A DNA stretch of 64,000 nt from the NCBI GenBank assembly GCA_038209365.1, contig JBBQXS010000017.1, positions 7,111 through 71,110 on the forward strand, in the 5' to 3' direction. The stretch is from Acidimicrobiia bacterium (lineage in GTDB: Bacteria > Actinomycetota > Acidimicrobiia > IMCC26256 > PALSA-610). Shown here piece by piece: positions 1-64,000 of this stretch. Numbering within the stretch: the stretch's first letter is position 1; every line of letters starts with the position of its first letter. The position numbers were made by a program, and so were the translations under genes. The notes beneath the pieces are model-generated. The model was not told where the DNA came from and did not search any database. It saw nothing but the letters and a program-made list of their open reading frames with translations.

Positions 1-722
1 GTTCGGGGAAGACGACGACGTCGGCCGTGCTTGCGCGCCGGCTCGCGCAGCAGGGCGCGCGCGTCGTGGCGCTCGACTGCGATACGAACCCCAACCTCGG
101 GATCTCGCTCGGCGTCGGGGAAGACGAGACCGAACGGCTGGTGGGAATGCGCCAAGCACTCGACGCGGCCGGCAACGCCGATCAGGATGCGCACGCCGCC
201 GACTGGGCCACGCTGCTCGACCGCTTCGGTACCGACGCGCCCGACGGCGTGACGCTCGCGGTCGTGACGCAGATCGACAACCCCGAACCGGGCTGTCCGT
301 GATGCGGTCTCTCTCCCGAGCAGTTGCTCGGGTCCGTTGATCCCGGCGCATCCGTCGTCGTCGCCGATTTCGAAGCCGGTCTGGGGACACTGACCCGCCT
401 CGGTGACGTGCGCGTCGATGTCGTGGTCGTCGTCGTCGAGCCGATGGCGAAGTCCATCGAAGTCGGCACCCGGGCCGCCGCGTACGCGGCGACACACTCG
501 ACCGACCGCGTCGTGGTGTTAGCCAACCGAGTACGCAACGACGACGACCTCGGCGCGATTCAGCGCGCCTTTCCCACGGCCGAGGTCGTGGTGGTCCCCG
601 ACGATCCCACCATCGGTGAGGCCGATCGCCGCGGGGTCGCGCCGCTCGATGTCGCGCCGACGTCGCCGGCCGTCGAAGCGATCAGCGCGCTTGCGTCGAT
701 CGTCGCGCCTCGCGCGCAGTGA
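1..722 (+). CDS. CooC/MinD-family P-loop NTPase (Ni-chaperone-like), 5'-partial, with in-frame TGA at 300-302 (candidate Sec codon, or a split pseudogene)
   Basis: Frame 3 reads SGKTTTSAV (Walker A tail) from the window edge. ORFs 27-302 and 324-722 share one frame and are separated only by the TGA. Both halves align with the paralog at 726-1484 (DxDxNPNLGISLG, ADFEAGLG, VVVEP, ANRV, PDDP). Confidence 0.8.
315..332 (+). promoter_or_regulatory. candidate bacterial SECIS-like hairpin downstream of UGA 300-302
   Basis: cccgagc (315-321) pairs perfectly with gctcggg (326-332), giving a 7-bp stem. The loop is AGUU (contains GU). The stem starts 12 nt after the UGA. Confidence 0.4.
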
Positions 723-725
723 CGC

Positions 726-1484
726 TCAGGTCGGGATCGCGGGGGTGGTCGTGTCGAGGAACTCGATGAGTGCGTCGACTGCCTCGCGCACCGGACCGGC
801 AAGCGTGCCCACGGCCGCACCCGCGCGGTCGGCGTCGGCAACCGCCGGTTCGTAAGGAATGACGCCGCACAACTCGACGCCGTACTCGGCGCACGTGTCG
901 GCGAAGAACGCGACGTCGTCGGGAAGACGCGCCTTGTTGCCCAACCCGTACGTGCGCGGGATCCCGAGCTCGTCGGCGAGGGCTTGGGTCCGCGCCGCGG
1001 TCACGACCGACTTCCGACTCGGTTCCATCACCACGACGAGAATGTCGGCGTGGGCCAGCGTGCCGCCCGATCGGCTCAAATGTTCGAGACCAGCTTCCAT
1101 GTCGACGATGGCAACGTCGGCATGGTCCTCGATAGCCATGCCGAGCAGGCTGCGGACCGCGGCGTGGTGCCCGCACGTGCATCCCGCGCCCGCCTGGTCC
1201 ACACGCATTGCAGACAGGAGGCGCGGGCCGGCCGGTGTCACGCGTCCGTATTCGCGCAGCAATGCGTCGGCGCCGAGCGTGCCCGAGCCCACCGCGAGGT
1301 TGCGCGGAATGACGGGGATCGCTTCGGTCTCGGCCAGCGACAGGCCGAGCGAGATGCCGAGGTTGGGGTTCGAGTCGGTGTCGACGGCGATGACCCGCTG
1401 TCCGGCGGCTTCGAAGCCCCGCGCCACCAGCGCAGCCACGGTGGTCTTCCCAACGCCGCCTTTGCCGACGATCCCCAACTTCAT
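726..1484 (-). CDS. CooC/MinD-family P-loop NTPase with intact CxC metal motif
   Basis: MKLGIVGKGGVGKTT Walker A, DTDSNPNLG, GAGCTCG motif, VDMEAGLEHL. GAGGAGG Shine-Dalgarno lies upstream of the ATG at 1484. Confidence 0.85.
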   Translation of the reverse strand: MKLGIVGKGGVGKTTVAALVARGFEAAGQRVIAVDTDSNPNLGISLGLSLAETEAIPVIPRNLAVGSGTLGADALLREYGRVTPAGPRLLSAMRVDQAGAGCTCGHHAAVRSLLGMAIEDHADVAIVDMEAGLEHLSRSGGTLAHADILVVVMEPSRKSVVTAARTQALADELGIPRTYGLGNKARLPDDVAFFADTCAEYGVELCGVIPYEPAVADADRAGAAVGTLAGPVREAVDALIEFLDTTTPAIPT

Positions 1485-1541
1485 CGTGCTGCCTCCTCGA
1501 TCCTTCCGAGTGTTGCACGCCCAACAAGGCGCCGGTGCCTC

Positions 1542-2330
1542 GTGACGCCGGCACGAATCGCGTTCATCGGCAAGGGCGGCGCCGGGAAGTCGGTGATCGC
1601 GGGCACCTTCGCCCGGCTGCTCGGCCGTCAGGGCACCCCGGTGCTCGCAGTGGACTCGGATCCCATGCCGGGCCTTGGGTTCTCGCTCGGCGTCCCTGGT
1701 GTCGACGCCCCGCTGCCGGACGACGCGCTCGAAGACGACGCGCCCGGTCCCGACGGGCGGCCCCAACCGGCGCGGCTGCGGCTCCCGCCGGTCGAGGCCA
1801 CCGAACGGTACGCGGCCGCGGCTCCTGACGGCGTGCGGTTCTTGCAGTTCGGCAAGTTGCGGGGCCACGTGCGCGAGCTTCAGCGTTCCCAGCAGGTGTT
1901 CCGCCGCATCATCGATGGGATGCGATCGGAGGGCTGGCACGTGATCGGCGACCTTCCGGGCGGCACTCGCCAGCCGTTCTTCGGGTGGGGTGACTTCGCC
2001 GACACTGTCGTCGTGGTGGCCGAGCCGACCGCGGCCTCGCTGCTCACCGCGCGCCGGCTCGCCAACCTCACCCGCTCGGACGCCGCGCCCGCTCGTCTGG
2101 TCGTCGTCGCCAACAAGGTGCGCCGCGCCGCCGAGGTCGATCGGGTGGCGGACCGCAGCGGTCTCGAGGTCGTCGGCGCCGTGCCGGACGACCCCGCGGT
2201 CCGTGCCGCCGACCGCGCGGGCCGGGCACTGCTCGACGTCGGCGCCGACAGCGACGCAGTACGCGCAATCGCCGACCTGGTAGCGCATCTGGTGGAGGCG
2301 CCATCGTCCGCAACCGACCCGGACGACTGA
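1542..2330 (+). CDS. CooC/ParA-like P-loop NTPase lacking the CxC motif
   Basis: GTG start; IAFIGKGGAGKS Walker A, VDSDPMPGLG, VVVAEP, VVVANKV. No Cys at the position of the paralogs' CxC. Confidence 0.75.
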   Translation: MTPARIAFIGKGGAGKSVIAGTFARLLGRQGTPVLAVDSDPMPGLGFSLGVPGVDAPLPDDALEDDAPGPDGRPQPARLRLPPVEATERYAAAAPDGVRFLQFGKLRGHVRELQRSQQVFRRIIDGMRSEGWHVIGDLPGGTRQPFFGWGDFADTVVVVAEPTAASLLTARRLANLTRSDAAPARLVVVANKVRRAAEVDRVADRSGLEVVGAVPDDPAVRAADRAGRALLDVGADSDAVRAIADLVAHLVEAPSSATDPDD

Positions 2331-2382
2331 TCACTACTCGCATTCTGCATGTACCTGCGGCAGACTGCCCGAGGAGGACTCG

Positions 2383-2637
2383 ATGGTCGGTTGGTGGATC
2401 GTCAACGCCGCGGTGCTCGTCGTCGTCGTCCCCGTCGTCGTCCTGCTCGCGAACCGCGTGATCCGCGCCGGCCTCGAGATCAACCGGTACGCGGAGGACA
2501 TCCTCGAGCACGGCGTCGGTATCGCCGCCAATCTCGAGCCCGTCCCTGCGCTGGTCGAAACCCGAGACCTGGTGGCAACGGCCACCGGCCATGCCGTCGC
2601 GTACGTCACCGCGCTCCGACGAATGCTCGCGAGGTAG
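2383..2637 (+). CDS. small single-pass membrane protein (N-terminal TM helix plus helical tail)
   Basis: GAGGAGGA SD before the ATG. Hydrophobic WWIVNAAVLVVVVPVVVLL segment. Tail shares AEDIL with the protein at 10204-10452. Confidence 0.6.
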   Translation: MVGWWIVNAAVLVVVVPVVVLLANRVIRAGLEINRYAEDILEHGVGIAANLEPVPALVETRDLVATATGHAVAYVTALRRMLAR

Positions 2638-2643
2638 GACGCG

Positions 2644-2922
2644 ATGTCGGCGGCCGCCATCGTCTCGCTCGTGTTGGTCGGCGTGTTGGTCGCCGCTCTC
2701 GCGTTCTATCTGATCTGGGTGGTCTTCATCTTGCGCCGGGCCGTCGACACGCTGGGCAAGGTGACATTCGGCGTGCGGGCGATCGCGTACCGCACCGCGC
2801 CCATCGGCGACCTTGTGACCGACATCAACGCCAACCTGAACGCGGTGGCCGACGCGCTCGAAGGGCTGACCGCGCCGCCCGCCGCGGACACGCCGACCGA
2901 GATCTCTACGGGCACGCGATGA
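2644..2922 (+). CDS. small single-pass membrane protein, paralog of 10709-10972
   Basis: N-terminal TM helix. KVTFGVRAIAYRTAPIG...INANL..VADALEGL aligns with KVSFGVRAIETQCAPIG...INGQL..VAGALEKL. Confidence 0.7.
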   Translation: MSAAAIVSLVLVGVLVAALAFYLIWVVFILRRAVDTLGKVTFGVRAIAYRTAPIGDLVTDINANLNAVADALEGLTAPPAADTPTEISTGTR

Positions 2923-2945
2923 TCGAGGGAGGAGTAACGCCGACG

Positions 2946-3119
2946 ATGCCGGTCGAACTCTGCTGTGCGGACGTCGGGCTCGCCTGCCGCCACGTGACCA
3001 AAGCCGACAACGCGGAGGATCTCGTCGCCAAGGTCGCCGAGCACGCGCGCGACGCGCACGGCGTCGAGCTCAACCAAACGTTGATCGACTACGCCACCAC
3101 CAAAGTCCGCTCGTCCTGA
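2946..3119 (+). CDS. DUF1059-like small Cys/His metal-binding protein
   Basis: GGGAGGAG SD, then the ATG. MPVELCCADVGLACRHV...AEHARDAHG matches the remembered DUF1059 pattern (CxDxGxxC...H..xxHG). It lies 12 nt upstream of the hydrogenase small subunit. Confidence 0.6.
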   Translation: MPVELCCADVGLACRHVTKADNAEDLVAKVAEHARDAHGVELNQTLIDYATTKVRSS

Positions 3120-3131
3120 TTCGAGGAGCAC

Positions 3132-4451
3132 ATGGCAACGCGTCCCGCCCGGTCCCCGGCCGCGGATCTTCTCGACCTGCTCGGGCCGGTCGACAAATTC
3201 CACGACCACGACGTGCTCGGCGACTTCGGCATGCCGACGCGCGCGTCGATGGAGCAGATGCTTGCGCCGGTCGCGACCGTCGGGGCGCACTCCAAGATCG
3301 GCCCGCTCGAGAAAGTCCACGCGTTCTGGCTCGCGGGCATGAGTTGTGACGGCTGTTCGGTCGCGGTGACCGGCGCCCAGGCGCCGTCGGTCGAGAGCCT
3401 CGTGCTCGGCGCGCACCCGGGCCTCCCGCAAGTGATCCTGCATCACCCGGTGTTGAACGTGGAGTCGGGCCCGGCGTACATGCGCGCCCACGAGATGGCG
3501 TTCGCGGGTGAGCTCGATGCGCCGTACGTCGTGATCTTGGAAGGATCGGTCGCCGACGAGACGATCGCCGCGCGGGCCGGCGGCTACTGGTCGGGCCAGG
3601 GCGAAGAGCCATGGGGACTCGGCGGCGAACTGCGGACGGTCTCGACCGCCGAGTGGATCGCGCGCCTCGCGCCGGGGGCCGCCGCCATGCTCGCCATCGG
3701 CACGTGCGCGACGTGGGGAGGCATCCCGGCCGCCGAAGGAAACCCGACCGGCGCGATGAGCATGATGGACTTCTTGGGCAAGGACTACCGCAGCGCGCTC
3801 GGTGTGCCGGTGATCAACGTGCCGGGGTGTCCGCCGATCGGTGACAACTTCACCGAGACCGTCGCGGCGGTCCTGTACTTCCTGCAAGGTTTTGGTCCGT
3901 TGCCCGAGTTCGACGAACTTGGTCGGCCGGCATGGCTGTTCGGCGAGACCGTGCACCGCCATTGTGTGCGCGGCGCGTACTACGAAGAAGGCACCTACGC
4001 CAAGGAGTTCGGCGACCCCGAGTGCCTCGTGGAGATCGGTTGCTGGGGCCCGGTCGTCAACTGCAACATCACCTCGCGCGGGATGATCAACCACGTCGGC
4101 GGCTGCATGAACTCCGGCGGCGCGTGCATCGGCTGCACGATGCCGGGGTTCCCCGACAAGTTCACGCCGTTTTACAAGCGGCCCCCGGGCTCGGCCGTCT
4201 CCACCGCCGCCAGCCGGCTCATCGGCAGCATGATCCGGCCGCTGCGGAAGGTCACGAACTCGCACCTTAATCGGGAGGTGCGCTGGGACCATGAAGACGA
4301 GGTGCCCACCGGCTGGGCCACCGAGAACTCCGGACCCACCCTCACGGCCAACGTCGCCCACAAGTTCTACGACCGGCTCCGCCGATCGAACGACCACGCC
4401 AAGGGTCGGGGCGGCGAGTTCGGCAAGACCTCGACCCCGCGAAAGAGCTGA
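3132..4451 (+). CDS. [NiFe]-hydrogenase small subunit, no twin-arginine signal
   Basis: FeS ligand motifs GMSCDGCS, GTCATWGG, PGCPP, HRHCVRG, CWGPVVNCN, GGCMNSGGACIGC. GAGGAG SD. No RRxFxK motif in the N-terminus. Confidence 0.93.
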   Translation: MATRPARSPAADLLDLLGPVDKFHDHDVLGDFGMPTRASMEQMLAPVATVGAHSKIGPLEKVHAFWLAGMSCDGCSVAVTGAQAPSVESLVLGAHPGLPQVILHHPVLNVESGPAYMRAHEMAFAGELDAPYVVILEGSVADETIAARAGGYWSGQGEEPWGLGGELRTVSTAEWIARLAPGAAAMLAIGTCATWGGIPAAEGNPTGAMSMMDFLGKDYRSALGVPVINVPGCPPIGDNFTETVAAVLYFLQGFGPLPEFDELGRPAWLFGETVHRHCVRGAYYEEGTYAKEFGDPECLVEIGCWGPVVNCNITSRGMINHVGGCMNSGGACIGCTMPGFPDKFTPFYKRPPGSAVSTAASRLIGSMIRPLRKVTNSHLNREVRWDHEDEVPTGWATENSGPTLTANVAHKFYDRLRRSNDHAKGRGGEFGKTSTPRKS

Positions 4452-4457
4452 CGCGCC

Positions 4458-6359
4458 ATGTGCTTCAAGAACTTGCCCATCGAGTTCGACGACGACGGCC
4501 GGGCGCGCCTCAAGGAAGGCATCCCCGACCCGTACTCGATGATCAGCTCGCGTCCGCGCGTCGACATCACCGACGTCGAACGCGAAGAGCAGATCAAGCG
4601 GCTCATGGCCCGCAACGGTCACATCAAAGACATCAACATGGACCCGGTCACCCGCGTCGCGGGCGCGCTCGCGGTGCACATCACCGCCGACCTCGAAAAG
4701 GGCGAGCACCTCGACGCGCGCGCCCAGGCAACGCTGTTCCGCGGCTACGAGGTGATCCTGATGGGTCGCGACCCGCGCGACGCCATCTTCATCTCGTCGC
4801 GCGCGTGCGGGGTGTGCGGCGGTGTGCACAGCCACTGCTCCGCGTACGCGATCGAGATGGCGATGGGGTTGGCCCCGCCGCCGATGGGGACCGTTGTGCG
4901 GAACCTGGCCGAGGCCGCCGAGATGGGCTACGACAACCCGTTGCACCTCTACTTGTTGGCGGGCCCCGACTACTCCGAATCGGTCGTACGTGCGGTCAAT
5001 CCCGAGTTGTGGCCCAAGGCCGAGAAGTGGCTGTGTCCCGGCGCGGCGCACCACGGGTTCCGCACGATGGCCGATCTGATGACCGCGCTCAACCCGCTCA
5101 CCGGCGACCTGTACCGCGAGGGTCTCGACTTCACGCGGCTGTCGCGGGAGATGTTCGTCGTTCTCTACGGCAAGTATCCGCACCCCCAGGGCGTCGTGCC
5201 CGGCGGCGTGTCGAGCACGGTGACGCTGCAGACGCTGAACGAGTACCACTCCAAGCTCGGACGCATCTTCGACTACGCGCAGCGGATGCTCGCGGTGTGG
5301 AACGACATCCCCGAGTTCTTCTACGAGTGCGACGACCGCTACCGCCGCATTGGCGCGCGCCCAATGAACCTCGTCGACACCGGCTTCTGGGACGACCCGT
5401 ACGCGTACGACGCGACGTACGCGAACTGCGACGAGTGGGGGCAGCGCCGGTGGTCGACGCCGGGCGTCGTGATCGACGGCGAGCTCGTCACCTCGCGGCT
5501 GACCGACATCAACGTGGGGTGGGAAGAGTTCGTCGACCACTCCTACTACGACGAGTGGGACGGCAGCCGCTACCGCACCGACGACCTCGGCAACCCGCTC
5601 AGCCCGTACCACCCGTGGAACAAGCAGACGCTGCCCCGACCCGGCGGCAAGAACTGGAAAGAGAAGTACACGTGGGCGTGCACGCCGCGCTGGGACCGCC
5701 AGGTGGTGGAAGCGGGCGCATACGCGCGGCTGTTCACGACCGCCATGGCACAGAAGCTGCCGGCCAATCCCTTCATCGAAGCGACCGGGTCCAGTCTGCG
5801 CATGTTGGTGCCGAAAGGCCTCACCGGCGAAGCGGAAGTCGAGTGGCACGTGCCAGAGTCGTGGAACGCGCTCGAGCGCAACCGAGGCCGCGCCTTCCAC
5901 TATCTCTTCTCACAGCTCGTCGGTCTCAACACGTTATTGCAGGCCTACGACCTGATGAAGCAAGGCGAGACGCGCGTCGCGGCCGTGACCGCCGACGAGC
6001 TCGACCGCCACATTCCCAAAGACGAAGTGCGCAGCGTCGGATGGTGGGGCGCGGGCCGGGGCTATCTCACCCACCACATGGTGATGGAGAAAGGCCGCAT
6101 CGCGAACTACCAGATCTGCACGCCCTCGACGATCAACGCGTCACCACGCGACCCGTTCGACCAACCCGGCCCGTACGAAGAAGCCGTCATGAACACGCCG
6201 ATCCTCGAGGAGTTCGACGATCCCGGGCGATTCACGTCGATCGACATGCTGCGCGCGATCCGCAGCTTCGACCCGTGCATGCCGTGCACCACCCACGTCG
6301 ACACGGGCGACGGCACGGTCGTGCGCGAGGTGAACACCTGCTCGTGCGGCGCTGACTGA
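4458..6359 (+). CDS. [NiFe]-hydrogenase large subunit
   Basis: RGYE-x15-SRACGVCGGVH (L1) and FDPCMPCTTH (L2) give four Ni-ligand Cys. NASPRD is present. A 20-aa C-terminal tail follows the His. Confidence 0.95.
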   Translation: MCFKNLPIEFDDDGRARLKEGIPDPYSMISSRPRVDITDVEREEQIKRLMARNGHIKDINMDPVTRVAGALAVHITADLEKGEHLDARAQATLFRGYEVILMGRDPRDAIFISSRACGVCGGVHSHCSAYAIEMAMGLAPPPMGTVVRNLAEAAEMGYDNPLHLYLLAGPDYSESVVRAVNPELWPKAEKWLCPGAAHHGFRTMADLMTALNPLTGDLYREGLDFTRLSREMFVVLYGKYPHPQGVVPGGVSSTVTLQTLNEYHSKLGRIFDYAQRMLAVWNDIPEFFYECDDRYRRIGARPMNLVDTGFWDDPYAYDATYANCDEWGQRRWSTPGVVIDGELVTSRLTDINVGWEEFVDHSYYDEWDGSRYRTDDLGNPLSPYHPWNKQTLPRPGGKNWKEKYTWACTPRWDRQVVEAGAYARLFTTAMAQKLPANPFIEATGSSLRMLVPKGLTGEAEVEWHVPESWNALERNRGRAFHYLFSQLVGLNTLLQAYDLMKQGETRVAAVTADELDRHIPKDEVRSVGWWGAGRGYLTHHMVMEKGRIANYQICTPSTINASPRDPFDQPGPYEEAVMNTPILEEFDDPGRFTSIDMLRAIRSFDPCMPCTTHVDTGDGTVVREVNTCSCGAD

Positions 6360-6363
6360 CATC

Positions 6364-7122
6364 GTGACCGGGTGGACCCTGGTCGGCGGGGTCGGCCAGC
6401 TGTTCCAGGGCGACCTCGACGTCGGTCGGCTGGCGGTCGACGCGCTCGCGGCCGCGGACCTCGGCCCGCACGTGCTCGTCGAGGAGCTGCATTACGGCGC
6501 GGTCGCAGTCGCCCAACGACTCCAAGAGCTCGATCCGATCGGGCTCGTGCTCGTCGGCGCCGAAGTCCGAGGGCGTATGCCGGGGACGGTGGAACGACGG
6601 CGCGTCCAACCGTTCGACAGTGTCGAGCCGGAGGAGGCCCAGCGCGCCGTCGCCGAGGCCGGCACCGGATACGTCGATATCGACCTCGTCATCGACGTCG
6701 CGCGCGCCTTCGGCGCGTTGCCGGACCGGACGGTTGTCGTCGCGGTCGAGCCGCTGACCGTGGGCCCGGGAGTGGAGCTGTCCGAACCCGCCCGACGCGG
6801 ACTCGACCGCGCGGTCGCGTTGGTACGCGAGGAGGCCGCGCGCGCACCGGTCCTCGAGCTTGCCGACCGGCTGCGGCGCGTCGTCGCCGACCCGGCACGG
6901 CTGGAACCGAGCGCCGCGCTGGACGCGCTGCACTCACTGCTGCGCGAGCTCGCGGTGCTCGACGCCGATGGTCGTTGGGGTCACACGTTCCGGTGGCGCG
7001 ACCGTCTGCGGCAAGCCATTTCCGACGGCGACACCGGCGCAGGCATGGACCATCTCGACTGGGGATTGTGGTGGGCGCTCATCGAGGCGCTTGATCGGTT
7101 GGAGGCGGCCGAGTCGGCGTGA
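6364..7122 (+). CDS. hydrogenase maturation protease-like protein, divergent, with C-terminal extension
   Basis: LVGGVGQLFQGDLDVGRLAV resembles the GxGNxxxxDDGxG N-terminus of HupD/HybD-type peptidases. About 90 extra C-terminal residues. Starts 4 nt after the large subunit stop. Confidence 0.6.
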   Translation: MTGWTLVGGVGQLFQGDLDVGRLAVDALAAADLGPHVLVEELHYGAVAVAQRLQELDPIGLVLVGAEVRGRMPGTVERRRVQPFDSVEPEEAQRAVAEAGTGYVDIDLVIDVARAFGALPDRTVVVAVEPLTVGPGVELSEPARRGLDRAVALVREEAARAPVLELADRLRRVVADPARLEPSAALDALHSLLRELAVLDADGRWGHTFRWRDRLRQAISDGDTGAGMDHLDWGLWWALIEALDRLEAAESA

Positions 7123-7867
7123 CGTCGTAACCGGAGAGGTCAGGCGGCTGGTCGATGTCGCCAACGGCCGGCTCGAGGATGCCGAGATGTTGCGGCCGAA
7201 TCGCGACGCGGCTTCCGCGTGCCGTCGTCACGACGAGCGCGCCGTCAGCCAAGCACGCGCTCGCCTCCCCCTCGGTCATCGGGCCACCCGGTCCGAGCGG
7301 AATGAGCCGAGCCCGCACCCGCTGTCCCAACGTCGTGCACCGCGCGGTGACGGTGGCGAGCACTGTGTCGGGATCCTGAGCGAGGCGGGCCTCGATCGCG
7401 TCGGCGGCGCGGGCGAGCAGTGGACCGCGCGGCGGTTCGACGCCGCGCAGCCACACGTTGATCACCGCCCAGGTCAATCCGTCGGGACCGAGCTCCGACT
7501 CGACGCCGACGGCCCCGGCCAGTTCACCGTCGCGCCAGACCTCGTCGGGCCAGTGCACCTCGCCACCGGCGAGCGCGTCCGCCACGCCGGCCACCGCGAC
7601 CAGATAGAGCCATCCCTCGCGCTCGGCGGGCAACGGCGGATGCACGACGAGCGAGAAGCCCACGTCGCGCTCGGGGACGAGCGCCCACGGCCAGCCGGCC
7701 CGCCCTCTCGGCGACGCCTGGTAGCCGGCCACGACCACTGCACCATCGGGGGCGCCCGCCCGCGCCCACGCCTGGGCGTCAGCGGCCGTCGAGAGGAGCG
7801 CCGGGTAGACCCGAGCCGGCCGCTCCGCCAACCACTGCGCCAACGCCTCGGGCGAGAGATCGTTCAT
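7079..7867 (-). CDS. biotin/lipoate protein ligase (BPL_LplA_LipB)-like protein
   Basis: BirA-catalytic-domain-like layout (QASPRGRAGWPW, HWPDEVW, GAVGVE). Its ATG overlaps the stop of the upstream TPR gene (ATGA). Confidence 0.5.
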   Translation of the reverse strand: MNDLSPEALAQWLAERPARVYPALLSTAADAQAWARAGAPDGAVVVAGYQASPRGRAGWPWALVPERDVGFSLVVHPPLPAEREGWLYLVAVAGVADALAGGEVHWPDEVWRDGELAGAVGVESELGPDGLTWAVINVWLRGVEPPRGPLLARAADAIEARLAQDPDTVLATVTARCTTLGQRVRARLIPLGPGGPMTEGEASACLADGALVVTTARGSRVAIRPQHLGILEPAVGDIDQPPDLSGYDVTPTRPPPTDQAPR

Positions 7868-9060
7868 CGGCGCGGGTCGATCCCGGTCTCGGCCGCGAAG
7901 ACGGCCTCGAGCCGGAACAGTTGCGGCGGCGGGAACGTGACGATCGCGTCGCGCACGACGCGGGCGAACGCGTTGCGATTCGCCGCGACGCGCCATGCCA
8001 TGCGCACGAGCTGCGTCATCAGGTCCGGCGGCGCTTCGAGCAGCACGTGCAACCACGCCTCTGCGACCGCGGGCCCGCGATCACCTTCGATGGCGTCGAC
8101 GATGGCGGTCACCCCCGTGTCGCCAATGTCGGCGGTGGCGCCGAGTCGGAGCCAGCGCGCCGCTTCCTCGCGGATGACGGCGACCCATCGTTCCTCGGCC
8201 TCGTCGCCCAAGACCGCAACGAGGTCGTCGCCCGGTGGTCCGAGCCGCGCGAGCACGGCCGCCGCCTGGTCGCGCACTGGACCCGCCTCGTGCGCACCGG
8301 CCAGCACCTGCGCCGCTGCGAGCCGGGCGCGTGGACGATCGCCTGCGGTCTCGTACGCAAGCGCGAGGTTCGCCTTCGCCATCGCGTGCGCAACCGGGCG
8401 GATGCCGACCGGATGGGCAGCGACGGCGCGCCGAAGTGTCGTGACCGCGCCGGCCGTGTCGCCGGTTGCCAGCAAGGCCAGACCCAGCGCGTTCGCCGCC
8501 TGGCCCCGCCCGGCGTCGGGGCCGGTGCGCTCGGCTCGGTCGAGCGCGTCGGACAGAACCGCCACCGCTTCGTCATGGCGACCGGACGTCATCAACGCGG
8601 CGCCCTGCTCGCGCACGGCCGCCGCGGCCTGGGCACGGACTCCTTGGCGATCGAAGGTCTCGGCCGCGAGCGCCAGGTCCGCGGCCGCGGTGTCGGCCTC
8701 GCCGAGCTGCAACCGAACCAGTCCGAGGTTGAACAGCGCCGCGGCCTGCTCGAGTGGAAGCCCGGCCAACTGAAAGGCTTCCGCGGCGTCGGCGAACGCC
8801 GCGGCACTGTCCTCGAGATGTCCGGTCGCGCGGCGGGCCGCGCCCCAGAGGTTGCGCGCCTTCGCCTGCTCCGCCGGCAGCTTCTCGAAGAGTGCGATCG
8901 CGTGGGCGAGCTCCGCCGCGGCCGCTTCCGGTTCATTGCGCTCGAGCAACATCGCCCCGAGGTGAAAACGGGCGGTCGCGTGCTGCACCGGATAACGATC
9001 CGCGGGATGGCGATCGAGCCGCCGTCGGAGCTCGGCAACGGCTTCGTCGACTGGGGGCAC
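7864..9060 (-). CDS. TPR-repeat protein
   Basis: Ala/Leu-rich helical repeats (AAAELAHAIALFEKL, AAALFNLGLVRLQLGE, ANALGLALLATGD, AKANLALAYETAG). Start uncertain: GTG at 9060 or 9084. Confidence 0.6.
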   Translation of the reverse strand: MPPVDEAVAELRRRLDRHPADRYPVQHATARFHLGAMLLERNEPEAAAAELAHAIALFEKLPAEQAKARNLWGAARRATGHLEDSAAAFADAAEAFQLAGLPLEQAAALFNLGLVRLQLGEADTAAADLALAAETFDRQGVRAQAAAAVREQGAALMTSGRHDEAVAVLSDALDRAERTGPDAGRGQAANALGLALLATGDTAGAVTTLRRAVAAHPVGIRPVAHAMAKANLALAYETAGDRPRARLAAAQVLAGAHEAGPVRDQAAAVLARLGPPGDDLVAVLGDEAEERWVAVIREEAARWLRLGATADIGDTGVTAIVDAIEGDRGPAVAEAWLHVLLEAPPDLMTQLVRMAWRVAANRNAFARVVRDAIVTFPPPQLFRLEAVFAAETGIDPRR

Positions 9061-9075
9061 CGCCGTATCGTACGG

Positions 9076-9579
9076 ATGGTGCACGCACTGGTCGCCTGCT
9101 TCGGCAACCTGCTCAGAGGCGACGACGGCTTCGGTCCCGCGGTCGCGGCACGCCTGCTGGAACAGGGCCTGCCACCCGGCGTCAGCGTGCTCGACGTGGG
9201 CATCGGTGGCATCCACCTCGTGCACGAGCTGCTCGAGCCGGTCGACGTGTTGGTCGTCGTCGACGCGGTCGCACGGGGGCGTCCTCCCGGCACGGTCCTC
9301 GTCATGCGGCCTGACGTCGTCGACGTGCATGGCCTCTCACCGACCGAACAACGCGACCAGCTGGCCGACATGCATTACGCGACGCCGGCCCGGGCCCTCA
9401 TGCTCGCGCGCGCGCTCGGGGTGCTCCCGACTGACACCTGGCTCGTCGGCTGCGAGCCGCTCGACGCGGAACGCGTCGGAGAAGGGCTTTCCGCGCCCGT
9501 GTCAAGCGCGCTCGATACGGCCGCGGCCGAGATCCACCGCGTCCTCGATGAGGCCGCTCGCGCTCGCGGCCCGAACTAA
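9076..9579 (+). CDS. hydrogenase maturation endopeptidase (HupD/HybD family)
   Basis: MVHALVACFGNLLRGDDGFGPAV canonical N-terminal motif. About 167 aa, the typical size. Confidence 0.85.
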   Translation: MVHALVACFGNLLRGDDGFGPAVAARLLEQGLPPGVSVLDVGIGGIHLVHELLEPVDVLVVVDAVARGRPPGTVLVMRPDVVDVHGLSPTEQRDQLADMHYATPARALMLARALGVLPTDTWLVGCEPLDAERVGEGLSAPVSSALDTAAAEIHRVLDEAARARGPN

Positions 9580-10127
9580 GTGCGTCGGCCCAGCGCGACC
9601 GGCGTGATCACCGGCGGCGGATGCGGCGCGGCATCGTCGAGCTCGACGTCGACGCTGCTGAAGCCGGGGAACCCGTCCCGCAGCGCGGTCTCGATCTCGT
9701 CGCGCAGCGTCTGCGCCGACGCGGTACACCCCGCGCAGGAGCCGCCCATTCGCAGCTGCACGACGCCGTCGGTGACGTCGACCACCGCCACGAACCCGCC
9801 GTGCGATTCGATGTACGGCCGGGCCGCGGCCAAGGCCGCTTCAACCTCGGCGCGCTCGTCTACACCGACGGCATAGGCGTCGAAGAGCCAGGCCACGGCC
9901 GGGTCTTCCTCGCGGAGGGCGGCCACGCGTTCGGCGCCGAGCACGTGTTCGAGACGCCGCAGCGCGAACCGGTGCAGCGCGTCGACACCGTCGAGCAGTT
10001 CGTACGCGATACCGCTCAGCTCCGGGTCCGCGTCCTCGAGGGCCGCGAGCAGCTGCTCGAGGCGCTGCAGCAGGTCGTCGAGGTCGTTCACCGTCCCAAG
10101 CTTACGTTCGCGACCCCTGCTCGCCAC
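9576..10127 (-). CDS. NifU/Nfu C-terminal-domain Fe-S scaffold-like protein
   Basis: GGFVAVVDVTDGVVQLRMGGSCAGCTAS...TL matches the Nfu CxxC domain. An alternative GTG start lies at 10091. Confidence 0.75.
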   Translation of the reverse strand: MASRGRERKLGTVNDLDDLLQRLEQLLAALEDADPELSGIAYELLDGVDALHRFALRRLEHVLGAERVAALREEDPAVAWLFDAYAVGVDERAEVEAALAAARPYIESHGGFVAVVDVTDGVVQLRMGGSCAGCTASAQTLRDEIETALRDGFPGFSSVDVELDDAAPHPPPVITPVALGRRT

Positions 10128-10203
10128 CTGTCACTAGATGTAAGGTGCATTCACGGTCCACCCTTGCAGCCGAGTGCTCGAGAGCGCTCAGGGGAGGCGT
10201 GTC

Positions 10204-10452
10204 GTGAGTGGTTGGGTACTCGCCTGGATCATCGGCGCCGCCGTCGTCGTCGTGGTGGTCACGCTGCTCCTGTTGATGATCCGGGGCGCGGCGCGCGCCG
10301 CCGCCAAGGCGGAAGACATTCTGGCGGCGCTCGAAGAGACGCAGACCAACACCACCGCGCTGTGGAAGGTCGCACAGACGAATGATGCAGCCGCGCGGAT
10401 AGTCGCCGCCGCCGCGAAGGCCCGGCACGTGCTCGAAGGAGACGCCCGGTGA
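10204..10452 (+). CDS. small single-pass membrane protein
   Basis: GGGGAGG SD 6 nt before the GTG. TM segment WVLAWIIGAAVVVVVVTLLLLMI. Tail shares AEDIL with 2383-2637. Confidence 0.55.
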   Translation: MSGWVLAWIIGAAVVVVVVTLLLLMIRGAARAAAKAEDILAALEETQTNTTALWKVAQTNDAAARIVAAAAKARHVLEGDAR

Positions 10453-10709
10453 GTACGAACGCCTACTGGGGCATCACGCTCCTGCTCGGTCTGGTTGTTG
10501 CGGTGGTGGCGGTCGTGCTGCTCGAGATCTTCCTGCGCCAGGTCCGTCGCATCGAGCGAGGAGCCGATGCCATCTGGACCACCGGCAAGCTCGTCGCGCA
10601 GAACACTGCAACGACGTGGCTGCTGGCCGAGACCGGGAACCGCCTCGACGCATTGATCGACGAGGCGGGCCGTCACGTCGAGCTCCTCACCTCCGGGGAG
10701 GAACGCTGA
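10449..10709 (+). CDS. small single-pass membrane protein
   Basis: GTG start overlaps the upstream stop. TM segment WGITLLLGLVVAVVAVVLL followed by a helical tail. Confidence 0.6.
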   Translation: MSTNAYWGITLLLGLVVAVVAVVLLEIFLRQVRRIERGADAIWTTGKLVAQNTATTWLLAETGNRLDALIDEAGRHVELLTSGEER

Positions 10710-10972
10710 TGCGCGAGCTGCTCATCGCGGGATCGCTGGTCGAGATCGCTCTCGTGGTCCTCGTCCTCGCCGTGTACCTCGTCCGCATCGCGCGGTCGCT
10801 CCGGTCGACGGCCGCCGCCTTGGCGAAGGTGAGCTTCGGCGTGCGTGCCATCGAAACCCAGTGTGCGCCGATCGGCCCGAGCGTCGTGCGCATCAACGGA
10901 CAGCTCGAGATCGTCGCGGGCGCCTTGGAGAAACTCGCGGTGCTGGCCGACGGGGCAGGCAGTCGTGCCTGA
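10709..10972 (+). CDS. small single-pass membrane protein, paralog of 2644-2922
   Basis: TGATG overlap with the upstream gene, a TM helix, and the conserved KVSFGVRAIE..APIG block. Confidence 0.7.
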   Translation: MRELLIAGSLVEIALVVLVLAVYLVRIARSLRSTAAALAKVSFGVRAIETQCAPIGPSVVRINGQLEIVAGALEKLAVLADGAGSRA

Positions 10973-11366
10973 CGTCTCGCCCCCCAAGTCGGCCGCGCTG
11001 CGTGCCATGTACTGGCGCAGCGAAATCCTTCAGGTCATGTACTGGCTCCAAGGTGAAGGGCTCGGTGACGTCGTCGACGCGCCGTTGCTCGAGCGCTTCC
11101 TCGGCGTCGACGCATCCAACGGCGTCACGTATCTCGACCGTCTCGTCGTCGAGGGCTACCTCATCCGCCAGGGTGAGTGGTACGCGTTGTCCGACACCGG
11201 TATGGCGGAGGGCGCGACCGAATTCGCGATGGCCTTCTCGGATCTGACGCGACCCGCGCACGGTGAATGCAGCGACGACTGCTGGTGCCACGCCTCGGTC
11301 GAAGAAGCCGAAGCGTGTCTCGCGGGCCGCCAACATGATCATCACCACGACGGCCACGACCACTAA
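10965..11366 (+). CDS. winged-helix-like protein with Cys cluster and His-rich C-terminal tail (putative metal-binding)
   Basis: GTG overlaps the upstream stop by 8 nt. HGECSDDCWCH...C motif. C-terminus is QHDHHHDGHDH. Confidence 0.6.
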   Translation: MPDVSPPKSAALRAMYWRSEILQVMYWLQGEGLGDVVDAPLLERFLGVDASNGVTYLDRLVVEGYLIRQGEWYALSDTGMAEGATEFAMAFSDLTRPAHGECSDDCWCHASVEEAEACLAGRQHDHHHDGHDH

Positions 11367-11716
11367 TGCGCATCGTCGACAGCACCGTTCTGCCGAGAGC
11401 CCATCTGCGCGTGGTGCTGCTTTTGCTCTTGCGCGCCGGCTCCTCCCATGGCTACGACCTCCTCGAAGAGACGCGTCGTCTCGGGATGCGCACCGCGGAA
11501 GCAGCCGGTGTGTATCGCACGCTGCGCGCGCTCGAGCTCGACAACTGCGTGACGTCGTGGTGGGAACCGTCGCAGTCGGGGCCGGCGCGCCGCACGTACG
11601 CGATCACGCCCGCAGGTGAGTTCGCATTGGCGGAAGGGATACAAGAGCTCGACGGGCTGCGGCGGTCGCTCAACCGGCTGCTCGCCCGCTATCGCGACAT
11701 GGACCGGGACGGGTGA
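11366..11716 (+). CDS. PadR-family transcriptional regulator
   Basis: LLLLLRAGSSHGYDLLEE...GVYRTLRALELDNCVTSWWE...RRTYAITPAGE is the typical PadR wHTH. TAATG overlap with the upstream gene. Confidence 0.85.
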   Translation: MRIVDSTVLPRAHLRVVLLLLLRAGSSHGYDLLEETRRLGMRTAEAAGVYRTLRALELDNCVTSWWEPSQSGPARRTYAITPAGEFALAEGIQELDGLRRSLNRLLARYRDMDRDG

Positions 11717-12471
11717 GGGTTGCCGTCGCCGGGAAGGGCGGCGCCGGCAAGACAACGATCGCGGCAACGGCAGCGCGTTTGGGTGCTCGCTCCGGTCGTC
11801 CGGTTGTCGCCGTCGACGCCGATAGCAACCCGAACCTCGCGGTCGCGCTCGGTGCCGGCGCGCCCGGGGTTGCGGTTGTGACGCCGAGTCTTCCGCCGTC
11901 GCTCGTGTCACGGCGCCTCGACCGGACGGGCTTCGTGTGTCCGCTCGACGCGGTGCTCGCGGAGTACGCGATCTCCGCGCCCGACGGGGTGCGGTTGGTT
12001 GCGATGGGCGCGCCGGGCCACGCCGAGGAGGGATGCCTGTGCTCCGCCCATGCGGTGGTGAGCACGCTGCTCGCGGCGCTCGGCGAGCGACCCGACACGC
12101 TCACGGTCGTCGATATGGAAGCGTCGCCCGAGCACTTGAGTCGAGGCACCGCCCGTCACGCCGACGTGCTGCTGCTTGTCGCCGAGCCCTACTACCGCGC
12201 GCTCGAAGCGGTCGGTCGGCTGGCCGACCTCGCCCGCGAACTTCCGATCGCGCGCGTGGCGGTGGTCGCGAACAAGGTTCGTTCCGAAGACGACGACGCG
12301 GCAATCTCCGCCTATTGCGATCGACACGGGTTGGAACACGTCGCCACCATTGCGTGGAGCGAGGATGCGATGGCCGCCGATCGTGCCGGTCGGAGCGTGC
12401 TCGACACTGCGCCAGACGGCGCCCTGGTGCGCTCGGTCGACGAACTGCTCACGTGCATCGCGGGCCGCTGA
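11713..12471 (+). CDS. CooC/MinD-family P-loop NTPase with CxC motif
   Basis: VAVAGKGGAGKTT, VDADSNPNL, EEGCLCSAH, VDMEASPEHL, VVANKV. GTGA overlap with padR. Confidence 0.85.
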   Translation: MRVAVAGKGGAGKTTIAATAARLGARSGRPVVAVDADSNPNLAVALGAGAPGVAVVTPSLPPSLVSRRLDRTGFVCPLDAVLAEYAISAPDGVRLVAMGAPGHAEEGCLCSAHAVVSTLLAALGERPDTLTVVDMEASPEHLSRGTARHADVLLLVAEPYYRALEAVGRLADLARELPIARVAVVANKVRSEDDDAAISAYCDRHGLEHVATIAWSEDAMAADRAGRSVLDTAPDGALVRSVDELLTCIAGR

Positions 12472-12472
12472 C

Positions 12473-12745
12473 ATGTGCCTCGGCATCCCCGGCCAGATCG
12501 TCGAGATCATCGACCCGGCCCTGCACCGCGCCGTGCTCGATGTCGAAGGCGTACGCCGGGAAGTGAACATCGGCCTGCTCGTCGACGACACCGACCCGGT
12601 CGCGGTGGGCGATTGGGTGCTCGTGCACGTGGGGTTCGCGATGGCGAAGATCGACGCCGACGAGGCCGCCCGTACCCTCGCCTTCGTGCGCGAGCTCGAG
12701 GAGTTCATCGACGAGATCGATCTCATGGATGGCGGAACTGCGTGA
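12473..12745 (+). CDS. hypC: hydrogenase maturation chaperone HypC/HupF
   Basis: MCLGIPGQIVEI N-terminus and VGDWVLVHVGFAM core. Confidence 0.92.
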   Translation: MCLGIPGQIVEIIDPALHRAVLDVEGVRREVNIGLLVDDTDPVAVGDWVLVHVGFAMAKIDADEAARTLAFVRELEEFIDEIDLMDGGTA

Positions 12746-13890
12746 GGTTCGTCGACGAGTACCGCGATCCGGTCGCGGCACGCGCGACATTGGCCGAGAT
12801 CGAGCGACTCGCCGCTGAGCAGCCGGCGCGCGCGTTCATGGAAGTGTGCGGAGGGCACACCCACACCATCTACCGCCACGGCATCGAACATCTCCTGCCG
12901 GCGTCGGTCGAGCTGGTGCACGGTCCCGGGTGCCCGGTCTGTGTGATCCCGATGGGCCGCATCGACGACGCCATCGCAGTTGCCCACCAGCCTGGCGTGA
13001 TCTTCACCTGCTTCGGCGACATGCTGCGCGTGCCCGGCTCCAACGGGAGCCTTCTGCGCGCAAAGGCGAAGGGTGCCGACGTCCGGGTCGTGTACTCGCC
13101 GCTCGACGCGCTTCGCCTGGCCGGTGAACATCCGGATCGGCCGGTGGTTTTCTTCGCGGTCGGGTTCGAGACCACCGCCCCGTCGACCGCGCTGACGCTT
13201 CGTCGCGCGCGCGAATTAGGGACGCATAACTTCTCCGTCTTCTGCAACCACGTCACGATCGTCCCGCCGCTGAAGGCGATCCTCGACTCCCCCGACCTCC
13301 GACTCGACGGCTTCCTCGGGCCCGGACACGTGTCGACGGTCATCGGCAACCGGCCGTATCGGTTCGTGCCCGAGCGGTACGGCAAGCCGCTGGTGACGAC
13401 CGGTTTCGAGCCCCTCGACATCCTCCAGGCGATCGTGATGCTCCTGTGCCAGCTGCGTGACGGGCGGTGCGAGGTCGAGAACCAATACACGCGGGTGGTG
13501 CGGGACGAAGGAAACCCGCGCGCGCTCGAGGTCATCAGGGAGGTCTTCGAGCTGCGACCCCATTTCGAGTGGCGCGGCTTGGGCTTCATCAGCCAGAGCG
13601 CGTTGAAGCTCCGCGCCGAGTTCGCGCCCTGGGACGCGGAGGTCGCGTTCGACGTCCCCGGTGTGCGCGTCGCGGACCCCAAGGCGTGTCAGTGCGGCGA
13701 GGTCTTGAAGGGCGTGCTCAAGCCATGGCAGTGCAAGGTGTTCGGAACCGCCTGTACGCCGGAAACGCCGATCGGCACGTGCATGGTCTCCTCCGAAGGT
13801 GCATGCGCGGCGTACTACAACTTCGGTCGTCGCATCCCGACTCGTTCGACCCGCGTCGGTGTCGCACGCTCGGCCATCGCTGACCGTTAA
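12742..13890 (+). CDS. hypD: hydrogenase maturation protein HypD
   Basis: CGGHTH, GPGCPVCV, FETTAP, GPGHVS, PxHVSxxxG-type blocks and C-terminal ...SSEGACAAYY. GTGA overlap with hypC. Confidence 0.95.
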   Translation: MRFVDEYRDPVAARATLAEIERLAAEQPARAFMEVCGGHTHTIYRHGIEHLLPASVELVHGPGCPVCVIPMGRIDDAIAVAHQPGVIFTCFGDMLRVPGSNGSLLRAKAKGADVRVVYSPLDALRLAGEHPDRPVVFFAVGFETTAPSTALTLRRARELGTHNFSVFCNHVTIVPPLKAILDSPDLRLDGFLGPGHVSTVIGNRPYRFVPERYGKPLVTTGFEPLDILQAIVMLLCQLRDGRCEVENQYTRVVRDEGNPRALEVIREVFELRPHFEWRGLGFISQSALKLRAEFAPWDAEVAFDVPGVRVADPKACQCGEVLKGVLKPWQCKVFGTACTPETPIGTCMVSSEGACAAYYNFGRRIPTRSTRVGVARSAIADR

Positions 13891-13892
13891 CG

Positions 13893-14642
13893 ATGTCCGC
13901 CGCGCCGTTCGTCGATGCCTCGGGCCTCGACATCGACGCGGCGCAGGGTCGCGACCTTGCCTCCGCGTCGTTCTCACTGGCGCGCCGCTTCGCGGCCGGC
14001 GCGACGATGTGGTGCATCGCGCCGGCATGGCCGCAGCACGCGCGTCATGTTGCAGTCGAGTTCGTGCATCCCGTGACCATCGGCAAACGCGCCCTTGCGG
14101 CCGTGGCCGTCACGGGCCCGCAGCCGGTAGCGGAGTTGCGATCGGTTGTCCGGGCCGGCGACGTCTTGTGCGCGATCTCTACCGCCGACGAATCGATCGT
14201 CGTCGACGCTCTACGTCGCGCCCCCGCGTGGGGTCTCGAGACACTCTGGATCGGCTGCGGCCCCACTCAACCGCGAGCCGGTGCCGCCGGCCATGTGTTG
14301 TGGGTCGACGACCGTGACGGACGTGCCCCGTACGACGGCAGCATCGTGCTGCGCTACCACGTGTTGTGGGAGCTCACGCATGTGTGCATCGACCACCCCG
14401 GGCTCATGCGCCCGCAAGCCGAAGCCGCAGACGGGGCCGATACCTGCATCACCTGCTCGGACGAGGGCAGCATCGGCGAGGTCGTCGACGGCGTTGCGGA
14501 CGGCGACGCGAGAGTACGCACGCCGCGCGGAGTCGAGGTGATCGACGTCACGCTTGTGGCCCCGGTGCGAGGCGGAGATCTCCTCCTCCTGCACGCGGGC
14601 GTCGCAATCACGCGGATCGAATCGGAGCACGCCGGTGGCTGA
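13893..14642 (+). CDS. degenerate SIS-like domain fused to a HypC-like OB domain
   Basis: The N-terminal half parallels GmhA-type SIS, but GNGGS is replaced by APAWP; GDVLCAISTADES is retained. The C-terminal CITCSDEGSIGEVV...GGDLLLLHAGVAI resembles HypC. Confidence 0.65.
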   Translation: MSAAPFVDASGLDIDAAQGRDLASASFSLARRFAAGATMWCIAPAWPQHARHVAVEFVHPVTIGKRALAAVAVTGPQPVAELRSVVRAGDVLCAISTADESIVVDALRRAPAWGLETLWIGCGPTQPRAGAAGHVLWVDDRDGRAPYDGSIVLRYHVLWELTHVCIDHPGLMRPQAEAADGADTCITCSDEGSIGEVVDGVADGDARVRTPRGVEVIDVTLVAPVRGGDLLLLHAGVAITRIESEHAGG

Positions 14643-15288
14643 AGGAACGGACTTTCTGTATCCCTTCATCGACGGTGACGAGCGCGATGCCGCACCGCTC
14701 CTCGCGGATCTCGCGGCGTCAGCGCGCGTCAAGTCGGCCGAGAGCAGGCGTACCCGTACGCGCGACATCGAGGGCAACGAGGAGACGCTGGCCGCGGCCG
14801 CACGGGCGATGGCCGACCGCTTCGTAGCGAACGGCCGACTGTTCACCTTCGGCGACGGCGGCAGCTCCACCGACGCTGCGCTGCTCGCAAACCTGTTCGC
14901 CGATCCCATCTCCGGGCCGTCGCTGCCCGCGCGTTGCCTCGTGGAGGACCCCGCAGTGATCACCGCACTCGGCAACGACGTCGGCTTCGAGCTCGTGTTC
15001 TCGCGGCAGCTCATCGCGCACGGACACGCCGGCGACATTGCGCTGGGCTTTTCCACGAGCGGCAACTCCCCCAACCTGTTGCACGCGTTCGCCGAAGCGC
15101 GCGGGCGCGGAATGCTCACAATCGGATTGAGCGGCTACGACGGCGGGGGGATGCGCGAAGCTCTCGACCACTGTCTGATCGTCGGTTCCGACAGTGTGCA
15201 CCGGATCCAGGAGACCCAGGCCGCGATCGGCCTCGCACTGTGGAAGCGCGTGCAATCCCTGCTGCCTTCGGCGGCGCGTGATGGCTGA
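14635..15288 (+). CDS. SIS-domain (GmhA/phosphoheptose-isomerase-like) protein
   Basis: FGDGGSSTDAA, ALGNDVGFELVFSRQL, GDIALGFSTSGNSPN, IGLSGYDGG. 8-nt overlaps with both neighbours. Confidence 0.8.
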   Translation: MAEGTDFLYPFIDGDERDAAPLLADLAASARVKSAESRRTRTRDIEGNEETLAAAARAMADRFVANGRLFTFGDGGSSTDAALLANLFADPISGPSLPARCLVEDPAVITALGNDVGFELVFSRQLIAHGHAGDIALGFSTSGNSPNLLHAFAEARGRGMLTIGLSGYDGGGMREALDHCLIVGSDSVHRIQETQAAIGLALWKRVQSLLPSAARDG

Positions 15289-16378
15289 GTCGACCGGCGC
15301 GTCACGCGATCGCGAATCCGCGGTGCTCGACCGGATCGAATCGTTTCGGCGGCGCCGCCCCCGCTTGACCGACGACGTCGTCACGCTTGCCCACGGCGCC
15401 GGCGGCAAGGCCTCCGCGGCGCTCGTCGACGCAGTGTTCCTCGACGCGTTCGCGCCGGCTGACCGCGGTCCACTCGCCGATGCCGCGTCGCTCACGCTGC
15501 CGACCGGAGAACGGCTCGCGTTCACGACCGACTCGTTCGTGGTCCAGCCCCGCCGCTTCCCCGGCGGTTCGATCGGCGACCTCGCGGTCAATGGCACGGT
15601 GAACGACCTCGCTGTGAGTGGCGCAATTCCACAATGGTTGTCGGCGGCGTTCGTGATCGAGGAAGGCTTCCCGGTCGCCGAGTTGCGTGAGCTCGTCGCG
15701 GACATGGCGCGCGCGGCCGCGGCTGCGCGCATCGAGATCGTGACCGGCGACACGAAGGTCGTCGGCAAGGGCGCGGCCGATGGTCTGTACATCACGACGA
15801 CCGGCGTGGGCGTGATTCCCGCCGGACGCGCGCTCGGACCGGAACGGGTCGAAGCGGGTGACGTGGTGCTTGTCTCGGGCACGATCGCGGATCACGGCAT
15901 GGCGGTGATGCTGGCGCGCGGTGACCTCGCGCTCGAGGCCGACATTCGTTCGGACACTGCACCGCTGGGCGCGCTCGTGGAGTCGTTGCTTGCAGCCGCG
16001 CCGTCGACGCGCTGGATGCGGGACCCGACGCGAGGCGGGGTGGGCACCGTGTGCAACGAGCTCGCGCGCGATGTCGATCTCGCGGTCGTGCTCGACGAGA
16101 GTGCATTGCCGATCTTGCCGCAAGTCGCAGGCGCGTGTGATCTACTCGGCATCGACCCGCTCTACGTCGCCAACGAAGGAAAACTGCTCGCGATCGTGGC
16201 GGTCGACGAAGCTGAGGCCGCGCTCGCCGCGCTGCGAGCGAACTCCGCCGGCCGCGACGCGACGCGCGTCGGCGAGATCGCACCAGAACCGGAAGGCATC
16301 GTCGTGCTCCGCACCACATTTGGCGGCACGCGCATCGTCGACATGCTCGTCGGTGATCCGCTGCCGCGCATCTGCTGA
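15281..16378 (+). CDS. hypE: hydrogenase maturation protein HypE
   Basis: AIR-synthase-like fold motifs (HGAGG, GDLAVNGTVNDLAVSGA, TGDTKV) and the C-terminal PRIC. Confidence 0.95.
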   Translation: MAESTGASRDRESAVLDRIESFRRRRPRLTDDVVTLAHGAGGKASAALVDAVFLDAFAPADRGPLADAASLTLPTGERLAFTTDSFVVQPRRFPGGSIGDLAVNGTVNDLAVSGAIPQWLSAAFVIEEGFPVAELRELVADMARAAAAARIEIVTGDTKVVGKGAADGLYITTTGVGVIPAGRALGPERVEAGDVVLVSGTIADHGMAVMLARGDLALEADIRSDTAPLGALVESLLAAAPSTRWMRDPTRGGVGTVCNELARDVDLAVVLDESALPILPQVAGACDLLGIDPLYVANEGKLLAIVAVDEAEAALAALRANSAGRDATRVGEIAPEPEGIVVLRTTFGGTRIVDMLVGDPLPRIC

Positions 16379-16383
16379 TACAC

Positions 16384-18675
16384 ATGGCCCGAACTCGAAT
16401 GCGCGTCACGGGAACCGTCCAGGGAGTCGGCTTCCGGCCGTTCGTGCATCGACACGCGGTCGAACTCGGTCTCGTCGGGTTCGTCCGCAACGACTCGCAG
16501 GGCGTGTTGATCGAGGTCGAAGGCGAGCCCGACCTCATCGCCGAGCTCGCTCGCCTGCTCGTCGACGAACCGCCGCCGCTCGCGCGCGTCGGCAACGTCG
16601 CCGCCACCGCGGTCGCGTCGAAGCCGACGGACTCGGGATTCCGTATCGTCGACAGCGTCGAACGCGACGCGCCGTCGGTTCCAGTGAGCGTCGACACCGC
16701 CACCTGCGACGAGTGCCTGTTCGAGGTAAACGACCCCGCCGACCGACGTCGCGGCTATGCATTCACGAACTGCACGAACTGCGGGCCGCGTTACACGATC
16801 GTGTTGTCGGTCCCGTATGACCGCGAGTTCACGACGATGGCGGGTTTCGCGATGTGCTCGGCATGTCAGGCCGAATACGACGACCCGACGAACCGCCGGT
16901 TTCACGCCCAGCCCAATGCCTGCGCCGATTGCGGGCCCCAGCTCGAATGGCGCTTGCCGGGCGGCGCGCGCGTTGCCGTACGCGACGAAGCGCTCGCGGC
17001 GGCAGTCAACGCGCTGCGCGACGGGAAGGTGGTCGCGGTCAAGGGCGTAGGTGGATACCACCTTGCGGTCGACGCTACCAACGCGACCGCGGTCGCAATC
17101 CTGCGACGACGAAAGGCCCGCGATGACAAGCCGTTCGCGCTGATGGTTCGTGATCTCGAGGTGGCACAACGTCTCGTCGTGCTCGACGACGTCGCGATCG
17201 GCGCGCTGACGTCGATTCAGCGACCGATTGTCGTTGCGCCACGCGTCAAGAGCGCGCCGGTCGCCGAAGCGGCGGCGCCGGGCCTGCCTGATCTCGGCGT
17301 GATGCTGCCGTACACGCCGCTCCATCACTTGTTGCTCGCAGGTGTCGGGCGCCCGCTGTTGATGACGAGTGGCAACCTCAGCGACGAGCCGATCGCGCAC
17401 GACGATGCCGATGCCTTCGCACGGTTGGGCCCGCTCGTCGACGCCTTCCTCACTCACGACCGCCCGATCCACATTCGTTGCGACGACTCCGTCGCGCGCT
17501 CGACTCGCGGTCGCGTCCAGATGTTGCGCCGGTCGCGCGGCTACGCGCCCGAACCGTTGTCGCTTCCAACGCCTGCGCGCAGGGCCGTACTCGCGGTCGG
17601 TGCCGAGCTCAAAAGCACGATCGCCGTCGCCAAGGAGCGGATCGTCGTCGCGAGCCATCACCTCGGCGATCTCGAACACCTGCCGACGTTCCGGTCGTTC
17701 CTCCAGGCGCTCGATCATCTCCGTCACCTGTACGGCGTGGTGCCGGACGTCGTTGCCCACGACCTGCACCCGGAGTACCTGTCGACGAAGCTCGCGTTGG
17801 AGCTCGACCTCCCGACGCGCGGCGTGCAACATCACCACGCGCACGTCGCGTCATGCCTCGTCGAGCACGGCCGCACCGCGCCCGTGCTCGGGCTTGCCTT
17901 CGACGGCATGGGCTACGGCAGCGACGGGACGATGTGGGGTGGCGAGTTTCTCGTTGCCGACCTCGACGGGTTCACGCGCGTCGCCCACGTCCGCCCGGTC
18001 ACGATGCCCGGCGGTGTCGCCACGATCCGGGAGCCCTGGCGCATGGGGCTCACCTGGGCGACGCAGGCAGGCGTGGCGGACGCAGCTCGCACGATCTTCG
18101 CCGACGTCGACGCCCGCAGCCGAGAAGCAGTAGGCGACCTCATCGCGCGCGCCGCGGGTCCGGTCACGACGAGCATGGGCCGCCTGTTCGACGCCGTCGC
18201 GGCATTGCTCGGAGGCCGACGCCGCGTGAGTTACGAAGGGCAGGCCGCGATCGAGCTCGAGGCCCTCGCTCGAACCGTGGCCCGGCGCGACGCGCCTGTG
18301 TACGACGGGCTGTGCCTCAACGGGGATGCTGGCGGTGTCGGCATCATCGACCCGTCACCGCTGGTGGCGGCGTTGCTCGAGGAACGGCTTCGCGGCATCG
18401 CGACGCCGTTGCTGGCAGCCGGTTTCCATGAAGGGCTCGGACGCGCCGCCGCCGTGCTCGCGACGCGGCTCGCGCGCAAACATGGTCTCGATACCGTCGT
18501 GTTGACGGGTGGCGTGTTCCAGAACGTTCGGTTCACCGAGGTCGTCGAGTCCGCGCTTGTTCAAGAGGGTCTGCACGTGCTCGTGCACCAACACGTACCA
18601 CCCAACGACGGCGGGATCAGCATCGGTCAAGCCGCGATAGCGGCGCGTCTCGGTGCCGAAAGCGAGACGGTGTGA
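16384..18675 (+). CDS. hypF: carbamoyltransferase HypF
   Basis: Acylphosphatase domain (VTGTVQGVGFRPFV), two CxxC-x18-CxxC zinc fingers, YrdC-like and Kae1-like domains, and C-terminal NDGGISIGQA. Confidence 0.95.
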   Translation: MARTRMRVTGTVQGVGFRPFVHRHAVELGLVGFVRNDSQGVLIEVEGEPDLIAELARLLVDEPPPLARVGNVAATAVASKPTDSGFRIVDSVERDAPSVPVSVDTATCDECLFEVNDPADRRRGYAFTNCTNCGPRYTIVLSVPYDREFTTMAGFAMCSACQAEYDDPTNRRFHAQPNACADCGPQLEWRLPGGARVAVRDEALAAAVNALRDGKVVAVKGVGGYHLAVDATNATAVAILRRRKARDDKPFALMVRDLEVAQRLVVLDDVAIGALTSIQRPIVVAPRVKSAPVAEAAAPGLPDLGVMLPYTPLHHLLLAGVGRPLLMTSGNLSDEPIAHDDADAFARLGPLVDAFLTHDRPIHIRCDDSVARSTRGRVQMLRRSRGYAPEPLSLPTPARRAVLAVGAELKSTIAVAKERIVVASHHLGDLEHLPTFRSFLQALDHLRHLYGVVPDVVAHDLHPEYLSTKLALELDLPTRGVQHHHAHVASCLVEHGRTAPVLGLAFDGMGYGSDGTMWGGEFLVADLDGFTRVAHVRPVTMPGGVATIREPWRMGLTWATQAGVADAARTIFADVDARSREAVGDLIARAAGPVTTSMGRLFDAVAALLGGRRRVSYEGQAAIELEALARTVARRDAPVYDGLCLNGDAGGVGIIDPSPLVAALLEERLRGIATPLLAAGFHEGLGRAAAVLATRLARKHGLDTVVLTGGVFQNVRFTEVVESALVQEGLHVLVHQHVPPNDGGISIGQAAIAARLGAESETV

Positions 18676-18834
18676 TCCGTGGGCGAGCGACGTCACAGGA
18701 GCGGGCTCCAACAAAGGCCGACGCGCTCGCTTCGATTCAGCGGCAGCCGCGTTTACGGCGACGCCGTCGCGCCCGTTCGCGGGTGCGCTGCTGGCCCCGC
18801 TCGTACTGCCCGAATCGCTCGCCGTACCGGAGGT

Positions 18835-19476
18835 GGCACTGTTGCATTGGCGCAGCGTCGTGGGGCACGGTTGCGTTGGGGGCACGTCATCGCGCGGGTG
18901 CGCGGCTCCTTGGATCAGACGGTGCGGGCGAGTTCGGTGAACGCGTTCGCGACGCGCCGATGCGAGCACGCGTCCACGCCAAGTTCGTAGTGGCCGCGCC
19001 TGATGTTCTGCATCAACGCATGACCGCGCATGATCACACTCGCGTTCCCGTCCCGTTTGAGACCTCGCATTGGTCGCAGCCGAGACTTGAGCCGGCCGTG
19101 GTCAGCTTCGAGCCGATTGTTCGCCTACTGGTTCGTGTCATGGAACGCGCCGGGCGCGAGTTCGTGGATTGCTCGGGCGAGCGCCGGCGCCTTATCGGTC
19201 ACGATCTCGGCAGGCTCGCCGTGCGCGGCGAACGCCGTGGCGAAGAACCGGCGCGCGGCGCGGAGATCGCGTCGGGGTGAGACGAACACGTCGATGATCT
19301 GACCGTGCTGGTCAATCGCCCGGTACACGTACCGCCACCGGCCCGACACCTTCACATAGGTCTCGTCGACGAACCACCGGCTACCGACTGTGTGGCGGCA
19401 CGGCCGCGCCGCGTCGACCAACAATGGGGTGAAACGTTGCACCCACCGGTACACGGTGACGTGATCGACCTCGATG
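18835..19476 (-). mobile_element. IS6-family insertion sequence remnant (one IR plus 5'-truncated transposase)
   Basis: GGCACTGTTGCA at 18835-18846 equals the first 12 nt of the remembered IS26 IR and lies 79 bp outside the transposase stop. No matching second IR was seen. Confidence 0.7.
18915..19476 (-). pseudogene. IS6-family DDE transposase, 5'-truncated and carrying an in-frame TAG (19125-19127)
   Basis: GIEVDHVTVYRWVQ, DETYVKVSGRWRYVYRAID, then Q-TAG-ANNRLEADHGRLK where IS6100/IS26-type proteins have Y-LNN-IE-DH. The frame stays open to 18915 after the TAG. Confidence 0.75.
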
Positions 19477-19815
19477 CCTGTGGGTGCCGAAAACTCGATC
19501 GTGCCTCTGAGCTGGGCTTTTGCAGGTCCGGCGCGTCGGCGCAAAAGGACATGCGACGTCTCTCGGAGGCGCGAGGGACGTACTGAACGCCGCCCATTTG
19601 GCCGACCCTCGGGAACCGGCTCACGCTCTCGTGGTCGCCGACGGCCGGTCGATGCTTCAACGCAACGGGCCTTCGCCAGCGTCGAGCCAACACACCACTC
19701 GGTATTTCGCGCCCTTTGTGACATCCAGGGTGCTCGACGACACCGACCTGCCGACGCGCGAGGAGACCACAAACTCCCTGGTCACAGGCGCGGCCGAGTT
19801 TTCGGCACCCACAGG
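19477..19815. mobile_element. 339-bp MITE-like element bounded by perfect 20-bp inverted repeats
   Basis: cctgtgggtgccgaaaactc (19477-19496) is the exact reverse complement of gagttttcggcacccacagg (19796-19815). No transposase lies inside. Both flanks are truncated genes. Confidence 0.5.
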
Positions 19816-20017
19816 TCTCTATGCGCAGGACTGCGATCTGGCACCGCTGCTCGACCACACCGACCCCGCGATCATCGCGGCCGCCCGCAGGTTCGGTCCG
19901 GCAGCCCTCGGCGTGATGGACTACGCGACTAGCCCCGACACGGCCGAGCGACTCTGGACACTCAGCGCGCAGCTGACCCGCACCTCGCCATGCGCACTGC
20001 GGGTCATGGTGCGATGA
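19816..20017 (+). pseudogene. 3' fragment of an unidentified gene, truncated at the MITE-like element
   Basis: The reading frame ...LYAQDCDLAPLLDHTDPAIIAAARRFGPAALGVMDYATSPDTAERLW... begins exactly at the IR and has no start of its own. Confidence 0.25.
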
Positions 20018-20362
20018 CGAGTTCGGAGATGAGCTCGTCCGTCAACACCAACCGGTAGCGAAGATCGACGACGCTTCCAGGGAAGTTGCCTTCCAGGCGA
20101 TTGACGACCTCCCATGTGTTGGCGTCCGTCGCGGTTGCGTCCACGAAGGTGCGCGTGTAGCTGAACTCGGTGGACGCCTCGGTGAGCCAGTGGCGTATCT
20201 CGTCGCGGCCGACGTACTCGTGACCGTCGTCGTGCACCCGAGCGTCACGCGTGAGCAACGCGGCGCGGCGTCGGCGTCGCGCCGGTCGTGTGCCTCGAAG
20301 TAGCGACGTACAACCGCCGGAAGGTCGATGTCGTCGCGGTCGGCCGCGAAACTGTCGCTCAT
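20004..20362 (-). pseudogene. SnoaL/NTF2-like protein, disrupted by a 1-nt frameshift near 20255-20270
   Basis: MSDSF...VVRRYFEAHDRRDADAA in one frame continues as LLTRDARVHDDGHEYVGRDEIRHWL... in another (ORFs 20042-20443 and 20004-20258). Confidence 0.6.
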
Positions 20363-20417
20363 GTTCGCCACGCTACGGCGCATGCCGTCGGAAGTCGCGT
20401 GCTCGGCGAGCGCGCAG

Positions 20418-20714
20418 TCAGATCTCGCGGTCCTCGAGCACATTGAGGTTGTAAAAATGCGGTTCTCCGTCGCCGAGCGCCATCATCTTTTGTGAGAACT
20501 CTTGGGTGACGGGCAGGTTCGAGTTCTCCATCGCCGATTCGTACGAATCGAAGAACACAATGTTGACGTACGTGCCCGGGCGGTCTTTGTCCTCACACAA
20601 GACTCGGCGTCTTGCCTTTGCCTGACCCGCGGCCGCCGCCTCCCATTCCTCGCCGACCTTGCGCACTTCATCAATCTTGGATGTGCGGAACTCGATGGCC
20701 TGTACAAATCCCAC
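20418..20714 (-). CDS. small alpha+beta (ABM/Dabb-like) protein of unknown function
   Basis: Intact 98-aa ORF with plausible composition (MGFVQAIEFRT...YVNIVFFDSYESAMENS). Confidence 0.55.
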   Translation of the reverse strand: MGFVQAIEFRTSKIDEVRKVGEEWEAAAAGQAKARRRVLCEDKDRPGTYVNIVFFDSYESAMENSNLPVTQEFSQKMMALGDGEPHFYNLNVLEDREI

Positions 20715-21438
20715 CGTGATCCTCCTTCGCAGTTCTTTTGGTCGCTGAACCTCGCCCAGTCTGCCTCAGAGAACGATGCTGCGCGCATAAGTCAGGTACG
20801 AAAATCGACGATTCGTGAGGACGATGATCTCGGGCGGGAACCGAACCCCGAGAACCCCGAGCTCGGCACTGCAGGTACTACACGAGAACGGCGAGAGACC
20901 ATCCCACTACGTTCACGGCCCACCGGCACGCTCCGCCAAGCAACAGAGCCCGCTCGACTCATCGCTCGAGTCTGCAGCCCGGGCGCAGCGATCGAATGGT
21001 TTCGCGCTGTTCGCGGGATTAGCAGTCAGGAGCTATTGGTCGCGTTCCCGCGCGCTCGGAGCGGACGGCCGGCACCGCGACTGATCCGATCACGTTGCGC
21101 GAAACGCCTGCTCAGGATGCCCGCTTCTGACCAGGGCGTTCGCGGTCTCGGTGATGCGCCGACGAGTCGGGCCCTTCGAACAGCCCCGAGTCACAAAAGG
21201 TCCGAATACCCAGTGGCGACGGGCCCGACGCCAAAGTTGCGGGCCCGTTGCACGCCCGCGTCTGCCGGCTGTCGGCCATCGCGATGACGTGTCCGCGCGT
21301 CGCCCAAACACGTCGCACAGGTTGCGAGGAATGGGCAGTGTTCAACACCTCCCTCGCGCTCTTTCGCGGCTCCCGGAGACACTCGCTGCGTCCGTTTTGC
21401 GCTCACGCGAGCGCGCGCAAAGCCCTGGTCAGCAAGCC

Positions 21439-21457
21439 GATCGAGTTTTCGGCACCC
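21439..21457 (+). repeat. solo third copy of the MITE-like terminal repeat
   Basis: gatcgagttttcggcaccc matches the reverse complement of 19482-19500. Subterminal similarity (gcaaagccctggtcag) matches the other two ends. Confidence 0.5.
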
Positions 21458-21678
21458 TCACCATCCGTCGACAAGAGGTTCGGGATCTGACGTGTGCGCC
21501 CCTGCTCGATGAGTTGTGAGCCGTTCGTTTGGGTCAGCACCGAACAGAAGTCATCTCTGCTAGGCGCGGCCGCTTCGATGTGCTCGCGTCTCGCAATCAA
21601 ACGAGATCAGCTCGACAAGAGCGATGACGCCGGCAGCCACACCAAACACGATTCCCAACACCAGGTTGCCGATCCGGC

Positions 21679-23304
21679 TCATGACGCGTCTCCCAGGGGA
21701 CGACGAGTGTCAGGGCCGGGCCGCTCGGAATGCCCGGGAGCGGGGGGCCGGGTTGCGGCGATCAGCGCACCGAGGAGCGGTACGCCGACGACGAGGAAGG
21801 CGATCTGTAGGAAGGGGAACACGAACGGCACGGCGATCGCGGGTTGGTGTGCGGAGAAGCGGTGCACGCCGAATGCCACGAGCGCGGTGACGGCGGCGGC
21901 GGCAAGGATTGCGCCGACCGCGAGTACGAGTCCGGTGTGCAGGGCGGAGGCTTGTCGCGTGTGGCGTGGTGCTTCGCGCGGGAGCGGGAGGCGGGCGTTG
22001 TCACGGCGTCGGTCGCGCGTGTTGACGACGGCGGTGGCGCTGACGGCGAGCAGCGCGATGACTGCGGCGATGATGCTGATCCACCATTGGGTGGCGGTTT
22101 CGGTTGGTGCCCATGGGACGGTACCGACATGCGGAGGGCGCAGGTTTTCGGAGTGGTCGTCAGCGGTGATGGCCGTGGCTGTCGGGACGAGGGTGTGGAG
22201 TGCGGACCGTTCCTCGGCGGTGAAGGGTGTGCGGCGGGTGATGAACACGGTTGTCCGCTGGGTCGGTAACGCGAACTTGGTGACGAGGTCGGGATTGATC
22301 TCGAGCGCGACGAGGCCTTGGAATGTCGCCGCCGGCGCACGCCCGCCTTCGGCCCGGCGGCCGATGAGGTCTTCGGCGCGGGGGGCGCTAAGCAACGGCT
22401 GGATGGTGAGTGTCGACCGGATGCTCGGCGATGCGGTGCCGCGGTTGTCGGGTGGGAGGAGCGCCAGGTGCAGGTTCGATGGTTGGGCGGTCTGTCCGTA
22501 CACGTCCGCGAGTCGGGGGTCGGAGACGATCACCGGGGTCGCACATCTCGAGTCGAACAGGCAGAACAACCACGAGGACGGCGGGGGAAAGAGGAAGGAC
22601 GGTATTGAGGTGACTGGGATCACTTCGGCATCGGGGTACCGCCGACGAATCGCGGCCACCGACTCGTCCGATATCGCCTCTCCGGGACTCCCCAGCGGAG
22701 CCTGGTCGAGTCCCGGCGTACCGGCGAGGACGCCTGCCTGGCCGTCGGGCGTGTGACCGGTGGTGACCGCCATCACGCCAGGGGGCAGTACGGGCACCTG
22801 TTGCAGCCCGGCGACGGCAGTTTCGAGCCGAGCCTCGCGACCGCCGACGGACGCGCCGAGCACCACCGCGGTCAGCGCGACGACCATCGCCGCGGCCAAC
22901 AGGACGCGGACGACAGCTGGACATCGAGCCGCGCCGACGACCACGGGCCGCAGACCAGAGATACGACGTCCGGCGGCGAGCACGAAACACAACACCGGGC
23001 CGAGCGCCACGCTCACGACCAGGATCGTCACGGTCGCGGCAAACGGCACGCCCACCAACACGTCCCGGTCGGTGCGGACCGACCCCGCGACGGCGATGGT
23101 GGCGGCGGCGGCTCCGACGAGCGCGACGCCGCCCAGGAACTTGACCAGTCGGCTGGCGTCATAGGGACGCTGCGTGCGGGCGCGCGCACGCCGCACCTCG
23201 GTGGCCTCGCCCCCGCGCAGGTGCAGCCCACACCACGCGCACTGAGCGGCTTCGCCGACCGGTGACCCACATCCCGGGCAGGTCGTCTCGCGGTCATTAC
23301 TCAT
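21679..23304 (-). CDS. membrane protein with N-terminal zinc ribbon and FtsX-like permease topology
   Basis: CPGCGSP...CAWCG at the N-terminus. TM helices, a roughly 250-aa extracytoplasmic segment and a C-terminal TM bundle (RDRRRDNARL...) resemble FtsX/MacB permeases. No adjacent ABC ATPase. Confidence 0.55.
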   Translation of the reverse strand: MSNDRETTCPGCGSPVGEAAQCAWCGLHLRGGEATEVRRARARTQRPYDASRLVKFLGGVALVGAAAATIAVAGSVRTDRDVLVGVPFAATVTILVVSVALGPVLCFVLAAGRRISGLRPVVVGAARCPAVVRVLLAAAMVVALTAVVLGASVGGREARLETAVAGLQQVPVLPPGVMAVTTGHTPDGQAGVLAGTPGLDQAPLGSPGEAISDESVAAIRRRYPDAEVIPVTSIPSFLFPPPSSWLFCLFDSRCATPVIVSDPRLADVYGQTAQPSNLHLALLPPDNRGTASPSIRSTLTIQPLLSAPRAEDLIGRRAEGGRAPAATFQGLVALEINPDLVTKFALPTQRTTVFITRRTPFTAEERSALHTLVPTATAITADDHSENLRPPHVGTVPWAPTETATQWWISIIAAVIALLAVSATAVVNTRDRRRDNARLPLPREAPRHTRQASALHTGLVLAVGAILAAAAVTALVAFGVHRFSAHQPAIAVPFVFPFLQIAFLVVGVPLLGALIAATRPPAPGHSERPGPDTRRPLGDAS

Positions 23305-23961
23305 TTTGGCGACACGACATGGGTTGCTTCATCGCGCTTGTATGACGTCGCGCGTCGTCCGGCCGTTACTGGGTTGACGTGAAGAAGGCCACACGTGCGG
23401 GCTTTTGCTGAAGACCGATCGAAGGACACGCGCTGCGCTGGAGCGCATACACCTGGCCGCTCAGCGAACGTAGCGAAGGCTCTGTGTGACCGTGATGAGG
23501 AGCATCGCACGGTTGAGCCTCGGAGTCCCGCGGACCTGCGTCCGATGCCGTTGGCGCGTTCCGCTGGTTGCCTCAATGGGCGGGGCCATATAGCGGCGCG
23601 GTGCCATCCGAGTCCGATCAGTGGCGTTGGCGAATATCACCGAACCGGCTTGGTCTCAGGGGATCAACGCAACACAGGTGGCGTCAACCGAACGCAACGC
23701 GACCGCGCCGACAAGGGCCCGCGGTTGGCTACGGCAGCGCGGCCGACCGCTCGGAATGGACTCCACCGTTCACTGAAACGACCCCGCCGCCCACAGGCCC
23801 CATACGGTCGCGGCAATCAACCACCGTCATGCTTGCGCCTGAGCGGATGAGGCCTCCACCCGGGGTGAGCATTCCGATCCGTTTCGCGTCACCCCGCTCC
23901 GATCGGTCAACCTCTCTTCAGCTCACTTCGCGTGAGAAGTGAACAAAGCACACGAAGCGTG

Positions 23962-23983
23962 GGCACCCCGCGCTAAGGGTGCC
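23962..23983 (-). terminator. candidate intrinsic terminator downstream of the HTH gene
   Basis: 7-bp GC-rich stem (ggcaccc/gggtgcc) with an 8-nt loop. On the minus strand it is followed by a weak T-rich run (tgctttgtt). It lies 20 nt after the stop at 24004. Confidence 0.3.
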
Positions 23984-24003
23984 TCAATGCAGCACCCCGT
24001 GCC

Positions 24004-24219
24004 TCACGCCTTCCGCAAACGACCCCTTCGTTCGGCCCACCGCTGAATTTGCGAGCGCAACCAAAGCTGGGGCCGTCCCGGGCCAAGGTCGACGACTGGT
24101 CGGGGCATGTCCGGGTACCGCCGTTGATACAACGACACCGAGTTCGCATGACTCAACTGGAGCATCTCTGCGACCGCATGTGAATCGATCAGGTCCTCAG
24201 TGTTGACCCTCGGCGACAC
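24004..24219 (-). CDS. excisionase/AlpA-like helix-turn-helix protein
   Basis: 71-aa protein. LIDSHAVAEMLQLSHANSVSLYQRR...LWLRSQIQRWAERR resembles MerR-superfamily Xis/AlpA proteins. Confidence 0.5.
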   Translation of the reverse strand: MSPRVNTEDLIDSHAVAEMLQLSHANSVSLYQRRYPDMPRPVVDLGPGRPQLWLRSQIQRWAERRGRLRKA

Positions 24220-24237
24220 AAGGCGAGTCTAAGGGCG

Positions 24238-24268
24238 TTGACCACACGAAGCGGGCATGTGCTAGTGT
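24238..24268 (+). promoter_or_regulatory. candidate sigma70-type promoter for the recombinase-like/transposase-like pair
   Basis: TTGACC (24238-24243), a 19-nt spacer, then TGcTAGTGT, an extended -10 (24263-24268). It lies about 65 nt upstream of the 24335 start. Confidence 0.3.
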
Positions 24269-24334
24269 CTATACCACAAGACACGCAGCGGCCCCGGCGG
24301 TGTTGGAGCACCCCGGGGCCTGGCCGGCACCTGA

Positions 24335-25243
24335 TTGGAAGGTCCCGACGTGAGCGAGCCTACGCGCGCTTCGCCGCGCACAACACTCGAGCGCGCGTCC
24401 GGCGAGATCGCGACGGCGATCGGGATGTCGGCGTCGCTGTCGGATCAGACGCGACCGCGCTTTGTCGCGACGGCGGATCGGTTCTTCTCGTTCTGTGGGC
24501 GCGGCTTCGGCTTGCGGTCGCTCGACGAGGTCACAGCCGAGATTGCTCGTGCATTTCTGGAGGCGCCGCTCCAGGATCGGGAGCCGAGCGTTGCGACGAT
24601 GCATCTGCGTCGTGCCGTGCTGAAGTTCTTGTTCCGTCAGGCACGTGAGCTCGGCCTCGTCAATCACGACCCGTGTGTAGATCTCGGGCTGCCGCCCCGT
24701 TCGAGTTTGGCGGCTCGTCCGCTTACCGATGACGAGATCGCACTCTGTCGCAGCTACTCGCTGACATCGCTCACGAATACCCGAATGCCGGCGGCGTGGG
24801 CGCTCGCAGAGGCGACGGCGCGCACAGCCGAGATCCCCCACGTCCGCGTTCGGGACGTCGATCTCAACAAGGGTCGGGTGTGGTTGCACGGAAGCCCGCG
24901 CACCATCGAGCGCTGGGGTCCGCTCACGCGGTGGGGCGAGGTGCAGCTCGAACGGCGCGTGGCCGCACTCGGCGGCATCGACGCGTCCCTCGTGTACGCG
25001 GCGAACGGTTCGGCTGCGAGCGGCCAGGCGGTGGCGTGCATCGCGGTGACTCACACGTTGGTTCGTGCGGGCCTCGGCAGTGAGCCCGACATCCGGCCTA
25101 TCTCGGTCGCGGCGTGGGCGGGCCGATCGCTGCTCGACGAGACGGGGCGGATCGATGCGGTCGCGCGGCTCCTCGGTGTACGCAGTCTTGATCGTGCGGC
25201 GCGAATTGTCGCGTGGGACCGGTCCCAGGCCGAGGACGAGTAG
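24335..25243 (+). CDS. tyrosine-recombinase-like protein lacking recognisable box II catalytic residues
   Basis: SAM-like N-domain plus box I-like ATARTAEIPHVRVRDVDL. Where HxLRH...LGH...Y is expected, the sequence is ISVAAWAG...LGVRSLDRAARIVAWD. Start is TTG 24335 or GTG 24350. Confidence 0.5.
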   Translation: MEGPDVSEPTRASPRTTLERASGEIATAIGMSASLSDQTRPRFVATADRFFSFCGRGFGLRSLDEVTAEIARAFLEAPLQDREPSVATMHLRRAVLKFLFRQARELGLVNHDPCVDLGLPPRSSLAARPLTDDEIALCRSYSLTSLTNTRMPAAWALAEATARTAEIPHVRVRDVDLNKGRVWLHGSPRTIERWGPLTRWGEVQLERRVAALGGIDASLVYAANGSAASGQAVACIAVTHTLVRAGLGSEPDIRPISVAAWAGRSLLDETGRIDAVARLLGVRSLDRAARIVAWDRSQAEDE

Positions 25244-25249
25244 CCATCG

Positions 25250-26662
25250 ATGCGTAGCCGTCCGGTCAGCGCGCTCGAGCGGGTCGACGCGATCCTCGCC
25301 AACCCCGCGACCTACGAACTCGCCATGGTCATCCCCGACGCCGATCGCTCCCATGGTGGTCGGCGCCGCCAGTACCCGGGGTTCATGTTCATCGTGTTCG
25401 AAGCGCTGCTGTCTGTCTATGGCAGCGCCCGCCAAGTCGAAGCCGAACTCTCCCACCCCCTCATTTGGCAACACATCCGCGCTGCCGTGACGAAGCGGTT
25501 CTCGGATCGGCCCGACCTTCAGCTGCCGGCCACGCCGATGCGCCGCCATCATTACCTTTACGCCCGCAAGCACGCGCTCCAGGTCCCCGGATTCCTCGAG
25601 ACGCTCGCGCGTCGTCACCGTGAGCTCGCCGCCCGTCAGGCCGAAGAACTTGGCCTTTGCGACCCAAACGGTCCCGGTTCGTGGACCCATCCCGATCTGA
25701 GTCGCATGGTGCACGCGGACGGCAAGGTGATCGCCCCGTTGTACCGCGCGAAACCCGGCGTCACGCGTCTTGACAAGACCACCGGCGAGATCCGCCCGCG
25801 CCGCGCCGTGCACGACGCCGGGTTGCACTACGAAGGCGACGGTGAAATCGCCTGGGGAACGAAGTTCGTGCTCGTTGCAGCGCGCACCAATGACCCGCAC
25901 GGCCGAGTGATCCTCGACATCGACTGGGTCCCCAAACCGGGCGGCGAAGCCTCCACCGCCATGCGCTGCTTCGCGCGAGTCGCTCCCCTCCTCCCCGGCG
26001 CGCAAGGCGTCATCTACGACACGGCCTTACGCGGCGTCCACCACCAACAGCTGTTACGCGACCTCGGGTGGCTGCCGATCAACCGGGTCACCGCCGCGGT
26101 GGCCGGCGCGAACGCACCACGCCGCGACGAAGGCCGCCGCCAACCGAAAAGCGCGCACGTCGAAGACAAGACCATCCAACTCTCAGACGGCCGTAGCACG
26201 GACGTGCGCTTGTATGCCCGCGACGGGACCATCGGGATCGGGACGCTCACCGATACCGGCGACCTGCACTTCACCCCACTCGAACGCGTCCGCACCCACC
26301 GCAACCAAGACCGAAACGGGAAATACCGCTGGTACAACGACTACCGACTCCCCCACCACTACGGCGGCGGGATCATCACCATTCGGCTGCACGGCACCGA
26401 CGACGACGCGCGCCGCAAGTTCAACCGTACCGAAAACGTCCGGCCCATTCCCGCCGACGACCCCGACTTCGCACGCCTCTACAGGCGACGTAACGACGCC
26501 GAAAGCATCAACCGTGGCCTCGACGACAGCCTCTGGCTCGGACGCGCCCACAGCGTCGGACACGAACGCCAACGCCTCAACCTCATCGGCTTCGCGCTCA
26601 TGATCAACTCCCTCGCCCGAGCCCGACACCGCACACGCGCGCCTGCACAAGCCGCGGCCTAA
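25250..26662 (+). CDS. DDE-transposase-like protein (IS4-type YREK-like signature)
   Basis: Candidate D (MVHADGKV), D (VIYDTALRG) and E within YRRRNDAESINRGLDD (Y-x2-R-x3-E spacing). Confidence 0.5.
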   Translation: MRSRPVSALERVDAILANPATYELAMVIPDADRSHGGRRRQYPGFMFIVFEALLSVYGSARQVEAELSHPLIWQHIRAAVTKRFSDRPDLQLPATPMRRHHYLYARKHALQVPGFLETLARRHRELAARQAEELGLCDPNGPGSWTHPDLSRMVHADGKVIAPLYRAKPGVTRLDKTTGEIRPRRAVHDAGLHYEGDGEIAWGTKFVLVAARTNDPHGRVILDIDWVPKPGGEASTAMRCFARVAPLLPGAQGVIYDTALRGVHHQQLLRDLGWLPINRVTAAVAGANAPRRDEGRRQPKSAHVEDKTIQLSDGRSTDVRLYARDGTIGIGTLTDTGDLHFTPLERVRTHRNQDRNGKYRWYNDYRLPHHYGGGIITIRLHGTDDDARRKFNRTENVRPIPADDPDFARLYRRRNDAESINRGLDDSLWLGRAHSVGHERQRLNLIGFALMINSLARARHRTRAPAQAAA

Positions 26663-26823
26663 CCGATCCGAAACCGCGAACTCACGCGCAACCAGCGCGC
26701 CCGAAACACCCGGAAACAAGCGCCGGCGACCACCGCGGACTCGAAAACGGCCGCCAACGACACGCTCGACCGTCGAACGTCAACTGCTCCGGTAGGTTTT
26801 CTCCCAGGTTTTCTCCAACCCCC

Positions 26824-26899
26824 GCCCTCGTAGCTCAGGGGATAGAGCATCGGTTTCCTAAACCGTGTGTCGCAGGTTCGAATCCTGCCGAGGGCGCCA
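26824..26899 (+). tRNA. tRNA-Arg (anticodon CCT)
   Basis: Cloverleaf read by hand. Acceptor GCCCTCG/CGAGGGC, D arm GCTC..GAGC, anticodon loop TTCCTAA, T arm GCAGG-TTCGAAT-CCTGC, discriminator G and encoded CCA. Confidence 0.9.
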
Positions 26900-27165
26900 C
26901 CCACACACAAGCACCTCGCGGCGCGCTCTGGCGTCGGTAGCGCGCAGTTCCGCGAACGCATCTGACGCCGGCGCGCGTCGAAGCCGAAATCAATACGGCT
27001 GGTCGGGTAAAGGGAGGAGCGGGGCGCGCACGCGCGCTGTTCGAGGCCAGCATCGGCTGAACCGGCACCTCCCGGCACGGTGTCATGTCTTTCCGAAAGC
27101 AAGGTTGGGTGCGGCGACCCTGACGGGCGTGTCAGCTTGACATCGGACGGGTACGCAGTGTCCGG

Positions 27166-27294
27166 GTGGTAGTGGGGTGCCCGACGTGCTCGAAACCGGT
27201 CGAGGTTGACCGCGAGATCACCGGCGTGCCGCTCGTCTTGAACACGAGCTTCAACGGTTACGGAGAACGCTGGTCAAAGGGAACTCCGCCGTAA
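27166..27294 (+). pseudogene. remnant of a NodU/CmcH-type carbamoyltransferase C-terminus
   Basis: ITGVPLVLNTSFNGYGE matches the remembered xLxNTSFNxxGEP motif. There is no upstream body, and a premature stop follows. Confidence 0.3.
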
Positions 27295-27441
27295 ACGGGT
27301 TCCGTCATCGGCGCGCAGACCGACTCGACCAAGTCGCGAGCGGCTACCCCGACGGGCGCGTAGCGAGAGGTCGACAGAGCGACCCCTCGCCATTCGTTCG
27401 AGCTGCTCGGCGTGTGTTCGCCTTGCAGATACCGCGCGCTT

Positions 27442-27921
27442 CTACGTCGGATTGGTTGCGCAGCGTTGCACCCAGAACACCTTGTGCTTGGTGTCTGCGC
27501 CTTGCGAACCGTCGGCGTGCACCGTGAGCTTGACGTGGAACCCCTGCTGCGGGTGCGGCGTGAAGAACGCCAACGCGCTCGAGAGGTTGTAGGTCCGCTC
27601 GGCATCGAGGTCCGTACCGCCGCCGGCGGCGTCTTGGCCGATGAACACGGTGTCATTGCGGAGCACGACGTCGCTCCCTGTCGGTGGCTGCACGACGAAT
27701 TCGACGTCGGCATTCAGGTTGCCTTGGTCGAAGCCGTAGAAGTCGACCTGGAACTGGCAACCGACGTGCGGTTGGTTGTCCGGATGTGTGTCGAATGCTT
27801 CAGCGTCGATCTTGACGGTCCCGTTGTTGCCGGGTGGGTCGGCGTGAGCTGCCGAGGCGAATCCGCCCAGCGACAACGTCACCCCGGCCAACGCGGCCAA
27901 CGCGATACGGGAATTAAGCAT
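27442..27921 (-). CDS. secreted protein of unknown function
   Basis: Signal peptide MLNSRIALAALAGVTLSLGGFASAAHA, then a beta-rich mature region. Confidence 0.7.
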   Translation of the reverse strand: MLNSRIALAALAGVTLSLGGFASAAHADPPGNNGTVKIDAEAFDTHPDNQPHVGCQFQVDFYGFDQGNLNADVEFVVQPPTGSDVVLRNDTVFIGQDAAGGGTDLDAERTYNLSSALAFFTPHPQQGFHVKLTVHADGSQGADTKHKVFWVQRCATNPT

Positions 27922-28030
27922 AGATCTGGTTCCTTCCAGTCCGCCCGATCAACCATGAGGCGCAGCCCCCAGACTGCGCGCAATAAGGCGAGGCGCGGCC
28001 ACTCACAGTAGTCAAGGGTCGGCGCTGCCG

Positions 28031-28186
28031 TCACTTGCCCGCGGGTGGTGCGATCAGCTTGATGCACGATCCGCTGGAGCAGGTGTTGGGCGTGACGTAT
28101 CCCAGATTGCCGGTGACCGCGAACGCGGCGAACGGAAACGCGACCAGGATCATGAACGTGAGCACGATGATCGTGATCTTTGGCAC
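28031..28186 (-). CDS. possible 51-aa hydrophobic-leader peptide with a two-Cys tail
   Basis: A GTG-initiated ORF opens right after an in-frame TAG: VPKITIIVLTFMILVAFPFAAFAVTGNLGYVTPNTCSSGSCIKLIAPPAGK. It lies upstream of, and on the same strand as, the secreted protein. No clear SD. Confidence 0.25.
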   Translation of the reverse strand: MPKITIIVLTFMILVAFPFAAFAVTGNLGYVTPNTCSSGSCIKLIAPPAGK

Positions 28187-28636
28187 ACCCGGGGGGCGGC
28201 GCTACACCCAATGCCGGCCGGCGGACGTTACACGCTATGGGCGACCAAACGTGACAGTCCCGGCCGGCGCAACACACCCCGGCTGAGACTGTCACGGCCC
28301 ATTCTTCTTCCCTTCCCCGATGCGGTAGGTCATGGCAGAGCACAGTCAGAACGAAGACTCCATACAGCGACTCGACGAGATCATCGCCGAACTTGTGCGA
28401 ACGTCGAACACGCCAGAGATTCCGTTCAGGCGGGACCTGCTCGGGGCTCGCGACGACACAGACAAACGAACGATGTCGATTCGCATGTGCGACTTGTCGA
28501 GGCGGGATCTGCTCCCCCCGTCCAGGCGGAAACCGCTCCCCGGTCGCGACGACAAAGACGACCGAACTACGTCCGACTAGCGCGCGCTCCGTCAGCTCTG
28601 GATCGAGCGCGCCGCGGACCGCAGTACGTTTGCGTG

Positions 28637-29173
28637 ATGCGATGGACGGTGCACGGTGAGCGGACCATCTACGAAAGCGAGTGGCTCTGCTTGGCACTGA
28701 CGGATGTCGAGGTGCCGGGCGGCCCGCGCTTCGACCACCACGTCGTTCGGATGCCGGACAAGGCCGCGGGCACGGTCGTGCACGACCGCGAGCGCGGCGT
28801 GTTGTTGCTCTGGCGCCATCGCTTCATCACCGACACATGGGGTTGGGAGATTCCGGCCGGACGCATCGACGCCGGCGAGACCCCGGAGCAAGCGGCGCGG
28901 CGCGAGACGATCGAGGAGACCGGTTGGGCGCCGGGACCTCTCCGGCAACTGGTGCGCTATCAGCCGACGAACGGGTTGAGCGATCAAGTCTTCCACTGCT
29001 TCTACGCCGACGGCGCGACGCATCTCGGCGAGCCGTCGGATCCCGGAGAGGCGGAACGTCTGGAGTGGGTCAGCGTTCCGGAGCTCCGGCGGATCACTCG
29101 CGACCAGGAGATGCTCGACGGGCTCTCGCTCACTGCCGTGCTGTACGCGTTCACCCACGGCTCACTGGACTGA
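28637..29173 (+). CDS. NUDIX hydrolase
   Basis: Nudix box GRIDAGETPEQAARRETIEETG. Confidence 0.88.
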   Translation: MRWTVHGERTIYESEWLCLALTDVEVPGGPRFDHHVVRMPDKAAGTVVHDRERGVLLLWRHRFITDTWGWEIPAGRIDAGETPEQAARRETIEETGWAPGPLRQLVRYQPTNGLSDQVFHCFYADGATHLGEPSDPGEAERLEWVSVPELRRITRDQEMLDGLSLTAVLYAFTHGSLD

Positions 29174-29253
29174 CAAATTCGGCCGCAAAGCCCACAGTCG
29201 GCCCGAAGGGCGCGCTCTACCGCTCGACAAGGGCTTCGGGTATCCTCACGCGG

Positions 29254-30189
29254 GTGTTTCGTGCTTCGTTTCGTCTGACCGAGAGTCTCCGCGAAGGCGG
29301 GGACTGGGGGCGGCTGCTGCGTGACGCGGCTCCCGCCGGGGTCCTGGTGGTTGCAGGGTTCCTGGACGCGAAAACCGTCGAGGCGTACCTCGATGTCGAC
29401 CCCGGCACGGACGTGCACACGGTCACCGATGTGCTCGCACAGCGCCTCGGCTTCGACGAGTACGAGGTCACTGCGGTCGAATGGCTACGCATTCCGCCCA
29501 GCCAAAGCCCGCTTCCGCCCGTAGCCGAGCCGAGGATTCCCACGGCGCCGCCGGCCGCGCCGAACCCGACTCCGACTCCGACGGCACCCGTTGCCGCACA
29601 CGCGCCGTCACCTGTCACCGCTGACCGGTCGTTGTTGCGTGTGCACCCCGGCACCATCACGCAGGTCGTGGTGAAACCGGGCGGCCGCGAGTTGTCGGTC
29701 CAGGTTCGTCACCGGCGCAACGAAGCTGTCGCGGCGATCGCCGTGGAAGAGACCGATGAGGCGGTGGCGGTGGCGGCGTCGGTGGGCATACCCGAAGACG
29801 ACCGCCGCGCGGATTTCGCCTCGTTCGGCGTGACCTTCAGCTGGGCCGACACCGATCTTGCGCGTGAGCTCGGTGCACGGCGCATCATCCACTCCGACTC
29901 CGCCATCATTCACGCTGCCGGAGCTACGGGAGCCGGTATCGGCCCGGTGGCCGCGTCGCCGACCGTAGTTGCCGAGCCGACCGTAGTTGCCGAGCCGACC
30001 GTGGTTGCCGAGCCGACCGCGGTTGCCGAGCCGGCCGTCAGGCCGGAGAGTCTCCAGCGTCCGTCGAGCGATGATGTGCCGCCGGCGCACGACGCCCACG
30101 GTCACCCGAGGCGGCCGCCGCTCATGCTCATGCTGTTGGTCGCCTTTGCGGTCGCGCTCTTCCTGTCGCGCCGAACCCGTCACCGCTGA
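29254..30189 (+). CDS. Pro-rich protein with PTVVAE tandem repeats and a C-terminal TM anchor
   Basis: GTG start (uncertain). Pro-rich linker, repeat block and C-terminal PPLMLMLLVAFAVALFLSRR. Confidence 0.5.
   Translation: MFRASFRLTESLREGGDWGRLLRDAAPAGVLVVAGFLDAKTVEAYLDVDPGTDVHTVTDVLAQRLGFDEYEVTAVEWLRIPPSQSPLPPVAEPRIPTAPPAAPNPTPTPTAPVAAHAPSPVTADRSLLRVHPGTITQVVVKPGGRELSVQVRHRRNEAVAAIAVEETDEAVAVAASVGIPEDDRRADFASFGVTFSWADTDLARELGARRIIHSDSAIIHAAGATGAGIGPVAASPTVVAEPTVVAEPTVVAEPTAVAEPAVRPESLQRPSSDDVPPAHDAHGHPRRPPLMLMLLVAFAVALFLSRRTRHR
29959..30030 (+). repeat. 18-bp tandem repeat x4 (plus a degenerate fifth unit), in frame
   Basis: ccgaccgtagttgccgag repeated head to tail, with 1-2 substitutions in later units. 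Confidence 0.85.
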
Positions 30190-30217
30190 CCGCACAGAGG
30201 AACGGCGCTCTCGTCGT

Positions 30218-32206
30218 CTACGGGAAGTGGCACGGCTGCGCGCCGCACACGTCGACGAATGCGCCGCCAACTTTCAGGAACTGTGACACCTGTTCGCGTA
30301 CGGCGGCGACGTTGCGCGCCGCGCCGTGCGGGTCGTCGCCGGCGCGGTTCGGCAAGCTCTCGACCGGGGGTGCCGGTGTCCCGAAGTCCCAGATCTCGAG
30401 GACGGATCCGCCGAACGGCGACGTCGGAACGGCCGGGACGTTCCACACATCCTGTTTGATCGGACTGCGACCGGCTGCGAGCGCGGGCCGGTGCACGAAC
30501 GCGCCGATCGTGCGCGCCTCCGTCTCGGTTCCGATGTTCGCCACTTGGTGGTCACCGAACGCCTCGATCAGCAAGACCCTGTGCGCGGGTGTCCCGGGAT
30601 ACGGGTCCCTCACTATGTGTTGCGCGTACCCGTTGGGCTCACCGCGGTCCCAGAGGATCTGGTTGAACGCCACGCCGAGCGTGTGCAAGGTCGGATCGGG
30701 ATACGCATTCGAGAGCAGCGGCAGGAACGGGTCGAAGTCGACGCTGCGCGGCAACAACGTGCTGTAGTTCATCGCAGGGACGCCCAGCACGGCACGGCTC
30801 CACTCCTTGGAGATCGCGGTGGCGCCGCCTCCGAAGATGCCACCTTGACTGTTGCCGTTGTAGAAGACCTGATTCGGCACGATCACCGATTTCGCCGGCG
30901 TCCCGACCCGGAACGCCGGGTCACTGCCGAACCCGCGCCCGTCCTTCAACAGCCGGGCGAGCCATTGCATGTTCAGCATTCCTTGTTGCAGCCGATCGGG
31001 AATCGACCCGAACGTCGACAGCTCGGAGATCACCTTCAGAACGTTGGGAACGTCCTCGCTCGCCATGCCGATCTCCGGCGTCGCGCACAGCACGATGTTG
31101 AATTGATTGAGGAACGGCCCGTAGCCGTTGATCTCGTCGGTCCCTCCCAGCAGTCCGTGGCCGTACACCACACCACGCGCCGGGTTGGCGACACCGTCCG
31201 CGCCGACGACCGACGGCGGGATCACACAGTGGAAGGCGGCATGGAAGACGCCCGTACGCACGGGAAGGCCGTCCGGACCCAGCACGAGACGGGACCCGGG
31301 CTGGCCGGTCCCCGAAAGGTACATCGGCACGTCGAACGTGCCGTCGACATGCCGAAGCGTGTCGGCGTTCACGTTGTTCGTCACTTTCGTCACGTGGAAC
31401 GTCGGGACACCTGTGCCGAGCTGTGCGTATGCGTCGTCGCGCATGTGCAGCATGCGACCGGAGAGACCCTGCGTGCTCGCGACCGTGAAGTCCCAAGCGA
31501 GGTACAGATGCCTGCGCTTCACGCCGGCGGCCGCGAGCTCGCGGATCACGTGGTTGATCGCAGGCCGTCGAGCCAGCAGCGCTGGATCGGTGATGTGCCT
31601 GCGATTGCGGATCAGCTTGAAGCCGTGTGGTGTCGGGAGCCGCGTGCCGTTTGCGTCTCTCAGATTGCGCAGTGCGACGGCGATCGTGTGACCCTCGAGG
31701 AAGTTGACCGCGGGCCGGATCACAAGCGCCCGCGTGTTCGGGTCGGTGTTCCAGGTGTCCAGCTCGGCCCAGTACGGCACGCGCTTGCCGGTGTTCGTGT
31801 CGAGCAGCACGATCGACGCGTCGGGTGCGAGCGATGCGCCGATGTCGGTGAGATCGACGATGCCGGACGCCTGCACGTCGAGGTGCGGCGCCTGCGCCAG
31901 GATCGGAGAGCCCGGACTGAACCCGTCGCTCAGGTTCCAATCGGTGGGATCGAGCGTCACGCCGTCGACGTTCTCCGGCATCGCCTCGCGGAGGAAGTTC
32001 AATCGCAGGCCGGTCGGCGAGTTTGCGTCCGCTCTCGTGTTGAAGTTGTTCGGGAACGGCATGTTGCACTGCCGTTCGTCGATCGGGTCGCACAACGGCA
32101 GGCTCGGCGAACTCGCCTTCTCGCCCTTCGCCGGTGCAATCGACGCGACGGTCGCCCCCGCGACCAACACTGCCGCCACCGCGAGACCCACAACCGTTCG
32201 GCGCAC
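30218..32206 (-). CDS. secreted alpha/beta-hydrolase-like protein
   Basis: Signal peptide MRRTVVGLAVAAVLVAGATVASIAPA and nucleophile-elbow-like GNSQGG. Large N-terminal beta domain. Confidence 0.75.
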   Translation of the reverse strand: MRRTVVGLAVAAVLVAGATVASIAPAKGEKASSPSLPLCDPIDERQCNMPFPNNFNTRADANSPTGLRLNFLREAMPENVDGVTLDPTDWNLSDGFSPGSPILAQAPHLDVQASGIVDLTDIGASLAPDASIVLLDTNTGKRVPYWAELDTWNTDPNTRALVIRPAVNFLEGHTIAVALRNLRDANGTRLPTPHGFKLIRNRRHITDPALLARRPAINHVIRELAAAGVKRRHLYLAWDFTVASTQGLSGRMLHMRDDAYAQLGTGVPTFHVTKVTNNVNADTLRHVDGTFDVPMYLSGTGQPGSRLVLGPDGLPVRTGVFHAAFHCVIPPSVVGADGVANPARGVVYGHGLLGGTDEINGYGPFLNQFNIVLCATPEIGMASEDVPNVLKVISELSTFGSIPDRLQQGMLNMQWLARLLKDGRGFGSDPAFRVGTPAKSVIVPNQVFYNGNSQGGIFGGGATAISKEWSRAVLGVPAMNYSTLLPRSVDFDPFLPLLSNAYPDPTLHTLGVAFNQILWDRGEPNGYAQHIVRDPYPGTPAHRVLLIEAFGDHQVANIGTETEARTIGAFVHRPALAAGRSPIKQDVWNVPAVPTSPFGGSVLEIWDFGTPAPPVESLPNRAGDDPHGAARNVAAVREQVSQFLKVGGAFVDVCGAQPCHFP

Positions 32207-32271
32207 CGGACCCTCCTTGCGGGGACGTCATACGCCCGCCTCCGAGCGGACCCTATGCAAGTATCCGGGTG

Positions 32272-33351
32272 ATGGCCAATGTGCTCGGGGTGGGCCTGAT
32301 CGGTGCCGGCATGATCGGCCAGGGCCACGCGTACGCGCTGCGCCTGCTCGCCGAGGACGGCGAAGTTCGTCCGGTCGCGGTGACCGACCTGTCGTCGGAT
32401 GCCGTCGACGCGGCAAGGGCCATCTGCCCGTTCGAGCGCGTCACGGGCGATGCACAGGCGGTCATCGATGATCCCGACGTCGACGCGGTGGTCGTCGTCA
32501 CGCCCACCACGACGCACCGCGAGCTGGTCCACGCGGTCGTGCGTGCTGGCAAACCCTTCCTGTGCGAGAAGCCGCTGGCGACAAGCTTCGACGTCGTCAC
32601 GGAGATGTGCGACGCGGTCATGGCGTCGGGCCTCACGGCGCAGGTCGGGTTCCACTCTCGTTTCCATCCACTGGTCAACGAGCTCGTGCGACTCACCGCG
32701 AGCCGCGAGCTCGGCGCACCGATGGGCTACACGCTGCGCGACGATCAGTACTGGCCGACGGGTGACATCGTGCCGGGGCACAGTTCGTGGCGCTCACAGC
32801 GCGCGCACGCGGGCGGTGGCGCATTGCTCGAGCATTCGATCCACAGCGCGGACATCCTCAGCTGGCTGTTCGGTCCGGCAACGAGCGTCTTCGCGCGCAC
32901 CCGAAACGTGTTTGGCTACGACGTCGAGGACACCGCGGTGTGCACAATCGAGCACGGGTCGGGTGTCGTCGGGACGCTGATCTCGATCTTCAACGGCGTG
33001 CGCGGTCGCGAAGAACGCCGTCTCGAAGTGTTCTTCGAGCGAGGCGCAGTCGAGGTGACCACCGACTTCCTCGTCGGTGCGCGTGAAGACAGCTTCTTGA
33101 TCCAGCGGCCGGACGGAGAACCCGAGCGCCTCGATGTCGAAGCAATGCGTGACGCGCATTTTGCGGCGGACGGCATCACGCGGCGCGACTTCTTCGTGTA
33201 CCTCTACCCCGCGGCGCGCGCCTTTGTCGGCGCGGTGCAAGGTGGGCGTCCGGCCGCGCCCGGCTTCGCCGACGCGCGGGCCGCGCATGCGCTCGTGGAC
33301 GCCGCGTACCGATCGGTCGCGGCCGGAACGCCGGCGGCGGTGCGCGCTTAG
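32272..33351 (+). CDS. Gfo/Idh/MocA-family oxidoreductase
   Basis: VGLIGAGMIGQGHA Rossmann N-terminus and the EKP motif (FLCEKPLA). Confidence 0.88.
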   Translation: MANVLGVGLIGAGMIGQGHAYALRLLAEDGEVRPVAVTDLSSDAVDAARAICPFERVTGDAQAVIDDPDVDAVVVVTPTTTHRELVHAVVRAGKPFLCEKPLATSFDVVTEMCDAVMASGLTAQVGFHSRFHPLVNELVRLTASRELGAPMGYTLRDDQYWPTGDIVPGHSSWRSQRAHAGGGALLEHSIHSADILSWLFGPATSVFARTRNVFGYDVEDTAVCTIEHGSGVVGTLISIFNGVRGREERRLEVFFERGAVEVTTDFLVGAREDSFLIQRPDGEPERLDVEAMRDAHFAADGITRRDFFVYLYPAARAFVGAVQGGRPAAPGFADARAAHALVDAAYRSVAAGTPAAVRA

Positions 33352-33677
33352 TCGTCGATGAGCAGCACGCGACGCAGCACGTCGACCACCGTTGCGTTGA
33401 TCGTGTGCTGGGCGCCGCCGAGACGGGCGCGCACCTCGACGGCCCGGCCCTTTGCCTCCTGCTGCAATCGAACCAACGCGCTCACTCCGGCGGAATCGAC
33501 GAACGAGACGTCGCGTAGGTCGATGATGAGATCGCGCGTCTTGTCGGGAAGATTGGCGAGCGCATTCGCGGCAAGCGCAGGGCTGGAGAACACGTCGAGC
33601 ACGCCACGGACCCGGGCAAGCCGATCGCCGTCTACGGAATCATCGACGTCGATGCGGATCTCGTGGTCAACCATCAT
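33348..33677 (-). CDS. STAS-domain anti-sigma-factor antagonist-like protein
   Basis: LIIDLRDVSFVDSAGVSALVRL is typical of SpoIIAA/RsbV. Start set at the MM at 33677. Confidence 0.75.
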   Translation of the reverse strand: MMVDHEIRIDVDDSVDGDRLARVRGVLDVFSSPALAANALANLPDKTRDLIIDLRDVSFVDSAGVSALVRLQQEAKGRAVEVRARLGGAQHTINATVVDVLRRVLLIDD

Positions 33678-33822
33678 CCCTGTTCCTAGCCCCCGATCGA
33701 CCTGGAAAGCAATGGCACACCGCCTGTTGCCGGCGGGCCCCCGGGGCGGGACCGGACGAACTGCGCGCGATACGGCAGACAGCGGCACGGCGCCTACCGG
33801 TCGACAAACCTCGGATTGCGCA

Positions 33823-36633
33823 TCAGCCGCGCCGCGCCAGCGAGCGCAGGGTGTACGGCAAGATGCCGCCTTGGAGGAACACGTCGCGCTCGAAAGGGGT
33901 GTCGATGCGGGCGCGCATCCGGAACTCGTGCTCGTCGGCGCGCACTGTCACTTCGCGAGGGAGCGGACCTTCGTCGGCGAGCGCTTCGAGGCCGTCGATG
34001 CGGAACACCTCGCGCCCGTTGAGACCGAGCGTCGCCACCGAGGCACCGTCGAGAAACTCGAGCGGGAGTACTCCCATCCCCACGAGGTTCGATCGATGGA
34101 TGCGCTCGAAGCTCTCAACCAGCACGGCGCGAATCCCGAGGAGCTGCGATCCTTTCGCGGCCCAATCGCGCGACGAGCCCGAGCCGTACTCCTTGCCGGC
34201 GAGGACGACGAGCGGCACCCCGTCCGAGGCGTAGCGCATCGACGCGTCGAAGATCGTCGCCTGCTCGCCGTCCGGGAGGTGGAGTGTGAACCCGCCTTCG
34301 GTGCCGGGCGCGAGCCGGTTGCGGAGGCGCACGTTCGCGAACGTGCCGCGCATCATCACCTCGTGGTTCCCGCGACGCGCGCCGTAGGAGTTGAAGTCGC
34401 GCGGCTCGACACCGTGGTCCACCAGCCAGCGCCCGGCCGGACTGTCGGGCCGGATCGACCCCGCGGGTGAGATGTGATCGGTGGTGACGCTGTCACCCAG
34501 CAATGCCAGCACCCGTGCACCGTCCACGTCGTGCAGCGGCGCGGGGTCGGGACCGATGCCTTCCAGGAACGGCGGGCGGCGAATGTACGTCGAGGTCGCG
34601 TCCCAGGCATAGCGATCGCCGGTCGGCGCGTCGAGCGCGCGCCACCGTTCGTCACCATCGAGAATCGTCGCGTAGCTCGAACGGAACATCTCGGTATCGA
34701 GCACCGATGTGACGACGCTCGAGATCTCGTCCTCGGAGGGCCAGACATCGCGCAGGAACACCGGCGCACCCTTCTCGTCGTATCCGAGCGGCTCGGACAC
34801 CAGGTCCACATCCATGGAACCGGCCAGCGCATACGCGACGACGAGCGGCGGTGACGCGAGGTAGTTCATGCGGCAGTCGGGATGGATCCGGCCCTCGAAG
34901 TTGCGATTGCCCGACAGCACGGACGCGACGGAGAGGTCGCCGTTCGTGATCGCCTCGGAGATCTCGGGAGCCAGCGGGCCGGAGTTGCCGATGCACGTGG
35001 TGCATCCGTAGCCGACGACGTCGAATCCGAGCTTGGCGAGCGGCGCCATCAGGTTCGACCGTTCGTAGTACTCGGTGACCACGAGCGATCCCGGCGCGAG
35101 CGACGTCTTCACCCACGGCGGCACGACCAGACCGCGCTCGACCGCGTTACGGGCGAGCAAACCGGCCGCGATCATCACCGACGGGTTCGACGTGTTCGTG
35201 CACGACGTGATCGCGGCGATGACGACGTGCCCATCGCTGAGCTCGAACGATCGTCCGTCGCCAAGCGTCAGCGGACAGTGGCGTCGCACGACGAGTACCG
35301 GCCGCTCGGCCGCGCCGACGCGCGGCTGCTCGAACTGCTCGGCATTCGGGTCGAGCGCGGGCGGGTCGCTCGCGGGGAACGACTCGAGCGACGCCTCGTC
35401 GGTGCTCGCCGCCGCGACCCCGACCGCTCGCTCTTCGTTCTCGCGACGAAACGCGAGCAGTGCCTGCTCGAACTCGAACTTCGCCCGCGACAACGAGACG
35501 CGGTCTTGCGGGCGCGCCGGCCCCGCGAGTGACGGTTCGACGCTGGAGAGATCGAGCGCGAGCGTCTCGTCGTAGACGGGCACGGCGCCGGGCTCGTGCC
35601 ACAGACCTTGCTCCTTCGCATAGGTCTCGACGAGCGCCACCAGGTCGTCGGGTCGCCCGGTCGCGCGGAGGTACCGGAGCGTCTCGTCGTCGATCGGAAA
35701 GATCGTGCACGTCGAGCCGTACTCCGGCGACATGTTGCCGATCGTCGCGCGGTTCTCGAGCGGGACTCGCGCGACACCCTCGCCGTAGAACTCGACGAAT
35801 TTGCCGACCACACCGTGGTGGCGCAGCAGCTCGGCGACCGTGAGCACGAGGTCCGTGGCGGTCGAACCGGCCGGCAGCGCGCCGACGAGCTCTATGCCGA
35901 CGACGCGCGGCAGCAGCATCGACAGAGGCTGGCCGAGCATCGCCGCCTCGGCCTCGATACCGCCGACGCCCCACCCGAGGACGCCGAGGCCGTTGACCAT
36001 CGGGGTGTGAGAGTCGGTGCCGACGAGCGTGTCGGGATACGCGACGCCGTCGTCGCCCCGGAACACGACCTGGGCGAGATACTCGAGGTTGACCTGGTGA
36101 CATATCCCGCGGTTCGGAGGGAAGACGCGTAACGTGCGGAACGCCGACTGCGCCCAGCGAAGGAACGTGTATCGCTCGCGATTGCGCGAGAACTCCAGCT
36201 CGGCGTTGCGGGCGAACGCGTCCGGCACGCCGGCAACGTCGGCGATGATCGAGTGATCGATGACCAGATCGACGGGGATTCCCGGCTCCACGGCCCGAGG
36301 GTCACCGCCCAACGCGATCATGGCGTCGCGCATCGCGGCAAGGTCCACGATGGCCGGGACACCGGTGAAATCCTGCATCAAGACACGTGCCGGCATGAAT
36401 TGCAGCTCGCGATGGCCCGCTTCCTCGGCCGCTCGCGAGCGGTCGGCCAGCGCACCGATGTCGTCCGCGGTGACGTTGAGTCCGTCCTCGTGCCGAAGCA
36501 GGTTCTCGAGGAGGATGCGGAGCGAATACGGCAGCCGGCGCGGGTTGTCGAGCACCGCATCGAGTCGAAATACCTCGTACTCACGGTCTCCGACGGAGAG
36601 CCGCGCCTTGGCGCCGAAGCTGTCTGTCGTCAC
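33823..36633 (-). CDS. acnA: aconitate hydratase A
   Basis: 936-aa protein with aconitase signatures ([36 protein letters not shown]). Confidence 0.97.
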
Positions 36634-36698
36634 CCCGGCAACCTACCCTTGACACCGAACCGTGCCGAGACGATCGATATTCGGTACGCTCGCGTCTC

Positions 36699-37034
36699 GT
36701 GACCACGGAGGATCCGGCGGTGGAACCCACCATCGCACTCTCCGTCGAGCACGGCGAGGCGGGGGCCGTCGTGAGCGTCGGCGGCGACCTGGAGTTCGGC
36801 ACTGCCGCGTCGTTGCGCAGCGCGCTCATCGATCTCGCACATCAGGGATGCGATCCGCTGGTCGTCGACCTGGCCGCACTGGACTTCATCGACTCGACCG
36901 GCCTGAGCCTGCTGGTGCAGGCCAAGCAGCGGATCGAGTCACAAGGTCACCGTTTCGTGCTCCGCAATCCGACCGAGCGCGTGCGACGCGTGCTCGAGAT
37001 CTCGGGTCTCGCGGAGCTGTTCACGATCGAGTAG
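36699..37034 (+). CDS. STAS-domain anti-sigma-factor antagonist (SpoIIAA/RsbV-like)
   Basis: VVDLAALDFIDSTGLSLLV with the phosphorylatable Ser/Thr context; about 110 aa. Confidence 0.85.
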   Translation: MTTEDPAVEPTIALSVEHGEAGAVVSVGGDLEFGTAASLRSALIDLAHQGCDPLVVDLAALDFIDSTGLSLLVQAKQRIESQGHRFVLRNPTERVRRVLEISGLAELFTIE

Positions 37035-37518
37035 CACCGCGGGCGCCCTCGGCTCTCCGCCACTCGTCCCACGGCGTGGGCGGCGCGCCGTCGAGTTGGT
37101 GCGCCATCTCACCGAGATACCAGCGCTGGAACGCGCGCACATCGACCGGCGTCTCGAGCGTGAGCAGCTCGCCTGATCGGCAATAGGCATCGATCTCGTC
37201 GAGGAGCGCGGCGAATGCCGGCGCGCCCCGCCCGAGTGCCACCGGCATCACGACCTCGAAGTCGATGTACTCCTCACCCCGGGCCAAGGCCTCGTCGATC
37301 GCGAGCTCGGCGCCGGTATTGAGTCCCCCGGCACGGACGCGGACGCGTTCGACGACGTGGAGCAATCGCTTCGGCAGCTCGGTGTTGTCGCCTCCTCCCT
37401 CGACGATGAACGCGAGCTCACGCACCAGCGCTTCCCCGTGCTGACGGGCTCGGTGCAACAGCTCGAGCGGGCAGCCCTGCATCGTCACCGTTCTGAGCTC
37501 GACATTGTCCGTCGTCAT
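37021..37518 (-). CDS. hypothetical protein co-oriented with the RsbW-like kinase
   Basis: Clean 165-aa ORF starting 6 nt after the kinase stop. No family recognised. Confidence 0.5.
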   Translation of the reverse strand: MTTDNVELRTVTMQGCPLELLHRARQHGEALVRELAFIVEGGGDNTELPKRLLHVVERVRVRAGGLNTGAELAIDEALARGEEYIDFEVVMPVALGRGAPAFAALLDEIDAYCRSGELLTLETPVDVRAFQRWYLGEMAHQLDGAPPTPWDEWRRAEGARGATRS

Positions 37519-37523
37519 GCCGC

Positions 37524-37922
37524 TCAACCCCCGGCCCCGACGCGGTCTTGATCGGCCGCGTCGACCTCGAACCACACGCACTTGCCGTCGCCGTTCATCT
37601 CGACGCCCCAGCGTCGGGCGATCCGGTCGACGAGCAACAGGCCGCGCCCCGTCACGGCGTCCGGGCCGTAGTCACGCAGCCGCGGCGGTGACGGACTCGA
37701 ATCACACACTGCGACCCGAAGTTGCGGCCCGTCGCGATCGATCGTCACCGTCGCCGGCGATCGAGCGTGGAGGATTGCGTTCGTGACGAGCTCGGACACG
37801 AGAAGCTCGGCATCCGCGACCGTTTCTTCGCAGCCCCACGCTCGCATTGTCCCTGCGACGAATTGCCGGGCGCGCGCCGCTGCAGTGTGGTCGGGCGCGA
37901 GCTGCAACGAGGCCACGAGCAC
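37524..37922 (-). CDS. anti-sigma regulatory factor, HATPase_c Ser/Thr kinase (RsbW/SpoIIAB-like)
   Basis: N-box ELVTNAILHA and G-box GRGLLLVD; about 130 aa. Confidence 0.8.
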   Translation of the reverse strand: MLVASLQLAPDHTAAARARQFVAGTMRAWGCEETVADAELLVSELVTNAILHARSPATVTIDRDGPQLRVAVCDSSPSPPRLRDYGPDAVTGRGLLLVDRIARRWGVEMNGDGKCVWFEVDAADQDRVGAGG

Positions 37923-38004
37923 CGATGCTACAGAGCGGAGCGAGATGCGGACAGCACGCGATCGGGACCCCTGACGCTCCTCCGACGGGCGTTACCATGC
38001 GCCC

Positions 38005-40527
38005 ATGCTCTGGCTGGGACGAGGTGGCTCACCTCGACCGCGAGCATGGTTCATCGCGGGCGCCCTCGCCAGCACCGCGGTCGCACTGGTCGATCTGGCC
38101 CGCGCCCGCGAGGTCATGCTGACGGCAGTCGTCATAGGGCCGCTGCTCGCGGCGATCGGCGCGTCCGCGGTGGGCGTGACGATCGTCGCCGTGTACGCGA
38201 TCGGGCTCGCCTTCGTGCTCGGGGCGAGGCACGAAATCTTCCTCGAGAGCGATCACATCGTCCGCGTCGTGGTGGTAATCCTTGGGGGAGGCATCGCGAT
38301 CGCTTCGGCGCGGCTGCGCCAACGACGCGACGACGAGCTCGAGATCACCCGTCCCCAGGCGGCCGACGCGCAACGGCTGCGCCTCGCCCTCGACGCCGGA
38401 AGGATGGGAACGTGGCGCTGGGACCTTCGCACCGGGCGCATCATGTGGGACGAACGGCTCGAAGCGTTGTACGGCCTGGATCCCGGCAGTTTCGACAGCT
38501 CGTTCACCATGTACGAGTCGCTCCTGCACCCCGAAGACCGCGAGATGGTGCTCGGGTCGGTCCGGAACGGCATGCAACGCAACGTGCCATGGCGCTTCGA
38601 CCATCGTGTGGTGTGGCCCGACGGCTCGGTCCACTGGCTCGAGGGTCGCGGCGAGCCGGTGCACGACCGATCGGGCGCGATCGTCGGCGCCTCCGGCGTC
38701 ACGATCAACATCGATGCGCGGCACGCGCTGCTCGACGCGGAGACGCGTGCGAGGGAAGCCGCCGAGCGATCGTCGGACACCGTGCAGAGCCTTGCGGAGA
38801 TCTCCACCGCGCTCGCCGATGCAACGACGGTCGACGAAGTCGGCGAGGTGATCGTCGACCGCGCGGTGCACACCCTGCATGCGCGATCGGGCTATTTCGC
38901 GACGGTCGACCTCCAGACCAACGAACTGGTCATGCGCGCGCAGTCGGGTTACCCCGACTGGATCGTCCGCAACTACGCGCGCGTCAGCCTCGATGCGCAA
39001 GTACCCGCCGTCGAGGCGATCCGCACGAGCGAGCCGATCTTCATCGAGTCGCCGGAACACCGGCGGAAGCGCTATCCGCAGTACGCGGACGACCCGACGC
39101 ATGACGCGTTCGTCGTGGTGCCGCTCGCACCGCTCGCCGGTGCGCAGGCCGTGCTCGCGTTCGGATTCGCGGAACCGAGACGGTTCGACGATGACGACCG
39201 AAGCTATATCGCCGCCGTCGTCGAGGCGTGTGCGCAGGCGCTCCAACGGGCAACAGCGCACGAGGCGCAACTCGCGACGCTGAGCCGGTTGCGGACACTT
39301 CTCGACAGCTCGGAACAGCTCGGCGCGCTCGACGATCCCGATCGCGTGGTGGACACGATCGTGTCGCTCGCCGCGAGACGGATCGGCGCCTGGGCGACTG
39401 TGGTCCGGATCCTGCCCGACAACACACTCAAACGAACCGCCGTCGCGCACGGCGATCCGGCGTTGACACCCCTCACCCAACAGGTGATGGAGCGGCTGCT
39501 CCCGGAAGACCATGCCTCGCTTCAGCGCGTGATCGACACCGGCGAACCGATGCTGTTCAGCGGGCTGCCGGACTTGGACGCGATCGCCGACGACGAGCTA
39601 CGCGCGAACCTCGATGCCATCGGCTGCGAGTCGTACTTGCTCGTGCCGATCACCATCGCAGGCCGCCGTCTGGCAGTGCTGTCGATCGGCGCCTCCGCAC
39701 CGAGCCGGCTGGGACCGAGTGACGTCGAGCTCGCGGTGGACCTCGGGCGACGCGGCGCGTCTGCGCTCGAACGTGCACAGCTGTGGCAGGCGAGCCAGAA
39801 GCAGCTGGAGGCGGAGCAGCGCATCGTCGAGTTATTGCAGCGAACGATCATTCCGGATCGACTGCCCGCACTTCCCGGAGTACGGGTCGCGGCCGCGTAC
39901 CGGCCCGCAGAGGTGGAAGTCGACGTCGGCGGCGACTGGTATGACGCGTTCGTCGCGCCCGACGACTCCATCGTCGTCGTCGTCGGCGATGTTGCCGGCC
40001 ACGGCGTGCAAGCCGCGAGCCTCATGGGCCGCGTTCGCAACGCGCTGCGCGCGTACGCGATCGAAGACACCGAGCCATCCTCGATCCTGATTCGCCTGCA
40101 CACGTTGCTGCGCGCGCATGACTCGTTGGAGATGGTCACCGCGTTTGTCGCGCGCTATGACCAGGTGCACAACACGATGTCGTGGTCGCGCGCCGGCCAT
40201 CCCCCGCCTTTGCTGGTCGGGCGGGGTGGTTCCGCACGCTTCCTCGACGACGTCAACGGCGCGCCGCTCGGAACGATGGTGAGCGAGTACAGGTCGGCGG
40301 TGACGCCGATGCCGCCCGGCTCGTTGCTCGTTTGCTACACGGACGGATTGATCGAGCGGCGCGACCGCATCATCGACGACGGACTGGACTGGCTGCAGCA
40401 GCGGGTTCGCGAGTACGTGGACGACGACATCGACACGCTCTGCAACAAGCTCGTCGACGACCCGTTCGTCCCGCACCCGTCGCCGGACGACATCTGCGTC
40501 CTTGCGATGCGCACGGACCCCGTGTGA
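38005..40527 (+). CDS. membrane-anchored PAS/GAF-containing PP2C (SpoIIE/RsbU-like) phosphatase
   Basis: N-terminal TM helices, PAS (GTWRWDL...WDERLEALYG), GAF segments and C-terminal GGDWYDAF...VVGDVAGHG...YTDGL. Confidence 0.88.
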   Translation: MLWLGRGGSPRPRAWFIAGALASTAVALVDLARAREVMLTAVVIGPLLAAIGASAVGVTIVAVYAIGLAFVLGARHEIFLESDHIVRVVVVILGGGIAIASARLRQRRDDELEITRPQAADAQRLRLALDAGRMGTWRWDLRTGRIMWDERLEALYGLDPGSFDSSFTMYESLLHPEDREMVLGSVRNGMQRNVPWRFDHRVVWPDGSVHWLEGRGEPVHDRSGAIVGASGVTINIDARHALLDAETRAREAAERSSDTVQSLAEISTALADATTVDEVGEVIVDRAVHTLHARSGYFATVDLQTNELVMRAQSGYPDWIVRNYARVSLDAQVPAVEAIRTSEPIFIESPEHRRKRYPQYADDPTHDAFVVVPLAPLAGAQAVLAFGFAEPRRFDDDDRSYIAAVVEACAQALQRATAHEAQLATLSRLRTLLDSSEQLGALDDPDRVVDTIVSLAARRIGAWATVVRILPDNTLKRTAVAHGDPALTPLTQQVMERLLPEDHASLQRVIDTGEPMLFSGLPDLDAIADDELRANLDAIGCESYLLVPITIAGRRLAVLSIGASAPSRLGPSDVELAVDLGRRGASALERAQLWQASQKQLEAEQRIVELLQRTIIPDRLPALPGVRVAAAYRPAEVEVDVGGDWYDAFVAPDDSIVVVVGDVAGHGVQAASLMGRVRNALRAYAIEDTEPSSILIRLHTLLRAHDSLEMVTAFVARYDQVHNTMSWSRAGHPPPLLVGRGGSARFLDDVNGAPLGTMVSEYRSAVTPMPPGSLLVCYTDGLIERRDRIIDDGLDWLQQRVREYVDDDIDTLCNKLVDDPFVPHPSPDDICVLAMRTDPV

Positions 40528-40528
40528 C

Positions 40529-41383
40529 ATGACGCACGTCGTCGCCGTCGACATCGGTGGCACGAAGCTCGCGGCGGGAGTCGTGCGCGACGACGGCGCG
40601 CTGCTCGTCCGGTGCGATGCTCCGACACCGGCAACCACGGACGCCGAGGAACTGTTCGGCGTCCTCGGTGCCGTCATCGACCAGCTCGGCGGGGCGAGAC
40701 GGGAGGCACACGCCGTCGGGGTGGGATGCGGTGGTCCGATGACCCGCGGCGGCGAGGAGGTCTCGCCCTTGAACATCCCCGCGTGGCGCGGGTTCCCGTT
40801 GCGGGCGCGCTTGGCCGAGCGGCAGGGTCTGGCGGTCTTCGTCGACAACGACGCCAAGGCGCTCGCACTCGGCGAAGGATGGACGGGTGCCGCCCGCGGT
40901 GTCGACGACTATCTCGGCATGGTCGTATCGACGGGTGTGGGCGGCGGCATCGTGTCCGGCGGTCGTCTCCTCGACGGCGCGCTCGGCAACGCCGGCCACA
41001 TCGGCCACGTGATCGTCGAACCCGAAGGACGAACGTGTGTGTGCGGCGCGCGCGGCTGCTTGGAGGCGGAGGCATCGGGGTCCGCGATCGCGAAGATCAC
41101 GGGACAGCATCCACGCGATGCGCCCGCGCCACTGATCGCACGGACGGGCGCGCTCGTCGGGCGCGCGATCGCGTCGACGGCAAATCTCCTCGACATGCGC
41201 CTCGCGGTCGTGAGCGGTTCGGTCGCCCTCGGCTTCGGCGCACCGTTCTTCGCCGCCGCGCAGGCCGAGATCGACGCGTGCGCGTGCCTCCACTTCTCGC
41301 GCGGCACGCGCGTTGTCCCCGGCGCACTGGGCGCCGACGGTCCGTTGATCGGTGCCGCGCGGGTCGCGCTCAGGCAGATGTGA
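40529..41383 (+). CDS. ROK-family sugar kinase (glucokinase-like)
   Basis: VAVDIGGTKLA, VDNDAKALALGE, GVGGGIV, and GHIGH...CVCGARGCLE zinc motif. Confidence 0.88.
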   Translation: MTHVVAVDIGGTKLAAGVVRDDGALLVRCDAPTPATTDAEELFGVLGAVIDQLGGARREAHAVGVGCGGPMTRGGEEVSPLNIPAWRGFPLRARLAERQGLAVFVDNDAKALALGEGWTGAARGVDDYLGMVVSTGVGGGIVSGGRLLDGALGNAGHIGHVIVEPEGRTCVCGARGCLEAEASGSAIAKITGQHPRDAPAPLIARTGALVGRAIASTANLLDMRLAVVSGSVALGFGAPFFAAAQAEIDACACLHFSRGTRVVPGALGADGPLIGAARVALRQM

Positions 41384-42233
41384 ACCTGCCGCCGTCGATG
41401 ACGACGACGCCGTTCTGGTTGACCGTTTGGAAGATCGCCTTGCCCTTGCCGTCGTCCCACATGCGCACGGTGAGCGTGTCGCCCGGCATCACGGGCTTGG
41501 AGAAGCGCGCGTCCATCGAGCCGAACTTTGCGACATCGGAGCCGCAAAGCTCGTGCAGCAGGGCGCGTCCGGTGAAGCCGTACGTGCACAGGCCGTGGAG
41601 GATCGGCTTCTCGAAGCCTGCGAACTTCGCGATCTCGGGATCGGAGTGCAGCGGGTTGCGGTCGCCGTTCAGCCGGTACAGCAATGCCTGGTCGGCGCGC
41701 GTGGCGTAGGTGACCTCGTGGTCGGGATCTCGATCCGGCATCTTCGGCGGGTCGGGGATCTCCGGCCCTCGGTTCTCGCCGAAGCCGCCCTCGCCCCGAA
41801 TGAACGCGGCGAAGCGCGTGGTGAACGCAGGCTTTCCGCTGCCGGTGTACGTCGCCTCGTTCTCGAGCCGCACGACCGCCGCCTTGCCCTTGTCGTAGAT
41901 GCCGACGATCTTGCTGACCGTCTCGACCTCTCCTTCGGGCGGGATGGGGCCGTGCAAGGTCACGCCCTGCTCGCCGTGCAGCAACATGCGGAAGTCGAAC
42001 TCACCCCAGCTCGGCAGTCCCGGACCGCCGCCCATCGCAATGACGACGGGCATCGTCGGCAGCACCCGCTGGGTGATGTTCTGCGAGTTCTCGGTCGTGA
42101 ACTCGAGCTCGAAGCCGGTCGGGTCGACCTGTCCGGCGCCTACGCCGAGCGCGTAGAGCAACGCATCCTTCGAGGTCCATGAGCTCTTCCCGGGCTGGGA
42201 CACCGCGCCCACTGCGTCCAGATTCATCGGCAT
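41370..42233 (-). CDS. MaoC-like double hot-dog (R)-specific enoyl-CoA hydratase
   Basis: YRLNGDRNPLHSDPEIA hydratase motif in the C-terminal half, with a degenerate N-terminal hot-dog. Confidence 0.85.
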   Translation of the reverse strand: MPMNLDAVGAVSQPGKSSWTSKDALLYALGVGAGQVDPTGFELEFTTENSQNITQRVLPTMPVVIAMGGGPGLPSWGEFDFRMLLHGEQGVTLHGPIPPEGEVETVSKIVGIYDKGKAAVVRLENEATYTGSGKPAFTTRFAAFIRGEGGFGENRGPEIPDPPKMPDRDPDHEVTYATRADQALLYRLNGDRNPLHSDPEIAKFAGFEKPILHGLCTYGFTGRALLHELCGSDVAKFGSMDARFSKPVMPGDTLTVRMWDDGKGKAIFQTVNQNGVVVIDGGRFTSA

Positions 42234-42250
42234 GTCGTGATTCTCCTCAC

Positions 42251-43147
42251 TTAGGAAAGCATGTTGGACGGTTCGGCGGCCTTGGCGACCAGGTCGGGAA
42301 TCACCTTCGTCAGCTGCGCGGGTTCCCAGCGCATGCCGTCGTTCCGTGCGGTCGGACCACGCCGCCAGCCTTCCGCAACGGACACGCGGTCGCCGTCGAC
42401 GAGGAACACGCGGCCGTTCACGTTCTCGTTCTCGTTCGACCCCAGCCACACGACCAGCGGAGAGATGTTCGCGGGATCGAGTGCGTCGAAGGTGCCCTCC
42501 TTCGCGGGGCCCATGCCGAGGTTCTCGGTCATCCGTGTGCGTGCAACCGGCGCGATCGCGTTTGCTGCGACGCCGTAGCGGTTCAGCTCGAGGCCACAGA
42601 TGATCGTGAACGCGGCGATCCCCGCCTTGGCCGCGCCGTAGTTGGTCTGTCCGGCGTTGCCGAACACCCCCGACGGCGACGACGTGTTGACCACCCGTGC
42701 TTGGATCGGCGTCCCCGCCTTGGCCTGGTCGCGCCAGTACGCGGCTGCGTGCCTGGTCGGCGCGAACGCCCCCTTGAGGTGCACGCCGATCACGGCGTCC
42801 CACTCGCCCTCCTCCATGTTCACGAGCATGCGGTCGCGAAGGATGCCGGCGTTGTTGACGAGCGTGTCGAGGTGCCCGAACGTGTCGATCGCGCGCTGCA
42901 CCATACGGCCCGCGCCGGCGAAGTCGGCGACGTTCTCGCCATCGGCGACGGCCTCACCGCCCATCGCCTTGATCTCCTCGACGACCTCCATGGCGGGGCT
43001 GAGCGACCCGCCCTCGCCGTGCATGTCGCCGCCGAGATCGTTCACCACGACCTTGGCGCCCTCGGCCGCGAACGCCAATGCGTGTTCACGACCGATCCCG
43101 CGTCCCGAGCCCGTCACGATGACCACCCGGCCGTCGCAGATCCCCAT
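42251..43147 (-). CDS. short-chain dehydrogenase/reductase
   Basis: VTGSGRGIG, NNAG, and YGAAK catalytic motif. Confidence 0.88.
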   Translation of the reverse strand: MGICDGRVVIVTGSGRGIGREHALAFAAEGAKVVVNDLGGDMHGEGGSLSPAMEVVEEIKAMGGEAVADGENVADFAGAGRMVQRAIDTFGHLDTLVNNAGILRDRMLVNMEEGEWDAVIGVHLKGAFAPTRHAAAYWRDQAKAGTPIQARVVNTSSPSGVFGNAGQTNYGAAKAGIAAFTIICGLELNRYGVAANAIAPVARTRMTENLGMGPAKEGTFDALDPANISPLVVWLGSNENENVNGRVFLVDGDRVSVAEGWRRGPTARNDGMRWEPAQLTKVIPDLVAKAAEPSNMLS

Positions 43148-43160
43148 TGAATTCCTTCCC

Positions 43161-44744
43161 TCAGGTTCCTTCGGATCGGAGCTGCTCGCGAAGCTGGTGC
43201 TTGTAGAGCTTGCCGTTGTCGTGCCGTGGGAGCTCCCCCAGGAACACCACACGCCGGGGACACTTGTAGTGCGCGATGCGGTCCCGGCACCACTCGATGA
43301 GCTCGGCCGCGAGGTCGGGCGTCGGTTCGACGCCCGGTTGCGGCTCGATCGCGGCAACCACGATCTCACCCCAAGCGTCGTCGGGCTGACCCACGACGCC
43401 GACGTCGCCGACCGCCGGATGGCCGAGCAGCGCGGCCTCCACCTCCGCCGGATAGACGTTCACGCCGCCCGTGATGATGAGGTGCGCGCTCCGGTCCGTG
43501 AGGAAGAGGTAGCCGTCGCCGTCGACGTAGCCGACGTCGCCCAACGTGAAATGCGTGCCTCGGTACGCGCCGGCCGTCTTCTCGGGCGCTTTGAAGTACT
43601 CGAACGGGTCGTCGGGAGCTTTCAGGTACACGGTGCCCACCGTGGAGGCGGGTACGTCGTGGCCACCGTCGTCGAGGATCCGCACATGGTCGGCGGGATT
43701 CACTTTGCCGACAGTGCCAGGGCGAGCGAGCCACTCCTCCGAACCGACCAGCGTGCCGGAGCCCTCGGTGGCGGCGTAGTACTCCCACACGATCGGCCCG
43801 AGCCATTCGATCAGGCGTCGCTTCACGTCGACCGGGCATGGTGCCGCGCCGTGGAGCACGAACGCCAGCGTCGAGATGTCGTAGCGCGCTCTCACGTCAT
43901 CGGGCAGCGAGAGCAGGCGGTGGAACATCGTGGGGACCATGTGCGTGTGCGTCACACCGTGCTGTTCGATCAGCGCGAGCGTCTGCTCGGCCGACCAGCC
44001 GTCCATGAGCACGATCGGCACGCCCATCGCGGCCGGCGCGGCGAGTGAGAACGCGAGCGGCGCCGCGTGATACAGCGGGCCGGTACACAGATGCAGGTGC
44101 CGGTGCGAGCGGTACTCGGTGAGCCGCGCGACGCCGAGCGAGCCGCGCGGGTCCGGAGGACGGCGCACGCCCTTCGGACGACCGGTGGTACCGGACGTAT
44201 AGAGCATCGTGCCGCCGGGCATCGGGTCTTCGATATCGGTGCCGTCCTCGGACGCGAGCACCTTCTCCCACGCGTCGAAGCCGTCGATCTCACCACCGAC
44301 CGCGATGCACGTTCGCAAACGGGGGGCGAGCTCGGCCGCGCGCCGGGCAACGTTCGCGAAGCGCTCGTGCGCGACGAAGGCGGTCGCCTCGCAGTCATCG
44401 ACGATGTAGCCCGCCTCGTCGCCGGTGAGATGCCAGTTGACCGTCGTCAGCCGCAGCCCCGAACGCTGGGCCGCCGCGACGGTCTCGGCGAACTCGGGCC
44501 GGTTCGCACACATGAGCGCCACACCGTCCCCGGCGCGGACTCCTCGTGCCCACAGGGCGCGCACCAGACGGTTCGCGTTGGCGTTCACCTCACCGAACGT
44601 ACGGTTCCCGGCCTCGGAGATCAGCGCGAGCGCGTCGCCCCGCCGGCTCGCCCAGTAGCTCGGGAGCATCCCCCGATCGGCCGCCGCGTTGATCGCGTCG
44701 AGATCCGGAGCCGGCACGTCTAACTCGCTCCCTCGCTGCGCCAT
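43161..44744 (-). CDS. acyl-CoA synthetase / AMP-dependent ligase
   Basis: MLYTSGTTGRPKGV AMP-binding motif, GDVGYVDGDGY, and C-terminal GKLYK. Confidence 0.9.
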   Translation of the reverse strand: MAQRGSELDVPAPDLDAINAAADRGMLPSYWASRRGDALALISEAGNRTFGEVNANANRLVRALWARGVRAGDGVALMCANRPEFAETVAAAQRSGLRLTTVNWHLTGDEAGYIVDDCEATAFVAHERFANVARRAAELAPRLRTCIAVGGEIDGFDAWEKVLASEDGTDIEDPMPGGTMLYTSGTTGRPKGVRRPPDPRGSLGVARLTEYRSHRHLHLCTGPLYHAAPLAFSLAAPAAMGVPIVLMDGWSAEQTLALIEQHGVTHTHMVPTMFHRLLSLPDDVRARYDISTLAFVLHGAAPCPVDVKRRLIEWLGPIVWEYYAATEGSGTLVGSEEWLARPGTVGKVNPADHVRILDDGGHDVPASTVGTVYLKAPDDPFEYFKAPEKTAGAYRGTHFTLGDVGYVDGDGYLFLTDRSAHLIITGGVNVYPAEVEAALLGHPAVGDVGVVGQPDDAWGEIVVAAIEPQPGVEPTPDLAAELIEWCRDRIAHYKCPRRVVFLGELPRHDNGKLYKHQLREQLRSEGT

Positions 44745-44876
44745 CCTTGGCTTCGCTGCGTCCGCACGGTCACATGGCTCCCTCGCTGCGCCATCCTTGG
44801 CTTCGCTGCGTCCGCACGGTCACATGGCTCCCTCGCTGCGCCATCCTTGGCTTCGCTGCATCCGCACGGTCACGCA
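44727..44876. repeat. 50-bp tandem repeat x3 spanning the translation start of the acyl-CoA synthetase
   Basis: gctccctcgctgcgccatccttggcttcgctgcgtccgcacggtcacatg is repeated head to tail. The third copy has a few substitutions. Confidence 0.9.
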
Positions 44877-45925
44877 GTTTGGCGATCCTTTGCGACCTCG
44901 TCCAGATTGGCGTACTCCTCGCCGGTGTCGGCCCAGTCCTCGAACTGGATCACCCCGATCTCGGTGAAGCGCTCGCGGAGCCAGCCGCCGGCGGTGTCGA
45001 GCAAGCCGAGCTTCTTGCAGTTCGGCACGATCTTGCTGAACAGCAGCTGCTGGAACATCTGTTGCCCGGGCGGATTCACTCGGTCCATCGTGCGATACAG
45101 GGCCTCGGAGTCGACGCCCATCCGCTCCCACATCTCGGCGTGCGCGAAACGCCGCTTGAGCCGGCACGCCACGTCGAAGGTGAACTCCTGACGCTCGCGC
45201 ATCTCCGCGTCGCTCAGCTCCTTGTAGTACTCCTGCAACGACAACACGCCGAACGCGACGTGACGCGCTTCATCGCTCATCACGTATCTCAGCAGCTTCT
45301 TGAGCAACGGTTCGGTGGTGATTCCGTGCATCATGCCGAAGGCGGCGAGCGCGAGCCCCTCGACCATGATCTGCATCCCGAGGTACGCGATGTCCCAGCG
45401 CGGGTCGGCGAGGATGTCGTCCAGGATGCTCTTGAGGTTCTGGTTGATGCCGTACTGGTTGCCGAGCTTCTCGTCCAGGTAGCGCGCGAACACCTCGACG
45501 TGACGCGCTTCGTCGACGACCTGCGTTGACGCGTAGTACTTCGCGTCGATCCAGGGCACGGTCTCGACGATGCGCGCCGTGCAGAGCAGCGCACCCTGCT
45601 CCCCGTGCATGAACTGCGAGAGCAGTGAATTCTGGAGCTCGATACCGACCTGGCGCCACTCCTTTTCGCCGAAGTTCTTGACGGGCGAATCCTCGATCTC
45701 GGCGAGCGCCTGGAAGCGCATCGGACCGCCCGCGCCGAGCTCTTGACTCACCCTCTCCGGATCGACGTCGACGGACCAGTCGAGGTCCGTCGACGCGTTC
45801 CACTGCGAGGTCTTGGCTTTCTCGTACAGCTTCACGAGCGCGGGGCGGCTCCGGGCGTAGTCCCACGTGAAGATGGCATCGAATTTCGATTCCACCGCGT
45901 GAATCGTTTCGAGCTTGTCGTTCAT
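44870..45925 (-). CDS. ferritin-like diiron oxygenase (AurF-like architecture)
   Basis: Two DEARH(V) E-x-x-H motifs plus upstream carboxylates (HGEQGA, EGLA). GGGAGGAG SD. Confidence 0.75.
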   Translation of the reverse strand: MNDKLETIHAVESKFDAIFTWDYARSRPALVKLYEKAKTSQWNASTDLDWSVDVDPERVSQELGAGGPMRFQALAEIEDSPVKNFGEKEWRQVGIELQNSLLSQFMHGEQGALLCTARIVETVPWIDAKYYASTQVVDEARHVEVFARYLDEKLGNQYGINQNLKSILDDILADPRWDIAYLGMQIMVEGLALAAFGMMHGITTEPLLKKLLRYVMSDEARHVAFGVLSLQEYYKELSDAEMRERQEFTFDVACRLKRRFAHAEMWERMGVDSEALYRTMDRVNPPGQQMFQQLLFSKIVPNCKKLGLLDTAGGWLRERFTEIGVIQFEDWADTGEEYANLDEVAKDRQTA

Positions 45926-46506
45926 TGCTCCTCCCGGGAGACGGCGTCGAGGAGACGCGAGATCAATTGGTGCCATGCATCGCCGTCCGGCGGCGGCGCT
46001 TGCAGGGTGCGCATCACGAGCGCGCCCATTGCGAGGGTGAGGGAGAACCGGGCGAACGCTGGGGTGTCGAGCGTGGGGTCGATCGAACCATCAGCTTTCG
46101 CGCGCTCGACCAACTCCACGATCACGCGCTCGCGCGCGTCGAGCCGGTCGCGCAGCGCCCCCGCCAGCTCGTCGTCGCGACGGGCGGCTGCGACCGCGTC
46201 GATGAGCAGCGGGACGCCCTCTCGTGGACGCACGAGCCGGTCGCCGAGCAGCTCCAGCAGCTCACGCACGTCACGGCGACGGGCCTCGCTGAGCATCTGG
46301 TCCATCTCGGCGTCGGCGCGTACGCCGATCGCCTCGAAGAGCAACTCGGACTTCCCGCGGAAGTTCGCATAGATGGCGCCGGTGGTGAGGCCGGCCGCGC
46401 GGGCGATGTCCTGCACGCGGGCACCCTCATAGCCCTGCTCGACGAAGACCTCGACGGCGGCGGCGAGCAAGCGGTCACGGGACGACACGGTGGGGACGGC
46501 AGCCAC
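45922..46506 (-). CDS. TetR-family transcriptional regulator
   Basis: RLLAAAVEVFVEQGYEGARVQDIARAAGLTTGAIYANF HTH. ATGA overlap with the diiron gene. Confidence 0.85.
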   Translation of the reverse strand: MAAVPTVSSRDRLLAAAVEVFVEQGYEGARVQDIARAAGLTTGAIYANFRGKSELLFEAIGVRADAEMDQMLSEARRRDVRELLELLGDRLVRPREGVPLLIDAVAAARRDDELAGALRDRLDARERVIVELVERAKADGSIDPTLDTPAFARFSLTLAMGALVMRTLQAPPPDGDAWHQLISRLLDAVSREEQ

Positions 46507-46557
46507 GCGGCCATGATAACGATCATTATCCGCCACTGGAACCCTCCGGCGGCGAAG

Positions 46558-47775
46558 ATGTCGGCGATGGCGCTGCCGGTCACCCTCGCCGACATCCGCG
46601 CCGCCGCCGCGGCCATTGGGGATGCGGTTGCGCAGACGCCGATGTCCCCGGCCCGGACCCTCTCGGGGATCTCCGGCGCGGACCTCTTCTTGAAGTTCGA
46701 GAACCTGCAGTTCACCGGCTCGTTCAAGGAGCGCGGCGCCCGGAACTTCCTCGTGCACCTCTCCCCCGGTGCGCGGGCGCTCGGGGTGGTGGCGGCGTCG
46801 GCCGGCAACCACGCGCAGGGGGTTGCGTACCATGCGCACCTCCTCGACATCCCGACGACGATCGTGATGCCGGCGAATGCGCCGTTCACGAAGGTCGCGA
46901 ACACCGCACACCACGGCGCGCATGTCGTGCTGCACGGCGAGGGCTACGCCGCGGCGCTCGCCGAGGCGGAGAGAATCGCGCGAGAGAGCGGCGCAACGCT
47001 CGTCCCCGCGTTCGACGACCCGCTGATCGTCGCGGGCCAGGGCACCGTCGGCCTCGAGGTCGTCGCGCAGGTCGGTGATCTCGACGCGATCGTCGTGCCG
47101 GTGGGCGGGGGTGGACTCATCGCGGGTATCGCGGTTGCCGTGAAGGCCGCGCGCCCCGACATGCGTGTGATCGGCGCCCAGGTGGAGAGCTATCCCGGGA
47201 TGCTCCATGCGCTCGGGCGCGCGCCGGCGCCGACCGGCGGGGTCACGATCGCAGAAGGCATCGCGGTCACGGAGCCAGGCGTGTTGACACGCGACATCGT
47301 GCGCGAGCTCGTGGATGACCTGCTCGTCGTCTCCGAGCAGCGCATCGAGGAGACGATCGCGCTCGCGCTGGAAATCGAGAAGACCGTGCTCGAGGGCGCG
47401 GGTGCGGCCGGCCTCGCGGCTGTGCTGGAGCATCCGGAGCTCTTCCGCGGCGAGCGCGTCGGCGTCGTGCTGAGCGGCGGCAATATCGACGCGCGCATGC
47501 TGACATCGGTCTTGCTGCGAGCGCTTGCCCGGTCGGGACGAGTCGTGCGTTTGCGCATCGAGGTACCCGACCGTCCGGGAGTGTTGGCGACGGTTGCGCA
47601 GCTCATCGCGTCCGGCCGCGGCAACATCGTCGACGTCGAGCATCGTCGCGACCAACCGGGCGTCGCGGTGAAACGCGCGCTTTTGGAGGTCTCGATCGAG
47701 ACGCGCGATCGCGCGCACGCCGACGAGATCGTGAAGCGGCTCGAAGCCGAGGGGTTTCGAGTAAAGGTCCAGTGA
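46558..47775 (+). CDS. ilvA: threonine ammonia-lyase (threonine dehydratase) with a single ACT-like domain
   Basis: PLP-Lys motif TGSFKERGA, GGGGLIAG, and C-terminal ACT-like regulatory domain. Confidence 0.9.
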   Translation: MSAMALPVTLADIRAAAAAIGDAVAQTPMSPARTLSGISGADLFLKFENLQFTGSFKERGARNFLVHLSPGARALGVVAASAGNHAQGVAYHAHLLDIPTTIVMPANAPFTKVANTAHHGAHVVLHGEGYAAALAEAERIARESGATLVPAFDDPLIVAGQGTVGLEVVAQVGDLDAIVVPVGGGGLIAGIAVAVKAARPDMRVIGAQVESYPGMLHALGRAPAPTGGVTIAEGIAVTEPGVLTRDIVRELVDDLLVVSEQRIEETIALALEIEKTVLEGAGAAGLAAVLEHPELFRGERVGVVLSGGNIDARMLTSVLLRALARSGRVVRLRIEVPDRPGVLATVAQLIASGRGNIVDVEHRRDQPGVAVKRALLEVSIETRDRAHADEIVKRLEAEGFRVKVQ

Positions 47776-47799
47776 CCGTCGCCGACATCGACGGCCGGG

Positions 47800-50586
47800 T
47801 CAGCTTCTCGTCGTGAAGTGCCAGGTCTGCGGATTCAACAGCGCGTGGCCAGTCGCATCCTTCGCGGCGGCGGTCTCGATGGCTGTGTACTGCGTGTTGG
47901 CGGAGAGCGAGCTCGACGGCTTGAAGATCATTGTGTTGCCGTTCCATGAGAAGGTGCCGTTCACGACCGCGGTGGGATTCGTACGCTTGAGCGTGAACGC
48001 TGTTTGCGCCGACGACTTGTTCATCGCTTTGCTGAAGGCGACGACCACCGAAGTGAGACGCGACACACCCGTGGCCGCGTTCGCCGGGGAGACCGAGTCG
48101 ATGATCGGCTGAATCGTCGTCGTGAAGCGCCACGTCTTTGCTCCGGGAAGCGCGTGACCGGCACTGTCCTTCGCGGCACTCGATTCAGTGGCGGTGTACG
48201 CAATGCCGGACCCGAGGTCGACATTCGGCTTGAAGACCATCGCCGCGCCGTACCAGCTGAAGGTGCCATTCACCGCCGCGCCGTTACTCGTACGCCGCAG
48301 CGAGAACGCGCTCTGCGCCGACACCTTGTCCATCGTCGTGTCGAACGCGGTCAGCACGACGGTATTCGGAGGCACGCCGGTCGCGCCGTTTGCGGGTGAC
48401 ACCGAGGTGATCACGGGTTGGGTCGCGGTGGTGAAACGCGAGACCTTCGCACCGGGGATGGGATTCCCGGCGTTGTCCACCGCGGCGGTCGACACCGTGA
48501 CGGTGTAGTTCGTGCCGTTTGCGAGCGCGGCGTTCGGTACGAACACCAGGGCGTTGCCGAACCAGCTGAACGCGCCGGCGACCGGGCTCGCGTCGCTGGT
48601 ACGTCTCAGCGTGAATGCACCTTCCGTCGCCGGTTTGTTCATGGGTTTGTTGAAGGCAGCGAGCACGGCGGTCGTCCGCGCGACGCCGGTCGCGCCGTCG
48701 GCAGGTGAGACCGACGTGACGTCCGGAGGCAGGTTGACGAAGGCATTGTTGCCAGAACTGGCACTGTCGCTCGGCGCGTGCGCGTTCGAGCCTTGGTAGG
48801 AGGCGACGATCGTATGTGTGCCCGACCCGAAGGCGGTAGGTGTGTAGGCCACCTCGCAGCCTGTCGTCGGACGTGTCCCGGTGGTCGCGCCGTTGTCCAC
48901 CAGCGCGCATGCGCCCCCATTGCCGAACGTGCCCGCGGTGTCGCTGGTGAAGGTGACGGTGCCCACCGGCGGCACATTCGTGTCCGAGATGTCGGTGACG
49001 CCGACGGTGCATGTTGTCGTCTCGCCGACACGGACGTTGCTCGGACTGCAGTCCACCGCGGTCGAGGTGAGGCGCGTCGCGAAGAACTGTGTGCTGCCTC
49101 GGCCGGCAACGTGCGTGCCATCGCCGCCGTAACGACCGACGACCGGACGCTCGTCGTAGGTGTTCGGGCCATACATGACGCTGCAACTCGCCGTCGCGCC
49201 AGTGCCTGACAGCGTGCAGGTGCTCCGATTGTTCTGGAATGTTCCGCCCACGCCGATGACGAACTGGACGGTGCCCGATGGAGTCGTGGGGTTCGTCAGT
49301 GTCGTATCGGTGACCGTCGTGGTGCACTCGATCCACGCGCCCGCAGCTCCCGGGTTCGGAGCGCAGCTCACGTCGACGTTCGTCGGGACTTTGTGCGTGG
49401 GTCGAGTGGCGATGCTTACGGGACGCACGCCGGTGGCGATGGTCGGTGTCGACTTCGGCGAGAGCGTGCCATCCGTCGCGTCGATGTCGTACTGCGAGAC
49501 GAAGTTGTCGTAGAAATGGGTCGCGTACAGACTGCGGCTGTCGGCGCTCACTGTGAAGTAGTACGGATAATGAGGCGCGGAAATGGTCGGCGGGGTCTTC
49601 GGTGAGAGCACGCCACTGGCCGGATCGATGTCGTACTGCGAGAACGTGTCGTCCTCGCGGTTGTCGACGTACGCGCTCCTCCCGTCGGGCGAGACGACGA
49701 TCGAGAGCGGGACGATCCCGGTGTCGACATATTCCGGCGGATCTCCCGTCTCGACCGGTGGCGGGAATTTCGGCGAGAGCTTGCCGGTCAACGCGTCGAT
49801 GTTGAACTGAGCGATGCCCAGGTTTCCGCCGTCGAGCACGTACGCGCTCAGACCATCGGCCGATACCGCGACCGACACCGGGGTGAAGCTGCGGCAGACA
49901 CGCTGACAGAAGTTCGCCGAGACGCTCGGCGGGTCCTTCGGTGACAGCCCGCCGGTCTGCGGGTCGACGTCGTACTGCGAGACGCCGCCGCCGAACGCCG
50001 TGATCGACGTGACGTACACGCTGCTGCTGTCGGGCGTCACCGCGATGATGCCGGGGTACGCGCCGGCGCCGACTGTCGCCGGCGTCTTGGGCGAAAGCGT
50101 GCCGTTCACGGGACTGATGTCGAACTGCGCGAGAGCGCCGTCGGAGGAGGTCAACCCGACATATGCGCTCTTGCCGTCGGGCGCGATCGTGATCGCACCC
50201 GGGTTCACGCCCACCGGAACAAGTAGCGGAGTCTTCGGCGACAGGCCGCCGGTCGTCGAATCGATGTCGTATTGCCGTATTGCAGCCGCTTCTCGATCGG
50301 CCACATACGCGCTGCGGCCGTCGGGCGACACCGCCATCAAACTCGGGTCCGCGCCCGCATCGACTGTTGGTGGAACGAGCGGTGAAAGCTCGCCACCCGC
50401 GCCCGTCCCGTACTGCGACACGTTGCCATCCGCATTGTTCACGACGTACACGGCGTCGCTCGTATCGGCGGCGGCCGCGGGCGCTGCCGACGGCCCTGGC
50501 GAAATCGCGGCAAACGCCAGCAACACCACCAAGGACAGACGGGGTAAGCGCGCCGGCACTCCCCACAAACTCGTGTGCGCCGTCAT
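47800..50586 (-). CDS. large secreted protein: lactonase-type beta-propeller repeats plus Ig-like (SbsA_Ig-type) domains
   Basis: Signal peptide. About 8 repeats of SPDGxSxYV...VSQYDIDxxxGxLSPK. The C-terminus has 4 repeats of VTSVSPAxGATGV...FTLRRTS...NGTxYTVTV. Confidence 0.8.
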   Translation of the reverse strand: MTAHTSLWGVPARLPRLSLVVLLAFAAISPGPSAAPAAAADTSDAVYVVNNADGNVSQYGTGAGGELSPLVPPTVDAGADPSLMAVSPDGRSAYVADREAAAIRQYDIDSTTGGLSPKTPLLVPVGVNPGAITIAPDGKSAYVGLTSSDGALAQFDISPVNGTLSPKTPATVGAGAYPGIIAVTPDSSSVYVTSITAFGGGVSQYDVDPQTGGLSPKDPPSVSANFCQRVCRSFTPVSVAVSADGLSAYVLDGGNLGIAQFNIDALTGKLSPKFPPPVETGDPPEYVDTGIVPLSIVVSPDGRSAYVDNREDDTFSQYDIDPASGVLSPKTPPTISAPHYPYYFTVSADSRSLYATHFYDNFVSQYDIDATDGTLSPKSTPTIATGVRPVSIATRPTHKVPTNVDVSCAPNPGAAGAWIECTTTVTDTTLTNPTTPSGTVQFVIGVGGTFQNNRSTCTLSGTGATASCSVMYGPNTYDERPVVGRYGGDGTHVAGRGSTQFFATRLTSTAVDCSPSNVRVGETTTCTVGVTDISDTNVPPVGTVTFTSDTAGTFGNGGACALVDNGATTGTRPTTGCEVAYTPTAFGSGTHTIVASYQGSNAHAPSDSASSGNNAFVNLPPDVTSVSPADGATGVARTTAVLAAFNKPMNKPATEGAFTLRRTSDASPVAGAFSWFGNALVFVPNAALANGTNYTVTVSTAAVDNAGNPIPGAKVSRFTTATQPVITSVSPANGATGVPPNTVVLTAFDTTMDKVSAQSAFSLRRTSNGAAVNGTFSWYGAAMVFKPNVDLGSGIAYTATESSAAKDSAGHALPGAKTWRFTTTIQPIIDSVSPANAATGVSRLTSVVVAFSKAMNKSSAQTAFTLKRTNPTAVVNGTFSWNGNTMIFKPSSSLSANTQYTAIETAAAKDATGHALLNPQTWHFTTRS

Positions 50587-50596
50587 CAGGTCATTC

Positions 50597-50956
50597 CTAC
50601 CCGTCTGAATCGTCCTGATTCAGCTCGACGAAATTGCCGGACGGATCGTGGAGGAAGGCCTGGTGGCCGGCACCCTGCAGGTGCGGCACGGGGTGCACCT
50701 CGACGCCTCGCACGCGCAGATCGGCGACGGCCGCGTCGAGATCGTCCACGCGGATCGCGAAATGATGACTGCCGGTCGCGGGGTCGTCGGATTGCATCAG
50801 GTGCACCTGCTGACCTCCCGCGTCGAGCCAGTAGCCGCCGAAACCGAAGTCCGGTCGCGGCAACACCGAGCACCCGAGCGCATCGCGGTAGAACGCGAGC
50901 GCTTCGTCTTCGTCGCGTACGCAGATCGCCACGTGATGGATCCCGCTGGGCTTCAT
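50597..50956 (-). CDS. glyoxalase/VOC-family protein
   Basis: IHHVAICVRDEDEALAFY...HHFAIRVDD...HQAFLHDPSGNFVEL. Confidence 0.8.
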   Translation of the reverse strand: MKPSGIHHVAICVRDEDEALAFYRDALGCSVLPRPDFGFGGYWLDAGGQQVHLMQSDDPATGSHHFAIRVDDLDAAVADLRVRGVEVHPVPHLQGAGHQAFLHDPSGNFVELNQDDSDG

Positions 50957-50982
50957 TGCACCGCAGAGTAGGTTCACCGCCT

Positions 50983-52152
50983 GTGCTGTGGCCAGACCCG
51001 TCGCGCATCGACCTGTTGCTGGACAGCAGGGCCGTCAGCTTCGAGAACCCGACCGGAGGGCGCGGCGCGGGAGGTGCGTCGTATCACGGTCGCAAAGGCG
51101 CGCCGTCACGAGGGATTCGTGCGGGCGAGCGGGTCACGCTCGCCGACATCGAGGGACCGGGAACAATCCGGCACTTCTGGTGCACCGTCCCGCCGGCACC
51201 GCCCGAGTCCTTGCGGGCGCTCGTGCTCGAGGTGTTCTACGACGACGCCGACGAGCCGAGCATCTCGGTACCGCTCCTCGACTTCTTCGGCGCACCGCTC
51301 GGACGTCCGGTGGCGTACTCGTCGGCGCTGACCGTCGTCGCCGAAGGACGCGGCTTCAACGCGTACTTCCCGATGCCGTTCCGGGCGCGCATCCGCGTGG
51401 AGCTCCACAATCATTCGGCCCGTCGTGTGGAGTGCTACTTCCAACTGGACTTCACCCGCGAGCCTGCGTTTCCGGACGACGCCGGGTTGTTGCACGCGAC
51501 GTTCCGCCGGGAGAACCCGACGACGATGCGACGCGATTTCGTCATCGCCGACGGGCTCGTCGGGCCGGGAAGATTTCTCGGCTGCGTGATCGGCATCAGG
51601 CCGATCGACGGAGGGGCGTGGTACGGCGAGGGCGAGGTGAAGATCTACCGCGACGGGGATCGGGACCTGCCGACGATCTGCGGGACCGGGCTCGAGGACT
51701 ATGTCGGGAGCGCGTGGGGCATGGGACCGCACGCCGGGCCTTATGCGGGCGCGCCGCTCGACGTGCGCGCGCCCGGCACCTCGCCGGCCGCGATCCCCGA
51801 TTTCGTCGCGTTCTACCGCTGGCACCTGCCCGATCCCGTCGTGTTCGCCGACGACATCCGGGTCACGATCCAACAGATTGGCGCCGCGAGCTTCCCGCCC
51901 GGCGCGGACACGAGCGCCGACGAATATTTCTCGACCAACCCGCCGGCCGGTCGCGGCGTGCTGCGCAACGCGTTGCCCGGCGTGGGCACGTTCGCCATCT
52001 GCGAGCGCGTCGACGATTACTGCGGCACTGCCTTCGCCTACGCCCGCGACCCGCAGCCGGTGCCGCGGGTCGACGTGGGCGCCGCGGTCACTGATTTGGA
52101 GCGCCGATCCTACGAAGGCGCTGACGCCATGGAATCCTTCTTCGGTTCCTGA
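50983..52152 (+). CDS. DUF2961-family protein (putative glycoside hydrolase-like)
   Basis: IEGPGTIRHFW, GFNAYFPMPF, GEGEVKIY.DGD, GTGLEDY blocks as remembered for DUF2961. GTG start. Confidence 0.75.
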   Translation: MLWPDPSRIDLLLDSRAVSFENPTGGRGAGGASYHGRKGAPSRGIRAGERVTLADIEGPGTIRHFWCTVPPAPPESLRALVLEVFYDDADEPSISVPLLDFFGAPLGRPVAYSSALTVVAEGRGFNAYFPMPFRARIRVELHNHSARRVECYFQLDFTREPAFPDDAGLLHATFRRENPTTMRRDFVIADGLVGPGRFLGCVIGIRPIDGGAWYGEGEVKIYRDGDRDLPTICGTGLEDYVGSAWGMGPHAGPYAGAPLDVRAPGTSPAAIPDFVAFYRWHLPDPVVFADDIRVTIQQIGAASFPPGADTSADEYFSTNPPAGRGVLRNALPGVGTFAICERVDDYCGTAFAYARDPQPVPRVDVGAAVTDLERRSYEGADAMESFFGS

Positions 52153-52171
52153 ACGACGCACGGAGGTACCG

Positions 52172-53068
52172 GTGGGTGCACTCGACGGCAAGGTGATCGC
52201 GGTGACCGGCGCGGGACGCGGTATCGGGCGGGCCGTCGCGCTCGCGTCGGCGGCCGAAGGCGCGGCGGTCGTCGTGAACGACTATGGCGTTTCGGTCGAC
52301 GGCGAGGAACCCGCGAGCGAGGTCGCGAACGGGGTCGTCGCCGAGATCAGCGACGCGGGAGGTCGCGCGGCCGCGAATGCGAACTCGGTCACGACGATGG
52401 ACGGCGGCGCGTCGATCGTGCAGCAGGCGATCGACACCTTCGGTCGCATCGACGGCGTCGTGTGTGTCGCCGGGATACTCCGCGAGCGCATGCTCTTCAA
52501 CATGTCCGAGGACGAGTGGGACCCGGTCATCGAGACCCATCTGAAGGGAACGTTCACGGTGTTCCGTGCCGCGGCGCCGGTGTTCCGTGGGCAACGCAGC
52601 GGCACGATGATCGGCTTCACGTCGGGGGCGTTTGCCGCGAGCGTCGCGCAGGCGAACTACTCGGCGGCGAAAGGCGGCATCGTGTCGCTCGTGCGCAGCG
52701 CGGCGGCCGGCATGAACAAATACGGCGTCACCGCCAACTGCATCGCACCGGTCGCGAAGTCACGCATGTCGGGACAGGTGCCGTTCGGGCTCGAGATGGG
52801 TGAGCCCGAGGACGTCGCCCCGATGGTGTGCTTCTTGCTCTCCGACCACGCCCGCGACGTCACCGGCCAGATCTACACCGCAAACGGTGGCCGCATCGCG
52901 GTATGGAACCAGCCCGTCGAAGTGCGCGAGGTCCGCAAGGACGGTCGCTGGACGGTCGATGAGATTGCGGCACGTTTCGGCGAGGTCGGCCAGGAACCGA
53001 TGCCGATCCTGGAGCGCCTGAAGGCAATGGAGAGTGCCGCGCAGAGCGGCGACACCCCCAACGCCTAA
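52172..53068 (+). CDS. short-chain dehydrogenase/reductase (paralog of 42251-43147)
   Basis: VTGAGRGIG, VAGILR, YSAAK. Confidence 0.88.
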   Translation: MGALDGKVIAVTGAGRGIGRAVALASAAEGAAVVVNDYGVSVDGEEPASEVANGVVAEISDAGGRAAANANSVTTMDGGASIVQQAIDTFGRIDGVVCVAGILRERMLFNMSEDEWDPVIETHLKGTFTVFRAAAPVFRGQRSGTMIGFTSGAFAASVAQANYSAAKGGIVSLVRSAAAGMNKYGVTANCIAPVAKSRMSGQVPFGLEMGEPEDVAPMVCFLLSDHARDVTGQIYTANGGRIAVWNQPVEVREVRKDGRWTVDEIAARFGEVGQEPMPILERLKAMESAAQSGDTPNA

Positions 53069-54184
53069 TCCTTGAAGAGCTCGTGGCGGGCGACGAGCGC
53101 ATCGCGCATCGCGCATCGCGGATGGCTCGCCCGGCCGGTACGGCCCACGTCGAACGGCGGCGATGCGCCGGCGCGCGAGCTCGTCGGCGGCGCGGGCCGA
53201 CGTGAGGTGTTCCTCGCGTGCGATGGCGAAGACGTGCCGGGTGGTGGCCGCGATACGTGCCACTTCGGCGTATGCGCGATCGGCGGCATAGCCGCCGGGC
53301 GCCCACTCCTGCGCGATGTTGATGATGCCGCCGGCGTTCACGACGTAATCGGGCGCGTACACGATGCCGCGGGCCTCGAGTGCTTCCCCCGCATCGTCGT
53401 CGAGCAGCTGGTTGTTGGCGGCACCGCACACGACGGCGCACCGCAAATCGACAACGGACGCGCGCGTGAGCACACCTCCGAGCGCGCACGGCGCGAACAC
53501 GTCGCAGTCCGCAGACATGACCTCGTCCGATGCGAGCACGGGGACACCGACGCCGCGTGCCTTGGGATCGTCGATGTCCCCGATCGCGACGTGGGCGCCG
53601 GCGTCGACGAGCAAGCGGGCGAGGCACGCGCCCACGTGCCCGGCACCTTGCACGACGACGCGGCGACCCGCGAGCTCGCCGGAACCGAACGCCGCCTCGC
53701 ACGCGGCTCGCATGCCGTGCAGCACCCCGAACGCGGTGACCGGCGAGGGGTCGCCCGACCCGCCGCGGGCGGGATCGACACCCGTCACCCACGGCGTCTC
53801 CCGCGCGATGCCGTCCATGTCGCGCTGGCTCGCGCCGACGTCTTCGGCTGCGAGATACCGCCCGCCGAGCACGTCGATCCAGCGGCCGAGCGATCGCAGG
53901 AACGCGTCACTGCGCGCCGCGTGGGGATCGTCCCAGAAGACGACCGCCTTGCCACCACCCTGGGGCAGGTCCGCCACCGCGGCCTTCATCGTCATCGCCT
54001 GCGACAGGCGCAGCGCGTCGGTGCGTGCGTCCTCTTCACGGGCGTAGCGCCAGAAACGGACGCCGCCGAGGGCGGGGCCCAGCACGGTGGAGTGGATCGC
54101 CACGATAGCCCGCAGGCCGACCGCGGGATCGGCGAAAGACGTCACCTGCTCGTGCTCGTAGTGCGTGTGCTCGTCGCGGAACAT
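52760..54184 (-). CDS. Leu/Val/Phe (Glu/Leu/Phe/Val family) dehydrogenase; 3' end ambiguous
   Basis: GGVRFW, QGGGKAVV catalytic Lys, and GAGHVG Rossmann. The literal ORF runs 309 nt antisense into the SDR gene. A natural stop at 53065 is reached if the heptamer repeat at 53099-53119 had two units. Confidence 0.8.
   Translation of the reverse strand: MFRDEHTHYEHEQVTSFADPAVGLRAIVAIHSTVLGPALGGVRFWRYAREEDARTDALRLSQAMTMKAAVADLPQGGGKAVVFWDDPHAARSDAFLRSLGRWIDVLGGRYLAAEDVGASQRDMDGIARETPWVTGVDPARGGSGDPSPVTAFGVLHGMRAACEAAFGSGELAGRRVVVQGAGHVGACLARLLVDAGAHVAIGDIDDPKARGVGVPVLASDEVMSADCDVFAPCALGGVLTRASVVDLRCAVVCGAANNQLLDDDAGEALEARGIVYAPDYVVNAGGIINIAQEWAPGGYAADRAYAEVARIAATTRHVFAIAREEHLTSARAADELARRRIAAVRRGPYRPGEPSAMRDARCARRPPRALQGLGVGGVAALRGTLHCLQALQDRHRFLADLAETCRNLIDRPATVLADLAHFDGLVPYRDAATVCGVDLAGDVAGVVGEQEAHHRGDVLGLTHLEPERHLSRHA
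53099..53119. repeat. (GCATCGC)x3 heptanucleotide tandem repeat inside the dehydrogenase 3' end
   Basis: Three perfect head-to-tail copies read directly from the sequence. Confidence 0.9.
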
Positions 54185-54207
54185 GGCTCCCAATACGCTA
54201 CGGCGCG

Positions 54208-55086
54208 GTGGCAGGCATCACGTTGCGTCGGGGCGACTACGAGGCGACGTTCCGTCCCGACCTCGCGATGCTCTGTACGTCGCTGAAGTACGCGGGAGAC
54301 GAGTTCGTGGCCTTGCCGCGAACGCTCGCCGAGTTCAGAGCGGGCGCCGCGACCGGGATACCGCTCGTGCATCCATGGGTCAACCGGCTCGGCGATTGGA
54401 GATATGAGATCGCGGACCGGTCGGTGTCATTGTCGGGCGCGGTGCTCCCGGTGGACGGCAACGGCCTGCCGATCCACGGCAACCTCTTCGCGATCCCGTT
54501 CGATGTCGAGCGCGAGAACAACGCGGGAATCGTCGCGCACCTCGACTACGGGCTGCACCCGGATCGCCTGCGCGCGTTCCCCTTCCCGCACGTCGTCTCC
54601 GTCGACGTCCGACTCGATGCCGATCGCGGCCTGACCATCGGTACCGAGGTACGGCCGACCGGCAACGCACCCGTGCCGATCTCATTCGGCTGGCACCCAT
54701 ACCTCAAACTTCCGCTCGGCGGCCGCCACGCGTGGGAGCTGCGTTGGCCCGCGTGCGCGCACGTCGAGGTCGACGAGCGCACGATCCCAACTGGCGCGCG
54801 CCGGGCGCGGCCGGCCGAGTCCGCACCGATCGGTGGGCGTACGTTCGACGATCACTACGCGCTCGGGGACGACCGAACGTTCGTGGTCTCGGCCGCGGAC
54901 CGTGCGTTGACCCTGCGCTTCGACGCCGCGTACCCCTACGCCCAGCTGTTCGTCCCCGCCCGGCGCCGGCTCGTCGCGATCGAACCGATGACCGCAGAGA
55001 TCGATGCACTCGGCCGCGGCACCGCTCCCCTGTGCGAACCGGGTGAGCGGTTCCGCGCGGAATTCACGATCGACGTGTCGCGATAA
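54208..55086 (+). CDS. aldose 1-epimerase-family protein
   Basis: HPWVNRL, PIHG, FGWHPY, IEPMT blocks. Confidence 0.85.
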   Translation: MAGITLRRGDYEATFRPDLAMLCTSLKYAGDEFVALPRTLAEFRAGAATGIPLVHPWVNRLGDWRYEIADRSVSLSGAVLPVDGNGLPIHGNLFAIPFDVERENNAGIVAHLDYGLHPDRLRAFPFPHVVSVDVRLDADRGLTIGTEVRPTGNAPVPISFGWHPYLKLPLGGRHAWELRWPACAHVEVDERTIPTGARRARPAESAPIGGRTFDDHYALGDDRTFVVSAADRALTLRFDAAYPYAQLFVPARRRLVAIEPMTAEIDALGRGTAPLCEPGERFRAEFTIDVSR

Positions 55087-55095
55087 CTTCCCGCC

Positions 55096-56214
55096 ATGCC
55101 CGGCGCCCTGGACGGCATCCGCATCCTCGACCTGTCATGGGGCATCGCCGGTCCGCTCGGCGTGCTGCTGCTCGCCGAGCAGGGTGCCGACGTGATCAAG
55201 GTCGAACCGCCGGACGGTGACCCGTTCCGAGCCTACGACGGCGCCCGCGTGTGGAACCGCAGCCGCCGGTCGCTGACCGTCGACCTGAAATCGGCACGAG
55301 GCAAGGACGTGTTCGACCGTCTGCTCGGCACCGCGGACGTGCTCGTCGAATCGTTCCGTCCCGGTGTGATGGAGCGGCTCGGCTTCGGCTACGACCACGT
55401 GCACGCCCACCACCCGCGTGTCGTGTTCTTGTCGTGCCCGGCGTACCCGCCCGGGCACCGCTTCGCGCAACGACCGGGCTACGACGCGCTCGTGCAGGCA
55501 AGCAGCGGACAGATGTGGGAGCAGCCCGGCTGGCGGCTGGGGCCGATCTTCTTACACATGCCGATGCCGTCGATGGGCGCGTTCTATCTCGTCTCCACCG
55601 GGGTGCTCGCCGCGTTGTTCGCACGAGAGGAGACCGGGCGCGGTCAGCACGTCACCACGTCGTTGTTCGCGGGGGCCATGCTGTACACGACACAGATCTG
55701 GCAGCACGTCGAGAAGGCGAACGCTCAGTTCCACGAGCTGATGGGCAAGTCGTACCCGCCCGGCATCCACCAGCAGATGATCTTCGAGTGCGCCGACGGG
55801 TGGGTGCACGCGTCGATCATGAGCGGCCTCACACCGACCAAGAGTCAGGACGAGATCCTCGGCATCGAGGAGGCTCCCGACGCGTTCACGTTCATGTCGC
55901 TGCCGGCCGAGGAGCGCGAGAAGTTCAATGCGCGTCGGCGCGAGAAGTTCAAGGAGTGGAAGCGCGATGAGATCGTCGCCGCGTTCCAGGCGCACAATCA
56001 CGCGATCGAAGCCATCATCACGCCCGACGAGCAGTTCTCACACCCGCAGCTGATCGCGAACGGCATGGTGCAGACCATTGTCGATCCGGTCGTGGGCGAG
56101 ACGACGCAGATCGGCACACCGCTGCACATGTTCGGCACGCCGACCGCGATCCAGGGCCCACAGCCCCTGCCGGGCGAGCACAACGATGAGATCCTGAAGG
56201 AGCTCGGATTGTGA
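55096..56214 (+). CDS. family III CoA-transferase (CaiB/BaiF)
   Basis: GIRILDLSWGIAGPLG...GADVIKVEPP; ESFRPGV. Confidence 0.9.
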   Translation: MPGALDGIRILDLSWGIAGPLGVLLLAEQGADVIKVEPPDGDPFRAYDGARVWNRSRRSLTVDLKSARGKDVFDRLLGTADVLVESFRPGVMERLGFGYDHVHAHHPRVVFLSCPAYPPGHRFAQRPGYDALVQASSGQMWEQPGWRLGPIFLHMPMPSMGAFYLVSTGVLAALFAREETGRGQHVTTSLFAGAMLYTTQIWQHVEKANAQFHELMGKSYPPGIHQQMIFECADGWVHASIMSGLTPTKSQDEILGIEEAPDAFTFMSLPAEEREKFNARRREKFKEWKRDEIVAAFQAHNHAIEAIITPDEQFSHPQLIANGMVQTIVDPVVGETTQIGTPLHMFGTPTAIQGPQPLPGEHNDEILKELGL

Positions 56215-57425
56215 GAGCACTCGAGGGTGTGCGGCTCGTCGACTTCGGCCAATACCTGGCCGGTCCCTTCGGCCCGATGATCATCGCTGATCTGGGCGCC
56301 GAGGTGATCAAGGTCGAGCCGGTCACGGGCGACGGCATGCGCATGGCGGGCAAGCCCTTCTTCGGCTGCCAGCGAGGCAAGCGCGACATCGCCCTCAACA
56401 TCAAGGACGAACGCGGTCTCGCAATCGCGCGCGAGCTCATTGCGACCGCGGACGTCGTCCATCACAACATGACCGCCGGTGTGGCAACCAAGCTCGGTAT
56501 CGACTACGAGGCATGCCGGGCCGTGAAGCCGGACATCGTCTACTGCAACACGTGGGCATACGGCCTCGAGGGTCCGCTGGCGCGCTTCGGGGGACTCGAT
56601 CCGCTGTACCAGGCGTCGTCCGGTCTCGAGCACGAGTCGGGTGCCGTGCGCGAAGGCAATACACCGATCTACTACCGGTTCGGCATGTGTGACGCGTCGA
56701 ACGCGATGCTGTCGGTCGTCGCGGTCCTCTCGGCGCTCTATCACCGCAAGCGCACCGGCGAAGGACAAGAGGTGTGGACGTCACTGTTCGACGGTGGCGC
56801 GATCTTCACGTCGGACGCGCACCTCGTGAACGGCACGCCGGCGACGCGGCCCCACCTCGACAAGGAGCTCGCCGGCGTCTCGGCGACCTACCGCCTGTAC
56901 CGCACGCAGGACGACAACTGGATCTGCGTCGCCGCAGTCAAGGATCGCGACTTCGAAGCGCTCTGCAAAGTCCTCGGCGTACCGGAGCTTGCGGCCGACG
57001 CGCGCTTCGCGTCCGGCGCCGGCCGGCAGAAACACAGGCGGCAGCTCGAGACGGTGCTCGAACCTCGCTTCCGCACGAAGACCGCGACCTTCTGGACGCG
57101 TACGCTCGACGACGCGGGCGTGCCGAACGAGGTGCCGGTCGACACACACGGCGGGGAGCTCCCGCTGTTCGACGCCGACAATGTCGCGCTCGGGCTCGTC
57201 GCGCGCTACGAGCATCCGCTGCTCGGCGACATGCGCCAATTCGGCGAGCTCATTCAGTTCTCGGAGACACCGGGACTGATCGCCGGGCCTCCGCCGCTCG
57301 TCGGCCAGCACACGCGCGCGATCCTGAGCGAGCAGGGCCATCCCGACGATGCGATCGACGCGCTGATCGCAGCCGGCGTGTGCTACGAGCCGGACGAGCA
57401 CTACGCGGCGCGGTTCGCGAACTAA
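56211..57425 (+). CDS. family III CoA-transferase (CaiB/BaiF)
   Basis: GVRLVDFGQYLAGPFG...GAEVIKVEP. 4-nt overlap with the upstream paralog. Confidence 0.9.
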   Translation: MRALEGVRLVDFGQYLAGPFGPMIIADLGAEVIKVEPVTGDGMRMAGKPFFGCQRGKRDIALNIKDERGLAIARELIATADVVHHNMTAGVATKLGIDYEACRAVKPDIVYCNTWAYGLEGPLARFGGLDPLYQASSGLEHESGAVREGNTPIYYRFGMCDASNAMLSVVAVLSALYHRKRTGEGQEVWTSLFDGGAIFTSDAHLVNGTPATRPHLDKELAGVSATYRLYRTQDDNWICVAAVKDRDFEALCKVLGVPELAADARFASGAGRQKHRRQLETVLEPRFRTKTATFWTRTLDDAGVPNEVPVDTHGGELPLFDADNVALGLVARYEHPLLGDMRQFGELIQFSETPGLIAGPPPLVGQHTRAILSEQGHPDDAIDALIAAGVCYEPDEHYAARFAN

Positions 57426-57516
57426 TTGACGAGCGGTGGTCTCGTGCTCTTCGGCGATCGCGAACTACCTGGTCGCGCGTGCGTTGGTCCTTCTCGCGCG
57501 TGCCTTAGCGCATCTA

Positions 57517-57666
57517 CTAGGAGTAACGCTCGATCAGCGTTCGGTGTCCGTTGAAGTTGTAGTCGCCCACCGCGAAGCAACTTGTCGTGCCGGTACACGT
57601 CACGCCGGACAGCGCGCTCGACGTCGCGCCGACATCGCATGAGTTGGAAGCGTGCGGCGGCATCGG
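57517..57666 (-). other. extra, degenerate repeat unit lying in frame after the TAG stop of the Cys-pair repeat protein
   Basis: Reading through TAG 57667-57669 gives PMPPHASNSCDVGATSSALSGVTCTGTTSCFAVGDYNFNGHRTLIERYS-stop, i.e. one more LSGVxCTxxTSCFAVG unit. Confidence 0.5.
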
Positions 57667-59886
57667 CTACGTAGGACGCTCGATCAGGGTCTGGCTCGCC
57701 GTAAAGCGGCTGTTGATGAAGGATCCGGCGGCGAAGCAGTTGGTCGTACTCGTACACGAGACTCCGCGAAGTTGAGGGAGTCGGGCGCCGGCGGGATTTT
57801 GGCTCGACACCACCGTCGACGTCGTGCCGTTCCATTGCTCAACCAACGTGGACTCGCCGCTGGAAGTGTTGTACGTCCCGACGGCGAAACAATTGGTGGC
57901 GCTCGTACACGACACCGCGAAGAGTTGGCTGGACCGCGCGCCGGTAGGGGTCTGGCTCGATACGATCGACCAACCCCCGGCGTTTCGCCGTTCCACCAAC
58001 GGGCGGAGCACGTTCGCGCTCGTGAAATCTCCAACGCCGACGCAGTCAGTCTCGCTCGTACACGACACCCCGGTGAACTCGCTCGACTGCGCGCCGGCAG
58101 GATCCGGGCTGGACCCGAGCACGAAGCTCGTGCCGTTCCAACGCTCGATCAGCGTGTGGCTCACCGATGAGGTCACCGAGCGTCCGACCGCGAAGCAATT
58201 CGTCGCGCTCGTACACGACACCCCGGCAAGTTGGCTGAACGATGCGCCGGACGGGTTCGGGCTCGACACGACCGTCCAGCTCGTGCCGTTCCATCGCTCC
58301 ACCAACGTGCGGGTCCCGCCCGAAGTGTTGAAGTACCCGACGGCTACGCAGTTCGTCGCGCTCGTGCACGACACCCCCGACAGTGATTTGCCTGCCGGGT
58401 TTGGACTCGACACGATCGTCCAGCTGCTGCCGTTCCAGCGCTCGATCAACGCGCCCCCAGACGATGTGCCGACGGCGAAACAGTTCGTCGCGCTCGTGCA
58501 CGACACTCCCAAGAGTTCAGGGGACGATGCGCCGGACGGATTCGGGCTGGTCACGATCGTCCAGCTGGTGCCGTTCCATCGCTCTACCAACGTGCGGTAC
58601 ACGTTTGAGTCGTAGTAGGTGCCGACGGCGAAGCAGCTCGTCGTGCTCGTGCACGACACCCCGGACAGCTTGGCCTGCGTCGGCCCAGGAGGGTTCGGGC
58701 TTGCCACGATCGTCCAGCTGGTGCCGTTCCACCGCTCTACCAAGGTGCGGCTGGTAGTGCCAACGCCGGGGCTGCCGACGGCGAAGCAGCTCGTCGCGCT
58801 CGCGCACGACACACCAGACAGCACATTACCGTTTGGGTCCGATGTGTTCGGGCTCGACACGATCGTCCAACTGGTGCCGTTCCACCGCTCCACCAAGGTG
58901 CGGCGAGCGGTTGACGCGAAGCTCCCGACCGCATCACAGCTCGTCGCGTTCGTGCACGACACACCGGACAGCTTGCTCTGCGATGCGCCCGACGGGTTCG
59001 GGCTGGCCACGATCGTCCAGCTGGTCCCGTTCCAGCGCTCCACCAACGTACGGCTGACGCTGGAGCCGGTGAAGCCTCCGACGGCGAAGCAACTCGTCGC
59101 GCTCGTGCACGACACGGCCGAAAGGTCACTCGACGATGCGCCCGACGGGTTCGGGCTGGCCACGACCGTCCAGCTGGTGCCGTTCCATCGTTCCACCAAC
59201 GTACGGCCCACGCCGGCGCTGAAGACGCCTCCGACGGCGAAGCAGTTCGTCGTGCTCGTGCAAGACACAGCCACAAGTTGGCTGCCCGACGGGTTCGGGC
59301 TGGCGACGATCGTCCAGCTGGTGCCGTTCCAGCGCTCGACCAGCGTGCCGAGTGCTGAGTTGCCGACGGCGAAGCAGTTCGTCGTGCTCGTGCACGACAC
59401 CCCGGACAGTTGGCTGAACGATGCGCCCGACGGGTTCGGGCTGGCGACGACCGTCCAGCTGGTGCCATTCCACTGCTCGACCAACGTCGTTTGAGTATTC
59501 GTCGTTCCCGAGTTGCCGACGGCGAAGCAACTCGTCGCGCTCGTGCACGACACCCCGGACAGTTGCGTGAACGTTGCGCCTGACGGATTCGGGCTCGACA
59601 CTCGCGTCCAGTTGGTGCCGTTCCACCGCTCGATCAAAGCGGTGGGGAAGCCCGCTGCATTGGTGAAGTCTCCGACGGCGAAACAACTCGTGGTCGTCGC
59701 GCATGACACGCTGACCAGGTGGGCGTTTGGTTGCCCTGGGGGATTAGGGCTGGCCACAATCGTCCACGTCACCGCCGCGTTCGCCGGCGTGCCCAACGCA
59801 ACCAGGCCGAGCACAACGAAGACCGCGATTCGCGCTCTCGTCACACGCCCGCGCGTACCGACGCGTTCGCGCCTCGATACTTCCAT
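57667..59886 (-). CDS. secreted protein with about 15 tandem ~47-aa Cys-pair repeats (beta-propeller-like)
   Basis: Signal peptide (RIAVFVVLGLVALGTPANA). Repeats of TLVERWNGTSWTIVASPNPSGAS..LSGVSCTSATSCFAVG. Confidence 0.8.
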   Translation of the reverse strand: MEVSRRERVGTRGRVTRARIAVFVVLGLVALGTPANAAVTWTIVASPNPPGQPNAHLVSVSCATTTSCFAVGDFTNAAGFPTALIERWNGTNWTRVSSPNPSGATFTQLSGVSCTSATSCFAVGNSGTTNTQTTLVEQWNGTSWTVVASPNPSGASFSQLSGVSCTSTTNCFAVGNSALGTLVERWNGTSWTIVASPNPSGSQLVAVSCTSTTNCFAVGGVFSAGVGRTLVERWNGTSWTVVASPNPSGASSSDLSAVSCTSATSCFAVGGFTGSSVSRTLVERWNGTSWTIVASPNPSGASQSKLSGVSCTNATSCDAVGSFASTARRTLVERWNGTSWTIVSSPNTSDPNGNVLSGVSCASATSCFAVGSPGVGTTSRTLVERWNGTSWTIVASPNPPGPTQAKLSGVSCTSTTSCFAVGTYYDSNVYRTLVERWNGTSWTIVTSPNPSGASSPELLGVSCTSATNCFAVGTSSGGALIERWNGSSWTIVSSPNPAGKSLSGVSCTSATNCVAVGYFNTSGGTRTLVERWNGTSWTVVSSPNPSGASFSQLAGVSCTSATNCFAVGRSVTSSVSHTLIERWNGTSFVLGSSPDPAGAQSSEFTGVSCTSETDCVGVGDFTSANVLRPLVERRNAGGWSIVSSQTPTGARSSQLFAVSCTSATNCFAVGTYNTSSGESTLVEQWNGTTSTVVSSQNPAGARLPQLRGVSCTSTTNCFAAGSFINSRFTASQTLIERPT

Positions 59887-60142
59887 CGCAATCCCCGCAA
59901 ACGTCAGATGACAGCGCACCAAACGCCAAATCTCACTCGTCGCTATCACCGGATCGTGTGACTTGTCAATCGGCTGCCCGCTCGCCCGCGCTGGTCAACG
60001 CAGTCAAGGCGACTCGAAACTCACGCGCCGCAGTAGTTGCAGCCTTCGCGCCTCTCGACAATCCACGCCAACGGGTCGCCTTCGTGACGTAGCTCCGCCC
60101 GTGCCGTCCAGACCGTGCGGCCGCACCTCGTAGTGCGAGCAA

Positions 60143-62083
60143 CTACGGCGTGAGCATCAGATCCACGGCCCACGCGCCGGTCGCGGAGCCGTAGTACTTC
60201 GCGGCGCCGAACGCATACACCGCGCCGTCCTGGCCGAGCATGTAGTAGCCGTCGCTGCTCTTCAGTGCACGCATGCGCACGGTCGGCACGTACGACGCGC
60301 CGGCGCTGCGGATGCCCGGAAGGCTGCCCTTGAACGGGACATTGAACGCGAAGATCCCGCCGTCGACGGCGACCATCCAGTAGCCGGCGCCGTTTGCGGC
60401 CGCGGTCATCGAACGCACGGGCGCGGCGAGTCGCATGTTGCCCGTCGAGCCGTGGAACTTCGCATTCCCGAACGAGAACACCCCGCCGTCCGCCGCGACG
60501 AACCAGTATCCGCGACCTTCGCGCGTCATCGTCATGTCGAGCACGGGTGCGTTGAGCCTCCATCCGCCGGTCGACCCGTAGAACCGCGCGTCGCCGAAGC
60601 TGAAGATGCCGCCGTCCGTGCCGAGCAAGATGTAACCCCGCCCCGTGGGCGTCGCGGCCATACCAACGATCTGACCGGTGAGGTGTCGCCCACTCATCGA
60701 GCCGTGGAACTTCGCGTCTCCGAACGAGTACACCGCACCGTCGGACCCGACGAGCCAGTAACCCCTACCCGTTGGTGTGCGCGCCCCGGCAACGATCGAT
60801 GCCGAGTGCGGGACGTGCGCGAGGTCCCCGTGGAACGTGGCGCCGCCGAAGGTGCGCACGCGTCCGTCCGCGGTGATGATCCAATACCCCTTGCCCGTGG
60901 AGCCGTTACTAGGACCGTTGTCGGGGGCGGGGAGGGCTGCCGCGACCGCGGCGCGCGGATTGACGAGCCCGTAGCCGAAGGTGTCGTCGCGTCCGGACGA
61001 ACCGAGATCACGTGCCGTCGTCTGGAGGAAATGCCGGACCTCCCCGGCCGTGAGCGACGGGTCCGCGGCAACGATGAGTGCGGCCGCCGCCGACGCGTAC
61101 GGCGTCGCCATCGAGGTGCCGCTCATCCACTGATAGTCATGTGTGTTGGCGCCGTAGGTCGACAGGATCATCTCGCCCGGGGCGGCGACGTCGACATAGG
61201 AGCCGGTATTCGAGAAGGACGCGTGACCCAATGACTGGTTCACCGCGGCCACAGCGATCGCTTCGGGATATGCAGCCGGGTACGTCGGCGCGTTCCCTTG
61301 CTGGTAGGAGTTGCCGGCGGCCGCGAGCACCACCGCGCGCTTGTCGTGCGCGTACTGCATCGCGGCTTGCATGCCCGGGGACGGACCGCCGCCCAGGCTC
61401 AGATTGATGACCCGCGCGCCGTGGTCGGCGGCCCAGATGATTCCTTCGGCGACGTCTGACGCCACCCCGCTGCCGTGGGCGTCGAGCACGCGCACGGGCA
61501 TGATCTTGACGGCGGGCGCCGCGCCGGCGATGCCCAGACCGTTGTCGGTGCGGGCGCCGATGATGCCGGCGACGTGGGTGCCGTGACCGCCCGGATCCAC
61601 CCTGCCCGTGCCGTCCGGGTCGACGCTGTGGGCGTCGGAGGCGAGGTCGGTGCCGGGGATCACCGCGCCGACGAGGTCCTGGTGGGATCCGAGCACTCCC
61701 GTGTCGACGACGGCGACGGTCACCCCCGAGCCGCGTTCCGCCGGCCAGGCAGCCTCGAAGGACGTCTCGTCGAGCGCCCACTGCTGGCTCCGCAACGGAT
61801 CGCCGAGTTGGGCAACGGGTTGTTCGTCCTCGGTGCTGAGCACCTGCGTGTCGGTCCGGCCGAGCTGCACGTCCATCCGGGCGATTGCCGCGCGCAACCC
61901 GCGCACGACGTGCATCCGGCCGTCGCCGGCGCGGGTGACGACCCAGAGCCGGGCCGTCGCCGAGTCGTCGGCGCGTGCGGGCGTACCGCTCGCGAGCAGG
62001 GCCGCTATGCACACGAGTGCCGGTGCCACGTACCGCAGCAATCGAGGCCGCGCGTGACCGTTTTGTCCGCCTCCACAACGCAT
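60143..62083 (-). CDS. secreted S8 subtilisin-like serine protease with a C-terminal ~40-aa repeat domain
   Basis: Catalytic D (VAVVDTGV), H (GHGTHVAG) and S (SGTSMATP). Tail of 6-7 repeats GYWxVxxDGGVFxFGxAxFxGS. Confidence 0.9.
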   Translation of the reverse strand: MRCGGGQNGHARPRLLRYVAPALVCIAALLASGTPARADDSATARLWVVTRAGDGRMHVVRGLRAAIARMDVQLGRTDTQVLSTEDEQPVAQLGDPLRSQQWALDETSFEAAWPAERGSGVTVAVVDTGVLGSHQDLVGAVIPGTDLASDAHSVDPDGTGRVDPGGHGTHVAGIIGARTDNGLGIAGAAPAVKIMPVRVLDAHGSGVASDVAEGIIWAADHGARVINLSLGGGPSPGMQAAMQYAHDKRAVVLAAAGNSYQQGNAPTYPAAYPEAIAVAAVNQSLGHASFSNTGSYVDVAAPGEMILSTYGANTHDYQWMSGTSMATPYASAAAALIVAADPSLTAGEVRHFLQTTARDLGSSGRDDTFGYGLVNPRAAVAAALPAPDNGPSNGSTGKGYWIITADGRVRTFGGATFHGDLAHVPHSASIVAGARTPTGRGYWLVGSDGAVYSFGDAKFHGSMSGRHLTGQIVGMAATPTGRGYILLGTDGGIFSFGDARFYGSTGGWRLNAPVLDMTMTREGRGYWFVAADGGVFSFGNAKFHGSTGNMRLAAPVRSMTAAANGAGYWMVAVDGGIFAFNVPFKGSLPGIRSAGASYVPTVRMRALKSSDGYYMLGQDGAVYAFGAAKYYGSATGAWAVDLMLTP

Positions 62084-62234
62084 AGCGTGGCATCGGCACG
62101 CCGAGTGGTCGCCTCAAGACCCTGAACCCCGAATTGACCACCAGTTGTGGTGCGCCGTTGTGGTGAGCCAGTTGTGGTGAGGAAGTGTCCGGCCTGTGCG
62201 GGGTGAGCCCCGGATCAGGCGGGATCCCGCGGCG

Positions 62235-63506
62235 TCACCCTGCGGGCGGCGTGGGTGCGCCCTGCGCCGGTGCCGGCATCGGAACCGGCACGGAACGACC
62301 CTCGGGGGCAGGGACGGGCTTCGTGAACTCGACGGTGCGAGGATCGAGCGCGAGGAGCTCGATGTCGTAGGGCGAACCTGCGGCGACGCGGGCGCGGAAT
62401 CGGTAGGTCGGGACCAGGTCGATCAGGGTCCCGCCGTGGTCGTACGCGTCCCATCGCGCGATGCCGAGGGACACGGCGGTGATGTGCACCACAACGGGCG
62501 GAATCGTCGGCGACGAGCCGCTCGCCGGAGCTTCGGCGGCGCTCGCGCCTTCCAGCATGGGCTGGGGGCTCGCGTACCGCGCCCGACCGTGTTGGAGATC
62601 GTCGAACACGCCCGCGGTCGACCGCAACGGGTACGTTCCGACCGGCTCCGGTGACGCCCACTCGCCGGTCAGCGACTCGACACGCCGGTGCTCGCCGAGC
62701 GTGATCGACCACTCGACGCCCTGGACGCGCACGCCGTCGAGTACCAGATGGAACGTCACCGTACGGGCGAGCACGACGGGCGGGGCGGTGGGGCAGGACA
62801 CCTTCTCCGCACAGATGGATGAGGTGACGCCGCTGTCGGCGACCTCGGTCGACCACTGCGTGCCGGCGAGCACGCCCAACCGGTCGAGCAACGGGCGTGC
62901 GATCGCCTCGGCGTCCCGCGCACTCGGGACGTCGACCGGCGGCGCGATCGTCGGCGGCGCGGCCGGCGCCGTGGATACGGGCGGCGCCTTCGTCTCTGCC
63001 CCGCTCGCTCCGACCCCACCGGTGCCGGTACCGACCGAGCCGCCGCTCGATCCGGCCGAGCCGCCGGAAGATCCCTGCGCACCAGGCGAGTACGAAACCT
63101 GCACGGTGCCCGAGACCACGGCGAACCTGAGGGTCGCGTTGGCGCCCAGCACCTCGTAGCCGTCCGCCGTGCGCGAGGGGACGGCGTCGATGCCAAGCTC
63201 CTGTGCGAAGCGCTGCGCGTCGGCCGCGCTCACACGGTGCCCGGTCATGCGGCGCACCGGCGCGTCGTTCCCGAGGCCGGGGAGCGGGGCGTCGAGCACG
63301 TACCTCGTCGGCCGGGCCGGAAACGAAGAAGGCGCGCCGCCGAGCGCGGCGCGCCCTGCTTCCGGCGTGGCCAGCTGGAGCTTCAATCCCGCCGCTGTCG
63401 TCGTGGATGACGCCGACCGCGTGCGAGGTGCCGCCGAACCGCACGCGCCCGCCACCAACGCGACGCCCGCCACGAGCCAGATCTGGACGCTCCGTACGCC
63501 GGTCAC
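62235..63506 (-). CDS. lipoprotein of unknown function with a Gly/Ser- and Pro-rich linker
   Basis: Lipobox LVAGAC, low-complexity linker and two globular segments. Confidence 0.7.
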   Translation of the reverse strand: MTGVRSVQIWLVAGVALVAGACGSAAPRTRSASSTTTAAGLKLQLATPEAGRAALGGAPSSFPARPTRYVLDAPLPGLGNDAPVRRMTGHRVSAADAQRFAQELGIDAVPSRTADGYEVLGANATLRFAVVSGTVQVSYSPGAQGSSGGSAGSSGGSVGTGTGGVGASGAETKAPPVSTAPAAPPTIAPPVDVPSARDAEAIARPLLDRLGVLAGTQWSTEVADSGVTSSICAEKVSCPTAPPVVLARTVTFHLVLDGVRVQGVEWSITLGEHRRVESLTGEWASPEPVGTYPLRSTAGVFDDLQHGRARYASPQPMLEGASAAEAPASGSSPTIPPVVVHITAVSLGIARWDAYDHGGTLIDLVPTYRFRARVAAGSPYDIELLALDPRTVEFTKPVPAPEGRSVPVPMPAPAQGAPTPPAG

Positions 63507-63600
63507 GACTCCTCCAGATCCCCTCGCGGTTTGCCCATCATGTCTCCTCGTCGATCGACCATCGGACGGACGGAAGGCCCATCCGGTTCCCGCTGCCCGG

Positions 63601-64000
63601 TCAAAGCCCGATGAGCGACCACACGAGGAGCGCCTGGCCCAGGTGATACGTCACCATGATCGCCACCGGCGCGCTCCGAAAGGGTCGCACGAAGCGGCTC
63701 CAGGCGATCATCGTGTCCGAGGACGCGAACAGGACGGCCCCGGCGCCGGCGGCCACGTTTCCGGTCGCGAGCGCGCTCGCGACCATCGCCGAGATGACGG
63801 CGATGTAGGCCCCGACCGGTGCGCGCAGCGCAGGCTCGTCCTTCTGCAACGCGTCCAGGATCCGAGCCGCAAACGGCCGGACGCACAGCACCACGACGAC
63901 GACCGCGACGGCGAGCGCCCAGCCCGCGGGCGGGTCGGTCCAGAAGCCGGCGACATAGCAGAGGTGGGCGACGAGGAACGCGGCGAGCCCGGCGACGAAG
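63601..64000 (-). CDS. YhhN-family (lysoplasmalogenase-like) membrane protein, 5'-partial at window edge
   Basis: The frame stays open to the window end (FVAGLAAFLVAHLCYVAGF...). Multi-TM with FASSDTMIAW. Confidence 0.7.
   Translation of the reverse strand, partial: FVAGLAAFLVAHLCYVAGFWTDPPAGWALAVAVVVVVLCVRPFAARILDALQKDEPALRAPVGAYIAVISAMVASALATGNVAAGAGAVLFASSDTMIAWSRFVRPFRSAPVAIMVTYHLGQALLVWSLIGL

Follow-up and report, generated by a model that had tools for sequence, protein, structure and literature searches.

Does the in-frame TGA at positions 300-302 of the DNA studied here terminate a gene, or might it encode selenocysteine (Sec)? The window, i.e. the whole 64-kb stretch that was analysed, opens inside a gene for a CooC/MinD-type P-loop ATPase. 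A first-pass annotation had proposed that two open reading frames, 27-302 and 324-722, share one frame, are parted only by this TGA and together give one full-length ATPase. Translation confirmed the common frame: between base 3 and the stop codon TGA 720-722, frame 3 is interrupted only by the codon in question. The proposal of a single gene stands, with the correction that the 5' end of this gene is cut off by the window edge. About 10 codons are missing, and with them M-K-x-A-V-V-G-K-G-G of the deviant Walker A motif; of the GKGGSGKTT carried by orthologs, only S-G-K-T-T of the P-loop is seen in the window. Since these are the first readable residues, the gene start must be upstream of the window, and "ORF 27-302" is merely mechanical. 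The N-terminal part ends with N-P-E-P-G-C-P before the TGA, and the C-terminal part opens with C-G-L-S-P-E-Q-L-L-G and holds the D-x-E-A-G switch II/Walker B region, so that the metal motif reads G-C-P-TGA-C-G. The annotation had also placed the TGA at the second Cys of a CxC motif on the basis of two paralogs, and the G-C-T-C-G and G-C-L-C-S motifs of these paralogs were both found as described. This placement is correct with respect to CooC1, with whose second Cys the TGA aligns, but the true orthologs (24 full-length sequences of 243-248 aa were aligned) read G-C-P-C-C-G in the Cys type, and the TGA takes the middle Cys of a three-Cys motif. As a separate observation, a 1.5-kb Logan contig (SRR19962011) is identical to positions 314-1859 of the window and ends 12 nt short of the TGA; look-ups of the exact proteins gave no record for the hydrogenase large subunit or the C-terminal ORF.

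Table. Location of the ATPase gene, its proposed recoding elements and the neighbouring genes in the window.
Feature	Position	Strand	Basis
CooC/MinD-type ATPase gene, whole readable part	3-722	+	frame 3 open but for TGA 300-302
N-terminal part of the ATPase	1-299 (frame 3 from base 3)	+	translation; Pfam; ortholog alignment
In-frame TGA, proposed selenocysteine codon	300-302	+	TGC/TGT in orthologs
C-terminal part of the same gene	303-722	+	translation; divergence as in Cys-type orthologs
SECIS-like hairpin CCCGAGC-AGUU-GCUCGGG	315-332	+	MFE fold; RNAalifold consensus; covariation
Convergent CooC-type paralog, intact G-C-T-C-G (CxC)	726-1484	-	translation; Pfam
MinD-like paralog without Cys motif	1560-2330	+	translation; Pfam
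Group 1h/5-type [NiFe]-hydrogenase small subunit	3120-4451	+	Pfam NiFe_hyd_SSU_C, Oxidored_q6
Group 1h/5-type [NiFe]-hydrogenase large subunit	4458-6359	+	Pfam NiFeSe_Hases; best PDB match 5aa5 HofG, E 2.7e-142
Fourth MinD/CooC-type paralog, G-C-L-C-S, just before hyp genes	11713-12471	+	translation; Pfam
HypC-family match	within 12140-12745		Pfam
HypD	12475-13890		Pfam
HypE	15179-16378		Pfam
HypF	16384-18675		Pfam

Several lines of evidence bear on the question. First, the TGA is a recurrent feature of an ortholog family. The pattern P-G-C-P-TGA-C-G-x-S-x-E was observed at 49 loci in 185,579 species-representative genomes, the window's own genome not being among them, against a chance expectation of less than about one (information-content estimate). 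All 49 loci are true orthologs, whose downstream half reaches a normal stop in 44 cases and the contig end in five, and they come from many orders of Actinomycetota and from two Chloroflexota. Carriers of TGA forms include Pseudonocardia nigra DSM 104088 (NZ_JAHKRK01) and the contigs CAWBWS010000002.1 (1.7 Mb) and JAUJOY010000002.1. When the pattern was relaxed to TGH and applied to metagenomes, its first 120 matches comprised 89 TGA forms and 30 real Cys forms. The same TGA is therefore present in 138 sequences besides the window (49 species genomes and 89 metagenome contigs), and orthologs alternate between TGC/TGT and TGA at exactly codon 300-302. The downstream half is open in every TGA form found, and its conservation is not relaxed: amino-acid divergence of the C-half relative to the N-half gives a ratio of 1.35 for the Sec forms and 1.37 for the Cys forms, and the C-half divergence at the three codon positions is.30/.26/.55 and.32/.26/.54, respectively, so that the two forms are equally constrained and share a pattern dominated by third-position substitutions. 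The earlier impression that neither half had decayed is consistent with these results. Moreover, the first five codons past the TGA (+1 to +5) differ between sequences by synonymous changes (TGC/TGT for Cys, all four GGN codons for Gly and TCN/AGC for Ser), indicating that they are translated in the ATPase frame. On a UPGMA tree, the Sec and Cys forms are intermingled, and Fitch parsimony puts the number of switches between them at about 41 or more, an approximate count given this method. One TGT form (L139) is 94.9% identical in nucleotides to a TGA form (L055) and still keeps the hairpin described below. At another locus, L048, the ortholog of the 726-1484 paralog has a TGA of its own, at the first Cys of CxC.

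Second, a hairpin follows the TGA. The perfect hairpin with the loop AGUU that had been reported 12 nt after the UGA is indeed present: cccgagc (315-321) pairs with gctcggg (326-332) without mismatch, giving a 7-bp stem and a 4-nt loop that contains G-U, after a spacer of 12 nt (303-314). Taken alone, the window hairpin is unremarkable for DNA of 68% G+C (z = -1.59 compared with shuffles), and its significance arises only at the level of the family. The family signature TGA-N14-YGAGCAGTTGCTCR has one match in the window (300-330), exact and unique, with none expected. Among the hairpin codons of 117 unique TGA forms, GAG is found in 117, CAG in 117, TTG in 116 and CTC in 110, and the loop is AGUU in 116, whereas the 27 Cys forms show GAG in 20 and GAA in 7, together with CTG in 18, ATG in 4 and TTG in 2; for the TTG codon, the difference between the two forms (116/117 vs 2/27) gives a Fisher p of 1.4e-24. 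Part of the stem (GAGC/GCUC) is dictated by the conserved peptide E-Q-L-L. The MFE of the hairpin is -10.8 kcal/mol in the TGA forms compared with -5.0 in the Cys forms. Furthermore, 96.3% of the hairpin cells are paired in the TGA forms, with CG/GC/UG/UA exchanges, and the covariation score of 0.139 (0.092 in shuffles) was reached by none of 500 shuffles, whereas the Cys forms are 72% paired, the same as shuffles, and show no covariation excess. These results show nucleotide-level selection with compensatory changes on the hairpin, in the TGA forms only. The RNAalifold consensus of 81 TGA forms consists of the apical hairpin alone; an extended lower stem, formed by long-range pairing in the MFE fold of the window, is not conserved and was rejected. 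No Rfam family matched the hairpin at the gathering score, and a permissive scan of positions 270-380 gave noise only.

Third, two orthologous loci, L030 and L048, each have a tRNA-Sec gene at a distance of approximately 1-2 kb from the TGA gene. Both match Rfam RF01852 above the gathering score (65.7 and 69.0 bits vs 47) and have a UCA anticodon and a discriminator G followed by an encoded CCA. A G discriminator is of the SerRS/tRNA-Sec type, and U73 is typical of tRNA-Cys. Neither selA, selB and selD nor tRNA-Sec was found within the 64-kb window, motifs of SelA, SelB and SelD were absent from the window and from all of 170 loci, and the 120 metagenome loci contained no tRNA genes at all. 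The selenoprotein reading of the first-pass annotation is thus supported by the Cys/TGA alternation, the constrained downstream half, the hairpin selection specific to TGA forms and the tRNA-Sec genes near two loci. For the family, comparison of the sequences strongly supports Sec; for the window itself, positions 3-722 very probably represent one CooC/MinD-type P-loop ATPase, full-length but for the window edge, with UGA 300-302 read as selenocysteine. The hairpin would then be a bacterial SECIS and might, following the model of E. coli fdhF, bring SelB-GTP-Sec-tRNA(Sec) to a ribosome that has paused at the UGA.

What might such a protein do? The window ATPase matches CbiA (PF01656) and AAA_31 in Pfam, and its best PDB sequence match is CooC1 (3kje, E 9.4e-9). 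In the HMMER alignment, C-P-[TGA] stands opposite C112-Y-C114 of CooC1. The structure predicted by AF2 for a Cys ortholog (pLDDT 90.8) matches MinD, FlhG, CooC1 and NifH; for CooC1, the query-normalised TM-score of 0.74 is among the highest of the matches listed and the identity of 25% is the highest listed. Sequence matches and predicted model together show a CooC-like fold. With regard to the gene neighbourhood, a homolog of the 1560-2330 paralog lies directly upstream of the Sec/Cys gene on the same strand in 122 of 123 loci, and a paralog of the 726-1484 type is convergent downstream in 71 loci. The conserved neighbours comprise two or three more MinD/CooC paralogs, NifU-like and TPR proteins, HypC/D/E/F and the group-1h [NiFe]-hydrogenase. 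When the main ORFs of the window were scanned with Pfam, and motifs were searched for in a crude way, no HypA or HypB came to light, and no CO dehydrogenase (CODH) was found in the scanned window ORFs or among the genes tested in related loci. TGA 4449-4451 was considered as a second recoded codon and rejected, being the stop of the small-subunit gene; the large subunit starts at ATG 4458 in the same frame.

The conserved neighbours, together with the undetected HypA/HypB, suggest that the ATPase might act in the assembly of the metal centre of a high-affinity, O2-tolerant hydrogenase. The [NiFe]-hydrogenase at 3120-6359 is presumed, from homology and neighbourhood, to be the client of the maturation module, and on the same grounds the metal is most likely nickel. 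By homology to CooC1, the motif would lie at an ATP-dependent dimer interface and bind a transition metal there, with a selenolate replacing one thiolate metal ligand. The window gene would belong to a widespread, unannotated Sec/Cys family with the metal motif C-P-(U/C)-C.

Four other explanations were weighed. The most durable accepts Sec and questions the nickel: the protein might be an Fe-S carrier or scaffold resembling Mrp/NBP35, or a redox protein of the C-x-x-C/C-x-U kind. Mrp/NBP35 ATPases have a CPxC motif after switch II that holds a bridging [4Fe-4S] cluster, and the spelling C-P-U-C fits this CPxC; in addition, a NifU-like gene recurs in the neighbourhood, the orthologs give weak Pfam matches to ParA/NUBPL (PF10609, only at the N-terminal P-loop) and NifH, and the hydrogenase small subunit needs three Fe-S clusters. 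However, the C-P-(U/C) motif precedes switch II, as it does in CooC, CooC1 heads the PDB sequence matches and ranks with the best structural ones, and the paralogs of the module carry a plain CxC. An Fe-S or redox role is considered unlikely.

The UGA might also be recoded to an amino acid other than Sec, either to Cys through a SelC-like tRNA(Cys) and a SelB-like factor or to Trp or Cys through near-cognate read-through stimulated by the hairpin. Cys occupies the position in many orthologs, switching is frequent, and for some bacteria it has been proposed that SelC-like tRNAs carry Cys. Nevertheless, both neighbouring tRNAs exceed the Rfam threshold for tRNA-Sec and carry the G discriminator instead of U73, and the hairpin geometry fits a SelB-type SECIS, making recoding to another residue improbable. 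Still less probable is a split gene, in which translation really ends at the UGA and starts anew at TTG 324 for the C-terminal half, the two polypeptides assemble and the conserved nucleotides are a restart or coupling signal rather than a SECIS. TTG is a legal start codon that is nearly invariant in the TGA forms, and gene callers, including that of RefSeq, annotate two ORFs; however, the seven codons from TGA to TTG (C-G-[LIV]-S-[PA]-E-Q) encode conserved residues through varying synonymous codons, no Shine-Dalgarno-like sequence precedes the TTG, the covarying outer stem pairs (CG/GC, UG/UA) are left unexplained by a start signal, and tRNA-Sec adjoins the gene in two loci. A restart at TTG 324 was rejected on account of the protein-level constraint on codons +1 to +5. 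Finally, a pseudogene, nonsense mutation or sequencing error, i.e. a copy killed by a TGC-to-TGA change whose hairpin is a by-product of the E-Q-L-L codons, could appeal to the closest protein-database matches, which are all full-length Cys forms, to the weak z-score of the window hairpin and to the presence of four paralogs, one of which could be dispensable, but it is effectively refuted at family level by the shared TGA across many orders with downstream halves constrained like those of Cys forms, and it is scarcely credible for the window, which has the TTG codon specific to TGA forms and the full hairpin and is closest to another TGA form, L080 (80.6% identity).

With Sec as the preferred reading of the UGA, the family is, apparently, undescribed so far. 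In RefSeq and IMG, the gene is annotated as two pieces, a 105-aa "AAA family ATPase / CO dehydrogenase maturation factor" and a hypothetical protein of approximately 130 aa, the N-terminal fragments being named "CO dehydrogenase maturation factor" in IMG, and this systematic splitting makes the Sec forms invisible to protein-level surveys. No CooC/MinD ATPase is included among the 119 selenoprotein families of the 2026 prokaryotic inventory (PMC13188914). The initial remark that no Sec-containing CooC had been described agrees with the selenoprotein inventories consulted, including this one, and literature searches on Sec with CooC, CO dehydrogenase maturation factor, metallochaperone/nickel or group 1h returned nothing relevant. 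Herein, with somewhat more confidence than doubt, we propose a new, environmentally abundant family that would represent the first Sec-containing metallochaperone of the MinD/CooC class, with Sec as a metal ligand in the maturation of the group-1h [NiFe]-hydrogenase. As part of the same proposal, the second paralog at locus L048 would have gained Sec independently, at the other Cys of CxC.

The family is common in desert-soil Actinomycetota, beside genes for atmospheric-H2-oxidising hydrogenase. If the proposal is true, atmospheric H2 oxidation would be partly selenium-dependent in many desert and Antarctic soil Actinomycetota and in some Chloroflexota, and a link would exist between selenium and maturation of the group-1h hydrogenase, which scavenges atmospheric H2 in dry soils. 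The prokaryotic selenoproteome would also gain a family from a class without a known Sec member, the MinD/CooC ATPases, in aerobic, high-G+C soil Actinomycetota, whose selenoproteomes are thought to be small. Moreover, an uncharacterised set of three to four CooC/MinD ATPases may replace HypA/HypB. The frequent Sec/Cys switching and the simple, highly conserved SECIS might provide a clean natural test system for the contribution of Sec at a metal-transfer site and for the rules of SelB-SECIS recognition in Actinomycetota.

Several known systems can be compared with this family. CooC1 of Carboxydothermus hydrogenoformans (PDB 3kje/3kjg/3kjh/3kji), the ATP-dependent Ni-insertion factor of Ni,Fe-CO dehydrogenase, shares the MinD/SIMIBI fold and the deviant Walker A motif. 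In contrast to CooC1, the family has Sec or Cys as the second motif residue plus an extra Cys (C-P-U/C-C), comes in a module of three to four paralogs and lies without CODH nearby, in a group-1h [NiFe]-hydrogenase/hyp cluster of aerobic Actinomycetota. In Thermococcus kodakarensis, a HypB of the Mrp/MinD family, i.e. a MinD-type ATPase, replaces the GTPase HypB in Ni delivery to [NiFe]-hydrogenase, which provides a precedent for the window cluster with its undetected HypA and HypB. This archaeal protein was not among the PDB sequence matches at E <= 0.01, and it is not known to have a CxC or Sec motif. The SECIS of E. coli fdhF is a SelB-binding hairpin just 3' of the UGA, with an essential G-U in its apical loop. 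Like the fdhF element, the window hairpin is short, lies within the coding sequence and has its stem 11-12 nt after the UGA; it differs in its perfect 7-bp stem, in its 4-nt AGUU loop, in being without the bulged U and in doubling as codons for the conserved P-E-Q-L-L-G.

Two selenoprotein groups are related in kind. The CobW-related selenoprotein (NCBIfam NF041053, UxxC) is a G3E/COG0523 GTPase, from another NTPase family than the MinD/CooC ATPases. It is likewise a metallochaperone-related P-loop NTPase with Sec in a Cys-rich metal motif, and among the listed selenoproteins we judge it the closest in kind to the window ATPase (PMC13188914), which would have Sec at a different motif position and occurs in different organisms; NCBIfam and Pfam scans gave no NF041053 or cobW-domain match to the window ATPase. 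The [NiFeSe] hydrogenases also combine selenium with Ni chemistry and hydrogenase, with Sec, a Ni ligand of the large subunit, in place of a metal-ligating Cys, and are exclusive to sulfate reducers and methanogens (PMC13188914). In the present family, by contrast, the carriers are aerobic soil Actinomycetota, the large subunit in the window ends D-P-C-M-P-C-T-T-H, all Cys, and Sec would sit in the accessory ATPase instead.

In the present study, the TGA at window positions 300-302 is predicted, with high confidence, to be a genuine SECIS-directed recoding site, and the CooC/MinD-type ATPase gene containing it to be a selenocysteine (Sec)-form family member. The first-pass annotation had proposed a Sec codon here; its observation was confirmed, and its interpretation is supported by family-level evidence. 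First, in translation, forward-strand frame 3 reads from base 3 down to a stop at 720-722 with this TGA as the sole interruption. The single broken frame stood, but ORF 27-302 is purely mechanical; the true gene start lies upstream of the window, since the first translated residues (S-G-K-T-T-T) are already the end of the P-loop. The read-through product matched Pfam CbiA (PF01656) and AAA_31, indicating a MinD/ParA/CooC-type ATPase, and an NCBIfam scan gave only sub-threshold MinD/BcsQ/ParA matches and no selenoprotein model. The closest solved structure by sequence is CooC1, the Ni-insertion ATPase of Carboxydothermus hydrogenoformans (3kje, E 9.4e-9), and HMMER places C-P-TGA of the query opposite its C112-Y-C114. 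The AF2 model of a Cys ortholog (P0001; pLDDT 90.8) has the MinD/FlhG/CooC1/NifH fold, with the C-P-C-C motif predicted in the loop directly preceding helix 112-118; of the matches listed, none exceeds CooC1 in identity (25%), and its query-normalised TM-score (0.74) is among the top values.

Second, a protein search returned over 490 relatives. The 120 best are full-length (225-290 aa, mostly 241-258), come from MAGs of Acidimicrobiia and other Actinomycetota, and carry CPCC in 117 cases; the top relatives are 77% identical to the window product. P-G-C-P-C-C-G-L-S-P-E-Q-L-L is present in 24/24 aligned orthologs, and the TGA therefore stands for the middle Cys of C-P-C-C. Because gene callers split TGA forms, so that protein databases cannot show them, DNA was scanned with the pattern CCN GGN TGY CCN TGA TGY GGN NTN WSN NCN GAR. 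Among 185,579 species-representative genomes, 49 loci matched, where our information-content estimate predicts well under one by chance. All are true orthologs, with a conserved N-terminal half and the TGA in frame; in 44 of them the downstream half reads on for 134-148 codons before reaching an ordinary stop codon, and the contig end comes first in five. They include Acidimicrobiales, Mycobacteriales, Pseudonocardiaceae (among them the isolate Pseudonocardia nigra DSM 104088), Geodermatophilaceae, Nocardioidaceae, Propionibacteriales, Sporichthyaceae, Thermoleophilaceae and two Chloroflexota. In metagenomes, the corresponding TGH pattern matched at least 120 loci, the 120 listed comprising 89 TGA, 22 TGC and 9 TGT, with one false match. 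Orthologs thus alternate between Cys and TGA at this codon, a pairing previously noticed between paralogs. A UPGMA tree built from 107 Sec (TGA) and 136 Cys (TGC or TGT) forms shows the two thoroughly interleaved, requiring about 41 state changes by parsimony; such interleaving is typical of selenoprotein families. The nearest relative of the window among the matches listed, L080 at 80.6% identity, also carries TGA.

Third, the hairpin was found as first described, CCCGAGC (315-321) pairing with GCUCGGG (326-332) around an AGUU loop 12 nt from the UGA. By itself it is unremarkable for DNA of 68% G+C (z = -1.59). Among 117 unique TGA forms, its codons are GAG for Glu (117), CAG for Gln (117), TTG for the first Leu (116) and CTC for the second (110), whereas 27 unique Cys forms have GAG 20 and GAA 7; CAG 19 and others 8; CTG 18, ATG 4, CTC 2, TTG 2 and CTA 1; and CTC 18 and others 9, respectively. 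The TTG supplies the G-U of the loop, and its association with TGA gives a Fisher p of 1.4e-24. All of these counts treat the sequences as independent although they are related; flanking synonymous sites, however, show saturation in the same set. The folding energy of the 18-nt segment is -10.8 kcal/mol for TGA forms versus -5.0 kcal/mol for Cys forms. Across 81 TGA forms, pairing holds in 96.3% of stem cells, and both the covariation score (0.139 versus 0.092 shuffled) and the double-sided stem changes (13 versus 3.8) exceed 500/500 shuffles; for instance, the outermost pair switches from CG to GC, and the third varies among CG, UG, UA and GC. In Cys forms, pairing falls to 72% of cells and every pairing and covariation measure equals the shuffles. 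RNAalifold independently predicted this hairpin alone. These comparisons indicate that the hairpin is selected only where the codon is TGA. The two Cys forms retaining TTG look like recent conversions; one of them, the TGT metagenome contig L139, keeps an intact AGUU hairpin and is 94.9% identical in nucleotides across the gene to a TGA contig (L055), which appears to reflect a recent Sec/Cys switch. Separately, a public read-set assembly contig (Logan SRR19962011_822539), 100% identical to window 314-1859, breaks off right at the base of the stem, 12 nt before it would reach the TGA.

Fourth, conservation continues past the TGA. The C-half/N-half ratio of mean pairwise amino-acid divergence is 1.35 in 110 Sec forms versus 1.37 in 18 Cys forms, and C-half nucleotide divergence by codon position is 0.30/0.26/0.55 in Sec forms (106 after dereplication) versus 0.32/0.26/0.54 in Cys forms, so that the signature of purifying selection is the same in both. 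Changes in the five codons that follow the TGA are mostly synonymous (Cys TGC/TGT, four Gly codons, Ser TCN and AGC; the others are Ile/Leu/Val and Pro/Ala); this stretch is therefore translated in frame, which rules out re-initiation at the conserved TTG (window 324).

The main gap in the case is the Sec-decoding capacity of the window's own organism, as no sel genes or tRNA-Sec lie within the 64-kb window. In two genomes with orthologous loci, an Acidimicrobiales MAG (L030) and a different, Actinomycetota MAG (L048, 1.7-Mb contig), ARAGORN placed a tRNA-SeC (UCA anticodon) at a distance of 1-2 kb from the Sec-CooC gene; Rfam confirmed the two at 65.7 and 69.0 bits, above the gathering score of 47. 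Both tRNAs have a G discriminator base, which is of the Ser/Sec rather than the Cys type, followed by an encoded CCA; selA, selB or selD do not adjoin either. Within Actinobacteria, the Sec trait has been documented for Propionibacterineae and Frankineae (PMC5029168).

Features of the window and of related loci
Feature	Location	Strand	Remarks
[NiFe]-hydrogenase small subunit	window 3120-4451		group-1h/5-type
[NiFe]-hydrogenase large subunit	window 4458-6359		group-1h/5-type
Integrase-like region and ORF	window 24335-26662		integrase match at 24335-25243
tRNA-Arg (CCT)	window 26824-26899		just downstream of the ORF
Tandem array	window 57714-59631	+	~150-bp units, 12.8 copies, ~70% matches; frame as read, coding strand may differ
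Sec-form gene	P. nigra (L004) NZ_JAHKRK010000058.1, ~150-885		two proteins in RefSeq
tRNA-Sec	L030 2892-2987	+	ARAGORN, Rfam RF01852; divergent to Sec-CooC gene
tRNA-Sec	L048 3808-3903	-	ARAGORN, Rfam RF01852; divergent to Sec-CooC gene
Paralog with own TGA	L048 6720-7487	-	TGA 7167-7169; ortholog of window 726-1484

Regarding function, the protein would be an ATP-dependent metallochaperone, with Cys and Sec as ligands for Ni (or a different metal) where the two subunits of a dimer meet. The O2-tolerant high-affinity hydrogenase would be its likely client. We give a putative role as a Ni chaperone for hydrogenase slightly better than an even chance; the main functional rival is an Fe-S carrier, the motif being taken as CPxC. 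Among PDB entries, the large subunit best matches the Ralstonia "actinobacterial-type" HofG (5aa5, E 2.7e-142) and ends in the all-Cys D-P-C-M-P-C-T-T-H, and is therefore not a [NiFeSe] enzyme. TGA 4449-4451, considered as a second in-frame TGA, is the small-subunit stop; the large-subunit ATG follows in the same frame, and a stop-to-stop ORF listing makes the adjacent genes mimic an interrupted one. The cluster also encodes NifU-like, TPR, PadR, HypC, HypD, HypC-like, SIS, HypE and HypF proteins and a fourth CooC paralog; neither HypA nor HypB was detected in the 64-kb window when its main ORFs were scanned with Pfam and a rough search for motifs was made. The group-1h hydrogenase and hypC/D/E/F are accompanied by four MinD/CooC-type paralogs (C-P-U-C, C-T-C, no Cys motif and C-L-C; window 1-2330 and 11713-12471), which may serve hydrogenases of this class as an alternative route for delivering Ni or Fe-S. 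In related loci, a Cys-less MinD-like paralog lies directly upstream of the Sec/Cys gene on the same strand (122/123), a CxC paralog is convergent downstream (71 loci), and NifU, TPR, HypD/E/F and HhyS/L recur. The L048 genome, which carries the C-P-U-C gene and the nearby tRNA-Sec, also has a paralog whose own TGA replaces the first Cys of CxC (Q-A-G-A-G-TGA-T-C-S-S-H-A-A-V-R-S), with a conserved downstream half and a 7-bp hairpin (AUGCUGC-CGUGC-GCAGCAU) beginning 13 nt past the UGA; this is a possible second Sec-CooC family (UxC), seen in one example. Elsewhere in the window, a weak match to a phage-integrase N-terminal SAM-like domain (E ~1e-3) is followed, after a TAG and in frame, by a 472-codon ORF without Pfam match; together with the tRNA-Arg, this may be an integrated element adjoining the hyp cluster. 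The tandem array, which had no Pfam match, would in the + frame encode repeats of P-T-A-K-Q-L-V-x-L-V-H-D-T-P-D-S…D-G-F-G-L-A-T-I-V-Q-L-V-P-F-H-R-S-T that run on past an in-frame TGA (59492-59494); another frame or strand may be the coding one, or the array may be a pseudogene.

Existing databases systematically mis-annotate Sec-form genes by splitting them. RefSeq divides the P. nigra gene into WP_219415758.1 (105 aa, "nucleotide-binding protein / AAA family ATPase") and WP_219415759.1 (130 aa, "hypothetical protein"), and IMG and Logan gene calls do likewise in dozens of metagenomes, with IMG labelling the N-terminal pieces "CO dehydrogenase maturation factor". The first-pass annotation knew of no described Sec-containing CooC, and the literature surveyed agrees: a 2026 inventory (PMC13188914, Table 1) of 119 prokaryotic selenoprotein families contains no CooC, MinD, ParA, PF01656 or P-loop ATPase, the sole exception being a cation-transporting P-type ATPase, and the texts of deep-Sep, BSepDB, Peng 2016 and Zhang 2006 mention no CooC/MinD-type selenoprotein. 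This is a predicted selenoprotein family undescribed in the literature surveyed, which uses the standard bacterial Sec-recoding mechanism, and among the inventoried families we judge the CobW-related selenoprotein (NF041053) to be nearest in kind.

Follow-up and report, generated by a model that had tools for sequence, protein, structure and literature searches.

Organization of the group 1l hydrogenase locus

Positions 1–18675 of the window (the whole 64-kb stretch of DNA analyzed) are a cluster of the group 1l ("Hyl") [NiFe]-hydrogenase, a high-affinity type. The cluster encodes the hydrogenase itself, HypC, HypD, HypE and HypF, four CooC-like P-loop ATPases, and endopeptidase homologs, one clear and one degenerate (numbers after profile and PDB names are E-values):

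1–722, plus: CooC1-type ATPase, predicted selenoprotein, motif G-C-P-U-C-G (Pfam CbiA 1.6e-10; 3KJE 9.4e-09)
300–302, plus: in-frame TGA, predicted selenocysteine codon, same aligned position in 11 species
315–332, plus: SECIS-like hairpin, 7-bp stem CCCGAGC/GCTCGGG, AGUU loop, 12 nt after the TGA
726–1484, minus: CooC2-type ATPase, CTC motif (Pfam CbiA 1.1e-10; 3KJE 1.9e-23)
1542–2330, plus: CooC3-type ATPase, no Cys motif (Pfam CbiA 5.8e-12; 3KJE 2.9e-07)
2383–2637 and 2644–2922, plus: two small single-pass membrane proteins, HylTM-like, one N-terminal hydrophobic helix each (Kyte-Doolittle 2.8–2.9)
2946–3119, plus: small Cys/His protein, DUF1059 (Pfam PF06348 2.9e-11)
3132–4451, plus: hydrogenase small subunit HylS, 439 aa (TIGR00391 7e-43)
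4458–6359, plus: hydrogenase large subunit HylL, 633 aa (best PDB match 5AA5, group 1h, 2.7e-142)
6297–6356, plus: C-terminal tail of HylL, VDTGDGTVVREVNTCSCGAD, with a CxC motif, after the cleavage-site His
6364–7122, plus: degenerate endopeptidase-like protein (TIGR00072 5.5e-11, 42.7 bits, below the 47.45 cut-off)
7079–7867, minus: conserved protein, 262 aa, no Pfam match, in 30 loci
7864–9060, minus: TPR protein (Pfam TPR_12 8.9e-12), in 30 loci
9076–9579, plus: hydrogenase maturation endopeptidase, HupD/HycI type (TIGR00072 4.2e-32, 111 bits)
9576–10100, minus: NifU-domain protein, HylE/HhyE type (Pfam NifU 2.2e-18)
10204–10452, 10449–10709 and 10709–10972, plus: three small single-pass membrane proteins, HylTM-like (Kyte-Doolittle 2.8–3.1), in 51–57 loci
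10974–11366, plus: winged-helix (wHTH) protein, HGEC-x3-CWCH-x8-C, His-rich tail, in 84/86 loci
11366–11716, plus: PadR-family regulator (PF03551 in homologous loci), in 86/86 loci
11713–12471, plus: CooC4-type ATPase, CLC motif, directly upstream of hypC (Pfam CbiA 1e-12; 3KJE 1.5e-21)
12473–12745, plus: HypC (38–54% identity to annotated group 1h HypC; PF01455 in homologous loci)
12742–13890, plus: HypD (52–66% identity to annotated HypD)
13893–14642, plus: 249-aa protein, C-terminal HupF/HypC-like domain (PF01455 2.3e-05, below cut-off; PF01455 in homologous loci)
14635–15288, plus: SIS-domain protein (PF13580 1.9e-15)
15281–16378, plus: HypE (51–55% identity to annotated HypE)
16384–18675, plus: HypF (44–46% identity to annotated HypF)

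The structural subunits named in the first-pass annotation are confirmed by direct profile and PDB matches (TIGR00391 and 5AA5), and hypC, hypD, hypE and hypF by 38–66% identity to annotated genes of canonical loci. Of the two endopeptidase homologs that it listed, the one at 9076–9579 is clear, whereas that at 6364–7122 is a weak, sub-threshold match and has no match in the Pfam scan; the latter gene lies directly 3' of the large subunit gene in 51 loci. With CDGC at residue 72, HylS has a four-Cys proximal cluster, and it exceeds the small subunits of group 1h in length by ~80 aa; HylL is only 38–41% identical to canonical group 1h large subunits. The alignment of HylL to the mature 5AA5 chain ends at His613, and the cleavable C-terminal tail contains the motif REVN[TS]CxC in 52 of 52 large subunits of the HylL type, compared with none of four canonical group 1h subunits.

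Group 1l hydrogenases (HylSL, HylTM1-5) have been described in Hymenobacter roseosalivarius and Antarctic soil MAGs (10.1101/2020.08.06.239558), and several of the related loci analyzed below stem from MGR MAGs of that study. The present locus shares with the published clusters ~40% or less identity to group 1h, the four-Cys proximal cluster, a long C-terminus of the small subunit, five single-pass membrane proteins (the pair at 2383–2922 fits the HylTM description), HylE (NifU-like, a type labelled HhyE in Table S7 of the same study) and HupD. It differs from them in having adjacent subunit genes and TM genes in two groups (2+3). The legend of Fig. S5 in that study labels CbiA, PadR and DUF1059; its text and note discuss neither these nor nickel insertion.

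A conserved CooC module in hyp operons without hypA and hypB

The comparison set consisted of 86 related loci, 80 of them from different GTDB species, with up to 10 kb of sequence on each side of the match (1.31 Mb in total). The co-occurrence of the gene set with this hydrogenase lineage, which the first-pass annotation had suggested checking in other genomes, is pervasive: the module of wHTH Cys/His protein, PadR and CooC4 genes adjoins the same hydrogenase (HylS/HylL) and hyp genes in 84 of the 86 loci, a synteny that places the arrangement far beyond chance. The association is not a peculiarity of one genome; the hosts belong to Acidimicrobiia, Mycobacteriales, Pseudonocardiales, Propionibacteriales and Euzebyales, with one Limnocylindria. 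CooC4, found in all 86 loci, is more constant than hypD, hypE and hypF (22–42 loci), and at least 22 loci contain a complete hypC/D/E/F set. In the window, the twelve genes from HylTM to HypF each overlap the neighboring gene or lie no more than 5 nt from it, and a single nucleotide separates the CooC4 stop (12471) from the hypC start (12473), in agreement with the claim that one CooC gene directly precedes hypC. These observations support the view that the CooC-like genes belong integrally to the hydrogenase maturation operon, in which they are conserved and translationally coupled.

All four proposed ATPase genes match Pfam CbiA (E-values of 1e-10 to 1e-12), and the best solved structure for each is CooC1 of Carboxydothermus hydrogenoformans (3KJE), the paralogs being only 22–29% identical to CooC. 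For CooC4, the E-value with 3KJE is 1e-21, compared with 1e-5 or worse for other PDB matches, and its CxC motif is aligned with that of 3KJE; within the ATPase set, there are also weak Pfam matches to ParA/NUBPL and Fer4_NifH. The Cys motifs proved to be as first read: CTC in CooC2, CLC in CooC4, C-P-TGA-C in CooC1 and none at that position in CooC3. The minus strand of the CooC2 gene is a correction to the first description, and the CooC1 gene lacks its 5' end, which falls outside the window. The deviant Walker A motif GKGGxGK[ST] and the G-C-x-C-x-A-H motif (n = 29) are invariant in CooC4 orthologs, and GTDB species genomes contain 336 CooC4 relatives. CooC2 is present in 27 loci, often sited between hypE and hypF, and CooC3 in other loci always lies directly upstream of CooC1 in the same direction. 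In one MAG, a CooC3-like gene also adjoins a canonical group 1h cluster, and therefore the association is not exclusive to clusters lacking HypA and HypB. Homologs are named 'CO dehydrogenase maturation factor' or 'CooC' in the sources.

Canonical nickel delivery to [NiFe]-hydrogenases involves HypB, a G3E GTPase, and HypA, a Zn/Ni metallochaperone. The claim that the window encodes neither withstood a six-frame motif scan, tblastn and Pfam scans of the larger ORFs. Using Streptomyces sequences as tblastn probes (E ≤ 10) together with the motif scan, we found no HypA or HypB in the 86 related loci (1.31 Mb) or the 64-kb window; in the positive control, the probes recovered HypA in 4/4 and HypB in 3/4 canonical loci. 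In these canonical group 1h loci, hypA (4/4) and hypB (3/4) lie within 12 kb, inside the equivalent hyp operon. Modestobacter sp. DSM 44400 carries both a Hyl cluster (L055) and a canonical group 1h small subunit, of an enzyme type usually accompanied by hypAB, so some hosts probably have hypAB, which could serve both enzymes. No Ni-CODH was found in the 64-kb window (Pfam scans) or in the Pfam-annotated loci L002–L007.

Predicted selenocysteine in CooC1

The "CxU" read in CooC1 is a predicted selenocysteine. The TGA at 300–302 aligns with the second Cys of the CxC motif in 3KJE and occurs at the same aligned codon in 11 species, with protein similarity running on across it in one alignment; TGC takes its place in locus L036 and in distant paralogs, and Cys orthologs of CooC1 (GCPCCG) are up to 77% identical. 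In the hairpin at 315–332, 94.8% of cells are paired across 11 sequences, compared with 13–46% in slid controls; two pairs show changes on both sides, and the covariation score was reached in 0 of 500 shuffles. In the Cys version, L036, the hairpin is lost and the peptide SPEQLL is kept. As in [NiFeSe]-hydrogenases and other bacterial selenoproteins, Sec would stand in for a metal-binding Cys, the UGA is followed by a SECIS-like hairpin within the coding sequence, and there are Cys orthologs; unlike in [NiFeSe]-hydrogenases, the predicted Sec lies in a maturation ATPase rather than in the enzyme. That 11 species have a predicted Sec in place of the metal-site Cys speaks for a critical function of this site. 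We found no report of a CooC/MinD-family selenoprotein in the literature.

The TGA could instead be a true stop, with CooC1 a pseudogene or split gene: TGA is the commonest stop codon of high-GC genomes, searches of the window and of 11 loci turned up neither a tRNA-Sec nor a sel gene, and no Rfam family matches the hairpin. However, the recurrence of TGA at one codon in 11 species with a single alignment continuing past it, Cys at this position in close orthologs, and a 3' hairpin that is kept, with compensatory changes, in the TGA forms and missing from precisely the Cys version make a true stop quite improbable, and functional Sec machinery exists in aerobic Pseudonocardiaceae (PMC7176365).

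Candidate nickel insertion by CooC-type ATPases

CooC, represented by C. hydrogenoformans CooC1 (3KJE) and by CooC of Rhodospirillum rubrum, is the ATP-dependent nickel-insertion ATPase of Ni,Fe-CO dehydrogenase. The ATPases of the Hyl locus resemble it in the MinD-class SIMIBI fold, the length of ~250 aa, the deviant Walker A motif and the CxC at the same aligned position. Unlike CooC, they have a [NiFe]-hydrogenase rather than CODH as the presumed client, come as 4–7 specialized paralogs per locus, including Cys-less and C-P-Sec-C ones, and are joined to a hyp operon, following two wHTH genes. The explanation that we favor, with a probability of about 55%, is that the Hyl maturation operon lost HypA and HypB and that CooC-type (MinD-class, SIMIBI) ATPases insert nickel in their place. 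The alternative nickel insertion first suggested for this locus thus keeps its core, namely, CooC genes conserved in the operon, hypAB missing from 86 loci, CxC invariant in 29 CooC4 sequences and no CODH found nearby, but with less support for the roles it gave to the His-tailed and DUF1059 proteins.

From gene content, synteny, motif conservation, the Sec/Cys pattern with its hairpin and the local absence of hypAB, we infer the following biochemical steps. HypC/D/E/F and the HupF-like and SIS proteins would build the Fe(CN)2CO unit and place it into apo-HylL. In the manner of CooC1 with CO dehydrogenase, an ATP-closed CooC4 dimer would bind Ni(II) between the CxC motifs of its two subunits; ATP hydrolysis would open the dimer and pass nickel to HylL, perhaps via the CxC on the HylL tail, which the HupD-type endopeptidase would then cut off. 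CooC2 (CxC), CooC3 (no Cys) and CooC1 (C-P-Sec-C) would be further specialized members, of which the products of the CooC3 and CooC1 gene pair probably form a heterodimer; CooC2 and CooC3/CooC1 may take up nickel or pass it on where oxygen is present and nickel is scarce, a setting in which a selenolate in CooC1 would give tighter nickel binding and resistance to oxidation.

The presumed step, after Fe(CN)2CO and before endoproteolysis, and the operon position beside hypC/D/E/F would be those of HypA/HypB, to which there is no sequence relationship: a MinD-class ATPase stands here against a G3E GTPase, and no HypA-like partner was recognized. A MinD-class ATPase in hydrogenase nickel insertion is known from Thermococcales (Thermococcus kodakarensis), in the form of an Mrp/MinD-type 'HypB' with published structures, and the CooC idea is therefore not a new principle. 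That protein works with HypA and without a CxC nickel site, whereas the Hyl loci lack HypA and their ATPase brings a Cys or Sec site of its own; the Thermococcales protein is absent from the CooC4 PDB sequence matches at E ≤ 0.01. If correct, our proposal would add an undescribed way of nickel loading in an air-hydrogen-scavenging hydrogenase of soil Actinobacteria, among the most abundant in desert soils.

The ATPases might instead be auxiliary, improving nickel supply or storage or serving another step, with canonical HypA/HypB (perhaps SlyD) encoded elsewhere inserting nickel. Hyp genes can act in trans, and in E. coli a single hyp set is shared by several hydrogenases; a canonical group 1h hydrogenase is present as well in at least one host, Modestobacter sp. 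DSM 44400, and the CooC3-like gene beside a canonical cluster fits too. Yet hypAB travel with hypCDEF in canonical clusters, whereas here at least 22 loci have their own complete hypC/D/E/F and none has hypA or hypB, and the greater constancy of CooC4 further leaves an auxiliary role doubtful. A role outside nickel altogether, that is, Fe-S delivery or repair (Mrp/Nbp35/ApbC, NifH-like) or membrane-tethered positioning of the enzyme (MinD/ParA-like), we consider unlikely, and with it the candidate Fe-S targets, the unusual small subunit (four-Cys proximal cluster, long C-terminal extension) or NifU-like HylE. The Cys motif at the dimer interface of MinD-class ATPases can also hold an Fe-S cluster (NifH, Nbp35/Mrp), and the MinD/Mrp class of the family, the weak ParA/NUBPL and Fer4_NifH matches, CooC3 without any Cys motif, and a cluster with a NifU protein and five membrane anchors would all suit such a role. 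Against it, CooC1, a nickel-insertion ATPase, is far closer than Mrp or MinD among solved structures; the motif is the CxC of CooC, not the CxxC of Mrp/Nbp35; CooC4 is coupled to hypC, which encodes a large-subunit chaperone; and the large-subunit tail, which governs nickel insertion, bears a CxC.

The names given to the homologs would accord with service to a Ni-CODH/ACS encoded elsewhere, the proximity to the hydrogenase being due to chance. Such chance is hard to credit given the same hydrogenase synteny in 80 species, and no CODH was found in the window or the annotated loci. To our knowledge, the Mo-Cu CO dehydrogenase does not use CooC. The host bacteria, aerobic Actinomycetota, live in desert and polar soils, where community CO oxidation has been ascribed to the Mo-Cu enzyme (10.1101/2020.08.06.239558).

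The accessory proteins that the first-pass annotation drew into the nickel route fit it poorly. The DUF1059 assignment at 2946–3119 is sound (PF06348, 2.9e-11), but only ~15 loci carry DUF1059. In the His-tailed wHTH protein, HGEC-x3-CWCH-x8-C is invariant and the His tail is variable; none of its 1287 homologs has a Pfam domain or a name. Its AF2 model (pLDDT 78) matches MarR/OhrR/MntR/DtxR-like folds in Foldseek (TM ~0.5), and a role in sensing or regulation is likelier for this predicted winged-helix protein than one as nickel chaperone or HypA analog; together with PadR, it most likely would control the operon in response to metal or redox state. The SIS-domain protein gene is common to canonical group 1h hyp operons too, and the HylTM-like pair at 2383–2922 is kept in ~21 loci.

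Gene content and class of the hydrogenase

Gene calling based on GC3 is misleading in this 64-kb window of about 68% GC, where it merged CooC2, a minus-strand gene, with the antisense of CooC3. Because mechanical ORF lists are unreliable at such a composition, the genes were set by homology, which yields the following layout.

Genes of the hydrogenase locus (strand given where it enters the description)
1-722, plus strand: CooC-like gene (CooC1), cut by the window edge
726-1484, minus strand: CooC-like gene (CooC2), Pfam CbiA
1542-2330, plus strand: CooC-like gene (CooC3), Pfam CbiA
between CooC3 and the DUF1059 gene: two small membrane proteins
2946-3119: DUF1059 (Pfam)
3132-4451: hydrogenase small subunit
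4458-6359: hydrogenase large subunit
6364-7122: degenerate protease-like gene, 252 aa, below the TIGR00072 cut-off
after 6364-7122, minus strand: a gene without assigned function, then a TPR gene
9076-9579: maturation endopeptidase, clear
after 9076-9579, minus strand: NifU-domain gene
start of the twelve-gene run, plus strand: three small membrane proteins
10974-11366, plus strand: Cys/His protein with a winged helix (wHTH), the "His-tailed" protein
11366-11716, plus strand: PadR
11713-12471, plus strand: fourth CooC-like gene (CooC4), Pfam CbiA
12473-12745, plus strand: hypC
between hypC and hypF, plus strand, in order: hypD, a HupF-like gene, a SIS gene, hypE
16384-18675, plus strand: hypF, last of the twelve-gene run

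The twelve plus-strand genes from the three small membrane proteins to hypF form a single run in which neighbors overlap or lie at most 5 nt apart. The label "biotin-ligase-like" for a gene at 7079-7867 was dropped, as it has no Pfam support. The 249-aa product of 13893-14642 ends in about 50 HypC/HupF-like residues preceded by CITCSDEG; 38 loci have it, placed between the SIS gene and either hypC or hypD, whereas canonical group 1h loci give weak matches to its SIS-like middle part only.

The best PDB match of the large subunit is 5AA5, the group 1h hydrogenase of Cupriavidus necator (2.7e-142), and the four canonical large subunits of group 1h that were compared, from Cupriavidus, Streptomyces, Methylocystis, and Mycobacterium, are 37.7-40.6% identical to it. 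Whereas group 1h small subunits carry CDGD and are 352-366 aa long, the small subunit encoded here comprises 439 aa and has CDGC at residue 72, that is, the CxGC of a four-Cys proximal cluster. The window also has five ORFs of 82-92 aa, all with a single hydrophobic helix, and these are kept in related loci. Ortiz and co-workers defined group 1l (Hyl) by an identity to 1h below 40%, a proximal cluster with four Cys, a C-terminal extension of the small subunit by ~100 aa, and the small membrane proteins HylTM1-5 (10.1101/2020.08.06.239558). Judged on those features, the hydrogenase of the window most likely belongs to group 1l; several of the related loci come from MGR MAGs of the same authors. 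Group 1l enzymes have been linked to atmospheric H2 oxidation and were reported as the most abundant hydrogenases in Antarctic desert soils; for soils of the Mackay Glacier, Table S6 of 10.1101/2020.08.06.239558 gives ~0.6 copies per genome.

The first-pass annotation listed two endopeptidase homologs, of which the one at 9076-9579 is clear, whereas the other, at 6364-7122, is weak and falls below the TIGR00072 cut-off. The latter, encoded directly 3' of the large subunit, resembles the maturation endopeptidase in degenerate form; it is kept in 51 loci and might act as a chaperone that binds the tail without catalysis.

CooC-type ATPases and the missing HypA and HypB

All four ATPases that had been described as CooC-like pass the Pfam CbiA model, with the correction that 726-1484 lies on the minus strand. 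For each of them, the top PDB match is 3KJE, CooC1 of Carboxydothermus hydrogenoformans, which is the nickel-insertion ATPase of Ni-CODH; its margin over the next PDB matches is at least 15 orders of magnitude for CooC2 and CooC4, and small for CooC3. By these matches, CooC is the closest characterized relative, ahead of MinD, Mrp, ParA, and ArsA. No NCBIfam model reaches its cut-off for any of the four, which therefore stand outside any curated family; of the more than 1900 homologs of CooC4, nearly all lack a name or are annotated as "AAA family ATPase" or as "CO dehydrogenase maturation factor".

The deviant Walker A motif of the MinD-class P-loop, GKGGxGK[ST], reads GKGGAGKT in CooC4, GKGGVGKT in CooC2, and GKGGAGKS in CooC3; that of the truncated CooC1 lies outside the window and is GKGGSGKT in its orthologs. 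The cysteine motifs noted previously were found as described: CTC in CooC2, CLC in CooC4, C-P-TGA-C in CooC1, and no Cys in CooC3. This putative metal-site CxC aligns with Cys112/Cys114 of 3KJE, becomes C-P-U-C in CooC1 if the TGA is read as predicted below, and is absent from CooC3; it is invariant in 29 orthologs of CooC4.

Identity matrices with average-linkage clustering resolve the four paralogs into four clean groups, with 52-63% identity within and 28-38% between groups. Across the related loci, CooC3 and CooC1 are always adjacent and co-directed, and CooC2 often lies between hypE and hypF. A Mycobacteriales MAG from Antarctica (L067, 2858-10723) has a row of seven CooC-like genes next to the hydrogenase, including both a Sec-type and a Cys-type CooC3-CooC1 pair. 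In a Euzebyales MAG (MGR_bin197, contig SD2897-2912_k127_3625892), a Cys-less CooC3-like ATPase is divergent from an adjacent small subunit that an entry of Table S7 (10.1101/2020.08.06.239558) gives as canonical group 1h; thus at least CooC3 is not confined to the lineage without HypAB.

The co-occurrence of these genes across genomes had been proposed as a check, and it is extensive. A scan of one genome per GTDB species retrieved 336 CooC4 relatives; the best 80 of these 336 were analyzed together with six loci from exact look-up, and the gene content of the resulting 86 loci was determined by tblastn with the proteins of the window. The wHTH protein, PadR, and CooC4 occur together in 84 of the 86, where this module adjoins the small and large subunits, HylTM genes, NifU, the protease, and hyp genes. 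The hosts of the 86 loci are Acidimicrobiia, Mycobacteriales, Pseudonocardiales, Propionibacteriales, Euzebyales, and one Limnocylindria MAG, and four isolates are among them: Pseudonocardia kunmingensis DSM 45301, P. nigra DSM 104088, Amycolatopsis marina CGMCC 4.3568, and Modestobacter sp. DSM 44400. Complete genomes with the cluster include OZ244872.1, OZ242297.1, OY730477.1, OZ244822.1, and JAWPMS010000001.1. Exact look-up of the window's own large subunit and CooC4 returned no record, and the only record of CooC2 was a 1.5-kb Logan contig.

As the first-pass annotation stated, the window has neither hypA nor hypB: a six-frame signature scan (a G3E GTPase with the GNLVCP (CH) motif for HypB; MHE and CxxC...CxxC for HypA) finds neither, and tblastn with Streptomyces HypA and HypB gives no match in the window even at E≤10. 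The same motif scan and tblastn search (E≤10) detected no HypA or HypB in 1.31 Mb of related loci (87 loci), at least 22 of which have a complete hypC/D/E/F set. When applied to four canonical group 1h control loci (L088-L091), the probes detected HypA in 4/4 and HypB in 3/4. The control order is protease-HypA-HypB-HypF-HypC-HypD-HypE in Streptomyces and HypF-HypC-SIS-HypD-HypE-HypA-HypB in Cupriavidus, and in Methylocystis and Mycobacterium HypA lies no more than 12 kb from the large subunit; none of the four controls contains CooC-like, wHTH, PadR, or HylTM genes. The maturation operon of the lineage thus lacks HypA and HypB and possesses CooC-type ATPases, as would be expected of non-orthologous displacement.

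A predicted selenocysteine codon in CooC1

The TGA at 300-302 of CooC1 aligns with the second Cys of the CooC CxC. An in-frame TGA occurs at the same position in 11 species, with similarity that crosses the TGA in single alignments. The codon is TGC in Amycolatopsis marina and in a paralog group at greater distance, and the protein database has numerous full-length forms that carry Cys (GCPCCG) and are up to 77% identical. A 7-bp hairpin with an AGUU loop (315-332) starts 12 nt 3' of the TGA. Across the 11 TGA sequences, 94.8% of the hairpin cells are paired, and both bases are substituted in two of the pairs (C-G to U-A; C-G to G-C); the covariation score was reached by none of 500 shuffles, and sliding the partner lowers pairing to 13-46%. 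Taken alone, the covariation among 11 related sequences is evidence of moderate strength. In the Cys-encoding gene of A. marina, the hairpin is destroyed while the peptide SPEQLL is kept. The distance of the hairpin and the G-U in its loop resemble those of the E. coli fdhF SECIS. Rfam matches no family to the hairpin and finds no riboswitch anywhere in the window.

We thus predict from these alignments that TGA 300-302 is a selenocysteine codon, giving C-P-U-C. Neither a sel gene nor a tRNA-Sec was found in the window or the 11 loci, as might be the case if the TGA were a plain stop, a very improbable reading given the similarity and the hairpin beyond it; Sec decoding is active in aerobic Pseudonocardiaceae, a related family (PMC7176365). 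Our literature search found no report of a selenoprotein in the CooC/MinD family. In an Actinomycetes MAG, motif positions one and three of the CooC1 ortholog (L048, 16201-16893, minus strand) are both TGA (U-P-U-C), which could represent two Sec codons 6 nt apart that share one hairpin, a sequencing error, or a pseudogene.

Proposed nickel insertion, the large-subunit tail and neighboring proteins

In [NiFe]-hydrogenases, an endopeptidase cuts off the C-terminal extension of the large subunit after nickel insertion. The alignment of the large subunit to the mature 5AA5 chain stops at His613, and the 20 residues that remain (6297-6356) would, by analogy, be the extension that is removed. This tail ends in REVNTCSCGAD; in 52/52 large subunits of the lineage it ends in REVN[TS]CxC followed by 2-4 residues, and in 4/4 group 1h controls it has no Cys. 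The presence of a CxC on the element that gates nickel insertion, together with ATPases that carry a CxC, would fit a hand-over by ligand exchange, on which the tail offers a concrete, mutable handle.

Our main proposal, with a probability of roughly 0.55, is that the CooC-type ATPases insert nickel into the group 1l hydrogenase in place of HypB and HypA. At least some of the hosts probably own a hypAB pair that belongs to another hydrogenase, because Table S7 (10.1101/2020.08.06.239558) has an entry for a Modestobacter sp. DSM 44400 small subunit of canonical group 1h; were such a pair, encoded elsewhere in the genome, to insert the nickel, the CooC-type ATPases would be auxiliary, an explanation we regard as unlikely beside the displacement pattern at the loci themselves. 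Fe-S delivery or positioning is, in our estimate, an improbable task for these MinD-class proteins, whose top PDB match is a nickel-insertion ATPase. The CooC family has a genomic association with Ni-CODH, whereas the neighbors here are hydrogenase genes in 80 species; this synteny contradicts service to a distant CODH, an idea that is hardly credible, and neither the window nor the Pfam-annotated loci L002-L007 yielded a Ni-CODH gene (cooS/acsA).

A MinD-class ATPase that replaces HypB is known from Thermococcales, so the principle of nickel insertion by such an ATPase is not itself new. However, the PDB sequence matches of CooC4 (E≤0.01) do not include this Mrp/MinD-type HypB, and no HypA, its partner, was found in any of the related loci. 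To our knowledge, nickel insertion by HypA and HypB is treated as a universal step in [NiFe]-hydrogenase maturation. If the CooC-type ATPases do take over this step, CooC would cease to be a chaperone for CODH alone, the way in which organisms that live on trace resources insert nickel in air would become clear, and heterologous production of O2-tolerant, high-affinity hydrogenases would need the CooC-type genes. More tentatively, and at less than even odds, the full scheme would be that group 1l is matured without HypA and HypB by a dedicated CooC-type set that hands nickel to the CxC on the cleavable tail of the large subunit (HylL), with one member a selenoprotein (C-P-Sec-C), such that atmospheric H2 scavenging requires selenium as well as nickel. 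A Sec-containing metallochaperone ATPase, if real, would be a new selenoprotein family that ties H2 scavenging to selenium availability. The most original elements are the Sec-containing paralog and the CxC tail. The genes appear in a published supplementary figure, with the legend labels "CbiA", "PadR", and "DUF1059" (10.1101/2020.08.06.239558); neither that paper nor later ones on group 1l discuss these genes, nickel insertion, the absence of HypA/HypB, the tail motif, or the Sec codon, and a literature search on CooC with hydrogenase, HypB, Actinobacteria, group 1l, or HylL found no treatment of the topic.

Two small proteins had also been suggested as parts of the nickel route. The identity of the DUF1059-like protein is confirmed by Pfam, yet only about 15 loci have it. 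The His-tailed protein belongs to a family of about 1300 members without annotation, is in every case followed by PadR, and has the invariant core HGEC-x3-CWCH-x8-C, whose Cys spacing we take to recall Fe-S sensor motifs; the His-rich tail is present in many members and absent from others. Its AF2 model (pLDDT 78) is a winged helix, with MarR/OhrR, MntR, and DtxR-type regulators as the top Foldseek matches (TM about 0.5). Its primary reading as an analog of HypA or CooJ was abandoned in view of this MarR/MntR-like fold and of the tail missing in many orthologs; more simply, the modeled wHTH protein and PadR may be a metal- or redox-sensing regulator pair rather than a HypA substitute, with a chaperone role of the former as the less likely alternative.

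The rest of the window encodes unrelated functions, including aconitase, a PAS/GAF/SpoIIE protein, a ROK kinase, an acyl-CoA ligase, threonine-dehydratase-like and CoA-transferase genes, and a subtilase, and contains in addition several large ORFs without a Pfam match. Three of the latter (21679-23328, minus; 25244-26662, plus; 30218-32227, minus) lie in the stretch 19000-32300, directly 3' of hypF, along with a weak phage-integrase SAM-like match (24335-25243) and a tRNA-Arg(CCT) (26824-26899); GC drops to 0.64-0.65 near 20-22 kb and 26-28 kb of the window, and the stretch may be an integrated element. Farther downstream, 47800-50619 (minus strand) encodes a 939-aa protein with a lactonase/SMP-30 beta-propeller and several bacterial Ig-like domains, opposite which lies a row of short, high-GC3 ORFs that look like shadow ORFs.

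Follow-up and report, generated by a model that had tools for sequence, protein, structure and literature searches.

Five short genes that flank a [NiFe]-hydrogenase in two groups within the window (the whole 64-kb stretch of DNA that was analysed) probably represent the actinobacterial ('group 1m', Hhm) form of the HylTM1-5 accessory set, with tails that would tether the enzyme at the membrane. Part of this picture is already published: for group 1l (Hyl), HylTM1-5 and their modelling as a tether with AlphaFold3, and for group 1m, two small transmembrane (TM) proteins plus DUF1059. We found no report in the literature of group 1m carrying all five proteins, nor of their mapping onto HylTM1-5.

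Five small membrane protein genes

All five small ORFs described in the sequence-only reading were present and encode proteins of 82-92 aa. Cassette A consisted of A1 (2383..2637, + strand, 84 aa), which starts at an ATG with the Shine-Dalgarno sequence GAGGAGGA, and A2 (2644..2922, +, 92 aa), the stop of which overlaps the start of a DUF1059 gene at 2919 in the sequence ATGA, pointing to translational coupling. Cassette B consisted of B1 (10204..10452, +, 82 aa), B2 (10449..10709, +, 86 aa) and B3 (10709..10972, +, 87 aa). The start codon of B1 is GTG, not ATG, and sits 7 nt 3' of AGGGGAGG. The B1/B2 and B2/B3 junctions are overlaps of GTGA and TGATG, respectively, and the stop of B3 is overlapped by 8 nt by the gene Hrich, which starts at 10965. 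A conserved motif, IWTxGKxxAxNT, was found in B2 from the consensus of its homologues, and B3 carries an FGVRAIE motif. A search of the 64-kb window gave no copy of the small TM family beyond the five ORFs. The start/stop overlaps of the window genes are in the style of expression of stoichiometric subunits, as is the location of their counterparts between hylS and hylL in other phyla.

The GC content of the five ORFs was 0.83-0.91 at the third codon position (GC3) versus 0.41-0.49 at the second (GC2), and comparison with the orthologous locus L081 gave 31-38 differences at codon position 3 and 4-14 at position 2. The window and the best 80 related hydrogenase loci yielded 279 homologues, which were spread over 66 of these 81 sources and varied little in trimmed length (median 82 aa). 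These patterns confirmed the five ORFs as conserved genes under purifying selection. It is therefore extremely improbable that they are spurious high-GC ORFs, as non-coding ORFs are ruled out by the codon-position pattern and the conservation across phyla. The same very low standing applies to the proposal that they are generic membrane or stress proteins (DUF948/YoxC-like) merely adjoining the hydrogenase, which draws on weak Pfam DUF948 matches (A2, E=0.002; B3, E=0.061) and on one homologue labelled 'uncharacterized protein YoxC' in one source, but is opposed by a family that is tiny and locus-specific. As an assignment DUF948 (YoxC) was rejected, with A2 and B3 scoring 18.7 and 14.0 bits against the Pfam gathering threshold of 37.2, and in orthologues of other phyla the match was absent or at E of about 1.

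The best 19-residue Kyte-Doolittle window averaged 2.5-3.1 in the five TM families. Lysine and arginine residues numbered approximately zero ahead of the TM helix and 2.5-3.1 in the 15 residues behind it, and the tail after the helix had a median length of 56-64 aa. For A2, AlphaFold2 predicted helices spanning residues 3-50 and 52-75 (pLDDT 88.9, alignment of 65 sequences). This model thus agrees with hydropathy and positive-inside statistics on the single N-terminal TM helix and helical tail proposed earlier, with a predicted N-out/C-in orientation that leaves few residues outside and about 55-65 aa of helical tail in the cytoplasm.

Correspondence with HylTM1-5 and two paralogue types

The soil hydrogenase that the sequence-only reading mentioned as carrying several short TM ORFs proved to be group 1l. 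Its HylTM1-5 are described as five short TM proteins located between hylS and hylL (bioRxiv 10.1101/2020.08.06.239558), in Hymenobacter roseosalivarius between SMB94698 and SMB94678. The window proteins are homologous to the five interposed proteins of loci with this layout, of which L063 and L077 served as the reference for comparison; a search with a Verrucomicrobiota HydL gave no Hymenobacter entry. By BLASTP, A1 matched the fourth interposed protein (TM4) at 2e-11 in L063 and 2e-10 in L077, A2 matched the interposed TM3/TM5 at 4e-7/1e-5 (L063 and L077 searched), B1 matched TM1 of L077 at 4e-6, B2 matched TM2 at 5e-11 in L077 and 4e-8 in L063, and B3 matched TM3 at 2e-11 in L063 and 2e-10 in L077. 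Five orthogroup HMMs discriminated cleanly between the families (for example, 110 bits for TM4 versus about 31 for the others), and the TM1-TM5 order was conserved in L036, L063, L071, L077 and many metagenome contigs. Orthogroup membership was used for all five assignments together with BLASTP, with additional evidence from the ORF list and synteny for A1 and A2, synteny and hhalign for B1, the consensus for B2 and hhalign for B3. The matches support a one to one correspondence in which B1, B2, B3, A1 and A2 would be the orthologues of TM1, TM2, TM3, TM4 and TM5, respectively. As the five HylTM matches sit in two groups, the window appears to carry a known system in rearranged form.

The homology claimed for the last members of the two cassettes was borne out, as A2 and B3 matched by BLASTP (E=8e-13, 54% identity across 46 aa) and by profile-profile comparison with hhalign (99.6%, or 99.3% when the TM segment was left out). 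The first members, A1 and B1, which had been related through a shared AEDIL, were marginal in pairwise BLASTP (E=0.057) and reached 97.6% by profile (tails alone 94.4%), while B2 gave 98.4% to A1 and 98.8% to B1. The families fall into two types that are evidently ancient paralogues, type I (TM1, TM2 and TM4) and type II (TM3 and TM5), and it follows from the profile matches that cassette A is I-II and cassette B is I-I-II. The description of two paralogous cassettes simplifies this fairly. The reduction of the set to two paralogue types constrains structural models.

The hydrogenase and its gene cluster

Cassette A adjoins the hydrogenase genes on their upstream side as had been noted, with TM4-TM5-DUF1059 at the head of the structural operon. 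The DUF1059 small protein (2919..3119, +; Pfam PF06348, E=4.3e-11) accompanies TM4-TM5 in most actinobacterial loci. It is followed by the [NiFe]-hydrogenase small subunit HydS (HhmS/HylS-like; 3132..4451, +, 439 aa; Pfam and PDB match) and the large subunit HydL (HhmL; 4458..6359, +, 633 aa; Pfam PF00374). The next gene, which follows HydL in nearly all related loci, encodes a conserved 252-aa protein ('Prot2'; 6364..7122, +), a weak HycI-like paralogue with a Pfam HycI match at only E=0.11. A 262-aa ORF (7079..7867, - strand) is a candidate for the BirA-homologue position of the 1m cluster; it had no Pfam match and the protein at the equivalent position of L085 has a weak BPL_C match. Further downstream were genes for a TPR protein (7864..9060, -, start approximate; Pfam TPR_12, E=2.7e-11), a hydrogenase maturation endopeptidase (HycI/HupD; 9076..9579, +; Pfam PF01750, E=9.8e-14) and a NifU-like Fe-S assembly protein (9576..10091, -; Pfam PF01106, E=2.4e-18), the last being divergent from cassette B.

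Cassette B opens the hyp operon, also in line with the earlier description, in that TM1-TM3 head an operon of regulator and maturation genes. These include Hrich (10965..11366, +), a conserved Cys/His-rich protein of 133 aa that occurs in 1l and 1m loci and belongs to no Pfam family, a PadR-family regulator (11366..11716, +; orthologues annotated PF03551 in L081, L091, L092 and L094) and the remaining genes (11713..18675, +) encoding a CooC-like ATPase, hypC (12473-12745), hypD, a HypC-domain protein, a SIS protein, hypE and hypF, where the HypE and HypF labels come from a reading of the ORF translations.

The closest PDB match of the window HydS was 5AA5_A (E=4e-108), and the group 1h (Hhy) enzyme of Cupriavidus necator (HofKG, PDB 5AA5) is the nearest solved structure for both subunits. 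The two enzymes are alike in being cytoplasmic, without a Tat signal and without cytochrome b. The small subunit was correctly read as Tat-less, since neither the window HydS nor any of 69 homologues has an RRxF-like motif ahead of its first cluster motif. The reported lack of a cytochrome b gene also agreed with our results. A scan of window ORFs from 726 to 15288, which did not take in the third CooC-like gene, PadR, HypE or HypF, detected no cytochrome b or Rieske family, and none was listed among the genes of related loci, including L081, L082 and L091 with the same layout. Unlike 1h, where the motif is CDGD, the window HydS has CDGC, such that Cys replaces the Asp ligand of the proximal cluster, and its C-terminal extension bears an HKFYDRLRRS motif. 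An H(K/R)FYD.LRR extension was present in all 1l/1m small subunits compared and in no 1h subunit. The accessory genes of 1h (DUF5947, DUF6084 and HypA/B) also differ from those of the window. Identity of the window HydL was 38-41% to 1h, 59-62% to non-actinobacterial 1l and 71-94% to Actinomycetota, and among the matches listed the relatives with at least 71% HydL identity were Actinomycetota throughout. A neighbour-joining tree placed the window HydL in a clade apart from the 1l (59-62%) and 1h (38-40%) groups. Membership of group 1h was rejected on the identity values, the CDGC motif and the different neighbouring genes.

The group 1m (hhmSL) cluster of Actinobacteriota has been described with two small TM proteins and DUF1059 (Ray et al. 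2022, PMC9561532), and that study contrasted 1m with 1l by these two proteins and recorded hhmL in its MAG table in Actinobacteriota only. The window resembles this cluster in its adjacent S and L genes (6-nt spacer), in its Pfam-identified HybD peptidase, Fe-S assembly protein, CooC-type ATPase, TPR protein and DUF1059 protein, and in its actinobacterial distribution. The two single-TM proteins of 1m are 82-92 aa in length, compared with 84 aa for A1 and 92 aa for A2. The 1m-type loci compared here differ from 1m as published by three further TM genes (TM1-3), the usual total being five, orthologous to HylTM1-5. On cluster gene content, HydL identity, tree clade and taxonomic range, the window enzyme is assigned to actinobacterial group 1m, the sister clade of group 1l.

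Like group 1l, the window locus encodes five short single-pass proteins beside a Tat-less, 1h-related high-affinity hydrogenase, and its HydS has the same C-terminal extension. A change at the proximal-cluster ligand position relative to 1h, Asp to Cys in the window, is also common to 1l, for which the available text of the preprint mentions 'a key substitution' at a proximal-cluster ligand without naming the residues (bioRxiv 10.1101/2020.08.06.239558). In contrast to 1l, the TM genes of the window do not lie between hydS and hydL, since the end of hydS at 4451 is followed by the hydL start at 4458. The set is split instead, with TM4-TM5(+DUF1059) ahead of the structural genes and TM1-TM3 heading the hyp operon some 3.8 kb beyond them. 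The large subunit shares just the 59-62% identity given above with interposed-type enzymes.

Distribution and linkage to the hydrogenase

The TM families had only 723 representatives among 1.84 billion (1.84e9) proteins, and look-ups stayed with this hydrogenase type, which argues against families that are widespread outside hydrogenase loci. The 614 homologues of A2 were all unnamed or hypothetical proteins of soil Actinomycetota. Seven of seven A2-family look-ups fell in [NiFe]-hydrogenase clusters, with HydS/HydL inside the retrieved stretch in six and maturation genes only in the stretch from L085. HydS or HydL was found on 36 of 47 TM2-anchored metagenome contigs, the other 11 all being 3.9 kb or shorter, and on all TM-anchored contigs of at least 5.8 kb there were genes of the hydrogenase, or of its maturation in one instance. 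Three group 1h loci had no HylTM-like ORF within 15 kb on either side of the large-subunit gene.

Each of the 15 non-actinobacterial loci with a HydL gene had TM genes, as did 21 of 25 full-flank actinobacterial loci, 13 of which had all five types. The remaining four (L006, L038, L050 and L059) had no TM gene within 10 kb, and none was present in the retrieved stretch of L069 (downstream flank 5.4 kb); physical linkage is therefore not obligatory. Gaiellales/Thermoleophilia-type loci had four genes only, in the order TM1-TM4-TM2-TM3, and Chloroflexota and Acidobacteriota loci also had four, so the stoichiometry would be flexible. In other phyla, hylS and hylL either enclose the full group of four or five TM genes or follow directly after it. 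The TM genes thus stay with the 1l/1m clade in at least seven phylum-level groups while their position in the locus keeps changing. Loci of the L083 type, a third lineage, likewise have the set, which shows it to be ancestral to the whole superclade.

These positions bear on two other functions. The TM proteins could be membrane-located assembly or maturation factors rather than subunits of the finished enzyme, for example a platform on which HhmSL would receive its metals from the CooC, Hyp, NifU and TPR machinery. Accessory genes are unusually plentiful in these clusters, and in the window and most Actinomycetota TM1-TM3 come first in an overlapping-frame operon that continues with Hrich, PadR, CooC and hypCDEF. 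We regard this role as rather unlikely, because other phyla place the TM genes in the classic position of subunits, TM4-TM5 of the window head the structural operon, and the published AlphaFold3 model docks the TM proteins on the mature dimer (PMC13554262). A signalling module that senses membrane or redox state and controls PadR and Hrich in the manner of an anti-sigma factor or anti-repressor is very improbable. Hrich, which is Cys/His-rich and winged-helix-like, and PadR do directly follow TM1-TM3 in most actinobacterial loci, and with an extracytoplasmic part of just a few residues any sensing would have to be intramembrane, but non-actinobacterial loci keep the TM genes among structural genes, with a PadR match in three of 16, five paralogues would be unusual for a sensor, and there was no likeness to known anti-sigma families, Pfam matches being at chance level only.

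Proposed role at the membrane

We favour a tether or wire function, as already proposed for HylTM, for the five proteins of the window. The tails would pack as hetero-oligomeric helical bundles and dock on the clade-specific C-terminal extension of HydS, near the distal Fe-S cluster. Such docking would keep the enzyme, which lacks a Tat signal and faces the cytoplasm, at the inner membrane surface, and we propose that electrons from H2 could thereby pass to the quinone pool with no need for a cytochrome b subunit. An AlphaFold3 prediction of Hymenobacter HylSL with HylTM1-5 shows the TM proteins as tube-like scaffolds beside the HylS C-terminal extension (PMC13554262), although the same study, in 2026, still termed group 1l 'uncharacterized'. 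The sharing of an operon by cassette B and the maturation genes is a point against the tether, being equally apt for a role in assembly. No solved structure for the TM families was found in the PDB, where a profile search of all chains gave designed coiled coils only.

In Huc, the group 2a hydrogenase (PDB 7UTD) attributed to Grinter et al. 2023, HucM reportedly forms a membrane-associated stalk. By analogy, the TM set may share the concept of a non-catalytic helical scaffold by which a high-affinity hydrogenase in the cytoplasm is connected with the membrane and the quinone pool, no cytochrome b being involved. HucM had no sequence relationship to the TM families in the profile search of all PDB chains, and it is one protein whereas the window type has four or five single-pass paralogues. 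A bolder arrangement, which we think unlikely, has the tails as alternating type I/II helices forming a hollow hetero-oligomeric barrel that takes menaquinone from the bilayer as far as the distal Fe-S cluster. In that case a quinone-extraction stalk like that of Huc/HucM would have been reinvented independently, here with several genes. The split operons would then reflect staged assembly, with TM1-3 made alongside the maturation machinery and TM4-5 and DUF1059 alongside the structural subunits, and 1l and 1m would differ in gene order only.

Groups 1l and 1m are reported to be the most abundant H2 scavengers of Antarctic and other desert soils (bioRxiv 10.1101/2020.08.06.239558, PMC9561532). 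The presence in actinobacterial 1m of the same five-protein set as in 1l removes one stated difference between the groups, a gain that is incremental and mainly for specialists. Cultured carriers suitable for work on the tether include Pseudonocardia kunmingensis DSM 45301, P. nigra, Haloechinothrix halophila, H. salitolerans and Geodermatophilus chilensis, and loci from these cultured strains were among those compared (L005, L008, L009, L016 and L027).

The small membrane protein genes and their operons

Five small open reading frames in two cassettes had been predicted from the sequence alone, and all five were found in the window: A1 (2383-2637, 84 aa) and A2 (2644-2922, 92 aa) in cassette A, and B1 (10204-10452, 82 aa, GTG start), B2 (10449-10709, 86 aa) and B3 (10709-10972, 87 aa) in cassette B. 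These are real genes. In this high-GC DNA (64-73% GC across the window) they have the codon-position pattern of genes, with a GC3 of 0.83-0.91 against a GC2 of 0.41-0.49, and their changes relative to the orthologous locus L081 gather at third codon positions. A good Shine-Dalgarno sequence precedes both A1 and B1. The end of A2 overlaps the DUF1059 gene (2919-3119) through ATGA, and the junctions together with the gene order indicate that cassette A heads an operon A1-A2-DUF1059-hydS-hydL. Cassette B is the head of a long operon, in which B1/B2 and B2/B3 are joined by GTGA and TGATG overlaps and B3 shares 8 nt with the gene after it (10965-11366); there follow a Cys/His-rich protein (Hrich), PadR, a CooC-like ATPase, hypC, hypD, a HypC-domain protein, a SIS protein, hypE and hypF.

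The hydrogenase and its group

The closest solved relative of both hydrogenase subunits was 5AA5, the group 1h enzyme of Cupriavidus necator (large subunit E=2.7e-142, small subunit E=4e-108). Assignment to group 1h was ruled out by identity, which was 38-41% between the large subunit of the window and those of group 1h, by gene neighbourhood and by a cluster ligand, as the small subunit (3132-4451, + strand) has CDGC at residues ~69-72 where group 1h has CDGD, the Asp of which ligates the proximal cluster in 5AA5. The small subunit had been described as lacking a twin-arginine signal and no such motif was found in it. Its C-terminal extension (~394-439) carries an H(K/R)FYD.LRR motif present in all group 1l and 1m relatives and absent from group 1h. 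The large subunit shared 75-94% identity with more than 100 proteins of soil Actinomycetota and 59-62% with enzymes of Chloroflexota, Acidobacteriota, Planctomycetota and Verrucomicrobiota. The plasmid collection contained 1h relatives only and no 1l/1m match.

Group 1l (Hyl) was defined by Ortiz et al. (bioRxiv 10.1101/2020.08.06.239558) and was still termed uncharacterized in a 2026 paper (PMC13554262). The actinobacterial group 1m (hhmSL) was split off by Ray et al. 2022, who explicitly set it apart from 1l with its five interposed proteins (PMC9561532). In two of the four parts of their MAG table, hhmL is confined to Actinobacteriota (Dermatophilaceae, Euzebyales, Acidimicrobiales) and hylL is listed for Bacteroidota, Chloroflexota, Proteobacteria and Deinococcota (PMC9561532). 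The gene content of the window corresponds to the 1m list of these authors (HybD, Fe-S assembly, CooC, TPR, DUF1059, two TM proteins and BirA), with BirA the sole member without a confirmed counterpart. The window system is of a known kind, that of the single-TM proteins HylTM1-5 (TM1-TM5) of group 1l, in a described clade, 1m, and what the present analysis adds is modest. No mention of group 1m or hhmL was found in the literature searched beyond Ray et al. 2022, the text of which does not mention TM1-TM3 (PMC9561532); the two small proteins in its description of 1m are most plausibly TM4 and TM5, beside DUF1059.

Correspondence to HylTM1-5

Open reading frames were called in the best 80 related genomic loci, a set from which Bacteroidota were absent, and HMMs were built from the five proteins of the window. 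The five reference ORFs of Hymenobacter roseosalivarius lie between SMB94698 and SMB94678, and no named Hymenobacter entry was among the matches listed in a protein search seeded with a Chthoniobacterales HydL. In the non-actinobacterial loci the families of the window accounted for the small genes that separate hydS from hydL, with five interposed in L063, L071 and L077 and four in L064, L065, L070, L072, L074 and L079; in Acidobacteriota they were located just 5' of hydS. Where five were interposed the order was B1-like, B2-like, B3-like, A1-like and A2-like, as also in the actinobacterial locus L036 and many metagenome contigs. By BLASTP against the interposed proteins of L063/L077, A1 matched TM4 (2e-11), B2 matched TM2 (5e-11), B3 matched TM3 (2e-11), B1 matched TM1 (4e-6) and A2 matched both TM3 (4e-7) and TM5 (1e-5). 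Gene order and BLASTP matches together identify B1 as TM1, B2 as TM2, B3 as TM3, A1 as TM4 and A2 as TM5, a one-to-one mapping that is new and holds although the genes are split between two operons.

In most actinobacterial loci a TM3<TM2<TM1 cassette diverged from hydS, in many cases with Hrich and PadR next to follow, and the TM4-TM5-DUF1059 cassette was 4-6 kb off. Gaiellales/Thermoleophilia had a four-gene cassette TM1-TM4-TM2-TM3, L057 had all five TM genes and DUF1059 directly 5' of hydS, and the all-co-directional layout of the window was seen again in L081, L082, L091 and L140. A third deep lineage (L083/L084/L093 type) had a large subunit of 624 aa and a small subunit of 408 aa, encoded by adjacent genes, the L083/L093-type large subunit being ~56-60% identical to all 1l/1m large subunits compared (window type and interposed type). 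This lineage carried TM4-TM5-DUF1059 and TM1-3 cassettes with proteins near those of the window (TM5 was 75% identical to A2), and the presence of the HylTM set in the L083/L093 type is likewise new.

Several loci had additional features. In the Gemmatales locus L071 the hylS-hylL interval had an additional gene between TM2 and TM3, for a polytopic DUF417 (DoxX-related) membrane protein (7921-8406, + strand, E=8.5e-31). In the actinobacterial loci L009 and L043 as many as nine small TM genes, in four-, three- and two-gene cassettes, lay no more than 10 kb from a single hydSL pair. Three consecutive proteins of 260-300 aa in L029 (7882-10422) and L043 (3582-6234), Solirubrobacterales/Thermoleophilaceae loci that hold the normal TM set too, matched the TM4/TM3/TM5 profiles in the N-terminal TM and first helix, after which came long arrays of 7-residue repeats (e.g. 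TAGEIDS, GSLVDTS); they resemble small TM proteins that have been lengthened.

Paralogue types, shape and topology

The last members of the two cassettes, A2 and B3, had been called homologous and are clearly so (BLASTP E=8e-13), with a profile-profile score for TM3-TM5 of 99.6% over the full length and 99.3% with the TM segment removed. The remaining pairs of the five were marginal by pairwise BLASTP and clear by profile comparison, with full-length and TM-removed scores of 98.8% and 96.3% for TM1-TM2 (B1-B2), 98.4% and 95.9% for TM2-TM4 (B2-A1) and 97.6% and 94.4% for TM1-TM4 (B1-A1), the last pair being the first members of the cassettes, whose proposed relatedness was borne out in this way. 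The pairwise and profile scores define two types, I (A1, B1, B2) and II (A2, B3), and the reduction of the HylTM set to two paralogue types is new. TM1 was weakly linked with type II (94.7-96.2% over the full length and 79-84% in the tails) and the tails of TM2 and TM4, with the TM segment removed, had no profile-profile match to TM3 or TM5. Types I and II are possibly one old superfamily.

In 273 short homologues the 19-residue segment of highest hydrophobicity had a Kyte-Doolittle mean of 2.5-3.1, Lys/Arg numbered almost none before the TM helix and 2.5-3.1 in the following 15 residues, and the tail was 56-64 residues long. An AlphaFold2 model of A2 (65-sequence alignment, pLDDT 88.9) was helical at residues 3-50 and 52-75 and disordered at its end. 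Hydropathy, Lys/Arg statistics and modelled helices agree with the sequence-only reading of one N-terminal TM helix and a helical tail. The Lys/Arg distribution around the helix indicates an N-out, C-in orientation, which puts the tail in the cytoplasm, the expected location of a Tat-less enzyme. Foldseek returned no structural match to the A2 model. A PDB-sequence profile search for solved relatives returned nothing but antiparallel coiled coils designed de novo (sc-apCC), which reflects helical-bundle composition and not homology, and Pfam membership was rejected, as matches were sporadic, sub-threshold (DUF948, DUF7310 and other TM/coiled-coil noise) and not reproducible across orthologues.

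Specificity and possible role

Small TM genes were present in 66 of 81 sources (the window and 80 related loci), including every one of the 15 non-actinobacterial loci with HydL. Of the actinobacterial loci flanked by 7 kb or more on each side, 21/25 had TM genes and 13/25 had all five types, and the full five-member set in 1m loci is new. No hidden or divergent TM frame was found by iterated HMMs and a hydropathy screen in the fetched stretches of L006, L038, L050, L059 and L069 (5.4-kb downstream flank), and TM4/TM5 were not seen within 10 kb in L005 (Haloechinothrix halophila). The C-terminal motif was kept in the small subunits of at least L006, L011 and L069, so the TM genes may lie elsewhere in the genomes of TM-less loci. 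Cultured carriers of the system include Pseudonocardia kunmingensis DSM 45301 and Geodermatophilus chilensis B12.

Out of 1.84 billion representatives the type II profile matched only 723, of which 210 had E<=1e-10; most of the 150 matches listed were 80-130 aa long. Seven A2-family proteins picked only for their long contigs were all in [NiFe]-hydrogenase clusters, one of them (L085) with maturation genes only inside the stretch examined. Wide occurrence of the families in loci unrelated to hydrogenases, which would have refuted the earlier reading, was not seen. A metagenome scan anchored on a 4-sequence TM2 alignment found HydS or HydL in 36 of 47 loci, the other 11 being contigs of at most 3.9 kb, and none of three 1h loci (Cupriavidus pHG1, Streptomyces, Mycobacterium; 15 kb each side of the large-subunit gene) had a TM family. 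The small TM genes are tightly coupled to the structural genes and go strictly together with one hydrogenase clade, in which the small subunit has a matching extension and neither a Tat signal nor cytochrome b is present. That the proteins are regulatory, generic or artefactual is poorly supported. A 1556-aa match in the representative search (P0369) was discarded as a low-complexity repeat artefact, and two proteins of 243-288 aa (P0476, P0501) had the type II N-terminal module (TM helix and first cytoplasmic helix) fused to a C-terminal DUF4383 polytopic domain.

A 2026 AlphaFold3 model presents HylTM1-5 as tube-like scaffolds, with the cytosolic dimer held on the membrane beside the HylS C-terminal extension (PMC13554262). 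Following that model, the tails of the small TM proteins would bundle and dock on the small subunit. The docked proteins would tether the enzyme to the membrane and might also wire it to quinone, for both of which HucM of Huc is an analogue. The operon context of TM1-TM3 suggests the main rival, an assembly platform. The tethering or wiring role proposed in the sequence-only reading is supported as far as sequence analysis reaches.

Neighbouring genes

Hrich (10965-11366, + strand, 133 aa, directly after TM3) has a Cys-rich HGECSDDCWCH and a His-rich tail HDHHHDGHDH, matched no Pfam family, and could be a nickel-responsive regulator or metallochaperone; its homologues adjoin PadR or come after hydL in nearly all 1l/1m loci. 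A 252-aa protein (6364-7122, + strand) directly after hydL, a position kept in almost every related locus, had only a faint likeness to HycI (E=0.11), the true HycI protease being separate at 9076-9579, and is perhaps a protease paralogue that has degenerated and serves as a chaperone.

Genes for CooC/CbiA-type P-loop ATPases, four in number if fragments are counted, are located at 27-2330 and 11713-12471. Neither hypA nor hypB was recognised from 1 to 19 kb of the window, and related loci carry in addition a Nik-like ABC transporter (SBP_bac_5, BPD_transp_1, ABC_tran). For nickel insertion the system may depend on CooC-type proteins, as suggested by Ray et al. (PMC9561532). Besides a regular hypC (12473-12745), a 249-aa protein between hypD and the SIS-domain gene (13893-14642, + strand) has a HypC-like domain at its C-terminus only (E=2.3e-5). 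An IS240/IS6-type DDE transposase fragment (PF13610, E=7e-30; 19125-19772, - strand), ~450 bp past the end of hypF, marks the edge of the hydrogenase island.
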